64,000 nt of DNA from Candidatus Eiseniibacteriota bacterium (GTDB lineage: Bacteria; Orphanbacterota; Orphanbacteria; Orphanbacterales; Orphanbacteraceae): the NCBI GenBank assembly GCA_043809585.1, contig JBDROZ010000022.1, positions 1-64,000 on the forward strand, written 5' to 3'. Position numbers and translations under genes: made by a program. Below, in pieces: positions 1-64,000 of this stretch. Under the pieces are notes generated by a model. That model saw only the letters and a list, made by a program, of their open reading frames with translations. It did not search any database and was not told the origin of the DNA. Positions within the stretch are counted from its first letter, which is position 1; every line of letters begins with the position of its first letter.

Positions 1-141
1 TGGGCAATACCCGTCCGGAGGGGGGCGGGACCGTGGTCCGGCTTCGGGAGGCGACCGAGCCCGGGTACCCACCGGAGCCGCAGGCGGAGGTGGGTGGGCG
101 AGGAAGCATCCGGAGCGAGGACGCGCGGAGGATGATGCCTA
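1..141. repeat. Rod-like imperfect palindrome, possible divergent member of the structured repeat family (may be cut by the window edge)
   Basis: Nested inverted segments TGGGCA/TGCCTA, GCTTCGG/CCGGAGC and ACCCAC/GTGGGT, with CGAG/CGGAG/CGAGG bulges. Ends in CTA. Confidence 0.4.
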
Positions 142-322
142 CAGATCTCCCACTCATTCCAAAGCAATGAGCGCGGTAAGTCTGACGAGCACTGCAGCGG
201 AGAGGAGCGGTCAGGCTCTCCCCGTGCAAATAATGAAGAATAGAGAGACGCTTTCGCCGCTTATCAGGTATAATGATCGAAACCATGTGTTTACGGTCAC
301 CCCTCTCCGAAGGAAACGACTC

Positions 323-2636
323 ATGAAGCGATTGCGGTTCCTTCTCGTTTTCGTCCTCCTCGCCGCCGGACCCGCCGCCGCCGAGGACGATTCCCCCATC
401 GAGCAGTTCCGGAGGGCCGAATGGGCCCGGCACCTCCGCGTTCTCATGGCCGAATCGGGCGCCCTCGGGAAGATCCCGCACCACGACCCGGTCTACGACG
501 TCACCTTCTACGACATCGACGTCACCCTGGACCCCTCCGACTCGACCCTCACGGGGACCGTCTGGGTCCACGCCCGTTCCCAAGTCGATTCCCTGACGAG
601 CATCGGCCTCGACCTGATCGACACGGTGGAGGTCGACTCCGCCGCGGGCCGCACCCTCACCCTCCGGGTCGACTCCGTCGGCGGCGACGGCATCGCCTTC
701 ACCCACGCGAACGACTTCCTCGCCATCGAGCTCGGCGGCTCCTTCGACTCGTCCGAAACCTTCGCGGTGCGCGTCGACTACCACGGCTCGCCGCGCCCCT
801 TCCACCGGAACGGCCTCTCCTGGAAGAAGCACGGCGGCACCCCGATCGTCTTCACCATGGTCGAGCCCTTCTTCTCCTATCACTGGTGGCCGTGCAAAGA
901 CGTGCCGTGGGACAAGGCGGACTCCGCCGCGGTGACCGTCACCATGCCCGAGGGCTTCGTCGCCGTGTCGAACGGCCTCCGCCTCCGGGAAGACCGCACC
1001 TCCACGCCCGGGTGGTGGACCACCGAGTGGAAGACCCGGCACCCCATTCCCCCCTACCTCATCATGATCGCCGCCACCGACTACGAGGTGATCCAGGACG
1101 TCTACGACCCGCCCGGGACGGGGCGGCCGTCGGTGCCGATCAGCCACTACGTCTTCCCCGAGGACTACTCCTACGCCGAGACCACCTTCGCCTTCGTCCC
1201 CGCCATGCTCGAGTTCTGCGAGAACGTCTTCGGCGAGTACCCCTTCGCCGACGAGCGGTACGGCCACGCGGCGGTCAGCGGCACCGGCGCCATGGAGCAC
1301 AACACGTGCACCAGTTTCGGCGACAGGCTCATCGTCGGGAACCGGGGGAGCGACGACGTCATCGTCCACGAGCTCGGCCACCAGTGGTGGGGGGATCTCG
1401 TGACCTGCGACGACTGGAATCACATCTGGCTGAACGAGGGATTCGCCACCTACACCGAGGCGCTCTGGGCCGAGTGGCGGGGGGGGGCAGGCCGCGCTCA
1501 CCCATCAGATGGAGACGACCGAGTACTTCGGGAGCCAGTCGGTCTTCGTCGAACCGGTGCCGGACGACGACTCCCTCTTCTCCTCCCTCTACTTCGGCGC
1601 CGTCTACTCGAAGGGAGCCTGGGTCCTCCACATGCTCCGGCGCACGGTGGGCGACGATGTCTTCTTCGACATTCTAAGCAGGCACAGGGACGACGGCGTC
1701 GCCCGGGGGGGATTCGCGAACACGGGCCAGTTCATCGAGATCTCCGAAGATCTGTCCGGCATGGACCTGGAGCGTTTCTTCCGTCAGTGGCTGTATCTGA
1801 CCGGCGTGCCGACCTTCGAAATCGAACCGTTCGTGAGCGCCTCGGGAAATACTCTCTGGCTCCGCCTCGCCCAGGACGCCGCGCAGGACACGTGCTTCGC
1901 GGCGGATCTGGAGGTGACGGTCTTTCTCGCGAGCGGGAAGGACACGGTGCTCGTCGCGCCCGTGCGGGCCTGGACCGACACGGTCGTGCTCGTGTGCGGC
2001 GGCCTCATCGAGAGCATCGCCTTCGACGAGGAGAACTGGCTCCTGGACGACGGCTTCCAGGGACCCGTCGACTACGCCCTCGCCATCGACGACGACGAGA
2101 CCGTGACGCTCCGGTGGGACGTGGTCGACGACTTCGTGACCGGGGTTTGGCTCTACAGCGCCCCGACGGCGAAGGGGCCGTGGAGCCTGGCGACCCCCGC
2201 CCTCAGCCCCCTCCCGAAGAGCGGCGAGTGGGAGGCGGGGCGCCCCTCGGAAACGACGTACTACGTGATCCGGGCGGTGTCCGATTCCCTTCCCGGCTAC
2301 GAGTCGACACCCTCCAACGTGGTTCTGACGAAGACCCCCGGATCGACCGCGACCCTGACCGACTCCACCGCCACGAACCCCTACGTCCTCGGCGGCGATC
2401 CGTACGCCGTGAAGTTCAATCTCGCCCGGCCGGGCAACGTGTCGATCCGGGTCTACGACATCAGCGGCCGCCTCGTGCGGGAGCTCCGGAACGCCTACAT
2501 GCCCGCCGGCTTCGGCCACCGCGTCCAGTGGAACGGCGACAACGGCGACGGCCGCCGCGTCGCCCCCGGCATCTATCTCATCCGCTTCGAGGCGGACGGC
2601 CTCCAAACCACCCGGAAGGTGGTAGTGCTGAATTAG
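323..2636 (+). pseudogene. Secreted M1-family Zn aminopeptidase with C-terminal FlgD-Ig-like domain, frameshifted at a G9 tract (1479-1487)
   Basis: Signal peptide MKRLRFLLVFVLLAAGPAAA, then GAMEH and HELGH-x18-E (NEGFATY). The M1 continuation (VYSKGAWVLHMLR) and the FlgD tail (VYDISGRLVREL...WNGDNGDG...GIYLIRF) are in another frame. Removing one G restores a ~770 aa ORF. Confidence 0.85.
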
Positions 2637-2659
2637 CCTCGGTCATTCATGGACGAGGG

Positions 2660-2688
2660 AACGCCTCCCGTGATCCGCGGGAGGCGTT
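2660..2688. terminator. Hairpin between convergent genes (likely terminator)
   Basis: 11-bp perfect stem AACGCCTCCCG/CGGGAGGCGTT between the peptidase and clpB stop codons. Confidence 0.6.
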
Positions 2689-2719
2689 GTCGTTTCGCGG
2701 GGATTCCCGGAACTGCCCT

Positions 2720-5398
<2,679 letters not shown>

Positions 5399-5501
5399 TC
5401 TCTCGTTCCTCGGCCGTCCCCCGGTGCGCCGCCCCGGGACCACCACTCAACCAACATAAATACAACGAGTTATGAAATTGCGCTTCCCTTGGCGCACCCA
5501 T

Positions 5502-5530
5502 AAAGTACCGGGCGAGAGGAGAGCGCGCAA
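5502..5530 (-). promoter_or_regulatory. Sigma70-type promoter of clpB
   Basis: TTGCGC-N17-TACTTT on the minus strand. Confidence 0.5.
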
Positions 5531-5544
5531 GGGGGCGGAGGGGG

Positions 5545-6936
5545 TCAGCGGCCTCCCCCTCTCGCTTTTCCTTCGGGATCGCCCTCCTCGTGCAGCCAGG
5601 CGAGCGCGCCTTCGAGGTCGTCGAATCGTCCTTCGATCTGCGCTTCGAAGGCGAGGGCGAGGACCTCGCCCATGGCCGGGCCCGGTCGGTAGCCGAGCTC
5701 CAGCAGGTGCCGCCCCATGAGGACCGCTCTCGGGCCCCGGTCCGCGACTTCCAGTTCCTCCGCCATGGCGAGAAGCCAATCGCCGGCGGGGAAGACCCGG
5801 GCGATCGCGTCGGGCGTGGTGCGGCCGTAATGGTCGGCCCGGGCGTGGCGCACGAGCCGCGCGATCGGGACCTTCGTCGCCAGGCGGCGCACCGCCGTCG
5901 GCCCGGCGCCCCCCAAGTGGAGCGAATGGGGACGGAGGTGGTGGACGACGAGGGCAACCACGTCGTCGACGAGCTTTTTCTCCCGGGTGATGCGGTCCAT
6001 GAAGGCCCGGGTCGGCCGCTCGCCGAGGGGCTCGTGATTGGGCGAGCGGACGCGGCCGTCCCCTTCGTCGCCCGTCACGAGGGGCTTGCCCAAGTCGTGG
6101 CAGAGGGCGGCGAACATGAGGATCAGGTCTTCGTCCGAATCCCCGGTGCGAAGCGACGCGGCGGCGTCGAGCACCAGAAGGGTGTGCGCCCAGACGTCCC
6201 CCTCGGGATGCCACTCGTACTCCTGGGGGCAGCCGATGAGCGATTCCAGATCGGGAAAGAAGCGGGTGAGGCCGACGATGCGCATGGTCTGGAAGCCGAC
6301 CGACGGATGGCGCGTCTCGAGGAGCAGGCGCCGGAACTCCTCGAAGAGGCGCTCGGCGGGGAGCTCCGAGAGATCGAGGGCCCGGCAGAGATCGGCGGTC
6401 TCCGCTTCGACCTGAAAGAGGAAACGGGCGGCGAAACGGCAGACCCGGAGCCCCCGGAGCGGGTCCTCGCCGAAGTGGGCGGCGTCCACGGCCCGGAGCA
6501 TCCGTTTCTCGATATCCCGGCGTCCGCCGTGGGGATCGAGGATTTCTCCGGTGAGGAGGTCCTCGCCCATGGCGTTGATGGTCAGGTCCCGCCGGCGGCC
6601 GGCCTCTTCGAAGCTCAGGTTCGGATCGGAATCGATGCGGAAGCCTTTGTGGCCGGAGCCGATCTTGGTCTCCCGGCGGGGAATCGACACGTCCACGCCG
6701 GCGACCTTGAGGACGCCGAACGCCTTGCCCACCAGATCGACCCGGCCGAAGGGGCGGAGGATCTCCACGAGCCGGTCCGGCGGGATACCGAAGACTTCGA
6801 GGTCGAGGTCCTTGCGCTCCTCGTCCGTCGCGAGAAACCGGTCCCGCACCCAGCCGCCGACGGCGAGGGCCCTCCCCCCTTCGTCCGCCACGGCCCGGCA
6901 GATCCTCTTCGCCCTCTCCTCTACGCCCCCTTCCAA
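5545..6936 (-). CDS. cca: tRNA nucleotidyltransferase (CCA-adding class II) with HD domain
   Basis: VGGWVRD, DLDLE, RRDLTINA, EDPLR, HPEGDVWAHT and CHDLGK motifs. TTG start uncertain. Confidence 0.88.
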   Translation of the reverse strand: MEGGVEERAKRICRAVADEGGRALAVGGWVRDRFLATDEERKDLDLEVFGIPPDRLVEILRPFGRVDLVGKAFGVLKVAGVDVSIPRRETKIGSGHKGFRIDSDPNLSFEEAGRRRDLTINAMGEDLLTGEILDPHGGRRDIEKRMLRAVDAAHFGEDPLRGLRVCRFAARFLFQVEAETADLCRALDLSELPAERLFEEFRRLLLETRHPSVGFQTMRIVGLTRFFPDLESLIGCPQEYEWHPEGDVWAHTLLVLDAAASLRTGDSDEDLILMFAALCHDLGKPLVTGDEGDGRVRSPNHEPLGERPTRAFMDRITREKKLVDDVVALVVHHLRPHSLHLGGAGPTAVRRLATKVPIARLVRHARADHYGRTTPDAIARVFPAGDWLLAMAEELEVADRGPRAVLMGRHLLELGYRPGPAMGEVLALAFEAQIEGRFDDLEGALAWLHEEGDPEGKARGGGR

Positions 6937-7043
6937 CCGATCCCTCCTCGCTGAGTCCTGCCCTCATTATAAGTGATTCCCATCCTAGAACGGGTCCCTG
7001 ACATGGGGTACTCTCGTCGTCGAATGGAAAGTGGGGGTGGACG

Positions 7044-8375
7044 ATGGCCGGATGGTTGGGATCGGTTTTCGGCAAGGACCCGGGGAAGCTGCTCGAGAAC
7101 GCGGAACGGTTCGCCGGCCTCGAGCGCTGGCCGGAGGCGATCGACAGTCTCGAGAAGGCGCTCGCCCATGCCTCCCGGGGGAAGCCCGGGATCGACGCGG
7201 TGATCCGGCGCCGGCTCCGAGAGTACTCCGACGCGTACGTGACCCAAATGGAGCAGGCGATTCCCCTCTTCCTCGAGGACGGCAACCGGGAGAAGGCGGA
7301 GGAGTTCGCCGAGATCGCGATCACCTTCACGGAGGATGAAAGCCGCCGGACGGCGATCCGGGGCCTGCTCGCCCGGGCGAAGCCGGCGAAGAAACCCCCC
7401 GCCCCGCCGCCGAGACCGGAGAAGTACGCCGACGAACTGATCGACTCCCTCCTTTACGGCTACCTCGAGAGCCTCGAACCGGAGGAAAGGGAACAGGTGG
7501 AGAAGCGCCCCCTCGCCTTCCAGCGGGCCTTCGTCTACTGGCACCAGGGGGAGCCGGAGGAGGCGAGGCGGGCGGCGGAGGACCATCTCTCCAAGGCGAT
7601 CGACGACCCGTGGGGCCATCTCTACCTCGGGCTCAGCCTCGCCTCCTTGGACCTCGCCGACGAGGCGGCCCGCGCCTTCGAGGCGGCCGCCGGCCTCGAC
7701 CCATCCCTCCTCCCCGCCACCCTCGGCCTCGCCGCCATGGAGCGGCAGCGGGGAAACGGGGACCGAGCGTTGGAACTCCTCGACAAGGCGACGAAAACCG
7801 TGCGCGCCCACCCCGACCGTTTCGGGGAGAAGCGCCGGGACGACGTGTTCCAGACGACACTCCAGGTGCTCGCGGAATCGGGGAGGCACAAATGGGCGGG
7901 CGAGCTGTACGGCGAGCTCCGCCGGGAAGGCCTCATTCCCCTGAACCTCGCCTTCGAGGCCCGTCTCGCCGAGGCCCGCGGCGATCTGGGCGGCGCGGCG
8001 GCGAGATGGGACACATTGCTCGGCTCACGGTCGGGCGGCGCCGGCGGCTCGATCACCGGTCACGGATTCGCGGGCGGCGCGGCGGGACCGGCCGATCACG
8101 AAGAGGCGGCCGACTTCTTCCACCGGGCCGGAGAAGGAAAGCGGGCCTTCGATCTCTACCAGAAGGCGGCCCTCCACGTCACCGATCGGATTCACTTCCA
8201 CGACGAAGAATCGCTCATGCCCCACCTCTTCCGGCTGAAGAAGAAGATCGCCCTCCTCTCCCTCGAGATCGGGCGGCCGAACGAGGCGCGGGCGATCGCC
8301 GACGAGCTGGCGGGCCTCGACGAGCCCCCGCCGGAGCTGGACGAGATCCGGAGGGCGATCGCGGAGTCGCCGTGA
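7044..8375 (+). CDS. Tetratricopeptide-repeat protein
   Basis: All-helical with TPR-like repeats (GHLYLGLSLASLDLADEAARAFEAA). Codon usage fits a real gene. Confidence 0.7.
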   Translation: MAGWLGSVFGKDPGKLLENAERFAGLERWPEAIDSLEKALAHASRGKPGIDAVIRRRLREYSDAYVTQMEQAIPLFLEDGNREKAEEFAEIAITFTEDESRRTAIRGLLARAKPAKKPPAPPPRPEKYADELIDSLLYGYLESLEPEEREQVEKRPLAFQRAFVYWHQGEPEEARRAAEDHLSKAIDDPWGHLYLGLSLASLDLADEAARAFEAAAGLDPSLLPATLGLAAMERQRGNGDRALELLDKATKTVRAHPDRFGEKRRDDVFQTTLQVLAESGRHKWAGELYGELRREGLIPLNLAFEARLAEARGDLGGAAARWDTLLGSRSGGAGGSITGHGFAGGAAGPADHEEAADFFHRAGEGKRAFDLYQKAALHVTDRIHFHDEESLMPHLFRLKKKIALLSLEIGRPNEARAIADELAGLDEPPPELDEIRRAIAESP

Positions 8376-8384
8376 CGGGGATCC

Positions 8385-10205
8385 CTACGGCTCGATCCAC
8401 TTCCCCCGGGATTGGATCAACTCCACGAGCCGATCCACCGCCGCCTCTTCGGAGATCCCCTTCGCCACCCGCTCGAATCCGACGTAGAGGTCGATCTTCT
8501 TCGGGCCGCTGCCGACGTAGCCGAAGTCGGCGTCCGCCATTTCGCCCGGCCCGTTCACGATGCACCCCATGATCGCGATCTTCACGTCCTTCAGATGGGA
8601 GGTTCGCTCCCGGATGAGGCCGGTCACCTCCTCCAGGTCGAAGAGCGTGCGGCCGCAGGAAGGACAGGAGATGTACTCGACCCGGGTGATGCGCCGCCGG
8701 CTCCCCTGGAGCACCTCCCACGCGGTCCCCGCGCCACGCGCCCCCCGGACGAACAGGGCGTCGCCGATCCCGGCGAGGAGGGGGGGCGAGAGTCGGACCG
8801 CCGTCTCCATGGCGCTCCCCCCGCCGCCGTCGATGAGGAGCTGGGGCCAGGTCAGGCCGCGGCGGGCGAGTTCCTCCTCGAGCGCCGGCGCGAGGTCCGC
8901 CGCGAGACCATGAGGAGCGGCGACGAGCGCGCCCCTCTCGAAGGAGCGGGGCATCCCGGCGAGAAGCCGGTCGACCATGGGGCCGACGGCCCCCCGCGAT
9001 TCGGCGCGAAGGACGACGACCGGAAGCAGATCGGACCCCGGCGGGAAGGGATCGCCTTCGGCCTCGCCCCCCTCCCCGGGAAACGGGAAGAGCAGGGCAT
9101 CGGGCGTCCCCTCCCTCCCGATCGGCGCTCCGCCCGGCGAAGGGACGGCCAGGACCACCCCGAAGCCCCGATCCCGGAGACCGGCGACGTTCCCCGCCCC
9201 TTCGGCGACAAGGATCTCCGGCGGCTCCCCTCCCCCTCCGATCCCGCCCTCGTCCGCCAGCACCGCGACGGGCGATCCCGGTCCGACCGTCACGGAGCCG
9301 ATCCGGACCGGCCGCACCTCCCTTTCCGGCGTCCCCCGAGAGGCCCCTTCCCGGGCTTCCCGGATCGGCACGGCGATGGAGAGAATCTCCCGCGCCGCGG
9401 GCACCTCCTTCACCGGGTCCTCGGTGAGCGAAACCCGGATCGTGTCGCCGAGCCCCTCGGCGAGTAGCGTGCCGTTGCCGGAGGCGGAACGCACCCGCCC
9501 CTCCTCCCCGGAACCGGCTTCGGTGACTCCGACGTGCAGGGGATAGCGGCCGCCGCTCCCGTCGACCTTCTCCGCGAAGAGGCGGTTCGCCGCCACCGTG
9601 ACCGCCGGGATCGACGATTTCAGCGACACCACCACCTCCCGGTAACCGAGCCGCTCGCACACTTCCACGTACTCGAGGGCGGAGCGGACCATCCCCTCCG
9701 GGTTGTCGCCGTACTCGGCGGTGATCCGCTCCGACAGGGAGCCGTGGTTGACGCCGATCCGGAGGGCCGCTCCGTTCGCCTTCAGCCTCTCCACCAGGGG
9801 GCCGAAAACCTCGCCTACCCGCGCCCGGCCTTCGATGAAGGTCTCTCCGGTCCGCGTCCGGCCCGGACGGTCGGTGAAATTGCCCGGATTGACGCGCACC
9901 TTTTCGACCGTCTCGGCGGCGAGGAGCGCGGCGTTGGGAGTGTAGTGGATGTCGGCCACGAGGGGCGCCGCGCACCCTTCCGCGCGCACCCGGGCGTGAA
10001 TCTCCCGGAGCGCCTCGGCGGCGCGCACCGAGGGGACCGTGAGGCGGACGATCTCCGACCCCGCCCGGGCGAGGTCGAGCACCTGGCGGACCGACGCCTC
10101 CACGTCGTTCGTGTCCGCCGTCGTCATCGACTGGATGACGATCGGGTTCGCCCCCCCCACGGAAACGCCCCCGATCCTCACCTCCCGGGTTTTCCTCCGC
10201 TCCAC
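8385..10205 (-). CDS. ispG: HMBPP synthase IspG (long form with central insertion)
   Basis: IQSMTTADT, LVADIHY, RINPGN-like RVNPGN, RIGVNHGSLS, GVTEAG, SCPSCGRT, MGCIVNGPGE. Confidence 0.95.
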   Translation of the reverse strand: MERRKTREVRIGGVSVGGANPIVIQSMTTADTNDVEASVRQVLDLARAGSEIVRLTVPSVRAAEALREIHARVRAEGCAAPLVADIHYTPNAALLAAETVEKVRVNPGNFTDRPGRTRTGETFIEGRARVGEVFGPLVERLKANGAALRIGVNHGSLSERITAEYGDNPEGMVRSALEYVEVCERLGYREVVVSLKSSIPAVTVAANRLFAEKVDGSGGRYPLHVGVTEAGSGEEGRVRSASGNGTLLAEGLGDTIRVSLTEDPVKEVPAAREILSIAVPIREAREGASRGTPEREVRPVRIGSVTVGPGSPVAVLADEGGIGGGGEPPEILVAEGAGNVAGLRDRGFGVVLAVPSPGGAPIGREGTPDALLFPFPGEGGEAEGDPFPPGSDLLPVVVLRAESRGAVGPMVDRLLAGMPRSFERGALVAAPHGLAADLAPALEEELARRGLTWPQLLIDGGGGSAMETAVRLSPPLLAGIGDALFVRGARGAGTAWEVLQGSRRRITRVEYISCPSCGRTLFDLEEVTGLIRERTSHLKDVKIAIMGCIVNGPGEMADADFGYVGSGPKKIDLYVGFERVAKGISEEAAVDRLVELIQSRGKWIEP

Positions 10206-10315
10206 GGCAGCCTCCTCTCATGGAGTAACATAGATCGGCGGGCCCCCTGAAACAAGCCGGGGTTCTGCGCGATTGAACATGGGGGACCGATTCTGGTAGT
10301 TTTTCGCGAGGGGAG

Positions 10316-11470
10316 GTGTTCGAAGCGATGGAGATCATGGACCGGATGAGGGAGATCGGGCAGGTCGGCGGTCAGGGAATGACCGTCGGCGACGGAGTCC
10401 TCCTGATCGTCTGCATCCTCACCGCTCAGGTCGTCCGCAAGCTGTTCCAGAACTACGTCGTCAAGCGCCTTATAAGGCTCTCGTCGAAGACGGGAAGCGA
10501 AGTCGACGACGAACTCGTCCGGGCTATCGAAAAGCCGGTCGGATTCCTGATCCTCCTGGCCGGCCTTCACGTCGGTCTCAGCCTCGTCGGTCTCCCCCGG
10601 GAGCCGATCGACATCCGCCGCTTCTTCGAAGTGCTCCTCCTCCTTCTCGTGACGGTCGACGTCGCCTGGCTCTTCATGCGCCTCGCCGACGTGCTGGCCC
10701 TCTTCCTCCAGGGGATCGCCATCCGGACCGACTCCGCCCTCGACGACCAACTCGTTCCGCTGATTCGCAAATCGATCAAGGTCGGCGTCGCGATCCTCGC
10801 TTTCGTTCTGATCGTGCAGAACCTCGGCTACCAGGTGACGGGTCTCCTCGCGGGGCTCGGGATCGGCGGCCTCGCCATCGCCCTCGCCGCCCAGAGCACG
10901 CTCGCGAACCTCTTCGGCTCGGTGACCATCATCCTCGACCGGCCCTTCCGGGTAGGCGAGACGATCCAGGGAGACGGCTTCACCGGAGTGGTCGAGGAGA
11001 TCGGGCTCCGGTCCAGCCGGATCCGGACCTTCGAACAAACCCTCGTGACCGTGCCGAACGCGAACCTGGCGAACATGACCGTCGACAACTGGTCGCAGCG
11101 CCCCGCCCGCCGGGTCCAGTTCACGGTGGGCGTCACCTACGAGACGACGGCCGATCGGATGGTAAGGGCCCTCGAGGGGATTCGTCGAATCCTCGCCGGC
11201 CATCCGGAAGCCTTGGAGGAGGGTTCGATCGTTCGGTTCTCCGAGTTCGGCGGGAGTTCCCTCGATATTCTGGTCCGCTTCTTCACGCCCCGAACGGAGT
11301 ATCTCGACTTCCTCCGGGTCCGGGAGGAAGTGAACCTCGCGGTCATGCGCGCCCTCGCCGATCTCGGCCTGGAGGTCGCCTTCCCCACCCGCACCGTTTA
11401 TCTCCGGAACGAAGGATACTGGGGCGATCCGGCTCGGGCGGAGGCGTCCCGAATTCCTGGCCGATCATAG
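10316..11470 (+). CDS. mscS: Small-conductance mechanosensitive channel (MscS family)
   Basis: GLGIGGLAIALAAQ, DRPFRVGE, GVVEEIGLRSSRIRT and AFPTRTV motifs. Several TM helices. Start uncertain. Confidence 0.9.
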   Translation: MFEAMEIMDRMREIGQVGGQGMTVGDGVLLIVCILTAQVVRKLFQNYVVKRLIRLSSKTGSEVDDELVRAIEKPVGFLILLAGLHVGLSLVGLPREPIDIRRFFEVLLLLLVTVDVAWLFMRLADVLALFLQGIAIRTDSALDDQLVPLIRKSIKVGVAILAFVLIVQNLGYQVTGLLAGLGIGGLAIALAAQSTLANLFGSVTIILDRPFRVGETIQGDGFTGVVEEIGLRSSRIRTFEQTLVTVPNANLANMTVDNWSQRPARRVQFTVGVTYETTADRMVRALEGIRRILAGHPEALEEGSIVRFSEFGGSSLDILVRFFTPRTEYLDFLRVREEVNLAVMRALADLGLEVAFPTRTVYLRNEGYWGDPARAEASRIPGRS

Positions 11471-11714
11471 CCTGGAGGATGCACGGGATTTCGTCGCGAG
11501 GATTCGGGTCGCGAGGCGAGAGGCCGACTTGGACGAGCCGCTCCCGGAGGCGGGGCCATAAGATCCTCCCCCCGGGCGCTAACACTTATCGCTCCTAACC
11601 GTCGCGATAAGTCAAAGCGCCCGACGGGCCCCGTCGAGGAAGCGGCGAAAGAAAGGAGGTCTCGTAGCCCGCGAGCCGAAGCCGCAGCAGAAAGATCGTG
11701 CATTCTACAGGCTA
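11468..11714 (+). repeat. Structured palindromic repeat, copy A (247 bp)
   Basis: Terminal arms TAGCCTGGAGGATGCACG / CGTGCATTCTACAGGCTA. Fills the whole gap between two convergent TAG stops. 160-nt core nearly identical to copy B. Confidence 0.92.
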
Positions 11715-12818
11715 CTCGAAGAGGACGGCCAATTCGTCCATGGAGAGCGGGGGCTTCCGGGCGAGGGACAGGTTCTCCGCCACGTGCACGTCCTTGCTCA
11801 TGCCGACGAGCACCGACGCCACACCGGGGATGGAGCGGGCGAATTGGATCGCCTTCTTGGCGTTCGAGTCGATGTCTTTCAATCCCCGGGCGAGAAGGTC
11901 GGGGAACTGGCGGAGCAACCGCCCCTGAAGGAAGGGGGCGGAGAAGGTCATCGCGACGCCGAGCCTGGCCGCGGCGTCCACGGCCGAGAGGGGCATCCCC
12001 TCGACCTCCTGGCCGGCCAGGGCGAATCCCTCCATCATGGCGATGTTGAACGGGAGCTGCACGGCGGCGAAGTGATGGTTCTCGCCGGCCACCTTCCGGG
12101 CGATCTTCACCAGGTCCTCGAGGGAGATGTGCACCGGGCTCGACGGCTCCGCGCGGAACGCCTCCCACGACGACACGCCGTACCGGGCGATCCGCCCGAC
12201 CGCCGCCTCCTCCTCGAGAAACGCGAAGGCCCGCTTCATCCGGTCGAGGAAGGCCCCCCGGGGGAGGACGGCGCGGTGCACCTCCGGATTGTGCAGGTAG
12301 TAGATGTCGATCGTCCGGGCCCGCAGGTTTTCGAGGCTCCGGGTGATCTGGGTCTCGAGGAAGCGCGGCGTCATGGCGTGGCAGCCGCCGACGAGATCAT
12401 CCTCCTCGACGATCCCCGGCTCCACGTATGATTCGCGGATGAATCGGCGGATGTTCTTCGGCGCTTCGCCGTCGAAGGGAACGTATCCCCCCTTCGTACA
12501 GAGGATCACTTCGTTCCGGGCGATCCGGCCTTCGTCCGACAGGATCTCCAGGGTCCGGCCGATGATCTTCTCGCTCCGCATGCAGCGGTAGTTGATCGCC
12601 GTGTCGAGGTGATTGCAGCCGGTCTTCAGGGCCTCGACCAGGGCTCCTCTGTAATCGGCGTCGGTCTCCTCGTTGTGGGGGCCGAGATAGGTGCCGATGC
12701 CGATGGTGCCGACCACGAGGTCGTCGATGAAACGGAAGTGCTCCGGCGACAGCTTCCCGGTGAATCGATCGCGGTAGGCGGCGGTTCCTTCCGCCGTCGC
12801 GCGCCCTTCGATGGTCAA
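11712..12818 (-). CDS. Aldo/keto reductase
   Basis: GIGTY, DTAINY, CTKGG and YYLHNPE (D/Y/K/H tetrad). TTG start after an AAGGAG SD. Confidence 0.88.
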   Translation of the reverse strand: MTIEGRATAEGTAAYRDRFTGKLSPEHFRFIDDLVVGTIGIGTYLGPHNEETDADYRGALVEALKTGCNHLDTAINYRCMRSEKIIGRTLEILSDEGRIARNEVILCTKGGYVPFDGEAPKNIRRFIRESYVEPGIVEEDDLVGGCHAMTPRFLETQITRSLENLRARTIDIYYLHNPEVHRAVLPRGAFLDRMKRAFAFLEEEAAVGRIARYGVSSWEAFRAEPSSPVHISLEDLVKIARKVAGENHHFAAVQLPFNIAMMEGFALAGQEVEGMPLSAVDAAARLGVAMTFSAPFLQGRLLRQFPDLLARGLKDIDSNAKKAIQFARSIPGVASVLVGMSKDVHVAENLSLARKPPLSMDELAVLFE

Positions 12819-12892
12819 GACGGTCTCCTTCCCCGAGGACCGGAAGACGTTAGCAGGCGGTGGGCCCGATTGCAATCCCCGCCGTCGCCCCG

Positions 12893-13657
12893 CTATTTCA
12901 CCCGCGGTTTCGGGCCGCGGATGCGGGAGGCGAGTGTGTGGAAGGGGTGGACCTCGTCCTTCGAGAGGGCCGCGCGCCCGAGGATGACCCGGAAGTTCCG
13001 AAGGAAGACGCGGACCTTCTTCTCGTTCATGTCCCCGGCGAGGAGCGCCTCCCCGAGGTGGGCGTACATCTTCTCGAGCTCTTCGTCCGTGGCGAGGGGG
13101 GGCGCGCCGACCCCTTCCGCCGGCCGCCGGAGGGCGAGGCCGCACTCGTACGAAAGAAGCATCACCGACTGGGCGAGATTGAGGGAGGGGTAGTCGACGG
13201 GGGAGGGGATGGTGACGACGAGGCGGCAGCGGAGCACGTCCTCGTTCACGAGCCCCGTCTTTTCGGGGCCGAAAAGGACGGCCACCTTCTCCCCCGCGGG
13301 GATCTTCCCGAGCCGTTCCCCCCACGCCCTGGGCGTCACCGTCTTCGCCTGGTGGCGCCTCGTACGCCGGGTCGTTCCGACCACCCACGCGCAGTCGGCG
13401 ATCGCCTCGTCGAGGCGGTCGAAGACCTCCGCCCCCTCGAGCAACTCCTCCGCGCCGTGGGCCATGGCGACGGCGTGGTCCGACCGCCACCCTTCCGTGG
13501 GATTCACGAGCACGAGACGGCGGAAGCCCATCGCCTTCAGGGCCCGGGCCGAGGCGCCGATGTTGCCCGGTTCGGTCGTGCCGATGAGGACGAAGCTGAC
13601 ATCGTCCCTCCCCGGTCCGTCGCCTCGGTTCACGCAAAATGGTCCGTCGGGAGTCAT
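12893..13657 (-). CDS. trmJ: SPOUT tRNA/rRNA methyltransferase, TrmJ/LasT family
   Basis: PGNIGASARALKAMG, FGPEKTGL and YPSLNLAQSV. Start approximate. Confidence 0.85.
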   Translation of the reverse strand: MTPDGPFCVNRGDGPGRDDVSFVLIGTTEPGNIGASARALKAMGFRRLVLVNPTEGWRSDHAVAMAHGAEELLEGAEVFDRLDEAIADCAWVVGTTRRTRRHQAKTVTPRAWGERLGKIPAGEKVAVLFGPEKTGLVNEDVLRCRLVVTIPSPVDYPSLNLAQSVMLLSYECGLALRRPAEGVGAPPLATDEELEKMYAHLGEALLAGDMNEKKVRVFLRNFRVILGRAALSKDEVHPFHTLASRIRGPKPRVK

Positions 13658-13796
13658 GGAAGGGAGAGTATCACAGGAGGGGAGGTGACAGACGGTCTCC
13701 ATCACTGACGGCGGGCGAGGAAATCGCCGACGAACGTCCACGGTCAGGTATCGGGAACGCCTCTTCTGAGTGGTGAAGTTGCCCTGGAATCTCGTT

Positions 13797-14043
13797 TAGC
13801 CCGCGGACGCCGAGTGCCTTCGTCGCGAGGGCGAGAAGCGCGCGGCGAGAGGCCGACTTGGACGAGCCGCTCCCGGAGTCGGGGCCATAAGATCCTCCCC
13901 CCGGGCGCTAATACTTATCGCTCCTAACCGTCGCGATAAGTCAAAGCGCCCGACGGGCCCCGTCGAGGAAGTGGCGAAGGAAAGGAGGTCTCGCAGCCCG
14001 CGATGCTCGCCCGCAGTAGAAGGCGCGAGGCGGTCGCGGGCTA
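13797..14043 (+). repeat. Structured palindromic repeat, copy B (247 bp)
   Basis: Arms TAGCCCGCG...GCCTTC / GAAGGC...CGCGGGCTA. Core 13844-14003 differs from copy A 11515-11674 at 5 of 160 positions. The terminal CTA is the pepT stop. Confidence 0.92.
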
Positions 14044-15273
14044 CGCCTTCTCTTTCCCCCAGAGCTTCGCCAGCTCGACGAGCACCTTCACGGACTGCTC
14101 CATCTCCTCGAGGCAGGCGAACTCGAGAGGGGAGTGGAAATTGTGCATGCCCGCCGAGAGGTTCGGCGTCGGCAGCCCCATCTCGGCGAGACGGGCGCCG
14201 TCCGTCCCCCCCCGGATCGACTCGATCTTCGGCTCCATGCCCGCCCGCTTCACGGCCAGGGCGGCGAGCTTCATCGCCCGGGGCTCTTCCTTCATGTGGT
14301 CCGCCATGTTCCGATACTGCTTCTTCACGGCCACGTCGATCTTCGCCTTCGGGTGTTCCGCGGCGACGGTGGCCGCGATCTTCCGGAGCAGCTCCGCCTG
14401 TTCCGGCAGCTCGGCGGAGTCGAAACTGCGGAGCAGGATCTTGATCTTCGCCTCGGCGACGCTCCCCTCCAGCACGTAGGGATGGAGGAAGCCCTCCTTG
14501 CCGGCCGTGGTCTCCGGCGCGAGGCGGTGCCGAGGCATGCGCGTGATGAATTGGCCGGCGAGGCGGATGGCGTTGACCATCTTCCCCGTCGCGAGACCGG
14601 GATGGACGTTGTAGCCCGTGATGGTCACCGTCGCGAGGTCGGCGGAGAAGGTCTCCCCTTCGATCAACCCGGCCGACTCGCCGTCCACGGTGTAGGCCAC
14701 GGCGGCTCCGATCTGCTTCAAGTCAATCTTGTCCGTTCCGCGGCCCACCTCCTCGTCACAGGTGAAGACGACGCGAATCGGCCCGTGCTCGATGTCCGGG
14801 TCCGCCATCAGCTTCGCGGCGGCGGTCATGATGTTCGCCACGCCCGCCTTGTCGTCGGCTCCGAGAAGGGTCGTCCCGTCGGACGTGATCAGGGTCTTCC
14901 CCGCGAGCCCCTCGAGGTGGTCCGTATCGGAAACCCGGATCACCTTCGTCTTGTCGCCGGGAAGGACGATGTCCCCGCCGTCGTACTTCTCGTGGATCAC
15001 GGGCTTCACGTCCTTGCCGCCCGCCTCGGGGGATGTGTCGACGTGGGCGAGCCAGGCCATGACGGGCGCCCCCTTCACGTTGCCCGGCACCGTCCCGATC
15101 ACGATCCCGAACTCGTTCTGCACGACGTTCTCGAGCCCGAGGGACTTCATCTCCTCGGCGAGCATCTTCCCGAGAACGAGCTGTCCCGGCGAACTCGGGA
15201 CGTCCTCGGTCTCGTCCACCGCCGTGGTCTCCACTTTCACGTACCTGAGGAACCGGTCGAGCAGCGTGTCCAT
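14041..15273 (-). CDS. pepT: Peptidase T (M20B tripeptidase)
   Basis: LLDRFLRYVK, AHVDTS, LLGADDKAG, DEEVGRG, IRGGTDG and HNFHS. Confidence 0.95.
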   Translation of the reverse strand: MDTLLDRFLRYVKVETTAVDETEDVPSSPGQLVLGKMLAEEMKSLGLENVVQNEFGIVIGTVPGNVKGAPVMAWLAHVDTSPEAGGKDVKPVIHEKYDGGDIVLPGDKTKVIRVSDTDHLEGLAGKTLITSDGTTLLGADDKAGVANIMTAAAKLMADPDIEHGPIRVVFTCDEEVGRGTDKIDLKQIGAAVAYTVDGESAGLIEGETFSADLATVTITGYNVHPGLATGKMVNAIRLAGQFITRMPRHRLAPETTAGKEGFLHPYVLEGSVAEAKIKILLRSFDSAELPEQAELLRKIAATVAAEHPKAKIDVAVKKQYRNMADHMKEEPRAMKLAALAVKRAGMEPKIESIRGGTDGARLAEMGLPTPNLSAGMHNFHSPLEFACLEEMEQSVKVLVELAKLWGKEKA

Positions 15274-15336
15274 TCGATCAGCCTCCGTCGATCGCGGCGC
15301 CCCTTTCCGCGGGACCGGGGCCGCGCGTATCACTTC

Positions 15337-18012
15337 CTATTGTTCGGGAAGGCGCTTCCGGATCGCCGCGATCCGGAACGTCCGGTCGTTCATCGGGCCG
15401 ACTTCGTCGCCCACCTTTCTGCCGAGAAGCATCTCGCCGAGAGGGGCGCGGTAGGAGATGACCTCGTCGCCCAGCTCCCGGTCCCCTTCGCCGAGGATCC
15501 AGTAGGTCACGTCCGCGCCGTCGCTCGCGACGAGGTCCACTTCGGTGCCGGGCACCACCTCGCCGTCCGGGATCTCGATCTCCTCGATCACCTTCACGAG
15601 CCGCATCCGGTCGTTCAGCTCGCCGAGCCGCTTCGTCGCTTCCGCCTGCTTCTGCTTCGCCGCGTCGTATTCCGCGTTCTCCCGAAGGTCGCCGTGCTCC
15701 CGGGCCTTCCGGATCTCGTGGGGGATCGTCGTCTTGAGGTCCCAGTCGATTCCCTCCGCCTCCTTGCGGAGCCGGGTGAGCGTGGCGCGGGTCATGAGGA
15801 GCCGCCCGGCGTACTTGTCGAGCAGGCCGGCCCCCTTCTGGGGTCTCATGGATTCCCGCTGCGACTCCGCCTCGTCCGCGATCGATCCGAGGGCGGTCCC
15901 ACGGATCGCTTCGAGGATCGGGAAGAGGTAGCGCTCCGAGTGCTTCCAGTTGAGAAGCCGGTTGCGGAGATAGGAGCCGTCATCGGCCGTCGGCGTCGAT
16001 TCGGTCATGCACCTTCGAAGCTCGTCGGAACGGAGCGTCTCGATCGCGTGGTTCCGGTAATTTTCCTTCTCCGGATGCTCCACGATGTTGATGAGGGCGT
16101 GCACGCACGCCCAGACGTCGGGGCATCCGCCCCCCGCGAGCTCCTTGACCACGTGAATGACGGCGCTCGACCGCGCGGGGCTCCCGTGGAGCACCGCGGC
16201 GATCTCCCGCTCCCGCTCCTTCTCGTTCCGGGTGGAAAGAACGGCCCAAGCCTCGCGGCGCACTCCCTGCACTTTCGAGTCGAGCAGGACGCCCGCCACC
16301 ACCGCCTTCCGGTCCTCGGAAACCATGGAGAGGAGAGTCCTCTGCTGTTCCGTCGTGACGGGGGTCAGTTCCGGCGCCCGGAGAAACTCGTCGAGGCTCT
16401 TCCGGAACTCGTCATCGTCCGTGCCCCCGAGACGGTGCAGGAGGAGGTGCGTCTGGATCCGCTCCGTCGCCGTCCGCTCTTCGTACCGGGCGAGGGACTG
16501 GAGCTGGTGGCCGTAGCGCTTCGCGAGCCGCTCCATTTCCTCCGGATGCTGGTCGAGAAAACGGAAGAGGAGGTCGAGGCTCTTTCGGAGGTTGCCAGCG
16601 AGGTCGACTTCGGGAAGCGCCGACGAATCCTTTCCGTTCCGGATTCGGATCACCTTGCGAAAGATCTGCGAAAGGTCGAAGCGCGCATCCTTCTCCGCTT
16701 CCTTCTTCGCGTTCTTCCACCAGTCCGCCCAACTCGCGGGGGGCAGGATGCCGAGGGTGACGAGGAGCTTCTTCACGTCGTCCTGATTCGCCCCTCCGCC
16801 GAGGTGCACCAGGGCGTGGTAGAGGAACTCGGCGCGGTTCTCCTTGAGCGCCGCCATCATGCCGTCCCGGTCGAGGTAGACCTTCACCCGGAGATCCGTC
16901 GGCCGGAGCAGGGTGAGGGCGGTCTTCGCGAGGGAGACGCTCATCCGGTGCAGCCCCTTCTCCCTGAACCGGATCGTCAGGCTCTCCCCGTCGTTGGCGA
17001 GGATCTCGCCGACCCCCCAACCGTGATGGAGGACGTGCCGCCCGGGCGGCATCTCGAGCAGTTTGTCGAGGGCCTGGAGGGCCTGTTCGGCCGGGACCTT
17101 CGGGTCGGCGATGCCGGCGGTCTTGAAGAGCGTCGCCGGGTCTCGAATGCCGTCGTGGGCGGCGATCCCCGCGGCGGCGGCGAATTTCCGATAGGCGTCC
17201 CGGTCCGGGGATTTCTCGAACACCTTGCGGAGGATCTCCCAGCTCTCCTTCGCGAGGCCGTGCTCGAGGACGGCGTTCTGGGTCAGCTCGAAGAGGCTGA
17301 CCGCCGTTTCCGTCTCCGATGCCTGGGTGAGGATCTCGAGCGACTCGAGCACGGGGAGAAGGGTCTCCCGGGAGGGGCTCTCGAGGATGTAGAGCGCCCC
17401 CTCCTCGAGGCGCTCCCTGGCGTTCTTCCGGGCGAAGCCGGGGAGAGAACGGGCCAGGAGAAGCAGCCCCCCCTCTTCCTCTCCCGACGCGATCCGGGAG
17501 GCGCCCACGGCCCAGAGGATCCGGTGGTTCTCGTCGTCGATCTCGAGGGCCTTCGCCAGGAGCTCCGGTCCGGCCTCCTTCCCGCCGCTCTTCTCCCAGA
17601 GCCTCGCGGCCACCCGCGCGAGTTCGGGCGTGCCGACCATGGGAAGCGCCCGATCGAGAACCGCGCCGAGATCGGCGTAGCGTTTCTTCGATTCGAAACG
17701 CTCGCAGAGGACCGAGAAGAGTTGGCGGGCGATGATCTCGTCCCCCGCCCGAGCCTGAAGGTATCCGGCGGCGTAGAGAACGCCCTCCCCGGCGTCCTTC
17801 CCCTGCACCAGGGGATTGAGAAGCGACAGGTACCCGCCCCCCTCCCCCTTTTTCATGACCTCCTCCACGGCGGCGTCGACGCGCTCCACCAGATCCCGGT
17901 CGACCACGCCCGCCCCGCCGAGGGGGTCCTCGCTCAGCCTCAGGATTTCTCTCAGATCCGCCAACTTATCGGTCTCCTCGCTGTCACGGACACGTGCCCG
18001 CAAAAGTACCAA
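15337..18012 (-). CDS. Large (~890 aa) multidomain protein with C-terminal GreA/GreB domain
   Basis: C-terminal AREHGDLRENAEYDAAK and ISYRAPLGEMLLG. Long helical N-terminus. TTG start uncertain. Confidence 0.85.
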   Translation of the reverse strand: MVLLRARVRDSEETDKLADLREILRLSEDPLGGAGVVDRDLVERVDAAVEEVMKKGEGGGYLSLLNPLVQGKDAGEGVLYAAGYLQARAGDEIIARQLFSVLCERFESKKRYADLGAVLDRALPMVGTPELARVAARLWEKSGGKEAGPELLAKALEIDDENHRILWAVGASRIASGEEEGGLLLLARSLPGFARKNARERLEEGALYILESPSRETLLPVLESLEILTQASETETAVSLFELTQNAVLEHGLAKESWEILRKVFEKSPDRDAYRKFAAAAGIAAHDGIRDPATLFKTAGIADPKVPAEQALQALDKLLEMPPGRHVLHHGWGVGEILANDGESLTIRFREKGLHRMSVSLAKTALTLLRPTDLRVKVYLDRDGMMAALKENRAEFLYHALVHLGGGANQDDVKKLLVTLGILPPASWADWWKNAKKEAEKDARFDLSQIFRKVIRIRNGKDSSALPEVDLAGNLRKSLDLLFRFLDQHPEEMERLAKRYGHQLQSLARYEERTATERIQTHLLLHRLGGTDDDEFRKSLDEFLRAPELTPVTTEQQRTLLSMVSEDRKAVVAGVLLDSKVQGVRREAWAVLSTRNEKEREREIAAVLHGSPARSSAVIHVVKELAGGGCPDVWACVHALINIVEHPEKENYRNHAIETLRSDELRRCMTESTPTADDGSYLRNRLLNWKHSERYLFPILEAIRGTALGSIADEAESQRESMRPQKGAGLLDKYAGRLLMTRATLTRLRKEAEGIDWDLKTTIPHEIRKAREHGDLRENAEYDAAKQKQAEATKRLGELNDRMRLVKVIEEIEIPDGEVVPGTEVDLVASDGADVTYWILGEGDRELGDEVISYRAPLGEMLLGRKVGDEVGPMNDRTFRIAAIRKRLPEQ

Positions 18013-18204
18013 ATGAGGGACCCTTAGGACAACGTCCGTGCTCGTTCCTCTCCCCGATGCCGATTGACCCGGCGGCCCGGCTGTGGTGTCATGGAGGATG
18101 AAAATCGCCCGCGATGCCCCGTTCTCCAGGCGGTTCCGGAGGACAGTCCGCCGGGTCGAATCACACAACCTATTGTAATAAAGTCGATTAGAGGAGTGAC
18201 TCCC

Positions 18205-19875
18205 ATGGCTCTGGTCGAGTGCGTACCGAACATCAGCGAGGGACGGGATCGGGGCGTCATCGACGCGGTGACCGCGGAGGCGGAGAAGGCCGGGGTGACC
18301 CTGCTCGACGTCGATCCCGGGGCGGCGACGAACCGGACGGTCATCACCTTCGTCGGGACGCCGGACCAGGTCGTGGAGGGGGCGTTCCTTCTCGTCAAGA
18401 AAGCGTCGGAGCTGATCGACATGAGAAGGCACCATGGCGCCCACGCCCGGATGGGGGCGACCGACGTCTGCCCCTTCGTCCCCGTTTCCGGGATCACCAT
18501 GGAGGAGTGCGCGGCGCTCGCCCGGAAGCTCGGGAAGCGGGTCGGCGACGAACTCGGCATCCCGGTCTACCTCTACGAGCACGCCGCGAGTTCGCCGGAG
18601 CGGAAAAACCTCGCCTACGTCCGGATGGGCGAATATGAAGGGCTCGCGGAGAACATCAAGAAGCCGGAGCGGAGACCCGACTTCGGGCCCGCCGCGTTCA
18701 ACGCGAGGGCGGGGGCGACGGCGGTCGGCGCCCGGAAGTTCCTCATCGCCTACAACATCAACCTGAACTCGCTCGACAAGAAGCTCGCGGGCGACATCGC
18801 CCTCGAAATCCGCGAGGCGGGGCGGAACAAGCGGGGCCCGGACGGGAAGTTCGTGCGGGACAAAGAGGGGAAGCCGATCGTCGAGCCCGGGCTCTTCAAG
18901 GAAGTGAAGGCCGTGGGGTGGGTGATCGAGGAGTACAAGCGGGCTCAGATCTCGATCAACTTCACCGACTACGAGGTCTCCCCGATCCACGCGGTCTTCG
19001 ACGAGGTGTGCCGGCAGGCGACGGAGCGGGGCATGCGTGTGACGGGGAGCGAACTCGTCGGCCTCATTCCGAGAAGCGCCCTCCTCGCGGCGGGGGTCCA
19101 CTATTTGAAGAAGCAGGGCCGGTCCGTCGGCGTGCCCGAGCCGATGCTGATCGAGACGGCGGTCCAGTCTCTCGGCCTCTCCGACCTCTATCCCTTCGAC
19201 CCGGCGGAGAAGATCATCGAGTACCGCGTGGCGGAGCGAATGGGGCCGCTGGCGTCGAAGAGGGTCTTCGACTTCTGCGACGAGGTCTCCACCGAATCCC
19301 CCGCCCCCGGCGGGGGGAGCGTGGCCGCCCTCTCCGGCTCCCTCGGCGCCGCCCTCGCCGCTATGGTGGCGAACCTCACGGTCGGCAAGAAGGGGCACGA
19401 GAACGCGTGGGGCGAGATGTCCGAAGTCGCCGCCAAGGGGCAGGAACTGAAGGACTTCTTTCTCCGGGCGATCGACGAGGACACGAACGCCTTCTCGGCG
19501 GTGATCGACGCCATGCGCCTCCCGAAGGGGACGGACGAGGAGAAGAGGGCCCGGGACGGGGCGATCCTCGCGGCGATGAAGGAGGCGGCCCGGGTCCCCT
19601 TCCACACCCTCGAGAGGACGCCGGAGGTGATCGACATCGCCGCGGCGACGGGCGAGAAGGGGAATCCCGCGAGCGTCTCCGACGCGGCCGTCGCCGCCCT
19701 CTGCGCCGAAGCGGCGGCGGAAGGCTCCTGGTTCAACGTCATCATCAACCTGAACGAGATCGACGACCCCCCCTTCGTGAAGAAGATGCGCGAGGGCGCC
19801 GACGCCATTCTCGCGAAGGTCCGGGCGGGCTCGAAAGCCGTGCGGGACTCCGTGCGGAAGTCGCTCGGGGCGTAG
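18205..19875 (+). CDS. ftcd: Bifunctional glutamate formiminotransferase / formiminotetrahydrofolate cyclodeaminase
   Basis: LVECVPNISEGRD, HARMGATDVCPFVP and the cyclodeaminase SPAPGGGSVAA. GAGGAG SD. Confidence 0.93.
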   Translation: MALVECVPNISEGRDRGVIDAVTAEAEKAGVTLLDVDPGAATNRTVITFVGTPDQVVEGAFLLVKKASELIDMRRHHGAHARMGATDVCPFVPVSGITMEECAALARKLGKRVGDELGIPVYLYEHAASSPERKNLAYVRMGEYEGLAENIKKPERRPDFGPAAFNARAGATAVGARKFLIAYNINLNSLDKKLAGDIALEIREAGRNKRGPDGKFVRDKEGKPIVEPGLFKEVKAVGWVIEEYKRAQISINFTDYEVSPIHAVFDEVCRQATERGMRVTGSELVGLIPRSALLAAGVHYLKKQGRSVGVPEPMLIETAVQSLGLSDLYPFDPAEKIIEYRVAERMGPLASKRVFDFCDEVSTESPAPGGGSVAALSGSLGAALAAMVANLTVGKKGHENAWGEMSEVAAKGQELKDFFLRAIDEDTNAFSAVIDAMRLPKGTDEEKRARDGAILAAMKEAARVPFHTLERTPEVIDIAAATGEKGNPASVSDAAVAALCAEAAAEGSWFNVIINLNEIDDPPFVKKMREGADAILAKVRAGSKAVRDSVRKSLGA

Positions 19876-20052
19876 AACCGGATTCACAACCTCCGTCCTG
19901 CTGCGATCGGCCGCAAAGCCGTGCGGCGGTGTCCTCGGGCGAAAACGTCCCGGGCGGCCTTCGTAGGCCGTCTCCGGGCGTTTTCACCCTCGTTCCTTGC
20001 GACCGACTCTTCGCTCGATCTCGCGACGGAGGAGGTTATGAAGCCGATTCTC
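19873..20052 (-). repeat. Structured palindromic repeat, divergent copy D (180 bp)
   Basis: Arms TAGAACCGGATTCACAACCTCC / GGAGGTTATGAAGCCGATTCTC. On the minus strand it carries TCCGTCGCGAGA...CCCGGAG...TCGCAGCAGGA. Begins at the ftcd TAG. Confidence 0.8.
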
Positions 20053-20067
20053 GTGGGCGGGGGGGCC

Positions 20068-21309
20068 ATGGCGGAAGGGATGGGCCCGCTCCGAATCCTC
20101 CACGCCACCCCCTTCGTTCCTTTCCCCCCCGACTCGGGGGGGAAGCTCGTCCCCTATCACCACGCCGTCGGCCTGACGCGCCGGGGCCACGAACTGACGC
20201 TCGTCGCGCCGATCCGCCGCACGGGCGATCTTGACGGCGTCCGCGAGCTCTCCCGGGAGATCGCGTGCGCGCCCGTTCCCTGCCGGCCGGTGTCCCGGGG
20301 GATGACGGCCTGGCGGTTCCTCGGGGCAGGCGAATCGATCCGCATCGCCCGCCACCGCTATCCCGCCGTCGAAAGGGAGGTGAAACGGCTCCTGGCCCGC
20401 GGCGGCTTCGACCTCGTTCTGCTCGACTCGCTCTTCACGGCCTACCTGATCCCCCTCCTCCGCCGGGCGGCTCCCCGGACGCCCCTCGTCCTCGTCGATC
20501 ACAACGTGGAGAGTTCCCTCTTCGAGCGATACCTGGCGGGGAAGCCGTTTCCCGTCCGCGCGGCCGGCCGTCTCGAGCTCGCCCGCATTCGGAGGGCGGA
20601 AGGGAAAGGGGCCGGTGAAGCGGACCGGGTTCTCGTGCTCTCCGGCCGTGATCGGGAAGAGCTCGGCGGGCTGGCGCCCGGCGCGCGCATCCACGTCCTG
20701 CCTCCCGGGGCCCCCGTGCGGCCCGGCGAGGCGATCCCCCCTCCGGAGCGCCCCGGGATCGTCCTCTTTCTCGGGAGCTATCGGTGGGCCCCGAACCGGG
20801 AAGCGGCCCGGTGGCTCGCGGACGCCGTCTTCCCGATCGTGCGCCGCGCCGTGCCGAGCGCCGAGCTTCGAATCGCCGGAGACGACCCGAACGGGACCGT
20901 CGGGGATCTGCATCGTCCCGAATCAGGAATCCACGTGCTCGGCCGGGTCGACGACGCCGCGGAGACGGTTCGGGCGGCGGCGATCTTCGTCGTCCCCCTC
21001 AGGGTCGGCGGGGGCGTGAGGCTCAAGATCCTCGAGGCGATGGCGAATGAGCGTCCCGTCGTCAGCACCGCCCTCGGCGTCGAGGGAATTCCGTGCAGGA
21101 ATGGCGAACATCTTCTCGTCGCGGACGACGCGGAGTCGATCGCCGGGGGAATCGTCTCGCTGATTCGGGACGAGGGGGCCGCGGCGTCGATCGCCCGGGC
21201 GGGCCGGAGTCTCGTGGAGCGCGAGTTCGGCTGGAACCGGATCGTGGAGCGGCTCGAGGCGATCCTCCTCGAAACCGCCCGGGGCCGTCAGGAACGGCTC
21301 ACTTCGTAG
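20068..21309 (+). CDS. Glycosyltransferase family 4
   Basis: PFPPDSGGK, FLGSYRWAPN and GGGVRLKILEAMA. Alternative in-frame starts at 20038 and 20080. Confidence 0.85.
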   Translation: MAEGMGPLRILHATPFVPFPPDSGGKLVPYHHAVGLTRRGHELTLVAPIRRTGDLDGVRELSREIACAPVPCRPVSRGMTAWRFLGAGESIRIARHRYPAVEREVKRLLARGGFDLVLLDSLFTAYLIPLLRRAAPRTPLVLVDHNVESSLFERYLAGKPFPVRAAGRLELARIRRAEGKGAGEADRVLVLSGRDREELGGLAPGARIHVLPPGAPVRPGEAIPPPERPGIVLFLGSYRWAPNREAARWLADAVFPIVRRAVPSAELRIAGDDPNGTVGDLHRPESGIHVLGRVDDAAETVRAAAIFVVPLRVGGGVRLKILEAMANERPVVSTALGVEGIPCRNGEHLLVADDAESIAGGIVSLIRDEGAAASIARAGRSLVEREFGWNRIVERLEAILLETARGRQERLTS

Positions 21310-22861
21310 CCTGGTCGACGACGAGGTACACCGTGGCGACCTGGGCGGCGACGGTCATGAAATCCTTGAACAGCTCCCAGTAGTCCCGGTCCGGTTTTTC
21401 CGGGATCCAGATCGTGTCCCCCGGTTCGAGTTTCGTCTCCCCCCGATCGAACCAAATCCCCGTCGAACCCTTGATGATGCGGATCTTCCCTTTCGAAGCC
21501 CGTGCCGCGTATCCCCCCGCCCTCGTCACGTAGTAGCGGTAATCCTCCCCCTCCTTGAAGGGGATGCGGCCCGGATTGACGATCTGACCGCTCACGGTGA
21601 TGGTCCGGGAAAGCTGGGGAACGGTGATGATGTCCCCCCGGCGGAGAAGGACGTCCTGCTCCGGGTCTCCCCGGCGGAAGAGCGCCTCGAAATCCACGAC
21701 CACCTGTTCCTTCTTCTCCCGGGACCTCATCTTGAAGTAGGCGTACTCGTCCTCCGTCATGTCCACCACGGGCATTGTGCGGAGCCTCTCGTACTCCCGG
21801 TCTTCCGCCTCGCTCAAGAAGGACTGGCGCGTCAGCGTCGCTTCGTAGAGATCCGCGTCCTCCGTGAATCCTCCGGCCCGGTTCACGATGCCGGCGAGGC
21901 GTTCCGACCCTTCATCGACCACGTAGACGCCCGGGTACTTGACCTCTCCCGTCACGAGGACTCCCCGGTGCAGATGCCACTGCGGGACTCCGCGGACGAA
22001 GATCTCGTCTCCCGAATGCACGAACAGGTCCGGTTCCCCGCTGGAAGGCGGGTCCTTCATGAAGTCGACGCGGAATCCGCTCGTGCGGGAAGGATCGTCC
22101 GAAAGGAACCGCCGGATTTCGACGTCCTCTCTCACGGCGTCGTCCGTGAAATCACCGGCGATCCTCAGGAAGTCGGAGATCTTCTCGCCGGGCACGACCT
22201 CGTAGGTTCCGGGCAGGGCGACCATACCGAACACCGTCGCGTATCCCAGAGCCACGGGAACCAGAATCAGGTCGCCGTCGGAGACGAACGGATTCCACTT
22301 CCGCTCGCCGAGCCTCTCGAAGCGGAGGACGTCGGCCAGGGCCTTGCTGCCGTCGGCCCTGTGGATCGCCACCCTTCGCCGGGAGCCCTTCTCGAGAAAC
22401 CCCCCGGCCATGTCGATCGCCGCGGAAACCCGGGTCACGGGAGTGACGATATACGTTCCCGGGTCGTTGACCTGTCCCAGCACGTGAATTTCGAAGCGCC
22501 GGAGCTTCGTGAGGGTGAACTGGATCTCGACGCCCCGGTAGTACCGGGAGAGGACGCGAATCACCTCGCTCTTCGCCTGCCGCAACGTCATGTCCGCGAC
22601 CGCGATGGATCCCGCCGGAGGCACGACCACCGTCCCCTCGGGGGTTACGGGCACCGTGAAGGACTGCTGGGCCTCCCCCAGCATGGTGACCACGAACACG
22701 TCCCCGGGACCCACCATGTAGAGCGAGTCCGAGATCGTGCCCTCGCTCACGTGCAGGGGCGAGATGCCGGTCGCGCTCTCCTGGCCCGGGCAAGGCGACG
22801 CGGCCAGAATGGCCAGGACGAAAAGGGCGGCGAGGGAACCGGCTTTCTCGAAGATACGCAT
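21299..22861 (-). CDS. Polysaccharide export protein (Wza/KpsD-like, multiple SLBB domains)
   Basis: Signal peptide, YMVGPGD and repeated V-x-G-x-V-x-x-PG-x-Y...AGGF SLBB units. Confidence 0.88.
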   Translation of the reverse strand: MRIFEKAGSLAALFVLAILAASPCPGQESATGISPLHVSEGTISDSLYMVGPGDVFVVTMLGEAQQSFTVPVTPEGTVVVPPAGSIAVADMTLRQAKSEVIRVLSRYYRGVEIQFTLTKLRRFEIHVLGQVNDPGTYIVTPVTRVSAAIDMAGGFLEKGSRRRVAIHRADGSKALADVLRFERLGERKWNPFVSDGDLILVPVALGYATVFGMVALPGTYEVVPGEKISDFLRIAGDFTDDAVREDVEIRRFLSDDPSRTSGFRVDFMKDPPSSGEPDLFVHSGDEIFVRGVPQWHLHRGVLVTGEVKYPGVYVVDEGSERLAGIVNRAGGFTEDADLYEATLTRQSFLSEAEDREYERLRTMPVVDMTEDEYAYFKMRSREKKEQVVVDFEALFRRGDPEQDVLLRRGDIITVPQLSRTITVSGQIVNPGRIPFKEGEDYRYYVTRAGGYAARASKGKIRIIKGSTGIWFDRGETKLEPGDTIWIPEKPDRDYWELFKDFMTVAAQVATVYLVVDQATK

Positions 22862-23072
22862 GCGAAGGCACCTCGGAAGCCCGGACGGACGGACGCCCGG
22901 TCCGGCGGCCCGGACCTGCAGTGACGAGATCCACGAAGATGGCCGCATTATCCCAAAACCGGACGGGGCGGTCGAGGAAAAGATCTCCCGCCGCCGCGCG
23001 CACGGGGGGAGATCGGCTCGCGCGGCGCCCAGGCGCCCTATTACGCCGGGGCGCCCCGGAATCCCGCGGGCC

Positions 23073-24254
23073 TCACCGCTCCCGCGGGCCGGAAGAGAGC
23101 AGATCGTCGACCCTCGCCGCGACCCTGTCCCAGGAGAATCGTCGTCGGACCGAGACCCTGCCCTTCTCCCCCACGCGGGCGGCTCGAACCGGATCGCGAA
23201 GCAGAGACACGGCGGCGGCGGCGAATTCCTCCGGCCCGTCGCGGACGACGATCTCGGTCTCCGGCTCCGCCGCGAGGCCCCGATTCCCCGGAGACGAAGT
23301 CACCACCGGCAGGCCCGACGCCATCGCCTCCAGGATCTTGTTCTGGACGCCCGCCGCAAAGCGAAGGGGCGACAGGAACACGGTCAGACGTCCCAGCGCC
23401 TCCCCGAGGCTTTCGGTCGGCCCGACCACGGTGGTCCCGTTCGCTCCGTCGAGTTTCCGGAGGGCGGGCGAGTGCCCCTGTCCGATCAGTTCGAGCCGGG
23501 CGTCGGGGACGCTCTCCAGGATTCGGGGCATGATGTCGAGGACGAGGTGTCGCGCCGCGTCGATATTGTGGGGCACCCCGAAATTCCCGAGAAAGCCGAG
23601 GACCTTCGCGGAACGGGCCGGCGAGACCTCGAACAGCGATTCATCCACCCCGTTCGGGACGACGGTCACCGGAGCGTCCGGCGACATGCGGAGGATCTTC
23701 TCTCTGTCCGACTCCGATATGGTCCACACGTCGTGAAAGCGCCCGGCCGACTCGGTCTCGTAGCGGCGTATCTTACCGACCTCCAGTTTCAGGGGAAGCC
23801 TCATCGGAAGCGGACGGTGACGGATCGACGCCGCGAGCTCGGCCGATATGCAATCCGTGAGGTCCAGCACCCTGAGCGCACCGTCCGGCTCCGGCGCGAA
23901 CGGAGCCATCCGGAAGAGGTGGGTGTAGACGAGATCGAAGCGGTGCCTGCGGAGCCGGCGCTCCACGGCCCGGCTCATCCCGGGAGAGCGGTAGTAGAGA
24001 ACCTGAAAGGGGAGCTTCGACATGGACCGGGTGAACATGTTGACGTAGGAAGCGCGCCGGGTCAGCACCACCGCCTCAGGCCGGCAGTACGGCTCCAGTG
24101 CGGCGAAATGGCGGGTCTCGTCGGCGGACTCCACGAACGTGAGCAGGTGGATTTCGTGATCCCGGGATAGCCGCTTGAGGAAGTTGTACGTCCGGACGCG
24201 GTCGCCGCGGTGGGGCGGATAGGGGAGTCGCGAGGTGAGGAATAATATCTTCAT
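23073..24254 (-). CDS. Glycosyltransferase family 4
   Basis: MKILFLTSRLPYPPHRGDRVR and AAGVQNKILEAMASG. Confidence 0.88.
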   Translation of the reverse strand: MKILFLTSRLPYPPHRGDRVRTYNFLKRLSRDHEIHLLTFVESADETRHFAALEPYCRPEAVVLTRRASYVNMFTRSMSKLPFQVLYYRSPGMSRAVERRLRRHRFDLVYTHLFRMAPFAPEPDGALRVLDLTDCISAELAASIRHRPLPMRLPLKLEVGKIRRYETESAGRFHDVWTISESDREKILRMSPDAPVTVVPNGVDESLFEVSPARSAKVLGFLGNFGVPHNIDAARHLVLDIMPRILESVPDARLELIGQGHSPALRKLDGANGTTVVGPTESLGEALGRLTVFLSPLRFAAGVQNKILEAMASGLPVVTSSPGNRGLAAEPETEIVVRDGPEEFAAAAVSLLRDPVRAARVGEKGRVSVRRRFSWDRVAARVDDLLSSGPRER

Positions 24255-24355
24255 GGCTCCGCGGCGCGTTCGAAACCGGACCCTCCACCCTCTTCCCGGT
24301 CCGAAGAACATCGAAAAGCAGCATACCAGAGGCCCGGCACGCAGACAACGAGGCG

Positions 24356-25525
24356 TTACAAGGGCCGGCCTTCCGGTTCCGGGCGATCCCGGGGCGCCTC
24401 GCTCCGGCCCGGCCACGGCCGGAGGTCGAGCCGGGAAGAGAGTGCCCGTATCACCTCCGCGACCGTGATCGCCTCCATGCACTCGTTCGACGCGCGAACG
24501 CAGTGAACCTGGTCGCACGGCGAGCAGGGGTAGCGATGGTCGACGACCAGATGGTCCGGTCCGTAGGGCCCGAACCGAGAGGGATCCTCCGGACCCACCA
24601 GGGCGACCACCGGCGTTCCCACGGCCGTCGCCACATGCATGAGACCCGTGTCGACGGACACCATCGCCCGGGCCCCCGCGATCATGGCCACCGCCCGAGA
24701 GAGCGTCGTCTTCCCCGCGAGGTCGAGCACCCCTTCTCCCCCTTCCGCCGCGATGTTGCTTGCCAGCCCGGCTTCTTCCGTCGAGCCGGTGACGACCACT
24801 CCCAGGCCCCTCTCCTTCCGGACCCAGCGCGCGACGAGACCGAACCGGTCCGCAGGCCAGTGGCGAAGCGGCGAGTGGGCTCCGGGATGCAGGACCACGT
24901 AGCCGTTCGCGAATTCCGGCCGGCCGGCGACCAGGACCTTCGCCCACTCCTCGGCGTCCTTCCGGACGAAGAGACGGGGCCGCGCCCCCCCGGGGGGCGG
25001 GCTGGCGCCGACGATGCGGAGGTTCGTCTCCACCTCGTGCATCGACTCCGAAGAGGCGCCGGTCCGGAGAGCTCCACGCCGGCGGCGCAGCTTCTCCGCG
25101 ATCCGGACCGTCCCGCGGTCGACGCGGTGCACCGCGCCGACACCGAGAGAAACCGCGAGGGAATCCTTGTCGTCCCTGAGCCCCACCACGAGGTCGTAGC
25201 GATCACGGGGGAGGAGCGTCCTGAGGGAAGGGGAAGAGGGGAGCGGGGCGTTCCGGGCAAATGCCCGGCTCCCGTGGACGACGAGGCGATCGACGCTCGG
25301 ATGGCCCTCGATCAGCGGGGCGGACCACGGGCCGACGACCAGAGTGATCTCGGCCCCCGGATAGGCGTCCCGGAGATGATCGAGGGCGGGCGTGGCCGTG
25401 ACCACGTCTCCGATGTGGTCGAGTTTGAAGACCAGGACTCTCTCGATCCGGGAACGGCGGAACATGCCCCGGCCGTTGACGATCAGGGAGACGAAGGCGG
25501 AGATGACGAGGAAGAGGTACTCCAC
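24356..25525 (-). CDS. Glycosyltransferase family 9 (heptosyltransferase-like)
   Basis: KLDHIGDVV, LHPGA, DLAGKTTL and VDTGLMHVA. Confidence 0.88.
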   Translation of the reverse strand: MEYLFLVISAFVSLIVNGRGMFRRSRIERVLVFKLDHIGDVVTATPALDHLRDAYPGAEITLVVGPWSAPLIEGHPSVDRLVVHGSRAFARNAPLPSSPSLRTLLPRDRYDLVVGLRDDKDSLAVSLGVGAVHRVDRGTVRIAEKLRRRRGALRTGASSESMHEVETNLRIVGASPPPGGARPRLFVRKDAEEWAKVLVAGRPEFANGYVVLHPGAHSPLRHWPADRFGLVARWVRKERGLGVVVTGSTEEAGLASNIAAEGGEGVLDLAGKTTLSRAVAMIAGARAMVSVDTGLMHVATAVGTPVVALVGPEDPSRFGPYGPDHLVVDHRYPCSPCDQVHCVRASNECMEAITVAEVIRALSSRLDLRPWPGRSEAPRDRPEPEGRPL

Positions 25526-26712
25526 TCCGGACGGTCCTCCGATCGCGGGGTCCCCCGCAGGAGTTCATCGTAGATGTTCTTGTAAGTCTCCGCAACACGG
25601 CGCCACGAAAAGTGACGGGTGACCCGCGACCGGCCGGCCGCCGCCAGCCGGGCCCGTTCCGCCCCGTCCCGCGCCAGACCCGACAAGATCCGGCCGAGGG
25701 CTTCCGAATCGCCCTCGGGGAATACGAGGCCCGCCTCGCCGATGACCTCCGGGATCGAGCCGCTGTCGGATCCGATCACGGGGACTTCGCACGCCATCGC
25801 TTCGATCAGCACCCTTCCGAACTGCTCCTTGGAGTTCGGCATCGTGATCGAAGGAAGAACGAGCACGTCCATGAGATTCAGCCAGTCCGCCACGCTCCCG
25901 TGCGGGACGCCGGGCTCGATCCGCAGACGGTCGGCGTACCCGCGGGTCCTGACGAAATCCTCCACCGACCCCCGCTGCTCCCCGTCGCCAATGACGAGGC
26001 ACGACCAGTCGGCTTCCACCCGAGGAAGAGCCTCCAGGAGCACATGTACGCCCTTGACCGGAACGAGACGGCCGACGAAACCGATGACGAACGGCCCGAG
26101 ACCGAGCTCGGCCCTCCCTTTCGAGACGTCCTTCTTCCGGAACCGGCTCGTGTCCACGCCGAGGGGCACGAAGCGAGCCGGCTTCCGGAAGCCGCGCGAA
26201 CGGAGAATGCCCATCGCGTCCGCGCATCCCGCCGTGCCGAGATCCGACGATCCCTGCACGATCCGCTGGACCAGCCCGTAGAACCAGGAAGGCCGGTAGG
26301 GGTACCGGAAGCCCGCGCGGAGGTTGTCGAACGTGTAGAAGAGGATCTTCACGTCGGGGCGGATCAGCCGGGCGAGGAGGACGCTCTGGAGGGCGAAGAG
26401 GCTGAACGGCTCCTCGTTCAGGTGCAGCACGTCCGGCTTCGTCCGCGCGATCGCCCCCGCCAATCCCGTGTAGAAGAACCCCCGGTTCTCGTAACCGCGG
26501 AAGCCCGCGCGCCCGGTGAGTACCCGGCAGTTCTCGGCGTCTCTCTCCGCCCGGACCGTGCGCTGATTCTCGATCCACGTCTCCGGAACGAAAAGGGTCA
26601 GATCCACATCCGGATCGGAACCGAGGATCGCGTATTTCTGGCGGTTGGTCTCGATCCCGCCGACGTGATCGACAATCAGGACCCGCACCGGACCCATCCC
26701 CTTCCGTGTCAT
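25483..26712 (-). CDS. Glycosyltransferase family 4
   Basis: FVGRLVPVKG and EQFGRVLIEAMAC. Confidence 0.88.
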   Translation of the reverse strand: MTRKGMGPVRVLIVDHVGGIETNRQKYAILGSDPDVDLTLFVPETWIENQRTVRAERDAENCRVLTGRAGFRGYENRGFFYTGLAGAIARTKPDVLHLNEEPFSLFALQSVLLARLIRPDVKILFYTFDNLRAGFRYPYRPSWFYGLVQRIVQGSSDLGTAGCADAMGILRSRGFRKPARFVPLGVDTSRFRKKDVSKGRAELGLGPFVIGFVGRLVPVKGVHVLLEALPRVEADWSCLVIGDGEQRGSVEDFVRTRGYADRLRIEPGVPHGSVADWLNLMDVLVLPSITMPNSKEQFGRVLIEAMACEVPVIGSDSGSIPEVIGEAGLVFPEGDSEALGRILSGLARDGAERARLAAAGRSRVTRHFSWRRVAETYKNIYDELLRGTPRSEDRPEWSTSSSSSPPSSP

Positions 26713-26742
26713 GACGACCTCCCCCGGGGGGGCGAAGCGGGG

Positions 26743-28197
26743 TCACTCCCGCGCATCGGAACCGTCGCCCGTTCCCCGGCGGAAGATCGCCGCCCGGACC
26801 CGCCGGCGCTCCTCCGGAGTAACCGCCCCGCTCGCGAGAGCTCCTCCCCCGTAGGCGAGGGCTCCGAGCGCGAGCCCCAGGCCCGGATGGAGATCCCTGG
26901 AGAGGAGGAGCGCCCCGGCGAGGAGAATGCCTGAGAATCCGAGCTTGATCAACCGGGCGGCGCCGAGACGGGCCCCGGTGAAGCGAATCACGAACCACGA
27001 GAGCAGGATCAGCAGCAGGACCTGGGTGAACCACGTGGCCCGCGCGGCCCCGAGGTGGGCCTGCCGCGGGATGAGGTACAGATTCAGCGCCACGTTGAGA
27101 AGCACCCCGCCGAGGGAACAGTAGAAGTGAACGCGCTGCCGGTCGATAGCGCCGAGAAGAACCCCGAGGAAGTTGTTCAAGAACACGAAGAAGGCCGACG
27201 CGCCGATCCACCGGAGAACTCCGACCGTCTCGAGGTACTCCGCCCCGAACAGGATGAGCACGATCGGCCGGCTGAAGAGGATCAGCGTGAGGGCCACGGG
27301 CAGGCCGATGGCGATCATGAATTCCCACGATCGGGAGACCGCTTCCCGGAGCCTCTCGGAGGATCCCTCCTTGAGCCGCGAGAGGGCCGGGAACACGGCG
27401 CTCAGGAAGGCGGCGGGCAGATAGACGAGTCCCTCGAGCAGGCGGGAGGCGGCGCTGTACCAACCCACCTCCTCGCTCCCCTTCATGGCGGAGAGCATGA
27501 CCACGTCGATCCGGAAGTAGAAGAGCCCGAGAGCGAGGGCCAGGGCGAAGGGGAGGGCGTCCTTGACGAGCCTCCGGCAGAAGGGGAGGTCCAGGCCGGG
27601 GACGAAGGGAATCCCGAATCGCCGTCGCATGACGGGAACGGAGAAGAGGAGGTTCAGGGCGGGCTCGACGAGGAAGATCAGGGCGATGCCCGCGACCCCG
27701 GCGCCGCGACTCACGGCCCAGAACCCGATCAGAATCGCCAGCACCTTCCCGGCGATGATGATCGCCGACGGGTACTCCATCTTCTCCCGGCCGAAGAACA
27801 CTGCGCCCGATATCGAATAGAGGCCTCCCGCCGCGGTCGCCGCGGCGGCGATGTACACCGGAAGCAGTCCCCCGCCCGCCGCTCCCGTACGGAGGGCGAC
27901 GACCGCCGTCAGGGGAACGAAGATCCCGATGAGCAGGAGCCGGAGAGTGAGAACGTTCGAAACGTACTTCGCCGCCTCCTCCGGCCTCCGGGCGATCTCC
28001 CTCGTGACCACCGGGGAGAATCCGAATTCGACCACCACGCCCAGCAGGCCCGCGAGGGAAAGCGCGTAGGAGAGATACCCGAAGCGGGAGTCGCCGAGAT
28101 GCCTCGCGACGACCGCCAGCCAGACGAGGCCGAGCGCCTTGACCACGAGCTGTCCGGAGAGAAGGGCGGTCGAATTGAGAATGATCCTACGAAGCAT
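26743..28197 (-). CDS. wzx: Wzx-type flippase
   Basis: About 12-14 TM helices. RIDVVMLS..VGWYSAASRL and LIPRQAHLGAA. Confidence 0.85.
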   Translation of the reverse strand: MLRRIILNSTALLSGQLVVKALGLVWLAVVARHLGDSRFGYLSYALSLAGLLGVVVEFGFSPVVTREIARRPEEAAKYVSNVLTLRLLLIGIFVPLTAVVALRTGAAGGGLLPVYIAAAATAAGGLYSISGAVFFGREKMEYPSAIIIAGKVLAILIGFWAVSRGAGVAGIALIFLVEPALNLLFSVPVMRRRFGIPFVPGLDLPFCRRLVKDALPFALALALGLFYFRIDVVMLSAMKGSEEVGWYSAASRLLEGLVYLPAAFLSAVFPALSRLKEGSSERLREAVSRSWEFMIAIGLPVALTLILFSRPIVLILFGAEYLETVGVLRWIGASAFFVFLNNFLGVLLGAIDRQRVHFYCSLGGVLLNVALNLYLIPRQAHLGAARATWFTQVLLLILLSWFVIRFTGARLGAARLIKLGFSGILLAGALLLSRDLHPGLGLALGALAYGGGALASGAVTPEERRRVRAAIFRRGTGDGSDARE

Positions 28198-29668
28198 CGT
28201 GGGCCCCACCGCCCGAGGAGTTCAATGACGAGACGAACCTGCCGCAGACGGCGAGGGCGCCGATGAATGTCCATATGGGCACGTTCACCTTGTCGATGGA
28301 AGGGTAGTGATTGAAGATCCCGTGGACGGCGTATCCCGCGAGTCCCGCCGCCAAACCGACGATCATCTGCTCCCACGGGCGGGCCCTCGGCCCCGCCCGC
28401 CGGCAATCGGAGAGGAGCCGGAGGATCCAGGCGGCCAGGCCGCCCAGGAAGAGGAGGAACACGGCCAATCCGACGACGCCGTTCTCGGAGAGCACGCTCA
28501 GGTAGATGTTGTGGGCCCCCGCCTTCGGACCGGACTCGGTCGTGGAGAGACTGATGCGGCGGTACTGATGGTAGTGGTACGGATAGGCGCCGAAGCCGAC
28601 CCCTCCGACGGGATGGGCGCGGAACATGTTGACCGCGGCCGCGTAACGGTTGATTCGCTCCAGATTCGAGACGTTCGTCTCCGTGTCCACGATGGACCGG
28701 GCGTGTTCGGACAGCGCCGATTCCGAAGCGAGCGCCGCCAATAGCACGATCAGCAGCGCCGCCACGGCCCCCATCACCAGGCCGGTCTTGACGCGGCGAA
28801 ACCCCGTGGCGAGGATCAGGGTCGTTCCCAGGGCGGCGAGGAGGCCCACCCAGGCGGCCCTCGTCATGCACAGCACGAGGGCGGCGAAGATCAAGCCGAC
28901 GGGAACGAGGCGCAGGTGCCTTCCCCGGCGGCCCGTCGACCGGAGAAGGGAGACGACCGCCATGGGGAGCGCGAATCCCAGATAGGCGCCGAAGGTGCCG
29001 TGCTCCGCGAAGAACGGACGGGCTCCTGCGTTGACCGCCTTGAGATCGAGACCGGTCCCCACGATGTTGATCAGGTAATAGGCGCTGACCAGGGCGCCGG
29101 GAATGCTGAAAGCGGCGGCGAACCGGCCGAGATCCCGGGGCGACTTCATGGCGAATCCGGTCAGGGCCAACCCGAAGAGCGCGTACCAGACCAGGTTGAG
29201 CGACGACTTGAAGACCTCCGCGGGATACGCGGTGTAGAGGCAGGACGCGAACGCGAGCGCGATGATGAGGGCGGCGGGGACGCTCACCCGGCGGGGGGGC
29301 AGGAGGACCGGCGCTCCCCGCAGCAGCGCGAGAAGCCACACCCCTTCGACGACGAACAACATCGGCTCCGTCGGGGCCTGAAGGGCCGATCCGGTCCCCG
29401 GGATCATCAGCTCCCGGGAGAACGGCATCAAGGCGATCACCGCGAGGTACGGCGCCCGGTCGGAGACGGCGACAAGAACGACGAACGCGAGTCCGGCGCC
29501 GATCAGCAGCCCGGCCGACGGGCCGAAGCGCGCGATCCCGAGGAGAATCGCCGCCTCGGCGACGAGCACCGAAGCGACCAGGCCGTGGCGCAGGATCCTC
29601 CGGGTCGCGCTATCGTCCGTCCGGGAGGGAAGGGAAATCCGAGCATCCCCGTTTCCGGCCGACATCAT
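28187..29668 (-). CDS. O-antigen ligase / Wzy polymerase family membrane protein
   Basis: Multi-TM protein with TRAAW, SNLER, HPVGGVGFG and AHNIYLSVLSENG. Confidence 0.85.
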   Translation of the reverse strand: MMSAGNGDARISLPSRTDDSATRRILRHGLVASVLVAEAAILLGIARFGPSAGLLIGAGLAFVVLVAVSDRAPYLAVIALMPFSRELMIPGTGSALQAPTEPMLFVVEGVWLLALLRGAPVLLPPRRVSVPAALIIALAFASCLYTAYPAEVFKSSLNLVWYALFGLALTGFAMKSPRDLGRFAAAFSIPGALVSAYYLINIVGTGLDLKAVNAGARPFFAEHGTFGAYLGFALPMAVVSLLRSTGRRGRHLRLVPVGLIFAALVLCMTRAAWVGLLAALGTTLILATGFRRVKTGLVMGAVAALLIVLLAALASESALSEHARSIVDTETNVSNLERINRYAAAVNMFRAHPVGGVGFGAYPYHYHQYRRISLSTTESGPKAGAHNIYLSVLSENGVVGLAVFLLFLGGLAAWILRLLSDCRRAGPRARPWEQMIVGLAAGLAGYAVHGIFNHYPSIDKVNVPIWTFIGALAVCGRFVSSLNSSGGGAHDAS

Positions 29669-29740
29669 CGAACCCGGCGAAGGAGGCCGGCGGGGGGAAG
29701 GGCTTCGCTTTGGTTCATAGTGCGAGCCTCGCTCGGGAGC

Positions 29741-30976
29741 TCAACTCCGGGAAGCACGGTTGCCGCGTGGGAGGCGCCACTCGCCCCGCAGGGTCTGGAC
29801 CATGTGGTCCAGCCGCCGGTGGTTGTCGCCGTCCCCCTTCCAGGAATCGACGGCGTCGAGTCCGAAGGCGATCGTGACGCTGCCGACGAGGGCCAGGATG
29901 AACGAGGCCGCGACGATCAGAGTCCTTCTCGGCCTGTGCCGCTTCTCCGGCGGAGTCGCCCGGTCGAGCAACTGGATCGTGGGCGTGTCGCGGGTCGCCA
30001 TGATCTTCGCCCGCTCCAGCTCCTGCGCGAGAAAGACCTGGATCTTCGACTGGATCTCGACATCCCTTCGCAGACTCATGTACTCGATCGCGAGATCGGG
30101 GAGCCGGTTCAGAGAGGGGTACGGTTTGGAATCTCCGGAGTCGAGGAATGCGCGTACCAGGTCCGTGTCGCCGAGCAATTGAGTCAGCTGCCCTTCGAGA
30201 TTCTCCTTCTGCGCCCGCAGCACCCTCACTTCGGGATAGGCCCCGGTCGCGAAGCTCTCGAGCGCGGCGAGCTTGATCTCGATGGTTCGGATCTCCGATT
30301 CGATCTCCGCCGCGGCGGTGATGAGCGCTTCGGCCTGCGCCGTCAACTCGATCGCGCCGTGCTCCTTCTGGAAGTCCCTCAATGCCGACTCGGCGGCCAC
30401 GACCTGCCCTTCCGTCACCCGGAGACGCTCCTCGACGAACCGCAGGGTCCTCTTTCCCTCGGTCATCCGGGTGTTCTGATTGAATTCGTCGAGAATCCCG
30501 AGGTAGTCGTTCGCCATCTCGGCGGCGCGAACCGGATCCCGGTCCTCCACGATGACCTCGACGAGGCCCTCGTCGCTCACCTTGATCGTGCGGTGCCTGC
30601 GATGTTCCTTCACGGCTTCGTCGAGGTTGTCGACATCGTAGAGCGTCATGAGATCGAACCGTTCGATGATGGCCTCGGATATGAAGCGGCTTCGAAGGAC
30701 GGCGCCGTAGACGTCCGAAGCCGTGGCGAACCAGGGGAGCTTCGCCGTGGCCGCCGCCATCTGGAGGGCTCCGAGCGTCGTCAAGGGATCGACGGACGTC
30801 TCCGGCGGCAGGATGACCGCGGTGGACTGGTACCACTGGGGCAGGAGGAGCGACACGATCACCGCCGCGACGACGACGATCCCGACGTTGGTCGCGATCA
30901 TCCTTCGGTGGCGAAAGAGCGTCTCCATGCCGTCGAGAAGGGAGAACCCCCGCCGCCTGTCGTTCCCGTCCGACAT
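29741..30976 (-). CDS. Polysaccharide chain-length determinant (Wzz/GumC-like, no kinase domain)
   Basis: Two TM helices around a coiled coil. YQSTAVILPP and LDRATPPEKRHRP. Confidence 0.85.
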   Translation of the reverse strand: MSDGNDRRRGFSLLDGMETLFRHRRMIATNVGIVVVAAVIVSLLLPQWYQSTAVILPPETSVDPLTTLGALQMAAATAKLPWFATASDVYGAVLRSRFISEAIIERFDLMTLYDVDNLDEAVKEHRRHRTIKVSDEGLVEVIVEDRDPVRAAEMANDYLGILDEFNQNTRMTEGKRTLRFVEERLRVTEGQVVAAESALRDFQKEHGAIELTAQAEALITAAAEIESEIRTIEIKLAALESFATGAYPEVRVLRAQKENLEGQLTQLLGDTDLVRAFLDSGDSKPYPSLNRLPDLAIEYMSLRRDVEIQSKIQVFLAQELERAKIMATRDTPTIQLLDRATPPEKRHRPRRTLIVAASFILALVGSVTIAFGLDAVDSWKGDGDNHRRLDHMVQTLRGEWRLPRGNRASRS

Positions 30977-31142
30977 GATCTTCCGCCTCGCGCATCGGGT
31001 AAGAAAGCGAACGCCACAGGGAATGAGCGATCCAAGGGTATCCCGAGTCCGTGGACCTTGTCAATCGCGGCCCGGTCCGCGCGAGGGCCCGCGACTTTCC
31101 CGACGCTGCGGATCGGAATCGCTTCGTTGCCCCCCCCTACCT

Positions 31143-32498
31143 CTACCGCCCGAGGACGCTCGGATCGATTCCGGTGTTCCTTCGGACCGCGACGGCGAAC
31201 CAGGCGTTCCGGACGACGCCCGCCGCGATCGCCGCCGCCGCCGCGCCGGCGGCGGACCAGGGGGGAATGAGCAGCGCGCAGAGGATCAGGTTCGCGGCGG
31301 TCCCTACGGCGGTCCCGAGCGCCGCCTGCCGTTCGTTTCCCGTCATCATGAGCGCCGGAACGGCGGGACCGACGGCGCTCCCGACCGCGAGCCCCGCGGA
31401 GAGCGCGACGAGGACGCCGTATCCCGGCACGAACTCCGGCCCGAAGAGGGAAAGGAACCAGCGGCCGAAGAGAACGAAGGCCGCCGTGGTGACGAGGGCT
31501 CCGGCGAGGGCCACGCGGGCCGCCTTCGTCGCCACCCTCTGCATCTCCCCCCGGTCCCCGGCGGCGTGGAAACCGGCGAGCGTCGGGGCGATCACCGTGT
31601 TCACCGTGAACTGGACGAAGAGGACGAACCAGGAGACCTGAACGGCGACGGCGTAGACGCCCACCGAATCGGCGCCGAGAATCGAGCCGAGCATGATCGT
31701 CCCGATCCGGGAGTTGAAGATCAGGACGCCGCTCGCGAAGAGCAGATAGAACGCGCTCCGGGCCCACGGGCGGGCCAGAAACCGGGGCTCCGCGTCTGTG
31801 ACGACCGGCGGTATCCGGCGCCGGAGCAGTCCGGTCGCGACGACGAGCGAGACGGCGACGGCGACCACGTTCATGAGGAGAACCCAGGTCACGCCTACGG
31901 AGGAACGAAACAAGACCACGGAAATCGAAACGAGACCGGCGAAGAGGGCGGGCCGGACGAGGCTCTCCGCCACCTGGCCGAGCAGGATGTGCTGGAAGCC
32001 CTGGAGGGCGGCCTGCCGAACCCGGGTCAGGGCGACCGGGGGAAGGTAGAGCAGGGAGACCAAGAAGGGGACCAGCGCGTCGGACGCTCCGCTCCCCGCG
32101 GCGACGCGCGCCACGAGCGCCGCGACGGCGACGAGAAGAACCGAAACGAGGAGAACGGCCCGGCGGGACGCGTCGAGGAGCCCCCGGAGGGTCCCCCACG
32201 ACCGGAGCGTCACGTTCGAGGCGACCTCCCGCACGAGAAGACGGTCGACGCCCATGACGGCGATCACGGCGAGAACTTCGACCCACGCCATGGAGTAGGC
32301 GTAGACGCCGTAGCCGGCGGCGCCGAGGACGCGGGCGAGCAGGAGGCTGACGAGGAAGCCGAACAGGGTCGCCGCCGAGCGGAGCCCCGCGGTGCCGATC
32401 ACCCCGCGCGTGAGAGGGCGTTTTCGATGGGCCAGGGCCCGGCCCGCCCAGCCGGAGCGGGGGCGGGGGTCCGCCGCTGGCGAGGGACCGAGAGTCAT
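31143..32498 (-). CDS. Second Wzx-type flippase
   Basis: LARVLGAAGYGVY, VGVYAVA and LIPPWSAAGAA. Multi-TM. Confidence 0.8.
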   Translation of the reverse strand: MTLGPSPAADPRPRSGWAGRALAHRKRPLTRGVIGTAGLRSAATLFGFLVSLLLARVLGAAGYGVYAYSMAWVEVLAVIAVMGVDRLLVREVASNVTLRSWGTLRGLLDASRRAVLLVSVLLVAVAALVARVAAGSGASDALVPFLVSLLYLPPVALTRVRQAALQGFQHILLGQVAESLVRPALFAGLVSISVVLFRSSVGVTWVLLMNVVAVAVSLVVATGLLRRRIPPVVTDAEPRFLARPWARSAFYLLFASGVLIFNSRIGTIMLGSILGADSVGVYAVAVQVSWFVLFVQFTVNTVIAPTLAGFHAAGDRGEMQRVATKAARVALAGALVTTAAFVLFGRWFLSLFGPEFVPGYGVLVALSAGLAVGSAVGPAVPALMMTGNERQAALGTAVGTAANLILCALLIPPWSAAGAAAAAIAAGVVRNAWFAVAVRRNTGIDPSVLGR

Positions 32499-32652
32499 CA
32501 ACCTTCCCCTTCCGTTCCGTCATGGAATCCGGACGGACGGGTCGGAACCTATCACGGGGCGGCGCGGCGTTCAATCGGGCCGGCGGGGGCCTTCCCTCCC
32601 GTCCCCCCTCCTGGTATCCTCGCGATCGAACGACCGACCGGGAGAACCGCCC

Positions 32653-33303
32653 GTGACTTGTCGACTCTCCATCCGCGAACTCACCCTCCGCCCCGCCCCC
32701 GAGGCGAAGGAGATCCGCGTCACCGTCGAAATTCCGGAAGGAGGGGCGGCCGTGCTGCAGGGGGCGTCGGGGAGCGGGAAAACGACTTTTCTCCGGGCCG
32801 TGGCGCGCCTCCGGGAGGTCGAAGGGGGGGAGATCGATCTCCGCGGGACGCCGTGGAGGGCGATCCCTCCGCGGGAGTGGCGGCGCCGGGTCGTCTTCGT
32901 CCCGTCGAAGCCCCAGTTCCGGGAGGGGACGGTGGAGGCGAACCTCCGCTTCCCCTTCTGCCTCAAGATCGCGAAGGGGGAGACGTTCCCGGGCGAGCAG
33001 GCCCGCGCCCTCGCGGGGCGGATGGGCCTGGACGAGAAACAGCTCGGCCGGGAGACACGGGTACTCTCGGACGGAGAACGGGCGAGGGTCGGCCTCCTAC
33101 GCGCCCTCCTCGCGAAACCGGAAGTCCTCCTCCTCGACGAGCCGACGGCCCCCCTCGATCCGGAGAGCCGGACCGCCGTCCTGGACCTGCTCCGGGAGGA
33201 GCGGGAGCGGACGGGCCTCGCCCTCCTCGTCGCCTCCCACGACGAGCGCCTCGCCGAGAGCCTCGGCGCGGCGGTGTGGCCCCTGCTCGGGAGGGACGAA
33301 TGA
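32653..33303 (+). CDS. ABC transporter ATPase (FetA/YbbL-like)
   Basis: GASGSGKT, LSDGE and LLLDEPT. GTG start after GGAG. Confidence 0.85.
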   Translation: MTCRLSIRELTLRPAPEAKEIRVTVEIPEGGAAVLQGASGSGKTTFLRAVARLREVEGGEIDLRGTPWRAIPPREWRRRVVFVPSKPQFREGTVEANLRFPFCLKIAKGETFPGEQARALAGRMGLDEKQLGRETRVLSDGERARVGLLRALLAKPEVLLLDEPTAPLDPESRTAVLDLLREERERTGLALLVASHDERLAESLGAAVWPLLGRDE

Positions 33304-34088
33304 GCGGCGCCATTCCCATCAGCAATCTGCAGCTTCTCTTCGCGGTGGTCCTCGTCGCCCTGGCGGGGGCGATCTCGGCCCTCCTCCGGCTCGGGCTCCT
33401 CCGCTCCCTCCTCTGGGGGACGGTGCGGACCGTGGTGCAGCTTCTCGTCATGGGGCAGATCCTGGTCTTCCTCTTCTCCATGGAAGCCTGGTGGGTCGTA
33501 CTCGGCGTGGTGGCGCTCATGTGCCTCTTCGCCGCCCATACGGCCCGCTCCCGGACGCCCCACGCCGTTTCCTATTCGATGCGCTACGCCTACCTCTCCC
33601 TCTTCACGACCACCGTGCTGATCGCCGTGACGGTCTGCGCGCTCATCGTGCGGGCCGACCCGTGGTGGTCCCCCCGCGTCGCCATCCCCCTCGCCGGGAT
33701 GATCCTCGGGAACTCGATGAACGGGATCGCCCTCGCCCTCGACCGGCTCTTCTCCGAGACCCGCTCCCGGGCGGGCGAGATCGAGGGGCTTCTCGCCCTC
33801 GGCGCCTCGCCGTGGGAGGCGATCCGGGAACCCCTTCGCGCCGCCCTCCGGGCGGGCATGATCCCGGTGCTCAATTCGCTGAGGGCGGTGGGGCTGGTGT
33901 TCATTCCGGGGATGATGACGGGTCAGATCCTCGGCGGCGCCGACCCTCTCACGGCGGTCCGCTACCAGATCGTGGTGATGCTGATGATCGCCGCGGCGGT
34001 CGCCCTCGGCAGCCTGATCCTCGTCGGCCTCTACCACAAGCGCCTCTTCACGGAAGACGAGGCGCTCCGGCCGGAGCTACTGCAGTAA
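33300..34088 (+). CDS. fetB: ABC permease UPF0014 (FetB/YbbM-like)
   Basis: RTVVQL, IPLAGMILGNSMN, VGLVFIPGMMTGQIL and AVRYQIVVM. ATGA overlap with the ATPase. Confidence 0.88.
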   Translation: MSGAIPISNLQLLFAVVLVALAGAISALLRLGLLRSLLWGTVRTVVQLLVMGQILVFLFSMEAWWVVLGVVALMCLFAAHTARSRTPHAVSYSMRYAYLSLFTTTVLIAVTVCALIVRADPWWSPRVAIPLAGMILGNSMNGIALALDRLFSETRSRAGEIEGLLALGASPWEAIREPLRAALRAGMIPVLNSLRAVGLVFIPGMMTGQILGGADPLTAVRYQIVVMLMIAAAVALGSLILVGLYHKRLFTEDEALRPELLQ

Positions 34089-34101
34089 CGAGGACGCACC
34101 C

Positions 34102-34128
34102 AAAAAAAGGGGGGCGCGGGCCCCCCTT
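34102..34128 (-). terminator. Rho-independent terminator
   Basis: AAAAAAAGGGGGG-C-loop-G-CCCCCCTT hairpin with a U7 tail on the minus strand. Confidence 0.75.
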
Positions 34129-34151
34129 CGCGTTTCATCTTTCCGAACATG

Positions 34152-34886
34152 CTACCGGAACAGGCCCTTGACGCTGCCCCAGGTGGAGGACTCGGTCGAC
34201 GTCCCGTCGGTGCAGTTGTGCTCCACATTGTCCAGGCCCCACGAATCGACCGTGCTCACCGCGGAGAAAGTAGCCTGGTCGAAGGGGACGGTGCTCACGA
34301 TCCCGACGAACGAATCGGGAAGGTAGCGATCGGGGACGGTGATCATGCCGACGCTCCCGCCGCCGCTGAAGACCTCGATCGAGAACCCGCCGAGGGGGGA
34401 GCTGTCGGCCACGTAGGCGCCGATGGCCGTCGTCGGGCCGGCCATGTCGAAGGTTGTCGATCCGGTGGCGTAACCGCCGCCGGCACTCATGTCGTTGCTG
34501 AGGAAGTTCGGCTCCGTCGGCAGAAGACCGGCGGTGAACATCGGGAAGGGGAGGGATCCGGAAGACGTGACGTAGACCCCGGTCGGGCCCCCGATGTACG
34601 GTGAATACCCGGTCACGTTCGTGATGCACCGATCCGCGAGCTGGGTCGTGATCTGCGTGCCGCTGGGATAGCTTTCGAACGGGATCATCGTCGTGGAGCC
34701 GGTCACGTCCGCGAGCCACACGCCGTGGTCCGTGTAGCCCGTCACCGAGAAGGTGTTGGTGGCGACTCCCGGCTCGTGGTCGTCACTCGCCGCGATCGGG
34801 TTGCCCTCGGTGGCGAAGGCCGACGTCGCGGCGACGAGGGCGACGAAGAGGCCGGCCCGAACCATGACTTTCACAATCGACTTCAT
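34152..34886 (-). CDS. Secreted beta-rich protein with C-terminal TWGxVKxLFR tail
   Basis: Signal peptide (…VAATSAFA), AAGGAG SD, ends STESSTWGSVKGLFR. Confidence 0.8.
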   Translation of the reverse strand: MKSIVKVMVRAGLFVALVAATSAFATEGNPIAASDDHEPGVATNTFSVTGYTDHGVWLADVTGSTTMIPFESYPSGTQITTQLADRCITNVTGYSPYIGGPTGVYVTSSGSLPFPMFTAGLLPTEPNFLSNDMSAGGGYATGSTTFDMAGPTTAIGAYVADSSPLGGFSIEVFSGGGSVGMITVPDRYLPDSFVGIVSTVPFDQATFSAVSTVDSWGLDNVEHNCTDGTSTESSTWGSVKGLFR

Positions 34887-35154
34887 ACGGGAGACTCCTT
34901 TTTCGTGTGGGCGATCGGGAAACCCCGGCCGCCACTGGGGTGAATCGTTCGATCCGAGAGAGATTCTCGACTGTTCCGCATCAGAAGTGAATTCCGAAGC
35001 CAACCTCGCAGGGGAACGCCGTCTCCGTCGAATCGGGTTACGGTTTCAGAGGGACCTGGAGCATGATACCTGGACCTTTACTCGATGTCAACCGTAATCT
35101 CCTAAAAAGAGACCGTGAGAATATAACCTGGTTATCGCGATAGGTTTGCGGGTG

Positions 35155-35787
35155 TTATGGACGACAGTGCTTTCCGGTCGGCCTCGGGGGGGGACAATCG
35201 ACTCGTCGTCCGTTCGTTAGGAGATCGAGAAACAATCTGTGGACGGCCGGATCGCCCGTCAGTTCGGGGTGAAAAGTGGCGGCGAGGATTTTCCCCTGCC
35301 GGACGAAGACCGGGTCGCCGTTCCACGTGCCGATGACTTCGACGCCGGCGCCGGCGCGGGTGATTCTCGGCGCCCGGATAAAGACCATCGGGAACGGTTC
35401 CCCCCGAATGTTCCCTTCCGCCTCGAAGGAGTCGACCTGGCGGCCGTAGGCGTTCCGCTCCACCGATACGTCGAGGAGGCCGAGGGACCGTTGGGCGGGG
35501 CCGGTCACCTCCTTCGCGAGGAGGATCATCCCCATGCACGTCCCGAAGACATACCCCCCATCGGCCACGAACTTGCGGAGGGGTTCCTCGAACCTGTAAT
35601 CCTCGAATAGATGAAGGAGCGTGGTCGACTCCCCTCCCGGGATCACGAGACCTTCTACCCCATCCAACTCCTCGGGAAGCCGGACCTCCACCACCTCCGC
35701 CCCCAGCCGCCGCAGCACCTCCCCGTGGGCGTGAAACGCACCCTGGAGGGCGAGAAGTCCGATCTTGGGTTTTCGGATAGTGTTCAC
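35155..35787 (-). CDS. pdxT: PLP synthase glutaminase subunit
   Basis: GLLALQG, PGGESTT, GTCMG, RNAYGRQ, FIRAP and FHPELT. Confidence 0.93.
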   Translation of the reverse strand: MNTIRKPKIGLLALQGAFHAHGEVLRRLGAEVVEVRLPEELDGVEGLVIPGGESTTLLHLFEDYRFEEPLRKFVADGGYVFGTCMGMILLAKEVTGPAQRSLGLLDVSVERNAYGRQVDSFEAEGNIRGEPFPMVFIRAPRITRAGAGVEVIGTWNGDPVFVRQGKILAATFHPELTGDPAVHRLFLDLLTNGRRVDCPPPRPTGKHCRP

Positions 35788-35829
35788 TCTTGGTCCCTCG
35801 CGAATCCCCGAATTCTCTTCCCATCCGGA

Positions 35830-35921
35830 GCCCCGCCGGACTCGGTGGCGGCTCGTCCAAGTCGGCTTTTCGTCAGGCGGTCCGAGCCCTCGTAACGGAG
35901 ATTCATGCATAATCCAGCCTG
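35830..35921 (-). repeat. Degenerate left-half copy (E) of the structured repeat, inverted relative to copy C
   Basis: Minus strand reads CAGGCTGGATTATGCATG..TCCGTTACGAGG..GCCGACTTGGACGAGCCGC. The last 19-mer is exact to copies A and B. Confidence 0.75.
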
Positions 35922-35932
35922 GCAAGAGTCAG

Positions 35933-36118
35933 CGGTTGTCGGCGATCCGAACCAGATTCGTCGCGAGGGGCCGGAGTGCGCGGCGAGAGGGATGTTCGGA
36001 CGAGCCGCCGCCCGGAGGCGGGGCCTTTGCCCCGTCGAGGACGGCGGCGCAGGAGAACGCCCCTCGCAGCCCGCAATCCGGTACCGCAGTCGAAGCTGGT
36101 GAGGATCGCCGGCAACTA
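35933..36118 (+). repeat. Structured palindromic repeat, copy C (186 bp, lacks the inner module)
   Basis: Conserved TTCGTCGCGAGG, GGCGAGAGG, GGACGAGCCGC, CCCGGAGGCGGGGC, GCCCCGTCGAGGA, CTCGCAGCCCGC and CCGCAG. Arms GTTGTCGGCGATCC / GGATCGCCGGCAAC. The terminal CTA is the pdxS stop. Confidence 0.9.
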
Positions 36119-37003
36119 CCAACCTCGTGTCTGGAGGAGGTCTTTTTGATCAATCGATGCCACGCTGATGCCCCGCATCGCGTCGCCGAGCCCTTCCGAA
36201 ACCTCGGCGAGGATCTTCGGGTCCCGGTAGTGGGTCGCGGCGCGGACGATCGCCTTGGCCCGGCCCGCCGGGTCCTCGGACTTGAAGATGCCCGACCCGA
36301 CGAAGACCGCCTCGGCGCCGAGCTGCATCACGAGGGACGCGTCGGCGGGGGTCGCGATGCCGCCGGCCGAGAAGTTCGGCACCGGGAGCTTCCCCTCCTT
36401 CGCCACCAACCGCACGAGTTCGTAGGGCGCCCCGAGCTCCTTCGCCTCCGCCATCAGCTCCTCTTCGCCGAGAAGGGTGAGGCGCTTGATGCCCCCCACG
36501 ACGGAGCGGATGTGCCGCACCGCCTCGACGATGTCCCCCGAGCCCGCCTCCCCCTTGGTGCGGATCATCGCCGCCCCCTCGCCGATCCGGCGAAGCGCTT
36601 CGCCCAGGTTCCGGCAGCCGCACACGAAGGGGACCGTGAAGGCGTGTTTGTCGACGTGGAACATCTCGTCCGCCGGGGTCAGCACCTCGCTCTCGTCGAT
36701 GAAGTCGACGCCGAGGGACTGGAGGATCTGGGCCTCCGCGAAGTGGCCGATCCGGCACTTGGCCATCACCGGGATCGAAACGGTCTTCTGAATCTCCCGG
36801 ATCTTGCGGGGGTCCGCCATGCGCGCCACGCCCCCGTCTCTCCGAATGTCCGACGGCACCCGCTCGAGGGCCATGACGGCGACCGCCCCCGCGTCCTCGG
36901 CGATCTTCGCCTGCTCGGCGTTCGTCACGTCCATGATCACCCCGCCCTTCAGCATCTCGGCGAGGCCCGTCTTCAGCCGCAAGGTTCCTTTCGTCTCACT
37001 CAT
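36116..37003 (-). CDS. pdxS: PLP synthase lyase subunit
   Basis: [26 protein letters not shown] and [10 protein letters not shown]. Confidence 0.97.
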
Positions 37004-37146
37004 GACTCCATCCTCCGGTCCCGTATCTCCGCCGGTTCATCCCCTTCGATACACCGCCCGGCCTTGCCGGACGGCACTCAGGACGAACGGCAGGAAGTGC
37101 TTTCCTGCCAAGATCCATACCCCAAACCTCACATCCCCCTTCGTCC

Positions 37147-38661
37147 TCACAGAATCACCGAAGGGGCGCCGCTCCTCGCCCCCTTCGGGCCGGCGATCTT
37201 CTTCTCCATGATGCGGGCGATGATCCGCACCCCCTCGGCGATTCGCTCCTGCCCCTCGAGCGTGAAGGAGAGGCGGAAGGAATCGCTCCCGCCGCCGTCG
37301 ACGTGAAAGAGCGGTCCCGGCGAGAAGTTCACCCCCTCCGCCCGCACCTCGAGAAGAAGCTCCACGGCATCGACGCCCCGGGGCATGGTGACCCAGAGCG
37401 ACATGCCCCCGTCCGGCCTCGTCCACGACACCTCTCCGGGAAAGTGCTCGGCCATCGAATCGAGGAGCACCCGGAGCCGTTTCCGGTTTTCCGCGCGCAC
37501 TTTCTCGATGTGCCTGTCGAGATGGCCCAGCTCGCAGAAGCGGTGGATCGCCGCCTGGACGAGCAGCCCGGCCGTCAGGTCCGTGCACCGGCGGATGCGC
37601 GCGATGGCCCGGTGGAGCGCCGGCGGGGCGGCGAGCCAGCCGAGACGGAGGCCGGGGAAGAGGATCTTGGAGAAGGTGCCGAGCTGGAGGACGTCCCCAC
37701 CCCCCGGGAGGCCGCGCAGCGAAACCTCCTCCTCCCCCCGGTAGCGGAGTTCGGCGTCGAAGGTGTCCTCGAGCAGGGCGACGCCGCGGCGGCGGGCGAG
37801 GTCGAGGACCCCCTCCCGCCGGCTCCGCCCCATGGTCACGCCCGTCGGGTTCTGAAAGGTGGGCATGCAGTAAAGGAGCTTCACCGGTTGCCGGTCGAAA
37901 GTCTCCTCGAGGGCCTCCAACCGGAGGCCTTCCCCGTCGAGGGGCACCGGCGCCAGCTCCGCTCCGTACAGACGGAACGCGCCGATGGCGTTGTAATAGG
38001 TCGGCGACTCGACGGCGACCGTGTCCCCCTCTTCGAGGAGCAGCCTGCCCACCAGGTCGAGGCCGGGCTGGGCGCCGTTCAAGATGAAGATCTCCTCTTC
38101 CGGGACCGGGGCGCCCCGGGCGGAGAGCCTCTCGGAGAGCCACCGGCGGAGGGGGGGATACCCCTCCCGAGTGCCGTAGTCGAGCACCGACGGGCCCACG
38201 TCCGTCACGATCTCCGCGAGGACCCGCTGGAACTCCTCCACAGGGAAGAGCTTCCGGTCGGGGACCATGCCGGTCAATTCGATGCGGAGGACCCCGTCTC
38301 CTCTCGTGATCCGGTCGAGTACATCCCCCCGGCCGACCGCCCTACGCGCGACCATCCGGTCCCACTCGTACCCTCCGTCGCCCCGCGCGCGGGAGGCCGA
38401 AGAACCGGGCGTCGCCGAACGGGGGCCGATGACGAATGTCCCCCTTCCAACGTCGGATTGGACCAGGCCAATCTTTTCCAGTTCCCGATAGGCCAAGGAG
38501 ACGGTGTTCCGGTTCACGCCGAGTCGCTCCGCGAGATCCCGCATGGAGGGGAGACGGGCCCCATTGTGTATTATGTTGTTATTAATATTGTTAGATATCG
38601 ACTTGACGATCTGGCGGTAGAGGGGGAGCTCCCGGGTTCGGTCGATACGGATTTCGGTCAT
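37147..38661 (-). CDS. MocR/GabR-family PLP-dependent transcriptional regulator
   Basis: GntR HTH (PLYRQI..RLPSMRDLAERLGVNRNTV) fused to an aminotransferase domain (PTFQNPTG, GTFSKILFPGLRLGW). Confidence 0.92.
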   Translation of the reverse strand: MTEIRIDRTRELPLYRQIVKSISNNINNNIIHNGARLPSMRDLAERLGVNRNTVSLAYRELEKIGLVQSDVGRGTFVIGPRSATPGSSASRARGDGGYEWDRMVARRAVGRGDVLDRITRGDGVLRIELTGMVPDRKLFPVEEFQRVLAEIVTDVGPSVLDYGTREGYPPLRRWLSERLSARGAPVPEEEIFILNGAQPGLDLVGRLLLEEGDTVAVESPTYYNAIGAFRLYGAELAPVPLDGEGLRLEALEETFDRQPVKLLYCMPTFQNPTGVTMGRSRREGVLDLARRRGVALLEDTFDAELRYRGEEEVSLRGLPGGGDVLQLGTFSKILFPGLRLGWLAAPPALHRAIARIRRCTDLTAGLLVQAAIHRFCELGHLDRHIEKVRAENRKRLRVLLDSMAEHFPGEVSWTRPDGGMSLWVTMPRGVDAVELLLEVRAEGVNFSPGPLFHVDGGGSDSFRLSFTLEGQERIAEGVRIIARIMEKKIAGPKGARSGAPSVIL

Positions 38662-38913
38662 CGGTCATCCTCCCGGGGAAGGGGGCTGTCTTGCATCCAG
38701 TCTACTCTCGATTGCCCCTCTTGTCACCCACCTTTTGTCCTATATTGAACTGGACCAATGAGAGGGAAGATAGACTCCCCGGTCGATGATGGAGCCCGCG
38801 CCGCCCCCCGCCGATCCTCCGACGGACCGGACCGACGGGAACTCGGGTCCCCGTCGCGGGTGCGAGGATATGGCCCGTGCTCATCGGGACTCTTTTTCGG
38901 GGAAAGGAATGGA

Positions 38914-39858
38914 ATGCGCCACGCCCTTCGACGAGGATCGATCATCTTGACGACCGGCGCCCTCGCGGCGGCGCTCCTGTCGCTGCTCCCCGTCCGGGCG
39001 TGGCCCCTCGAGTTTCTCGCGAGCTTCCGGGTCCAGATCATCACGGTCTGTTTCGTTTCCGCGGGGATCGCGTTTCTCGCCCGGCTCCGGTTGTGGGGAG
39101 CCCTCGGCATCGTGTTCGCCCTCGTGCTGGCCGGCTTCAGCCTCCCCCCCTTCGTCACCGCCGGCCATTACGGGTCCCGCGCCGAAGGGGAACCGCTTCG
39201 GATTCTCACGCTGAATCTCGAGTGGTCGAACCGGGACCTGGACGGCGTCCTCGGGCTCATCCGCCGCACCAATCCCGACATCGTCGCCCTCCAGGAGGTC
39301 GACTGGTGGTGGCGCCGGAAGTTGGAAGTCCTCGCCGCCGAATATCCGGCGCGCATCTTCGACGAGTCGAGCCCGAAACCAGGAGTCGCGGTTCTCGCGA
39401 AAGGCGATCCGGAGCGGGTCGAATGGTATTCCGTCTGCGGGCGGGCGTTCGCGAGCGTGCTCCTCCGCGACGGGGACCGGCGCCTCCGACTCGTCAACGT
39501 GCACGCCTATCCCCCGAAGACACCCTACCTGTACGATCTTCGCAACCGGCAACTGGACGCCGTGGCGGGGCGGGTCCCTCACGACGCCGTGCCGACGATC
39601 CTCGCCGGCGACCTGAACACGACCCCCTGGTCGACGGTCCTCCGCGATTTCGAGCGGACCACGGGGCTCCGGAGCACCCGCGCGGGCCGCGGAACGATCC
39701 CCACCTGGCCTTCGTGGAACATGCTCTTCGGCGTTCCGATCGACCATGTCTACTGCTCGGACCGGTTCGTCGTGGACGACGTGGTCCGGGTGGCCATCCC
39801 CGGCTCGGACCATTGCGGCCTCATGGCGACGCTCCGCCTCGGGGGGGCGCGAGGTTGA
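38914..39858 (+). CDS. Membrane-anchored endonuclease/exonuclease/phosphatase (EEP) family protein
   Basis: N-terminal TM helices, then TLNL, ALQE, AGDLN, IDH and GSDH. Confidence 0.85.
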   Translation: MRHALRRGSIILTTGALAAALLSLLPVRAWPLEFLASFRVQIITVCFVSAGIAFLARLRLWGALGIVFALVLAGFSLPPFVTAGHYGSRAEGEPLRILTLNLEWSNRDLDGVLGLIRRTNPDIVALQEVDWWWRRKLEVLAAEYPARIFDESSPKPGVAVLAKGDPERVEWYSVCGRAFASVLLRDGDRRLRLVNVHAYPPKTPYLYDLRNRQLDAVAGRVPHDAVPTILAGDLNTTPWSTVLRDFERTTGLRSTRAGRGTIPTWPSWNMLFGVPIDHVYCSDRFVVDDVVRVAIPGSDHCGLMATLRLGGARG

Positions 39859-39893
39859 CGGGGACGGCCTGTGAGCCGTACGATCGACGCCCC

Positions 39894-41723
39894 ATGAGCA
39901 CGACCGCCCCCCGAGTCAAGACCACCCTTTATCAGAAGGCGTTTCTTCTCCTCTTCGGATTCCTCCTCGTGATCGCCCTCGAGGGGGTGCTGCGTATCGC
40001 CGGCGTCGGCGGCCCGACCGGTCTTTACGTGAAGACGAAGGACGGGAGGGGGCGGGAGGTGTACGTCACCAACCAGGCCCTCAACCGCCGTCTCTTCTTC
40101 CCCGTCACCGGCGACAAGACGAATTTCCCCCGCCCTCAGATGCCGTACTCCCGGTTTTCCGTAAAGAAGGATCCGGGCACGTTCCGGTTCTTCACCGCCG
40201 GCGCCTCTTCATCGGTGGCGATGCCCTACGGACCGAACGCGGCCTTCACGAACTTCCTCCGGGAGATGATCGCCGCCGGCATGCCGGGGGCGAAAGTGGA
40301 GGGGATCAACGCCTCCATGACCGCCGTGAGCAGCTACCAGGTCGGGCGCTGGGTGGGGGAGATCCTCGATCGCTACGATCCCGATCTCGTGCTTGTCTAC
40401 ACGGGGCACAACGAGTTCTACGGAGTCCTCGGCGCGGGCTCCGCCATGTCCGTCGGTCCGAACCGGACCGTCACACGGATCTTTCAGAGCGTCCAGGAAA
40501 CCGCGATCTACGCGCTCCTGGCCGGGGCGATCGAGAAGGTGAAGCGTCCACGCGAGGGGGCGCCGAGAGCCCAACCCCTCGAGTCGCTCACCCGGGACCG
40601 GCAGATTCGCGTGGACGGTCCGATGCACCGGGCCACGGAAGCGGCGTTCCGGGAGAACCTGGAGGAGATGGCTTCGAAGGCGGAGCGGAAGAGGGTGCCC
40701 ATCGTCTTTTGCGCCCCCGTGTCGAACCGGGCGGCGTGCGGTCCCATGGGCCCCATGCACCGGGAGGACTTCCCCGAGGAGTCGCTCCCTTCGTGGGACC
40801 GCACCATTCAAACCGGGGACTCGTACCTCCGCCTCGGCGAGCTCGACGAGGCGCGGACCGAATACCTGCGGGCGGCGAAGGAGGACAGCACCCACGCCGG
40901 TCTCCTCTTTCGGCTGGGGCTGCTCGAGGCGAACCGCGGGGAGTGGGGGGCGGCGCGGCGCTATCTGGACGAGGCGGTGCTTCACGACGGGGTGCGGCTC
41001 CGCGCTTCGGACCGGATCGTCGACGTGGTGCGGAGGGTGGCGGAAGCCCACCGGTCCGGCGGCTACGTGCACCTGGCCGACTTGATCCGGCGGTTCGAAG
41101 ACGAATCGCCGGGGGGCCTCGTCGGCTCCAATCTGATCCTCGAGCACATCCACATGAACGGCCGGGGGCACTACCTGGCGGCGTCGGAGATCTATGAGAC
41201 CCTGCTCCGGAGCGGGCGCTTCCCGGGGATGGGCGAAGGAGGGCGTCTCTCCTACGAGGAAGCGTGCCGCCGGACCGGGTACGGCCCCCTCGACGACGCC
41301 TTCGCGGCTTCCTTCATGGCAGTCATGCTGCGGCGCTGGCCTTTCGAGGGTACCTTCGGGAACGAGGCGGAGATCCGGTTCATGGAAGCCCGGGTCCGGG
41401 AGGCCCGTGAGAAGATGGACCCCGTGGAGCGGGAGGCTTTCGACGGCCACCCGGTCGGCGCCACGGTGCTCCAGCTTTATCACCGCGTCGGCAAGGCGTG
41501 GCTCGAGGCGGGGGAGTACGAGAAGGCGGCCGTCCGGTTCCGGCTTCTCGCCGAGATGCTCCCCGTCGTGCCCCAAGCGTGGATCGATCTCGCCAGGTCC
41601 CTCGCCGGGGCCGGCCGGGAGGAGGAAGCGCGGGGGGCACTCGGCGAAGCCGTCCACCTCGGCGCCGACCCCGCCGCGACCGCCGCCGATCCTCTCCTCG
41701 CCCCGCTCGGCGGCGATCGATAG
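39894..41723 (+). CDS. SGNH-hydrolase-like / TPR membrane protein
   Basis: TM anchor (LEGVLRI), GASS, YTGHNEF, EHIHMNGRGH and TPR segments. Confidence 0.75.
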   Translation: MSTTAPRVKTTLYQKAFLLLFGFLLVIALEGVLRIAGVGGPTGLYVKTKDGRGREVYVTNQALNRRLFFPVTGDKTNFPRPQMPYSRFSVKKDPGTFRFFTAGASSSVAMPYGPNAAFTNFLREMIAAGMPGAKVEGINASMTAVSSYQVGRWVGEILDRYDPDLVLVYTGHNEFYGVLGAGSAMSVGPNRTVTRIFQSVQETAIYALLAGAIEKVKRPREGAPRAQPLESLTRDRQIRVDGPMHRATEAAFRENLEEMASKAERKRVPIVFCAPVSNRAACGPMGPMHREDFPEESLPSWDRTIQTGDSYLRLGELDEARTEYLRAAKEDSTHAGLLFRLGLLEANRGEWGAARRYLDEAVLHDGVRLRASDRIVDVVRRVAEAHRSGGYVHLADLIRRFEDESPGGLVGSNLILEHIHMNGRGHYLAASEIYETLLRSGRFPGMGEGGRLSYEEACRRTGYGPLDDAFAASFMAVMLRRWPFEGTFGNEAEIRFMEARVREAREKMDPVEREAFDGHPVGATVLQLYHRVGKAWLEAGEYEKAAVRFRLLAEMLPVVPQAWIDLARSLAGAGREEEARGALGEAVHLGADPAATAADPLLAPLGGDR

Positions 41724-41745
41724 CACTCTTCGTCAGTGACAGACG

Positions 41746-42789
41746 CTACAGTTCGTCCCCCTCCGGGGGGACCAGGCGGAGGGCCTTGTTCGCCATGGTG
41801 GTGAGGGGGAATTCGGCGAGGTCTTCACGGGCGACCCAGCGGCCGCCCGGACCGGACCGGGCGGGGCCTTCGGTCCGGGCCGCGAAGACGTCGATCTCGT
41901 AGCGGCGGTGAAGAATGGTGTGGCGGAAGGAACCCCTCTTCGAGACGGGCCCCGCCGCGGGGGGGGGCTCGCCGGGCAGATCCCACATCCCCGCCATCCT
42001 CCCCCCCTCCGGCCTTCGCAGGAAAAGGACGCGCCCCCGCCGGTCGGTCACGACGTACATCTCCCGCTCGATCCTCTCCGGCCGCCGCTTCGGCCGCGCC
42101 TCGGGAAAACGATCGACCTCGCCCCGCGCGTGGGCGGCGCACCGGCGCCGAACCGGGCAGGCCGCGCATCCCGGGCTACTCGGCGTGCATATCAGGGCGC
42201 CCAGTTCCATCAACGCCTGGTTGAAGTCGCCGGGATTGCGGGAAGGAACGAGGGTCTCCGCGATCTCCCAGAACCGTTTCTTGTCCGCCTCCCGGTTCCA
42301 AGACCCGGTCAGCGCGAAGAACCGTGCGAAGACGCGGAAGACGTTGCCGTCCAGGATAGGCGCCCGGAGTCCGAACGCGATGGAGCGAATCGCGCCCGCC
42401 GTGTAGCGGCCGATACCGGGAAGCGCCATGAGCTCTTCCTCGCCGGAGGGGAGAGCCCCCCCGTGAAGGCGCACGACTTTCTCCGCCGCCGCCTTCAGGA
42501 GCCGCGCCCGGCGGTAGTAGCCGAGCCCCGCCCAGAGGGTCAACACCTCGTCGACCGGCGCCCGGGCAAGGGCGGCCGCATCCGGCAGCTTTTCGACGAA
42601 CCGTTCGTAGTAGGGAATCGCGGCGGCGACCCGCGTCTGCTGGAGCATCGCCTCGGAGATCCAGATGCGATAAGGATCTGTCGTTCGGCGCCACGGGAGG
42701 TCGCGGCGCCTCTCCCCGTACCAGCGGGCGAGCCGGGCCCGCAGATACCGGGTCCGCGCGGGATCGACGAGCGACGACGCCATCCGCAT
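41746..42789 (-). CDS. mutY: A/G-specific adenine glycosylase
   Basis: RDLPWR, SEAMLQQTRV, WAGLGYYRRA, LPGIGRYTA, DGNV and the Fe-S motif C-x6-C-x2-C-x5-C. Confidence 0.95.
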   Translation of the reverse strand: MRMASSLVDPARTRYLRARLARWYGERRRDLPWRRTTDPYRIWISEAMLQQTRVAAAIPYYERFVEKLPDAAALARAPVDEVLTLWAGLGYYRRARLLKAAAEKVVRLHGGALPSGEEELMALPGIGRYTAGAIRSIAFGLRAPILDGNVFRVFARFFALTGSWNREADKKRFWEIAETLVPSRNPGDFNQALMELGALICTPSSPGCAACPVRRRCAAHARGEVDRFPEARPKRRPERIEREMYVVTDRRGRVLFLRRPEGGRMAGMWDLPGEPPPAAGPVSKRGSFRHTILHRRYEIDVFAARTEGPARSGPGGRWVAREDLAEFPLTTMANKALRLVPPEGDEL

Positions 42790-42929
42790 CCTCCCTCACC
42801 GTACCCCGCGGCGCATGACACTCCCCCCACAACAGAACCGCCCTCCCCGAGGCGAGGGCGGCGAAGGCATTCGCGCGGCGCTCCGCGTTCCGGCAACGGC
42901 GAAGAGGAGCACCCGGCGACCCGTGTGAA

Positions 42930-43202
42930 TCAGATGTGGATCATGTTCTCGGAGCCCCAAATCGAGAGGCGCCGGATCTGATCGAAAGGGATGTACTGGG
43001 TAACCGAGGACAACTCGCCCTTCTTCTTCGCTTCGTACATGACCTCGACGAAATCGTCCCCCACATTGACCAGCTTGGCCGGGAACGTCTCGAGATCGAT
43101 CGCGTTTGTGATGGCGCCCCGACGGAAGCTCTGGGGGTTGACGACGGTCACCTCTCCACCCTTCCAGGAAGTCAGGATGGACTTGAAGTTCGATTCGGGC
43201 AT
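42930..43202 (-). CDS. Small hypothetical protein (90 aa), possible Sm/LSm-like fold
   Basis: Strong AAGGAGGAG SD. Helix followed by beta pattern (AKLVNVGDDFVEV...YIPFDQI). Confidence 0.65.
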   Translation of the reverse strand: MPESNFKSILTSWKGGEVTVVNPQSFRRGAITNAIDLETFPAKLVNVGDDFVEVMYEAKKKGELSSVTQYIPFDQIRRLSIWGSENMIHI

Positions 43203-43483
43203 TCTCTCCTCCTTGATGTTGCCGGCGCGTGTCATACGGGAACTCGTCCCGGAACGCGCCCTACCGATCCACCATCATCGGATGCCGAAATAGTAGCACA
43301 GGCCCCCCCCGGGGAAAGCAGAAATCGGCCCGCCCCCCCCCGCGGGGGTCCCTAAGCCGAACCGGCCTAACTGCCGATGATCGGAGGAGAAAGGGCTTCG
43401 ACGGGTGGGTCTTCTCCCCCCGCCGGGAATCGACGTCCGCCCGGATGGTGACCGGGCCGGATTCCGGGAAAGGTCACGGGCCG

Positions 43484-46024
43484 ATGGCATCGCGAAGACA
43501 GCCCTCATCCGAAACAAACGCCTGGGTCGGCCGGTGGCGCGACCTGCCGCGAGTGAACATTCGCGTCAAATTCGCTCTTCTCGTCGTCTCCTTGGCTGTT
43601 TTTCTCGGTTCCTTCCTCGGCTGGAACTACTTCGCCCGAACCCGGACCCTCCTGGTGCAAGGTCTCGAGGGGAAGGGGACCGCGATCGCCCGATCCATCG
43701 CCTACAACGCGTGGTACGGCGTCTTCGCCGGCGACCGGGAGGCGCTCCTCACCCTCTCCCGCGGGCCCCTCGGCGAGAACGAGGTGGCCTACGTGGCGAT
43801 CGTGGGGAGCGGGGGCGAGATCCTCGCGCAGTCGGTCCGCCCCACCGAAGCGCCCCCTTCGCTCCTCGGATCTCTCGGCCGCCACCAACCCATCGACCAG
43901 AGCCGTTCCGAGATCGTGGAAGACGAACACGGGGTCCGTTACATCGAGATCACCAGCCCCATTCTCCGTGAGACCGCCCCCGCCTCGGACGGCGAGTCCC
44001 TTCTCTGGTCGTCCGCCGGGACCGGGGGCGGAAGCTCCTCGGACCCCGCCCGGAAGTATCTCGGCCAAGTGGTCGTCGGTCTTCCGTACGATCACATCAG
44101 CCACCAGCTCCACACGATCGTACCCCGCATGGCGATCGCCACGGTGATCGCCGTCGCCGTGGGCCTCACGTTCGTGCTCGGTCTTCTGTCCGTTTTCACC
44201 AGGCCCCTCCGGCGCATGGCGGAGACGACCCAGCGCATCGCCTCCGGCGATCTCGCCCAGCGTGTCGAGGTGTCGTCGAAGGACGAGATCGGGACCCTGG
44301 CCGCCAGCTTCAACACCATGGTCCGGTCTCTCCGGGCCCGGGACCGGCGCCTCCAGGCGAACCGGAAGATGCTCGAGGCGTCGAACGAGGAGCTGAAGAA
44401 GCTCGACCGGCGGAAGACCGAGTTCCTGGCGAACATGTCCCACGAACTCCGCACCCCCTTGAACGCGATCATCGGGTTCTCCGAGGTTCTCCGGGACCGC
44501 TGCTTCGGCGACCTGACGGCGAAGCAGGAGGAGTACGTGGAGGACATCCTCGAGAGCGGCCGCCACCTCCTGACCCTCATCAACGACATCCTCGATCTCT
44601 CCAAGATCGAAGCGGGGATGATGGCGATCGAGAGGGGGACGGTCGATCTGAAGGATCTCCTCCGGCGCTCCGTGGTGATGATCAAGGAGCGGGCGGGCAA
44701 GAATTGCATCCGCACCTCCGTGGAGACCGAGAACCTGCCGGATACCGTCGTGATCGACGAGCGGAAAGTGAAGCAGATCGTCTACAACCTCCTCGCCAAC
44801 GCGGTGAAGTTCACGCCCGAGGGGGGTCGTGTGGGCATCCGGGCCACCGGGGGCGACGGTAACGTCGTGGTGGAGGTGTGGGACTCGGGCATCGGAATCG
44901 CCGAAGAGGACATAGGGAAAGTCTTCAACAAGTTCGAGCAGCTCGACAGCTCGTCCTCCCGGAAATACGAAGGGACCGGGCTCGGTCTCTCCCTCGCCAA
45001 GTCGATGGTCGATCTCCACGGGGGCAGGATCTGGGTCGAGAGCGAAGTCGGCAAGGGGAGCCGCTTCTGCTTCACCCTTCCCCTCGCCCCGGAATCGGCC
45101 GCCGCGGAAGAGGAATCGACGATCCGGGACCTCGGCGACACGAGCCGCGTCGCCTGTCTCTTCAAGCCCAGCCGGCTCGGCCCCCGGATCCTCGTCGTCG
45201 AGGACGAGCCGGGGACGGCGGACCTGTGCGCCACCTACCTGCGCTCGGCCGGATTCCGGGCCGAAACGGCGGCGGGGGGCCGGGAGGCGCTGGAGAAGGC
45301 GAGGCAGCTCCGCCCGGCGGCGATCCTCCTCGACCTCCTCCTCCCCGACATGGACGGATGGGAGGTGCTCACCCGCCTCAAGGAAGACCCGGCGACCGAG
45401 GAGATCCCGGTGGTGATCGGTTCGATCGTCGACGACCGGGAAAGGGGATACGCCCTGGGCGCGACGGACTATCTCATGAAGCCCTTCGGCAAGGAGTCCC
45501 TCCTCGCCGCCTTCGAGAGGGCGATGACCGCGAAAGCGACGGCGGACCGGCGCCCACGGGTTCTCGTGATCGACGACGATCCCGCGGCCCGCCGCTTGGT
45601 CCGGGCCGTGTTCACCCCCCGCGGCGTCGACGTGATCGAGGCGGCGTGCGGCGGGGAGGGGGTTCTGGCGGTGGGCGAGGCGCTCCCCGACCTGATCTTC
45701 CTCGACTTCCTGCTCCCCGACGTCCCCTGCGTCGAGGCGGTCCGGCGGATCCGGGAGCATCCGATCGCGAGGGGGATTCCGATCGTACTCGTCACGGCCC
45801 GGGAGTTGACCGAGGAGGACCGCGCTCAGGTCTCGGGCGAAGTGGACCTCTTCGCCCGCAAGGGAGAGCTCTCCCGGGGCGACGTGATCGAAGAGATCGA
45901 GGCGCTGTTTCGAACGGAAGACCGGAACGGAGAAAGTGCTCTGTGGGCGGAATCGGACGGGGAAGGCGAATTCTCGTCGTCGAAGACAACCCCAAGAACC
46001 TCAAGCTCGTCACCGATCTCCTGA
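43484..46024 (+). CDS. Membrane hybrid histidine kinase (HAMP-HisKA-HATPase-2xREC)
   Basis: Two TM helices, HAMP ([11 protein letters not shown]), [16 protein letters not shown] and two receiver domains. Confidence 0.92.
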
Positions 46025-47853
46025 CCTACCGGGGTCACGAGGTTCTGACGGCGGGGGACGGGGAGTCGGGGATCGACACGGCGATCCGGGAGATTCCGGA
46101 TCTGATCCTGATGGATCTCCAGTTGCCCGGTCTGGACGGGCTCTCGGCGACGGAGCGCATCAAGGCGGACGAGAGGACGGCCCGAATTCCGGTGCTGGCC
46201 GTGACCGCCCACGCCCTCCGGGAGGACTCGCGCAGGATCCGTCAGGCCGGCTGCGACGGGTATGTCACGAAGCCGATCCGAACCCGCGAGTTCATCCGGG
46301 TCGTGGAGGAGGCCCTCAAGATCGATTCGATCTCCGTCGCGGGGGAACCGGCGGAGCGAAAGAAACCGGCGGAGGGGCCGCCCCCCGGGACCGCCAAGGG
46401 CACCGTGCTCGTGGTGGACGACGAAGAGCGGAACCGCCGTCTCATCGAGGCGACCCTGGCGCCTCTCGGCTATGAATTGATACACTCCCCCAGCGGCGAG
46501 GAAGCCCTCGCGCGCATCGAGAAGGTCCGCCCGGACCTGGTCCTCCTCGACATCATGATGCCGGGCATGGACGGCATCGAGGTGACGAAGCGGGTCCGCG
46601 CCAACCCCGAGACGAGCCACATCCCGATCATCCTCCTTACCGCTTTCGCCGACGCCGAGCGGAGGCTGAAGGGAATCGAAGCGGGATGCGACGATTTCGT
46701 GGCGAAGCCCTTCGACCGGCTCGAGCTGACGGCCCGGATCCGGTCGCTCCTCAAGATCAGCTTCTACCGGACCCAGATGGCCAACAGCCGGAAGTTCGAC
46801 ATCGTCTTCGAAGAGGCGGGCGACGGCGTGGTGATCATGGACGGGGAATGGAAAGTGGAGGCGGCCAACGAGGTCGCCCGCCGCCTCTTGGAGCTCCCCG
46901 ATCCGCGGCCCGCGGATTTCCGCCTCATCGATCACCTCTACCGGGCGCTCGACATCTCGGTGGAACTCCGGAAGCTCCGGGATCCGGGTCGACGGGAGAC
47001 CAGGTTCGAGATCCGGCGGCCGGAAACGGAATCGCTCCGCCCCCTCGTTCTCGAATCGACTGTGAAGAAGATCCTCGGGCCGGAAGGAACCGTGGCGACC
47101 GTGGTCCTCACCATCAAGGACATTACCGGCCGCTGGACCGAGGACCGGCTCAAGGAGGACTTTCTCTCGGGCGTCTCCCACAAGCTGAAGACGCCCCTCG
47201 CCGTGATCATGGCGAACAACGAAGGGCTGATGAACGAGTACCTCGGCCCGATCGCGCCCGACCAGCGGGAGGCGATCCAGGACATGCAGATCGCCGCCCG
47301 GAACCTTCTCTCCCACGTGAACAAGCTGCTGGCGTTCACCTCCCCCGATTCGTTCCAGCACGGCAGCTGGGCCCGGGAGCCCCTCGTCAGCTTCCTCTCG
47401 AACTATCTGGAGCGGCTGAAGATCCAGTACGAGTCGGAGGCGGTGACATTCGCCCTTCGCATCGGCGACGACGTGGCGGATCTCCTCGTCACCCCCCTAC
47501 CGGTGACCGTGGCCCTCGACAACCTGGCGGAAAACGCGGTGAAGTTCCGGGGGAACGGGCCGGTCCTGGTGCACATCGGGGCGCGGCGCGTATCCGAGGG
47601 ATGGGTCGAAATCTCGGTGGAGGACAACGGACCCGGCATCCCCGCGGAGTATCACCGGACCATTTTCGAGAAGTTCTACCAGCTGGAGAAGTACCACACC
47701 GGGCGCGTGGCGGGGGCCGGCCTCGGCCTCTCGCTCACGAAGCGCGTGATCGAGGGGCTCGGCGGAACGATCCGGGTCCAGTCCCGTCTCGGCGAGGGGG
47801 CGACCTTCTCGTTCACCGTCCCGGCGACCCGCGGCGCAGATCTCGAAGCATAG
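45943..47853 (+). CDS. Cytoplasmic REC-REC-PAS-histidine kinase
   Basis: [40 protein letters not shown] and GAGLGL. GTG start inferred. Confidence 0.85.
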
Positions 47854-48796
47854 CCTCCACGCCCTCCCTTCCCAGGCGCCGTCTCACCTCGCCCGTGAAA
47901 TCCTCCGGCGGCTCCGACAGCACCCGGATCGGTTCCCCCTCCGGATCCACCCGGAAGCGGATCGAGAAGGCGTGCAGCATGAGCCGCGGCCCGTCGCTGC
48001 CTCTCTCCTTTCCCTCCCTCACGCGGCCGTACAGGGGATCGCCGATCACGGGGTGTCCCGACTCGGCGAGATGGAGACGGATCTGGTGGCGCCGCCCCTC
48101 GCGGAGATCGGCGATCACGACGGAGACCCGGGCGCCCCGCCACACCGGGCGGACGCACGTCTCCGCGGTCCGGCCCTTGCCCGCCACCATCCGTTTCGCG
48201 CTCTTCGGGTGATGGCCGATCGGGAGGAGAACCGTGAACGGCCGCTCCACGGCGCCGGCCACGAGGGCCACGTATTCCTTCTCCACCCGCCGCCAGCGCC
48301 ACTGCTCCCGGAGCCGGGCGTACGCTTCGTCGTTTCGGGCGGCGACGAGAAGGCCCGACGTTCCCGTGTCGAGCCGGTGGAGGAGGCCCGCCTCGAGGGG
48401 CTTCCCCACGGACCGGAGCTCCGGGAACCGGGCGACGAGACGGCAGGCGAGGGCGTTCGTCTCCTCCCCGTTCTTCGGAATCGTGGGGAGGCCCGCCTCC
48501 TTCTCCACGACCACCACCGACTCGTCTTCGTAGCGGACCACGAGGTCCTCGGCGATGCCGGGGCGGAGTCCGATTTCGACGGGCGGGGAGAGACGGGAGA
48601 GATCGATCCGGTCCCCGGCCGCGACGAGATCGCTCTTCTTCGCGGGCCGCCCGTTCCGGAGGACCTGCCCATCCTCGATCCGCGCCTTCCACCACGCCCG
48701 GGAGACACCGGGAAGACGGCCGCGCAGGAAGAGGTCGAGCCTCCGATTCCCCTCGTCCGGGGTGACCTCGATCTCCGACGGAAAGTTCTCGCCCAT
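47813..48796 (-). CDS. RluA/RluD-family pseudouridine synthase
   Basis: S4 domain (RLDLFL), HRLDTGTSG, GRRHQIR, HPVIGD and LHA. Confidence 0.9.
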   Translation of the reverse strand: MGENFPSEIEVTPDEGNRRLDLFLRGRLPGVSRAWWKARIEDGQVLRNGRPAKKSDLVAAGDRIDLSRLSPPVEIGLRPGIAEDLVVRYEDESVVVVEKEAGLPTIPKNGEETNALACRLVARFPELRSVGKPLEAGLLHRLDTGTSGLLVAARNDEAYARLREQWRWRRVEKEYVALVAGAVERPFTVLLPIGHHPKSAKRMVAGKGRTAETCVRPVWRGARVSVVIADLREGRRHQIRLHLAESGHPVIGDPLYGRVREGKERGSDGPRLMLHAFSIRFRVDPEGEPIRVLSEPPEDFTGEVRRRLGREGVEAMLRDLRRGSPGR

Positions 48797-48878
48797 GGGG
48801 CCCGAGTATACAGCCGCTCTCCGGCCGCCGCCACGCGTCGTTGCGTCCGCCCATGCCGGAGAGTATGCTCATCCCGCC

Positions 48879-49718
48879 ATGACGGGAGAAGATCGGATCA
48901 CGTCGGAGTTTCTGGCCCTCGGCGCCCTGCTCGCCCGGGACGGGCGGTTCGTGCTTCTCTCCGATCTCCTCGGCGCGGGGGGCGCCCTCTTCCGGACCGC
49001 CTGGCACCTCCGTGAGGGGGAGGGCGGGGCGCGGCGTTGGAGCGTCCGCTCCGCCGACGTCTGTCCCGGCGATCCCCTCGGCCGCGCCGCAGAGGCTTAC
49101 GGCTACCGGCTCGTCCGGGGGGAGGGGGGCGGGATGGAAGGGGCGGCGCTCGAGTGCGTGGAACCGATGCAGGGCCTCGGCCACCGCGTCCGCCGGTTCG
49201 CCGAATCGATCCGGGCCGGTCTCGACCTCACCCGTCCGGGGGAACACCGGGAAGGGGCGGTCTTCGCGGTCGGGACCGCGGCGTACCGGACCCTCGCCGT
49301 CGATCTCGCCGCCCCCCCGGGGTCCTTCCTCCCGGAAACGCCCGAAGAAGCCGCACGCCTATCGCCGGAGGTGGAGCGCCTCGGCCTCCCCCCCGACTCT
49401 TGGCCCGCCCTCTCCCTCGGTCTCTCCCTCCGCCGGGCCTTCGTCGTCTTCGCCCGGGCCCGGCGGGACCTGGCGGTCTGGATCGACAGGACGTCCAATT
49501 TCCTCGACTCGAGCACCGCCGTTCCCCACTTCCTGAAAGAGCGCGAACTTCTTCTTCGGGGAGCCGGACGCCTTCTCCCGCCCGGGGAAGAGCTCCTGTC
49601 TCTCGCCGAGAGCGTGAAGAGCGACTCCGTTCTCCGCGGCGCGGGAAGAGACGTCCGCGCCGCCGCCGCGTCCCACGAGAGAGGGATCGCGGCCCTCCGC
49701 TCCGTCTTCGGCCGATAG
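48879..49718 (+). CDS. Hypothetical protein
   Basis: Fills the gap with a plausible globular sequence. TTGCGT-N17-TATGCT lies just upstream. Confidence 0.55.
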   Translation: MTGEDRITSEFLALGALLARDGRFVLLSDLLGAGGALFRTAWHLREGEGGARRWSVRSADVCPGDPLGRAAEAYGYRLVRGEGGGMEGAALECVEPMQGLGHRVRRFAESIRAGLDLTRPGEHREGAVFAVGTAAYRTLAVDLAAPPGSFLPETPEEAARLSPEVERLGLPPDSWPALSLGLSLRRAFVVFARARRDLAVWIDRTSNFLDSSTAVPHFLKERELLLRGAGRLLPPGEELLSLAESVKSDSVLRGAGRDVRAAAASHERGIAALRSVFGR

Positions 49719-49766
49719 CCGGGAAAGGCGTTGCCCGGCCTACCGGCATCCGATACGATCGCCCCC

Positions 49767-50903
49767 ATGAAGATCGCGGTTCTCGGTCTGTTCCCTGAAG
49801 ATGCGGGGCGAATCGTCGGGGGCGTCGAAGCGGTCACGTTCCGCCTCTGCGAAGGACTCTCCCGAATCGAAGACGCCGACGTTCACGCCATGGTCGCCGT
49901 GAAGGGCCGTCCCGAAGGACTCCGCGCCCTCGCCCCGAACTGGACCGTCCACTCCATCGGCGGCACGGGCCGGTTCGGGAACATCCTCTTCGCCCGCCCC
50001 GACCGGGCCCGCATGGTGCGCGCTCTCCGCCGGATCGGCCCCGACATCGTGCACGCCCACAGCACGGACCGTCACGCCCTCGCCGCCCTCGACAGCGGGA
50101 TGCCCGCGGTGGTCAGCATCCACGGCGTGATCGAGATCGAGACGAAACTGGAGCGCCGCCCCGCCGAACGGTTCCGGGGTTTCTTCCGGGAGCGGATGGT
50201 GGCCGACGCGCTCCGGCGGGTGAGAAACGTGATCTACGTGAGCCCCTACCTCCGGGACTTGTACGGGCCGAGGCTCGCCCACGCCCGCACCTGGGTGGTC
50301 GAGAACCCGGTGGGGCCGGTTTTCTTCGAACAGAGGGCCGAACCGGACGACACGACGGTCCTCTTCTCGGGACTCGTCATCCCCCGGAAGGGGATTCGGA
50401 GCCTCCTCGCCGCCGCCGCCCTCGCCCGGAAGGAAGCGCCCGGTCTTCGCCTGCGCATCGCCGGTCTTCAGCCGAACCCGGCCTATCTCGAAGAGGTGAA
50501 GCGCCGCATCGGGGAGCTCGGGCTCGAAGAGGCGGTGGTCTTCACGGGGGGACTCGCGCCGGACGAGCTGGCCGGCGAGATCGCCCGGGCCGCGTTCATG
50601 GTTCTCGTGTCGAGGCAGGACACGTCGCCCGTGTCGATTCAGGAGGCGATGGCCGTCGGGCGGCCCGTGATCGGTTCCTCCATCGGCGGCATTCCCCATC
50701 TCGTGAAGGAAGGGGAGACCGGATTCCTCGTCCCCTACGGCGACCCGGAACTTCTCGCCAGGCGCATGACGGAGCTTCTGGCGAACGAGGAGCTTCGTCG
50801 CCGGTTCTCCGCGAGAGCGCGGGAAGAGGCGGAGCGGCGCTTCTCCATCGACGCCATCGGCCGGAACCACTGGAACATCTACCGGGAGATCCTCGCCGGA
50901 TAG
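49767..50903 (+). CDS. Glycosyltransferase family 4
   Basis: GGVE, FSGLVIPRKG and DTSPVSIQEAMAVG. Confidence 0.88.
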   Translation: MKIAVLGLFPEDAGRIVGGVEAVTFRLCEGLSRIEDADVHAMVAVKGRPEGLRALAPNWTVHSIGGTGRFGNILFARPDRARMVRALRRIGPDIVHAHSTDRHALAALDSGMPAVVSIHGVIEIETKLERRPAERFRGFFRERMVADALRRVRNVIYVSPYLRDLYGPRLAHARTWVVENPVGPVFFEQRAEPDDTTVLFSGLVIPRKGIRSLLAAAALARKEAPGLRLRIAGLQPNPAYLEEVKRRIGELGLEEAVVFTGGLAPDELAGEIARAAFMVLVSRQDTSPVSIQEAMAVGRPVIGSSIGGIPHLVKEGETGFLVPYGDPELLARRMTELLANEELRRRFSARAREEAERRFSIDAIGRNHWNIYREILAG

Positions 50904-50924
50904 CCCGTGTCCTCTTCTTCCTCG

Positions 50925-52535
50925 CTATTCCCCGATGACCACGGTGCCCGTCGATCCCCAGCGCTGGATCGTCAGCGGACGGGCGACGATCAGCCCTTCC
51001 GGATAAGAACCGGGGGCGACCGAGATCGTGCCCCCGTCGAAAGTCCCCGAGTGCCCCTCGATCATCGTGTTCCACGGATTCGTCGCGGAGCCGCTCTCGT
51101 AACCGCCGAAGGAACCGTTCACGAATACGGTGCTCCGCCCCATGTTCGTCAGCGTCACGACCGAGCTGTTCCCGTCCTCCCCGTTCACGGTGATCACGAT
51201 CCCGTCCCCCGGATCCGACAGCGCCTCGCCGGCGACGAAGTACGATCCTCCGTCGTAAGGATCGCCGTCTCCGTCGTAATCGATCATCCATGCGGGCTCC
51301 CTTCGACCCGGCTGGACCTCGTGAATCACCGCCGCTTCGGCCGGAACACAGGCGTCGTAGCCCGTGAAGCGCCGGGTTTCCACGGTGTAGTACTTCGGCG
51401 GGTCCTCGTATTGGTAGACCCCCGCGACCAGGTAGCGACCCGCGGGGGGGATCTCGGCAAGGTCGTGCAGACGGATCGTGGCCATGGCCGGCGTGGTGGG
51501 GAGGTAGTACTGATGGGCCGGGTGGATCCAACCGAGGTCGGCGTCGTACTTCTGGAAGGCGATCGGATGCTGGCCGACGATGCCGTAGTCCGGATGGACC
51601 ACGTTCTCCATGCCCCCCTTCCAGCTCATGAGGTCCCATTTCGATCCCCACAGCTCGTCCTCGTAGGGAGTTCTCGAGTGGGGGAGCCAGGCCAGGGCGT
51701 GCCCCATCTCGTGGGCGGCGACGCTCTGGTTCTCCCATCCCCAGATGGCGAGGTAGGTGAGCCCCCAGTAGCGCGTCTCTCCGTCGAGCGTCAGCTGGTC
51801 CCGCATGCCCCACGAGCAGCAGTCGAGCCAGGCGTTGAAGCAGATGTTGATGCCGGCGTACTGGGTGAAATCGACGTCGAAGTCCGCCACGGCGAGGGCA
51901 TGGATCCGGATCGAATCGCCGAGGATGGTGTCCCCCTCGCCGTCGTTGTCGAGGTCCCAGACGTAGAAGTCGCGATCGTGGGGCATGACGAACCAGCCGA
52001 ACACGTCGCTCCCCTGGCAGTTCATGTTGCCGTACGAGACTTCGTTCCAGTAGTGATCGACGCTCGGCCAGGGGCCTTCGGCGAGGCCCTCCACGTATTC
52101 CACGGTGTGCTGGGTGTCCGGGATGTCGGCGAATCGGAAGAGCAACCAGACGTACGGCTGGGGCCCGGTGGTGCCCCGGTCCGGGGGCTCGAGGGGTTCG
52201 CCGGTCGCCCGAACGCCTTCCACAAGGACCCGGCGGCCGTCCGCGACGAGCGACCGTCCCGTCACCGCCAGCGGCCGGGCCGTGAGGTTCCGGAGCCCCC
52301 CCGCCGCCTCGATGATCTCGTCGCCCAGCACGAGTTCGTACTTTCCCTCGTCCGTCGTGAGCGAGTAAGTCTCTCCTCCCTCCATTCCCGATTCGGGATG
52401 GGGGTCGTAGAAGGCGACGGCGAGCTTCCCCCCGAGGGTCACCCGGTCGCCGATCGCCGCGGCGCCGCCCGCCGCGGATCCCGAGAGTAGAGCGGCGGCG
52501 GCGAGGATGATTCCGATCGCTTTCATGGCCGGCAT
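50925..52535 (-). CDS. Secreted zinc metalloprotease (M6/M11-like metzincin)
   Basis: Signal peptide, YWNEVSYG, AHEMGHALAWLPH and WDLMS Met-turn. Start at 52535 or 52526. Confidence 0.78.
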   Translation of the reverse strand: MPAMKAIGIILAAAALLSGSAAGGAAAIGDRVTLGGKLAVAFYDPHPESGMEGGETYSLTTDEGKYELVLGDEIIEAAGGLRNLTARPLAVTGRSLVADGRRVLVEGVRATGEPLEPPDRGTTGPQPYVWLLFRFADIPDTQHTVEYVEGLAEGPWPSVDHYWNEVSYGNMNCQGSDVFGWFVMPHDRDFYVWDLDNDGEGDTILGDSIRIHALAVADFDVDFTQYAGINICFNAWLDCCSWGMRDQLTLDGETRYWGLTYLAIWGWENQSVAAHEMGHALAWLPHSRTPYEDELWGSKWDLMSWKGGMENVVHPDYGIVGQHPIAFQKYDADLGWIHPAHQYYLPTTPAMATIRLHDLAEIPPAGRYLVAGVYQYEDPPKYYTVETRRFTGYDACVPAEAAVIHEVQPGRREPAWMIDYDGDGDPYDGGSYFVAGEALSDPGDGIVITVNGEDGNSSVVTLTNMGRSTVFVNGSFGGYESGSATNPWNTMIEGHSGTFDGGTISVAPGSYPEGLIVARPLTIQRWGSTGTVVIGE

Positions 52536-52558
52536 CCCTCCTTCCCGTCTTCCGCCGC

Positions 52559-54727
52559 TCACTGGAGGTTCACCAGGACGAGGACGAGCCCCCGTCCCGA
52601 CCCGAGCCCCGACATCGCCTTGCCGATCACCGCCCCGTGGGAGCGGTCCCGGTCGACGGCCTTCATGGCGTGGCCCGGCGTGTCGGATGTCGTGAGAAGA
52701 TCGCCCGGCTTGATCGGGCCGTTCGACGCGTCGGCCTCGCAGTAGACCCGGCCGGTCAGGGCGACCGGATTCGCGCCGTCCGCCTCGGAGCCCCGCTGAC
52801 CCATCAGCATGCCGGGCTCGATCCCGCCGGCCCCGCTGATGACGCCCGCCACTTTCCTGTCGTACGCTTCGCGGCTGACGACGAGGTCCCCCGGCCTTTC
52901 CGGATCGACGGAGACCACCATGCCCGGCCGAGGATCGATCGAGCCCCCGCCCCGGATGTCGAACTGCTCCGACAGGTCCGAGCCGCCGGTGATCTCGAGC
53001 ACGTCGGTGGTCGTCCGTCCGTGCACCTCGACGTCGCCGGTGAACTTTCCCGCCAGGCCGCCGGTGCTGTAGCCGTAGACCGCCGTCCCCGTCGAACTGA
53101 CCCCGTAGACGCCGAACCCGGAGGAACTGACTCCCTGGACGCCCGTGGCCGATCCGACGGCGTTCCCCTTCACGGCGAAGCTCGAGCCGGCCAGGAATCC
53201 GTAATTCCCCGTGTTGAAGTGCTCGCCGTAGACGCCGTAGCCCGACCAGGTCTTGCCGTGGACGCCTTCGCTCGTCGAGCTCTGTCCCCAGACGCCGTAA
53301 CTCTGGGTGCTCGATCCGTAGACGCCCATGCCCGACGCGCTCTGCCCCCACACGCCGTCGCCGTCCGGGTTGTAGCCGATCACCGCTTTCGTGCCCGACA
53401 TGAGGGCGCCGTAGGCGCTGGTCCCGATCTTCCTGGCGTAGGCGCCGTAGTAGTAACCGCCGAGATAGCCGCAAAACCCGCCCGCGTCGTTTCGCCCGTA
53501 GACACCGGGGGATTGGGTGCCCGTCCCGAAGCCCCACACGCCGGCCGTGTCGCAGCCGAGGCGACCGATGTTGCCGGCCGGATCCGTCCCGTAGGCGCCG
53601 CAGAAGTCGAGGCCGAGACCGCCGATGTTCCAGCTCGTGTTGTTCCGGCCGTACACACCCTGGCCGGCCCCGGCGACGACCGCGAAGCTCGAGCCGTTGC
53701 CGTGGGTGGCGATCAGGCCCCCCACGCCGTCCCCGACGCCGATCTTCACTTCGTGCCCCTCGCCGGCCAGGACGTGCACCTTGCTCATGACGTCCGGCGC
53801 GGTCGTGCCGACGCCGACGCGCCCTTCGCCGTCCACGTAGACCACGTCGACCGGGTCGCCGTCCGCCGCGTCGAGGGAGTGGCCGTCCCCCGCGCCGCCG
53901 GACGAGGCGCTCGTCATGACCGATCCGTCGGGAAACTTGAAGCCCCCCGACGTGGAGTGCACGACGCCGCTCACTTCGAGCTTCTCGAGCGGATCGTCCG
54001 TGCCGATCCCGACCCGCCCGCCGATCACGACATCCGCGTCGGTCGTGTCGCCGCCACCCGGCGAATCCTTGAAGAAGAAGGTGTTGTTCTTGTAGCCGAT
54101 GAAATCCTCCGAGACACCGCCGTGGCCGAACCCGACATAGTTGCCCGGTGTGCCGACGTACGCCGTGTCGGGGCCGAAGGTGCCGGGAAGGTCGAGCCCC
54201 TCGGTGTACGTGTTCCCCTCCACCCAGAGTTTGGCGTACGGAACGACGCTTCCGATGCAGACGCTCCCCGGAACGCCGAGAATCAGGTGCGGTCCGGAGA
54301 CGACCCAGTCCTCGTCGGCGGCCGCGGCGGACGCCGAATCGGCGATCTCCGCGCGGAACGAGTAGGGGACCGACGTGACGCGGGTCCGCGGAGAAATCTC
54401 GGGATCGCCGTCCACCTGGACCCCGAGCCAAAGCTCGAGATTCTCCCAGACGTCGGCGGGGATGACGGCCGTGCTTCCCAGGATGACGTGAAAGACCCCG
54501 CCGTCGACGGCCACCGGGTCGTGGGTCTCCGTCCATAGAACTTCCGCGTCCGGAAGGGACGAAGGGTAGAGCTGGAAGACCAGCGCGTGGTCGCCGGTGA
54601 GAGGGACTCCCGAATCGTCCGTCAGGAGCCCCTGGTAGTTGATGAGCGGGGGCGCTTCGCCGGACACGGTAACGGCGAGGAGCGCGCAGACGCCGGCCGC
54701 GAGGAGAACGATCAACGTGCGTCTCAT
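52559..54727 (-). CDS. Secreted fibre-like beta-helical protein with GVxG repeats and C-terminal chaperone-like domain
   Basis: Signal peptide, PPLINYQGLLTD, GRVGIGT motifs, many G(V/A)(Y/W)G repeats and the C-terminal DLSEQF...GVIS...VALTGRV...GDLLTTS...IGKA. Confidence 0.78.
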   Translation of the reverse strand: MRRTLIVLLAAGVCALLAVTVSGEAPPLINYQGLLTDDSGVPLTGDHALVFQLYPSSLPDAEVLWTETHDPVAVDGGVFHVILGSTAVIPADVWENLELWLGVQVDGDPEISPRTRVTSVPYSFRAEIADSASAAAADEDWVVSGPHLILGVPGSVCIGSVVPYAKLWVEGNTYTEGLDLPGTFGPDTAYVGTPGNYVGFGHGGVSEDFIGYKNNTFFFKDSPGGGDTTDADVVIGGRVGIGTDDPLEKLEVSGVVHSTSGGFKFPDGSVMTSASSGGAGDGHSLDAADGDPVDVVYVDGEGRVGVGTTAPDVMSKVHVLAGEGHEVKIGVGDGVGGLIATHGNGSSFAVVAGAGQGVYGRNNTSWNIGGLGLDFCGAYGTDPAGNIGRLGCDTAGVWGFGTGTQSPGVYGRNDAGGFCGYLGGYYYGAYARKIGTSAYGALMSGTKAVIGYNPDGDGVWGQSASGMGVYGSSTQSYGVWGQSSTSEGVHGKTWSGYGVYGEHFNTGNYGFLAGSSFAVKGNAVGSATGVQGVSSSGFGVYGVSSTGTAVYGYSTGGLAGKFTGDVEVHGRTTTDVLEITGGSDLSEQFDIRGGGSIDPRPGMVVSVDPERPGDLVVSREAYDRKVAGVISGAGGIEPGMLMGQRGSEADGANPVALTGRVYCEADASNGPIKPGDLLTTSDTPGHAMKAVDRDRSHGAVIGKAMSGLGSGRGLVLVLVNLQ

Positions 54728-54937
54728 GACATTCCCTCCCATGGACACGGGTATTCGATTGTCGGCGGTTGCATATTGAAAACGAGCGGACCGGCCGGGG
54801 ATGGCCCGTGGGAAAACGAAGGAGCGGAGCGGAGGCCCGCCTCCGCGACGAAGACATTTTATCACATGTCCATTGCGGCACCAAGAGGCGGGGAGGTTTC
54901 GGCCATCAGGGCCGGCGGGCGGGGAATTCCGGCCGAT

Positions 54938-55279
54938 CTACTCCTCCGGGGCGGGCTTCCGGCGCTTCTCCTTCGTGAGGGATTGCTGGCGTTTGTCGGC
55001 GAGGCGCATGGCCCGGGAGGCGCGGGAGGGCTTCGTCGCGATCCGCTTCTTTCGGCGGGCGAATCGGGCGGCGAGGCGTTTCATGAGGCGCTCGAAAGCC
55101 ACCTTCCGGTTCCGCGCCCGGGAGCGGCTCTCCGTCGCGGTCACGACCACGCCGGTCGGCATGTGACGGAGTCGAACGCCCGTCTCGTTCTTGTTCCGGT
55201 GCTGCCCCCCCGGCCCGCCGACGCGCATGAATTCCTCCACCGTTTCCCGGCGCACCCGGTCCGGATCGAGGCGGCTCAC
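54938..55279 (-). CDS. Short class I release-factor-like peptidyl-tRNA hydrolase (ArfB/YaeJ-like)
   Basis: GGPGGQHRNK, RHMPTG and a basic C-terminal tail. GTGA overlap with the upstream gene. Confidence 0.85.
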   Translation of the reverse strand: MSRLDPDRVRRETVEEFMRVGGPGGQHRNKNETGVRLRHMPTGVVVTATESRSRARNRKVAFERLMKRLAARFARRKKRIATKPSRASRAMRLADKRQQSLTKEKRRKPAPEE

Positions 55280-56973
55280 GGCCTCTTCCCCTTCCGCCGG
55301 AGGGCGTCGGCGTGGAGGAGCTCGTCCCGGAAGAGGTCGGTCTTTCCGGCAAGCTTGTAGATCGCCGCGATCTTGTCGTGGCCGTCCGGATCGTGGCCGA
55401 GATCGTAGACGAGGATCGAGCCGCCGATGGTCGCGACCCGCGGGTAGTCGTCCAGCCAGTCGTAGAGGCCCCTCTTCGGGAGCCACACCCCCTGCTTCAC
55501 CATCCGGCTCACGGCGACCAGGTCCGGGTCCGGGTGGTAGCCGACGCTCTCCCGGTAGGCGCTCATGGGGAGCGTGTAAAGCCATCCCGGCAGGAAGCGG
55601 AACCGGATCCCGAAACGGGAGGGATCGTCGTTCCCGAAGTAGGCGAGGGAGCATCCTTCGTGGCCGTTCTTTCGGAGCCACGACGCGAGCCCCGGCAGGT
55701 CCTGTCCCCAGTCGACGTTCGAATCGGAGAGGATCCGCGAGCCCCCCTCCGCCCCTCCCGCGGGCTCGTTGAAATAGGAGAGGAAATGGGGATAAGCGGC
55801 GAGAACCGCGATCACCTGCCAGGCGAGAAGGGCCCCCACGACGCGCCGGCCCCACGTCCCGATCGCCCTCGCCGCCGCGAGACCGCCGAGGATGGCGAGG
55901 AAAGGAAAGAGGGGGAGCACGTAGCGGAGGCCGATGTTGATCCGGCTGACGAACATGAAGAAGAGGAGAACCGCCAGTGGCGGAAAGAGGAACCACGCCC
56001 CGTCGCGCCGGCGCCTCTCCCTGAGGACGATCCCCGCCCCCACCGCCGCGAGGAGGAGAAAGGGGACCGGAGTCTTCACGAGGAGGGCGACCGGGTAGTA
56101 GAGGGTCCATCCCCCCTTCTTGATCTCGCCGAAGAAGAAGGAGCGGAAGCCCTCGTTGGCGGTTCTCTGGTGCTCCACGCCGATGCCGAAGGGCCGCGGG
56201 AAGATTCCGAGATAGAGAGGACCGGCGTTCACCCCGTCGTGAAGGTAGAGGGGAAGATACCCGGCGTGGAGAATCGCGACGGCGAGGGCGAAGATGATCA
56301 CCGTCCTGACGAAGCGGCGGCGGCTCATCCCCGACGCGATGATCGCGGCGGCCGGGAGCAGGCCGAAGAGAATCAAGGCGCTGTACTTCGAGAGGAGCGC
56401 CAGGCCGAAGGCGAGACCGGCAAGGAGGAGATTCCTTGCCCCCCCTTCGTCGACCGCCCGCCGAAAGCGGAGGACCGCGAAGAAGAAAGTCGCGGTGAGG
56501 GGGAGGTCGGGCGTCGCGAGAGATCCGTGGGCGAGCAGGTTCGGGTCGCAGGCGGAGAGGACGAGCGCCCCCAGTCCGGCGCCGTCACCGAAGGAACGCC
56601 GCGCCTCCCGCCAGACGAGAAGGAGGAGAAGGAGCGTGAGGACGATCCCGGGAATCCGGGCGAGGATCAAACCCCGCCGCACCGGGAAGGCCCGGCAGAA
56701 TTCCCGCCCCCGCTCGTCCTGGTGGTCCGCCTCGAAGACCGACTCCGGGATCTCTCGGCCGAAAAAGAGAAGGGTGTTCAGGTAGTACGGAAGGGGGGGA
56801 TGGAGGCGGGCGCCCGGCACGTCCCAGTCCCCGGTTTCGAGCAGCCTTTTCCCGATGCCGATGTACTTCGCCTCGTCCACGGTGAGGGAATGGCGCGCCG
56901 CGCTCCCGATCATGAGGAGCGCCGAGAGGAGCAGAAGTAACAGGGGGACACCATGCCGAGCTTTCGATCTCAT
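55276..56973 (-). CDS. GT-C membrane glycosyltransferase (ArnT/PMT, GT39/83-like)
   Basis: TVDE..HPPL, ATPD, LLSKYS, IGLRY and DSNVDWGQDL. Many TM helices. Confidence 0.82.
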   Translation of the reverse strand: MRSKARHGVPLLLLLLSALLMIGSAARHSLTVDEAKYIGIGKRLLETGDWDVPGARLHPPLPYYLNTLLFFGREIPESVFEADHQDERGREFCRAFPVRRGLILARIPGIVLTLLLLLLVWREARRSFGDGAGLGALVLSACDPNLLAHGSLATPDLPLTATFFFAVLRFRRAVDEGGARNLLLAGLAFGLALLSKYSALILFGLLPAAAIIASGMSRRRFVRTVIIFALAVAILHAGYLPLYLHDGVNAGPLYLGIFPRPFGIGVEHQRTANEGFRSFFFGEIKKGGWTLYYPVALLVKTPVPFLLLAAVGAGIVLRERRRRDGAWFLFPPLAVLLFFMFVSRINIGLRYVLPLFPFLAILGGLAAARAIGTWGRRVVGALLAWQVIAVLAAYPHFLSYFNEPAGGAEGGSRILSDSNVDWGQDLPGLASWLRKNGHEGCSLAYFGNDDPSRFGIRFRFLPGWLYTLPMSAYRESVGYHPDPDLVAVSRMVKQGVWLPKRGLYDWLDDYPRVATIGGSILVYDLGHDPDGHDKIAAIYKLAGKTDLFRDELLHADALRRKGKRP

Positions 56974-57167
56974 CCGCTTCTTCCTCGATCTCCCCGTGTC
57001 GCCGATAGGTATCGTGTCCCCCGAATCACGAGTTCGGTATTGTGTCCCCCCGAATTCCCTTCTATCGCCGCTCCCCCCCCGGTGTCAAGGCGCCCCGCTT
57101 GCCGCCGCGCCGTCGATCGGATAGCTTCTTCGAGACGGAGGGGGTCCCCCCGGGGGGGAGGAGAACC

Positions 57168-58385
57168 ATGGGCGATTCGACGGACAAGCCGGCCATCCGG
57201 CCGGTCGAGGCGATTCCGACCCTTCACGAGGGGAAGCGGGTCGTCGTGCTTCGGGACCCGGAAGGGTACGCCGAACATCCGGTCGTCATCGGCGACCGGG
57301 GGGCGTGGATCCTCGGTCTGATGGACGGCGAGCACTCCCTCGTCGACATTCAGGCGGCGTACACCCGCCGGTACGGCGACATCCTCTTTTCCACCGATCT
57401 GGAGAAGCTCATCCGGGACCTGGACGAGGCGTGCCTCCTCGAGGGGGAGGGGTTTCGGAAGAAGCGGGAAGCCGCGGAGCGGGCGTACCGGGATGCTCCG
57501 GCGCGCCCCGCCCTCCACCTCGCCGGATACGACGCGAACGAGGAGACGTGGGGGCGATGGCTCGGCGCCTTCCTCGGCGAGGCCGGCGACCAGGAACCGG
57601 CGCCCCCGGCGGGGGTGCGCGCCCTCGTGGCGCCCCACATCGACCTTCGCCTCGGCGGCCCGGTCTACGGGTCGGCGTGGAAAGCGGCCCTCGGGGGGGA
57701 GCCGCCGGAGCTCGTCGTCTTGATCGGCACCTGCCACCACCCCCTCCCATCCCTCGTCTCCGTGACGGCGAAGGACTTCGAGACACCCCTCGGAACGGTG
57801 GAGGCCGACGGCGACTTCCTCCGCACTCTCGACGAGAAATCGGGCGGCGGTCTCTTCGACGACGAGATCGTCCACAGGAGGGAACACGCGATCGAATTCC
57901 AGGCACTCTTCGTCCGCCACCTCTTCGGGGACCGGACGAGGATCGCGCCGGTCCTCTGCTCCTACTCCCCCCTTCATCTTTCCGACGAGGCGCCCCCTGA
58001 GTTCGGGGAGCGGATCCGCTCCGTGGCGGGCGCCCTCGGGGACCTCGTGAAGAGGCGGGGGGGCCGGACCCTCCTCGTGGCGAGCGCGGACCTCTCCCAC
58101 GTCGGCCCCCGGTACGGCGACGAGAATGCGCCGGACGACGAGGAGCTCCGCGGCCTCGAGGAGTCGGACCGGGTCTACCTCGAAGCGGCGGCCGCCGGGG
58201 ACCCGGGAGGCCTCTCCCGCCGCCTCCTCGAGACGGCGGACTCGACCCGGATCTGCGGATACCCGCCGATGCACCTCATGCTCTCCGCCCTCGGCGGCTC
58301 CGACGGCGATCTTCTCCGCTACGACCAGGGCGTTATGGGCGAAGAGGGTTCGGTGGTGAGCTTCGCCGCCATGGCCTTCCAGTAG
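57168..58385 (+). CDS. MEMO1-family protein (AmmeMemoRadiSam protein B) with N-terminal extension
   Basis: VAPHID, GTCH, FETPLG, EHAIEFQ, SADLSHVG and ICG. Confidence 0.85.
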   Translation: MGDSTDKPAIRPVEAIPTLHEGKRVVVLRDPEGYAEHPVVIGDRGAWILGLMDGEHSLVDIQAAYTRRYGDILFSTDLEKLIRDLDEACLLEGEGFRKKREAAERAYRDAPARPALHLAGYDANEETWGRWLGAFLGEAGDQEPAPPAGVRALVAPHIDLRLGGPVYGSAWKAALGGEPPELVVLIGTCHHPLPSLVSVTAKDFETPLGTVEADGDFLRTLDEKSGGGLFDDEIVHRREHAIEFQALFVRHLFGDRTRIAPVLCSYSPLHLSDEAPPEFGERIRSVAGALGDLVKRRGGRTLLVASADLSHVGPRYGDENAPDDEELRGLEESDRVYLEAAAAGDPGGLSRRLLETADSTRICGYPPMHLMLSALGGSDGDLLRYDQGVMGEEGSVVSFAAMAFQ

Positions 58386-58410
58386 CCCCCTCCCGAAAGC
58401 CGCTCCCCGC

Positions 58411-58439
58411 TTGACCTCCCGGGGCGTTCTCCCTATGAT
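58411..58439 (+). promoter_or_regulatory. Sigma70-type promoter of top6B-top6A
   Basis: TTGACC-N17-TATGAT followed by an AAGGAG SD. Confidence 0.65.
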
Positions 58440-58461
58440 GCGGCGGACGAAGGAGTGCGGC

Positions 58462-60264
58462 ATGACACCACGGAAGAAAGCCGAAGCCCTGTCCGCCAAG
58501 GCCCAACCGGACCTCTTCGGAGCGGCGGCCCGGAAGAAAGGGAGCGCCCCGGAGAAGAAGAGAACCCGGAGGGTCGTTCCCGAGGCGGATCCGCCGAAGA
58601 AGAAGACCCGACCCCGCCCGACAGTGGAAACGGGCAAGCTGATCGAGCTTCCCGTCAAGGCCGCCCCCCCGGACAGAGTGAGGGAGCCGGCCGCCCCGAA
58701 GGCGCCCCGGCGCCCGAAGAAGAGCCCGCCGAAGCCGGGCAAGCAGCGGGAGATCTCGGTCAGCGAGTTCTTCGCCAAGAACCGCCACCTCCTCGGCTTC
58801 GACAATCCGTCGAAGGCGCTTCTCACCACGGTGAAGGAGGCGGTGGACAACTCCCTCGACGCGTGCGAGGAGGCGGAGATCCTCCCCCGCGTGGAGGTCC
58901 GCATCGAGCAACTCTCGGAAGACCGGTTCCGCATCGCCGTCGAGGACAACGGGCCGGGCATCGTGAAGAAAGAGGCGCCCCGCATCTTCGGCTCCCTCCT
59001 CTACGGGAGCAAGTTCCACCGTCTCCGCCAGTCCCGGGGGCAGCAGGGCATCGGCATCTCCGCCGCCGGCATGTACGGCCAGATGACGACGGGGAAGCCG
59101 ATGGTCGTCGTCTCCCGGACCGGCAAGAAGGCGACGGCCCACCGGTTCGCCCTCCTTCTCGACACGAAGAAGAACCTCCCCGTCATCGCCGAGGACGACG
59201 AGATCGAGTGGGGGCCGGAGCACGGGACCCGGGTCGAGATCGAGCTCGAGGGGACGTACAAGGGGGGACAGCACTCGGTGGACCGCTACCTCCGGCAGGT
59301 CGCCCTCGCCAATCCCCACGCCGAACTGCTTTATCACGCGCCCAAGGGAGAGACCCACCGCTACGAGCGGAGCGTGAGCGATCTTCCGCCCGAAGCGAAG
59401 GAGATCAAACCCCACCCCCGGGGGGTCGAGCTCGGCACGCTGATGAAGATGCTGAAGGAGACGAAGGCGAGGCACGTGAGCGCTTTTCTGACCCACGAGT
59501 TCAGCCGGGTGAGCGGCAAGGTGGCCGACGAGATCCTGGCGGCGGCGAATCTGAAGGCCAATACGAGCCCCGCCCGGGTGCACCGGGACGCGGCGGAGGT
59601 GCTCTACCGCGCCATCGGCAAGGCGAAGATCATGAACCCGCCGACCAACTGCCTCTCACCGATCGGCGAGGCCCAGCTGATCGCCTCGCTCCAGAGCCAT
59701 CACGAGCCGGAGTTCGTGGCCGCCGTGACCCGGCCGCCCACGGTCTACCGGGGGAACCCCTTCGTCATCGAGGCGGCGCTCGCCTACGGCGGGAAGAGTT
59801 TCGACGCGGACCAGACCGCGGAGCTCTACCGCTTCGCGAACCGGGTGCCGCTCCAATACCAGAAGTCGGCGTGCGCCATCACCAAGAGCGTCATCGACGT
59901 GGCGTGGCGGAGCTACATGGTCCAGCAGAGCCGGGGGGCCCTTCCCGTGGCGCCCATGGCGATTGCCGTGCACATCGCGTCGGTCTGGGTCCCCTTCACC
60001 TCCGAGTCGAAGGAGGCGATCGCCTCCTACCCGGAGATCCAGAAGGAAATCCGCCTCGCCCTCCAGGAGTGCGGGCGGAAGCTCGCCGCCCACATCCGCC
60101 GGGGGCGCCGCCTCGCCGACGCGGAGAAGAAGAGGAGCTACATCGAGAAATATCTTCCCCACATCGGGATCGCGTTGCAGGAGATCCTCGGCCTTTCCGA
60201 CGAGCGCCGGGACGAGCGGATGACGCAGCTCGAGGAGATCCTCGAGCGCAGCCGGAAGTTGTAG
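58462..60264 (+). CDS. top6B: DNA topoisomerase VI subunit B
   Basis: ISVSEFFAKNRHLLGF, KEAVDNSLDA, EDNGPGI, RGQQGIGIS, RFANRVPL and VPFTSESKE. Confidence 0.95.
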   Translation: MTPRKKAEALSAKAQPDLFGAAARKKGSAPEKKRTRRVVPEADPPKKKTRPRPTVETGKLIELPVKAAPPDRVREPAAPKAPRRPKKSPPKPGKQREISVSEFFAKNRHLLGFDNPSKALLTTVKEAVDNSLDACEEAEILPRVEVRIEQLSEDRFRIAVEDNGPGIVKKEAPRIFGSLLYGSKFHRLRQSRGQQGIGISAAGMYGQMTTGKPMVVVSRTGKKATAHRFALLLDTKKNLPVIAEDDEIEWGPEHGTRVEIELEGTYKGGQHSVDRYLRQVALANPHAELLYHAPKGETHRYERSVSDLPPEAKEIKPHPRGVELGTLMKMLKETKARHVSAFLTHEFSRVSGKVADEILAAANLKANTSPARVHRDAAEVLYRAIGKAKIMNPPTNCLSPIGEAQLIASLQSHHEPEFVAAVTRPPTVYRGNPFVIEAALAYGGKSFDADQTAELYRFANRVPLQYQKSACAITKSVIDVAWRSYMVQQSRGALPVAPMAIAVHIASVWVPFTSESKEAIASYPEIQKEIRLALQECGRKLAAHIRRGRRLADAEKKRSYIEKYLPHIGIALQEILGLSDERRDERMTQLEEILERSRKL

Positions 60265-60291
60265 AGGGCCGAAGGGCGAAGGAGAAGCGCC

Positions 60292-61407
60292 TTGCCGACC
60301 AAGAAGAAGAAGAAGGCGAAGACGAACGCCGGAGTCGCCGGCAAGATCGTCACCGAGGCGAAGGGCGTGGAGACCCACATCTCGCGGGGGAAGAAGCCAT
60401 CCCTCCGCTTTCCGATCCGCTCGCTCCAAAACGTGAGCTACCAGCCGAAGAAGGGATTCTTCGAGATCAAGGGGCTGACGAAGGAGCGGACCCTGACGGT
60501 GAACACGGTGAAGACCTTCGCCCAGACGCTCCGCATGATGGCCCTCTCGAAGGAACTGATCGAGACGGATGACATCGCGACGAAGCGGGAAGCGTACTAC
60601 GTCTCGAAGAACTGGGGGGACGCGCGGTTCGCGGAGCAGCCCGAGTCGGACACGGTGATCGAGGACGTGGAGGCCCTCTTTCGGGTGAACCGGGAGCAGC
60701 TCGGGTTCGTGCCGGAGGAGAAGGGGGGGGACGTGGCGGGGGACCTGGTCGTGATCGACGTGGACGGCGACACGGGAGAGGATCTCAAGATCGACTGCCG
60801 CAGATTCGGCTCCGGCGCCTACTCGATTCCGATCTCCGTGGAGCACCTCCGGTTCGAGACGAAGGCGAAGTTCGTGCTCGTCATCGAGACGGCGGGCATG
60901 TTCCAGCGGCTCGTGAAGCACAACTACTGGAAAAAGGCCCAGTGCATCCTGGTCTCCATGGGGGGCGTGCCGACCCGGGCCTGCCGGCGGTTCATCCGGC
61001 GCCTCGCGGACACGAAGAAGCTGCCGGTCTACGTCTTCGTCGACGGCGACCCGTACGGGATCACGAACATCTACCGGACCCTGAAGGTGGGCTCGGGAAA
61101 CGCGGCGCACATGAACGAGTTCTTCTGCGTCCCCCAGGCCCACTTCCTCGGCATCACGCCCCAGGACATCATCGACTACAAACTCCCGACCCATCCGCTG
61201 AAGGACGTGGACATCAAGCGGGCGAAGGACGCGCTGAAGAACGACCCCTTCGTGCTCCATCACAAGCTGTGGCAGAAGGCGATCCAGCAGATGGTGAAGA
61301 TGGGCGTCCGCGCCGAGCAGCAGGCCCTCGCCAAGCACGGTCTGAACTACGTCATCGACGAGTACCTCCCCCAGAAGATCAAGCACCCGGAGCGGTTCTT
61401 GCCGTAG
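60292..61407 (+). CDS. top6A: DNA topoisomerase VI subunit A (Spo11-like)
   Basis: TKREAYY catalytic-Tyr region, TOPRIM (VIE, DGDPYG), GVPTRACRRF and AEQQAL. TTG start after an AAGGAG SD. Confidence 0.95.
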   Translation: MPTKKKKKAKTNAGVAGKIVTEAKGVETHISRGKKPSLRFPIRSLQNVSYQPKKGFFEIKGLTKERTLTVNTVKTFAQTLRMMALSKELIETDDIATKREAYYVSKNWGDARFAEQPESDTVIEDVEALFRVNREQLGFVPEEKGGDVAGDLVVIDVDGDTGEDLKIDCRRFGSGAYSIPISVEHLRFETKAKFVLVIETAGMFQRLVKHNYWKKAQCILVSMGGVPTRACRRFIRRLADTKKLPVYVFVDGDPYGITNIYRTLKVGSGNAAHMNEFFCVPQAHFLGITPQDIIDYKLPTHPLKDVDIKRAKDALKNDPFVLHHKLWQKAIQQMVKMGVRAEQQALAKHGLNYVIDEYLPQKIKHPERFLP

Positions 61408-61586
61408 GGGGAGGGCGGGGCGGTGGCTCGAGAGGCGTCAGTCCCCCACCCACTCCGAATCCGCATCGTCGGAGAGGTCCGGAATGACCCCTTTCCGAAG
61501 ACAGAAATCTTGGGTATATTTCTCTCACGCGGGCCCTTAGGGGCTCGATTGCTAACCGACGTTTTTACAAGGAGTTTCCGGATTCC

Positions 61587-62480
61587 ATGTTCCGAAGGCC
61601 TTCCATCTTCCCCCTGTTTCTCCTCCTCGCGGGGCTTCTCCTCAGCTCCTGCGACAACGGGATCGAGGTGGTCGATGTCAACGCGACACCGCCGGCCGTC
61701 CAGGGAGTCCGGATCGGGACGGGGCCGGGAGTGCTCACCCTTCACTGGAACTTCCTCGACGAAGTGAGCCCCCAGCTCACGTTCTCGGGCTACTTGGTCT
61801 ACATGACGCGCGAAGACTTCACCGGGAACGACGCGGGCTTCCAGGTGTGGAGGTCCTTCATCACCCGGGCGGGAAGCGGATCCTATCTGCCCTTGCTGAA
61901 GAGGACGAACTCCCTCTCCGACGACCACATGGAAGTGGAGGTGGTGGGGCTCCAAAGCGGGAAGCTCCACAAGTTCTACGTCGTGGGCGTGCAGAACGGC
62001 CACGACGGGCCGGCGTCGAGCGAAGTGAGCGACGTCCCCTTCGCCCGAAAGCCGGAGATCCGAATCCGCGAAGAGAAACGGGACATCCCCGACTGGTACA
62101 TCGTCGGCTACGGGAATGCCGATCTTCGAGACCCCGCCCCCGACCGGGTCGGCTACCGCTACGAGCCGTTCCTCAAGGAACATTACCTCCGCTGGCAGTC
62201 GATCGAGGACGGCGGCTGGCTCCGCATCCGGAAGGGGGGACCGAACGCGGCGAAGGAAGACGCCCCGGAAGACGGCTACATCGACTCGCCGGCGGCGAAC
62301 CGCATCGAAATCGACGAGGGGGACCACATCTTCGTCTGGAACACCAACGGCACGCCGGAGAACCCGGGAGACGACCACTACTCCCGCATCCTGATCGAGA
62401 ACATCGTCGAGATCCAGGACCACAGGGCCCTCATCATCGAATGCGACTACCAGCCCCGTCCGAACACGCCGAATTTGTAA
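61587..62480 (+). CDS. Hypothetical lipoprotein (fibronectin-III-like N-terminal part)
   Basis: Lipobox LLSSC. PPAVQGV...LHW...GYLVY and GLQSGKLHKFYV. Confidence 0.7.
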   Translation: MFRRPSIFPLFLLLAGLLLSSCDNGIEVVDVNATPPAVQGVRIGTGPGVLTLHWNFLDEVSPQLTFSGYLVYMTREDFTGNDAGFQVWRSFITRAGSGSYLPLLKRTNSLSDDHMEVEVVGLQSGKLHKFYVVGVQNGHDGPASSEVSDVPFARKPEIRIREEKRDIPDWYIVGYGNADLRDPAPDRVGYRYEPFLKEHYLRWQSIEDGGWLRIRKGGPNAAKEDAPEDGYIDSPAANRIEIDEGDHIFVWNTNGTPENPGDDHYSRILIENIVEIQDHRALIIECDYQPRPNTPNL

Positions 62481-62567
62481 CCGCCCGCCGATTCTCGAAT
62501 GGCCCTGCTGCGGCCCGCGGAAAACGTGTACGATTACGAAGCGGATCTCGAAACGACAGAGGGTTCC

Positions 62568-63803
62568 ATGTACGACGTGCAGGCGATCCGGCGGCGGTTT
62601 CCCGCGTTCCGGGAGAAGCGGGAGGGCCCGCCGCTCATCTATCTCGACAACGCCTCCACCTCCCAGAAACCGGACGAGGTGATCGAGGCGGTCGCCGGCT
62701 TCTACCGCCGCGGGTGCGGCAACGTCCACCGGGGGGCCCACGCCCTGACGAGCGAGGCGACCCGCCTTTACGAGGAAGCCCGGGACGTGGTCGCCCGATT
62801 CCTCGGCGCCGCCGACCCCCGGGAGATCGTCTTCACCCGGAACGCCACCGAGGCGATCCACCTCGTCGCCTATTCATGGGCGTGGGAGAACGTCGGCGAG
62901 GGGGACGAGATCGTCCTCTCCGAGATGGAGCACACCTCGAACCTGACGCCCTGGCAGTTCCTCGCCAAGGAGAAGAACGCCCGGCTGAGATTCCTCGGCC
63001 TCGGCCCGGACGAGCACCTCGAGGCCGGGGGCCTCGAACGGCTCCTCACGGACCGCACGAAGCTCGTCTCCCTCATCCACGTCTCCAACTCGATCGGCGT
63101 GATCAACCCGGTCCGGGACCTCGCCGCCGCCGCCCGGGCGCGGGGCGTCCCCGTCATGATCGACGGCGCCCAGTCGGCCCCCCACATCCCGGTGGACGTC
63201 GCGGAAATGGGCTGCGACTTCTTCGTCTTCTCCGGGCACAAGATGCTCGGCCCCACCGGCGCCGGCGTCCTCTGGGGGCGCCGGCCGATCCTCGAGTCGA
63301 TGCGCCCCTTCCTCGGCGGCGGCGGCACCGTGCGGGACGCGGGGAGGCTGGGCTCGACCTTCAACGAGGCGCCGTGGAAACTCGAGGCGGGAACGCCGAG
63401 CGTGGCGGACGTGGTCGGCCTCGCCGCCGCGATCCGCTTCCTCGAAGAGATCGGGATGGAAGAGATCGCCGCCTACGAGAAGGTCCTCACCGGGATGGCG
63501 CTTCGCGCGCTCGAGGGCGTTCCCGGCCTCACCCTCTACGGCCCCGAATCGGCCGAACAGAGGACCGGCGTCCTCTCGTTCACCCTGGCCGGCGTCCCCC
63601 CCCTCCCCCTCGCCCGATTCCTTGACGAGCGGGGCGTGGCGATCCGGGCGGGGGACCACTGCACCCAGCTCCTGCTCCGATCGATGGGCGTCGCCGCCAC
63701 CGCCCGGGCCTCTCTCTACCTTTACAACACGGAAGAAGAGATCGACCGCTTCGCTCGGTTCCTGGCCGAAGCGGCCGCCCTCCCCCGCTCCGCCTGGCGC
63801 TGA
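62568..63803 (+). CDS. SufS/CsdA-family cysteine desulfurase
   Basis: YLDNASTSQKP, FTRNATEA, DGAQS, SGHKMLGPTG, EAGTP and RAGDHC. Confidence 0.9.
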   Translation: MYDVQAIRRRFPAFREKREGPPLIYLDNASTSQKPDEVIEAVAGFYRRGCGNVHRGAHALTSEATRLYEEARDVVARFLGAADPREIVFTRNATEAIHLVAYSWAWENVGEGDEIVLSEMEHTSNLTPWQFLAKEKNARLRFLGLGPDEHLEAGGLERLLTDRTKLVSLIHVSNSIGVINPVRDLAAAARARGVPVMIDGAQSAPHIPVDVAEMGCDFFVFSGHKMLGPTGAGVLWGRRPILESMRPFLGGGGTVRDAGRLGSTFNEAPWKLEAGTPSVADVVGLAAAIRFLEEIGMEEIAAYEKVLTGMALRALEGVPGLTLYGPESAEQRTGVLSFTLAGVPPLPLARFLDERGVAIRAGDHCTQLLLRSMGVAATARASLYLYNTEEEIDRFARFLAEAAALPRSAWR

Positions 63804-63819
63804 GCCGGCGCGGCGGCGG

Positions 63820-63846
63820 TGAACCCGGAGGGACCCGGCGCGTTAT
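63820..63846 (+). promoter_or_regulatory. Possible ECF-sigma promoter
   Basis: TGAAC-N16-CGTTA upstream of a secreted-protein gene. Confidence 0.4.
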
Positions 63847-63904
63847 GGAATCGGAGGGCCGCCGGAAGCCGAAAAACCCGGCGGGGCCCCCGGAGGTGCA
63901 TGTC

Positions 63905-64000
63905 ATGAAATACCGTTGGTTCCTTCTTCCCGCGGCGGCCGCGCTCGGCATCGCCGCCCTCGCGGCCCCCGACCGGGACGTCCGGGGGGCGGAGCATCCC
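63905..64000 (+). CDS. Secreted protein, N-terminus only (runs off the window)
   Basis: GGAGG SD. MKYRWFLLPAAAALGIAALAA signal peptide. Confidence 0.6.
   Translation, partial: MKYRWFLLPAAAALGIAALAAPDRDVRGAEHP

Follow-up and report, generated by a model that had tools for sequence, protein, structure and literature searches.

The rod-shaped palindromes described here are probably a MITE-type family of non-autonomous mobile DNA, moved by a TA-duplicating transposase supplied in trans and with terminal arms kept paired by correction. An HMM search of the source genome, a 4.24-Mb Eisenbacteria MAG (97.5%-complete, 123 contigs), found 229 merged places that cover 33,208 of 4,239,599 bases (0.78%), and a covariance model (CM) matched 118 of the 150 candidates scored. 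A preliminary description of the window, the 64,000-nt stretch of DNA analysed here, had proposed a multicopy, mobile, non-coding family, and this is borne out by the additional copies across the MAG, by empty sites in relatives and by subfamilies whose members are 91-97% identical. Single copies are dispersed across most contigs, beside housekeeping genes and tRNAs. Taken together, the inverted ends, the flanking TA, insertion at TAG stop codons and empty sites in sister genera argue for a MITE-type element and not an attC- or REP-like one.

Architecture and covariation of the rod

Read 5' to 3', the element consists of TA, a terminal arm of ~22 bp, the left box TTCGTNRCGAG, a chain of short helices, an apical hairpin, the right box CGCAGYAGAA, the second arm and TA. 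The helices are parted by purine-rich loops, and the whole non-coding element is one imperfect palindrome of ~180-190 nt (179-183 nt, or 246-247 nt when a nested hairpin is present). Five copies lie in the window:

Copy A, 11468..11714, + strand: full element with TA at both ends; CM 156 bits
Copy B, 13797..14043, + strand: full element of the old type; CM 153 bits
Copy C, 35930..36120, + strand: full element of the old type; CM 162.5 bits
Copy D, 19873..20052, - strand: member of subfamily D1
Copy E, 35844..35922, - strand: truncated left half of a '181'-type copy (HMM positions 5-83)

Copies A to D were found where the preliminary description had placed them, and its count of four full copies stands, with the truncated copy E to be added. 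Its motifs TYCGTCGCGAGR and YCGCAGYNGRA are both present, the quoted stems of A, B and C do pair, and, as it stated, no cognate enzyme was found in the window. Copy D had been read as keeping only divergent versions of the motifs; it is not degenerate, and belongs to a subfamily of its own with 32 full copies (D1 and D2 together). Copies A and B are longer than the others because a second, small foreign hairpin repeat is nested in the apex (~11558-11626 in A, ~13887-13955 in B). An insertion of the same kind is polymorphic at an orthologous copy, being there in one genome and not in another. The interiors of A and B are 90% identical over 203 nt, while their terminal arms and second stems differ.

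Copies fall into age classes. Median pairwise identity is 0.956 in the '181' subfamily (15 copies), 0.972 in D1 (16 copies) and 0.914 in D2 (13 copies), compared to 0.63 among 53 copies of the old type, of which B and C are examples. In the young subfamilies, with their 91-97% identical copies, the terminal arms are conserved inverted repeats; in old copies the arms have been rewritten yet still pair, and the boxes and loops are conserved. The terminal arms are thus not free in every copy, and the contrast that the preliminary description drew to classical MITEs does not hold, since the inverted ends of young copies are conserved and bordered by TA, as in bacterial MITEs. Some 17 right halves that stand alone are truncated remnants, and no transposase ORF was evident in the 130 nt read upstream of them.

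The fold itself is well supported. As RNA, copy C folds at -126.6 kcal/mol (z -7.9, with 0/200 shuffles as good) and copy A at -144.8 kcal/mol (z -8.1). In an alignment of 32 copies (26 C-like and 6 of the '181' type), two-sided changes were seen in 54 of the 59 consensus pairs, and paired cells reached 92.3% versus 67.2% in shuffles, a value that 0/500 shuffles attained. The covariation score was 0.682 compared to 0.212 for shuffled alignments, and no more than 0.145 when partners were slid by 1-3 columns. The claim that the stems covary thus holds far above the shuffled level, and the alignments also confirm that pairing is kept instead of arm sequence and that the internal loops are conserved. 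The arms of 120 copies pair at 94.5%, whereas the left arm of one old copy pairs with the right arm of another at only 57.8%. In the predicted folds, the internal loops carry GA on both strands.

The two DNA strands are not equivalent. The strand on which the elements were originally read folds better in 68/68 copies (-116.4 versus -103.0 kcal/mol), and 348 G.T versus 77 A.C pairs were counted in 105 copies. With gene calls made by a crude ORF and GC3 filter, old copies show an orientation bias of 31:3, and young copies are unbiased ('181' 5:3, D 7:6); loci from other phyla lean in the same way as old copies (13:5). In most old copies the better-folding strand lies opposite to the mRNA strand, which is unexpected under a plain DDE model.

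Insertion sites and their counterparts in relatives

The element inserts at TA, very frequently that of a TAG stop codon, and its own terminal TAG serves as the stop. By the same crude gene calls, 27 of the 64 ORFs that read into a copy stop exactly in the first three bases of the element, and by class such ends were counted in 9/16, 26/48 and 10/13 cases. This is seen directly in the window. In copy A the first TAG (11468-11470) terminates the + ORF 10316-11470 and the last CTA (11712-11714) the - ORF 11712-13637. The last CTA of copy B (14041-14043) likewise ends the - ORF 14041-15333, and on the + strand the first TAG of copy D (19873-19875) ends the + ORF 18064-19875, after which the next ORF follows. 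Copy C sits in the spacer that separates a PdxT-like - ORF from the - ORF 36116-37003, and the stop CTA of the latter (36116-36118) falls inside the end of the copy; copy E is directly upstream of the PdxT-like ORF. A common context is a stop codon, the rod, a purine-rich stretch and then the next ORF.

TA is found on both sides in 15/15 '181' copies, and among 32 D copies on the left in 25 and on the right in 28. The bases outside the TA vary in the D copies, so a duplication of 4 nt is ruled out. Old copies carry other complementary dinucleotides in place of the TA. The flanks and three empty sites point to duplication of a TA target, with the qualification that in the three filled sites matching those empty sites only one TA of each pair is intact. 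In a Nitrospirota subfamily, 4/8 copies have 3-nt TWA direct repeats, as opposed to the 2-nt TA of the Eisenbacteria copies.

Empty sites were recovered in four relatives (G003, G004, G007 and G008). Copy A is absent from the syntenic spacer of all four, copy B from that of G004, G007 and G008, and copy E is absent in G003. At the empty site of copy D in G003 (...GGGGCG-TA-GGGGCGG...), a single TA lies within a TAG stop and the flanking genes are 17 nt apart. The reverse was also seen: sites matching G004 copies are empty in the source MAG, as (C)TAG, and further copies whose sites are empty here occur in G003 and G007. One copy is confined to G004, and its junctions lack a clean TA. The relatives hold many copies of their own (at least 30 CM matches in G003 and at least 42 in G007), and about two thirds of their copies with placeable flanks lack a partner in the source MAG.

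Other sites are occupied in more than one genus. At the site of copy C, G003 also carries a copy in the same orientation, with arms that are quite different but paired. Orientation agrees in 5/5 cross-genus same-site pairs, although their arm identity (0.43-0.60) is no higher than that of random pairs (0.46 +/- 0.11), so same-site copies in different genera may reflect repeated insertion at hot spots. G004 and G007 share a pair with interior identities of 0.96 and 0.90 and an unalignable left flank, and one same-site copy has decayed in G008.

Possible modes of movement and persistence

To move, the element would need a transposase that acts in trans and duplicates TA (TWA in the one Nitrospirota subfamily). 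Such duplications would point to a DDE enzyme that is IS630/Tc1-mariner-like or IS5/Harbinger-like. What this enzyme recognises is probably the subterminal boxes and the fold, and not the sequence of the arms. Recent bursts produced the subfamilies with conserved inverted ends. Arm complementarity may be maintained mainly by arm-to-arm templated correction in the hairpin, with some help from selection, and selection after insertion might remove copies that place the purine-rich, better-folding strand in the mRNA of the gene reading in.

A search for this enzyme found no transposase with matching ends in the source MAG, an assembly that may leave insertion sequences unassembled. The TA flanks fit an IS630/Tc1-mariner MITE, but the ends of three resident IS630-family copies are unrelated to the rod element, and G003 and G007 gave no DDE_3 hit despite their many CM matches. 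On the IS5/Harbinger side, a 3-nt TWA repeat is seen in the Nitrospirota subfamily but the Eisenbacteria copies have a 2-nt TA, and PF13340, PF13586 and PF13359 had 0 hits in the source genome. The four PF01609 genes of that genome are of other types. One PF01609 element, an IS1634-like element on contig C55, was considered as a partner; its 21-nt ends have their first 7 and a further 7 letters in common with the consensus arm of old copies, a match that is too weak and comes without the boxes. Scans with the end motifs gave no two ends spaced by 0.7-3 kb, either in the source genome or in one Nitrospirota MAG. The idea that the interior had inserted into an existing hairpin, and that the arms are the two halves of this target, was also discarded, as only 6 short arm-only palindromes were found compared to ~60 full elements.

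We regard it as quite unlikely that the hairpin moves as single-stranded DNA by an HUH enzyme (RAYT or IS200/IS605-like) or another structure-specific enzyme, with the folded strand and its unpaired purines as substrate and the arm sequence irrelevant. Such a substrate would agree with the better folding of one strand, the excess of G.T over A.C, the GA in loops on both fold strands, arms free in sequence but paired, the failure to find a DDE partner and the presence of two Y1_Tnp genes in the genome, and compensatory hairpin changes are described as common in REPINs in those parts of PMC3116915 that treat them. However, the palindromic termini are flanked by TA at either end, empty sites have a single TA, and 4/8 copies of the Nitrospirota subfamily have TWA direct repeats. 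IS200/IS605-type elements have unlike ends and are not known to make a target duplication. The preliminary description had drawn a comparison with the REP/REPIN substrates of HUH enzymes, yet nothing found here links the family to an HUH or RAYT enzyme: no family copy lies near either Y1_Tnp gene among the places found on their contigs, and the young copies lack the orientation bias that insertion into the lagging-strand template should leave.

That the old copies have been co-opted by the host as intergenic cis-acting RNA or DNA elements, such as protectors of mRNA 3' ends or processing sites within operons that selection would maintain locus by locus, with the young copies plain selfish DNA, is an unlikely reading that accounts for several observations. 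It fits the orientation bias of old but not young copies, the similar lean of loci in other phyla, the shared site and orientation of the cross-genus pairs, the closely similar G004-G007 interiors beside an unalignable left flank and the typical setting between a stop codon and the next ORF. In addition, the sections of PMC2229807 on Neisseria MITE transcripts report that RNase III acts on their hairpins. On the other hand, the mRNA strand is the weaker-folding one, a same-site copy is decayed in G008, most placeable copies of the relatives are unpartnered here, same-site copies are no closer than random pairs and Rfam has no match. Chance palindromes or ordinary intrinsic terminators share with the family only the look of G+C-rich hairpins at gene ends, and the probability that they explain it is negligible: 32 aligned copies have common boxes and a common architecture, 0/500 shuffles reach any of the measures, there are hundreds of copies with some 97% identical, and in the listed flanks the rod is not followed by a T run on either strand, with A runs in five copies as the exception. 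A trans-moved MITE with corrected arms remains the favoured reading. Some features still go beyond an ordinary MITE, namely the boxes and rod found in many phyla, the folding advantage of one strand and the old same-site copies with biased orientation. A broader and rather doubtful proposal is a pan-bacterial miniature family defined by shape (a G.A-loop rod with two boxes), which would be moved by an unrecognised enzyme that reads the arms as a helix, and whose old copies would have been co-opted as intercistronic elements that outlast neutral DNA.

Comparison with known systems and breadth across bacteria

Integron attC sites come after the stop codons of genes and are recognised in the form of a folded single strand; their stems vary, certain unpaired bases are conserved and the fold is strand-specific. 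They occupy cassette arrays with a neighbouring integrase, and R''/R' core sites form their ends. The rod element is similar in its stop-codon position, variable stems and strand-specific fold, but it is dispersed, ends in TA and is about three times longer than most attC sites. The integron analogy made earlier does not carry over, as copies occur singly and outside cassette arrays, with ends formed by TA and G/C-rich arms. In plants, Stowaway (TA) and Tourist (TWA) MITEs form lineage-restricted families moved by Tc1/mariner and PIF/Harbinger transposases. Whole-element foldback is common to these and the rod family, and both TA and TWA are seen in the latter, in different subfamilies; since Stowaway and Tourist are eukaryotic, the resemblance may be taken as an analogy only.

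Closer to hand, bacterial MITEs as characterised in the relevant portions of PMC2229807 are non-coding, multicopy and shorter than ~200 bp, with inverted ends carrying 5'-TA-3', a target duplication, and filled and empty sites; all of these were seen here, the duplication as read from flanks and empty sites. Such MITEs also have a parent insertion sequence that shares their ends, and none was found in the MAG, where insertion sequences may be unassembled. Correia/NEMIS elements of Neisseria, in the account given in those portions, are also small non-coding repeats with inverted ends, TA and a location at gene ends, whose long stem-loop transcripts can be processed and for which no transposase is proven. 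Unlike the rod family, with its purine-loop rod, compensated arm drift and many phyla, they are confined to one genus and keep the sequence of their ends. RUP of Streptococcus pneumoniae (same source, same portions) resembles the rod element in its ~100-200 nt, TA target, near-identical copies and presumed movement in trans, but its ends match the resident IS630-Spn1, whereas the rod element had no such match to its three resident IS630 copies. REPINs and RAYTs, as far as covered by the pertinent parts of PMC3116915 and PMC3733652, are alike in being dispersed hairpin doublets with compensatory changes, high copy number and persistence in a lineage. A REPIN differs in that its REPs, two conserved units of 20-40 nt, enclose a free spacer, and in that a RAYT gene has the repeats on its flanks; in the rod element it is the outer arms that are free and the interior that is conserved, with TA at both ends.

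Database records carrying the labels of at least 12 phyla contain the rod and its two subterminal boxes. Full-length CM matches were obtained for 38/41 loci in one pattern scan and 69/80 in another, at a GC of 0.40 to 0.71, and one 4.5-Mb Opitutales chromosome has 89 forward and 94 reverse matches to the end motif. A Lysobacterales copy had no blastn match among 72,556 plasmids. The suggestion that the family might be undescribed is consistent with 0 Rfam matches at the gathering score over the window, 0 at E<=1 for 7 copies from 4 lineages, and no description among the papers listed by literature searches (box strings in full text, and the topics of MITEs, IS families and Eisenbacteria), with the reservation that the MITE candidates of preprint 10.1101/2024.01.18.576219 are given only in its supplements and might include the family.

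Bacterial MITEs are usually described genus by genus with transposases that are mostly guessed, and one ~190-nt architecture in at least 12 phyla differs from this. Its abundance in many phyla offers a route to the moving enzyme through co-occurrence, and the family is a natural test of how hairpin pairing persists under drift at a roughly neutral rate, by selection or by arm-to-arm templated repair. It also supplies stop codons and intercistronic hairpins to G+C-rich genomes, in which TA is scarce. In annotation, a rod element could pass for a riboswitch, RNA gene or operator. Copies break assemblies as well: 55 of the 229 family places lie within 60 nt of a contig end of the MAG, so that 55 of its 246 contig ends are at a copy.

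Copies, fold and age classes of the element family

The stretches at all four places were re-read, and copies A, B, C and D are as the preliminary description had them. A repeat scan of the window tied A, B and C together and also gave an inverted match to a shortened fifth copy:

35844-35922, minus strand: copy E, upstream of a PdxT-like ORF

No Rfam family matched the 64-kb window at the gathering score. The genome holding the window (G000) is a 4.24-Mb assembly of 123 contigs with 66% G+C and 97.5% completeness, in which the window belongs to contig C22. Using A-D as blastn queries gave 199 merged places in this genome, while profile HMMs for the two principal types gave 229 merged places that together span 33,208 bases (0.78% of the assembly); for 55 of these 229, a contig end (the assembly has 246) is no more than 60 nt away. 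A covariance model (CM) built from 32 copies matched 118 of the 150 candidates scored.

The earlier proposal that each copy folds into one long rod held for both A (-144.8 kcal/mol as RNA, z -8.1) and C (-126.6 kcal/mol, z -7.9), with none of 200 dinucleotide shuffles matching in either case, and the same rod was found in 26 of 26 old-type copies folded singly (-104 to -144 kcal/mol). The stems had also been described as rewritten in each copy but still pairing. This was borne out in an alignment of 32 copies, in which two-sided changes occurred at 54 of 59 pairs, paired cells amounted to 92.3% compared to 67.2% after shuffling, and the covariation score was 0.682 compared to 0.212 after shuffling and at most 0.145 when the partners were slid. 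Whichever measure of pairing or covariation was used, it was reached by none of 500 shuffles. The terminal arms paired at 94.5% across 120 copies from five genomes, whereas pairing dropped to 57.8% when left and right arms were taken from different old copies.

The two strands do not fold equally well. The strand on which the fold was originally described is purine-rich, and in 68 of 68 copies it gave the lower RNA folding energy (-116.4 versus -103.0 kcal/mol for its complement); with DNA parameters it was favoured in 67 of 68. GA is present in loops on both strands of the fold, and there are 348 G.T pairs compared to 77 A.C.

The copies fall into classes of different age. For the '181' type (15 full copies) the median pairwise identity is 0.956, and the other young subfamilies are D1 (16 copies, identity 0.972, with copy D as a member) and D2 (13 copies, 0.914), which are 0.717 identical to each other. 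The old type comprises 53 copies, B and C among them, with a median identity of 0.63. Copies A and B are old-type rods in which a small foreign hairpin repeat of about 65-70 nt sits inside the apex:

11558-11626: nested hairpin in the apical loop of copy A
13887-13955: nested hairpin in the apical loop of copy B

About ten more copies share this composite arrangement, and bigger composites with two or three nested hairpins per apex were found on contigs C6, C45, C3 and C58. An orthologous copy has the nested hairpin in the relative G007 (locus L304) but lacks it in the relative G004 (L116), so the rod apex serves as an insertion point for a second family of mobile hairpins. The interiors of A and B are 90% identical over 203 nt while the terminal arm and second stem are wholly different, and the simplest reading of this likeness would be interior conversion between neighbouring copies.

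Ends, target site and orientation

The '181' copies have sharp ends (C-TA-GCCTGG...CCAGGC-TA-G), with TA at both sides in 15 of 15. Among 32 D copies the left TA is present in 25 and the right TA in 28, and the bases outside the TA vary, which excludes a 4-nt duplication. Synteny with four relatives showed that A and B are missing from the relatives' spacers. The D site in the relative G003 is likewise empty and reads ...GGGGCG-TA-GGGGCGG..., with the TA inside a TAG stop codon and the next gene 17 nt off, and the sites of G004 copies correspond to an empty (C)TAG in G000. Because one TA has mutated since in the filled counterparts of these empty sites, and because the junctions of one G004-only copy show no clean TA, we infer a TA duplication rather than regard it as proven. 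The anatomy of the element (TA, arm, left box, helices and loops, apical hairpin, right box, arm, TA) together with the empty sites identifies it as MITE-type with a TA target.

At five or more places in G000 a D2 copy adjoins a '181' copy with a common TA:

C36:3978-4340: D2 and '181' pair, shared TA
C5:18559-18856: D2 and '181' pair, shared TA
C70:12485-12686: D2 and '181' pair, shared TA
C23:88500-88709: D2 and '181' pair, shared TA
C121:35927-36170: D2 and '181' pair, shared TA

It seems that the CTAG formed by the end of one element is a preferred target for the next. A 30-nt perfect palindrome made up of two '181'-type terminal arms only was found in the relative G008 (L092), in a spacer syntenic to window 11470-11712. 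The same convergent-gene spacer carries copy A in G000, and the palindrome represents either a copy that lost its interior or the remains of an excision event.

Genes were called by a crude ORF and GC3 filter. Among 64 ORFs that run into a copy, 27 have their stop exactly within the first three bases of the element. In the window, copy A supplies a stop codon at either end, and B, C and D each do so at a single end. For old copies with one inward-reading ORF, the mRNA carries the complement of the originally described strand in 31 cases and that strand itself in 3, whereas the split is 5 to 3 for '181' copies and 7 to 6 for D copies. Hence the orientation bias develops after insertion.

Two long ORFs overlap on opposite strands at 15337-19887 (minus) and 18064-19875 (plus) of the window. 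Near 18-19.9 kb, GC3 and an alignment to relatives both speak for the plus ORF; the minus ORF of 1516 aa has therefore probably been called too long. Short direct repeats (CCGTAGACGCC...) with spacings of 30 and 60 nt at 53103-53659 look like part of the coding region of a repetitive protein.

Occurrence in relatives and in other phyla

The CM matched in five of eight other genomes of the host family (at least 30, 34, 42, 39 and 1 matches, with no more than 42 candidates scored per genome) and found nothing in the other three. Of 40 copies taken from relatives, about 15 could be placed by both flanks on a single G000 contig; G000 carries a copy at the corresponding site in five or six of these cases, and its site is empty in at least six. 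Five cross-genus pairs at the same site keep their orientation. However, they are no closer than random pairs (arms 0.43-0.60 versus 0.46 +/- 0.11), so they may be either saturated orthologues or hot-spot sites. Within a genus, one pair is 0.75 identical in the arms, 0.96 in the inner stems and 0.90 in the loops with an unalignable adjoining flank, and another is near-identical along its whole length and decayed in a third genome.

A scan pattern consisting of the apical hairpin and the right box found 41 loci, 38 of them full-length CM matches in which the left box was also present though it was absent from the query. The public locus with the highest score lies in a record titled Candidatus Eisenbacteria. 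A second pattern, the two boxes alone with lengths of 133-159 nt allowed, found at least 117 loci. About 100 chance matches are expected for this pattern at even base composition by our own estimate, so a CM check was needed; among the 80 matches listed 70 fit the CM, 69 of them full-length, and lengths were mostly 135-142 nt. Record titles among the matches listed name Nitrospirota, Acidobacteriota, Alpha-, Beta- and Gammaproteobacteria, Verrucomicrobiota, Planctomycetota, Bacteroidota, Gemmatimonadota, Omnitrophota, Patescibacteria, Bdellovibrionota, Thermodesulfobacteriota and one actinomycete. Records of a Pelagicoccus strain and of Stackebrandtia albiflava are among those with CM matches. 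The loci range from 0.40 to 0.71 in G+C, and the rod fold was seen in 13 of 13 folded. A Nitrospirota subfamily has 3-nt TAA or TTA direct repeats at 4 of 8 copies. Of 38 loci from other phyla, 13 have the inward ORF on the side seen in Eisenbacteria and 5 on the opposite side, while 2 have one on each side and 18 have none. On the 4.5-Mb Opitutales chromosome G062, reached through locus L231, end-motif matches number 89 forward and 94 reverse. The dominant copy strand changes along it (27 to 9 at about 0.35-3.0 Mb, and 20 to 11 the opposite way elsewhere), a pattern that resembles an effect of replichore or gene strand.

Possible modes of movement and maintenance

The family is unusual in its breadth, its one-strand fold bias, its free yet paired arms and its orientation-biased retention. 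With moderate confidence, we favour a model in which a DDE transposase acting in trans would read the boxes and helix, while arm-to-arm correction would keep the stems paired. Partner searches found no gene with the family's arms and boxes on its flanks, and no IS630-type gene co-occurring with the family. Two rivals to the trans-acting transposase model are live: that the element is moved as a folded single strand, and, for the old copies, that they have been taken over by the host.

An IS1634-like element at G000:C55:5673-7682 has a 592-aa DDE_Tnp_1 ORF and 21-nt inverted ends. These ends start with TAGCCCG and include CGGATTC, as in the consensus arm of the old copies, with the boxes missing. 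A second transposase, on C121, is 37% identical to the C55 one. Another palindromic repeat family, TAGCCTTGATC...GATCAAGGCTA (64-84 nt), occurs at G000:C51:15294-15377, at C18:38815-38878 and in the right flank of the C55 element, and one of its repeats lies about 290 nt from a Y1 transposase gene on C51.
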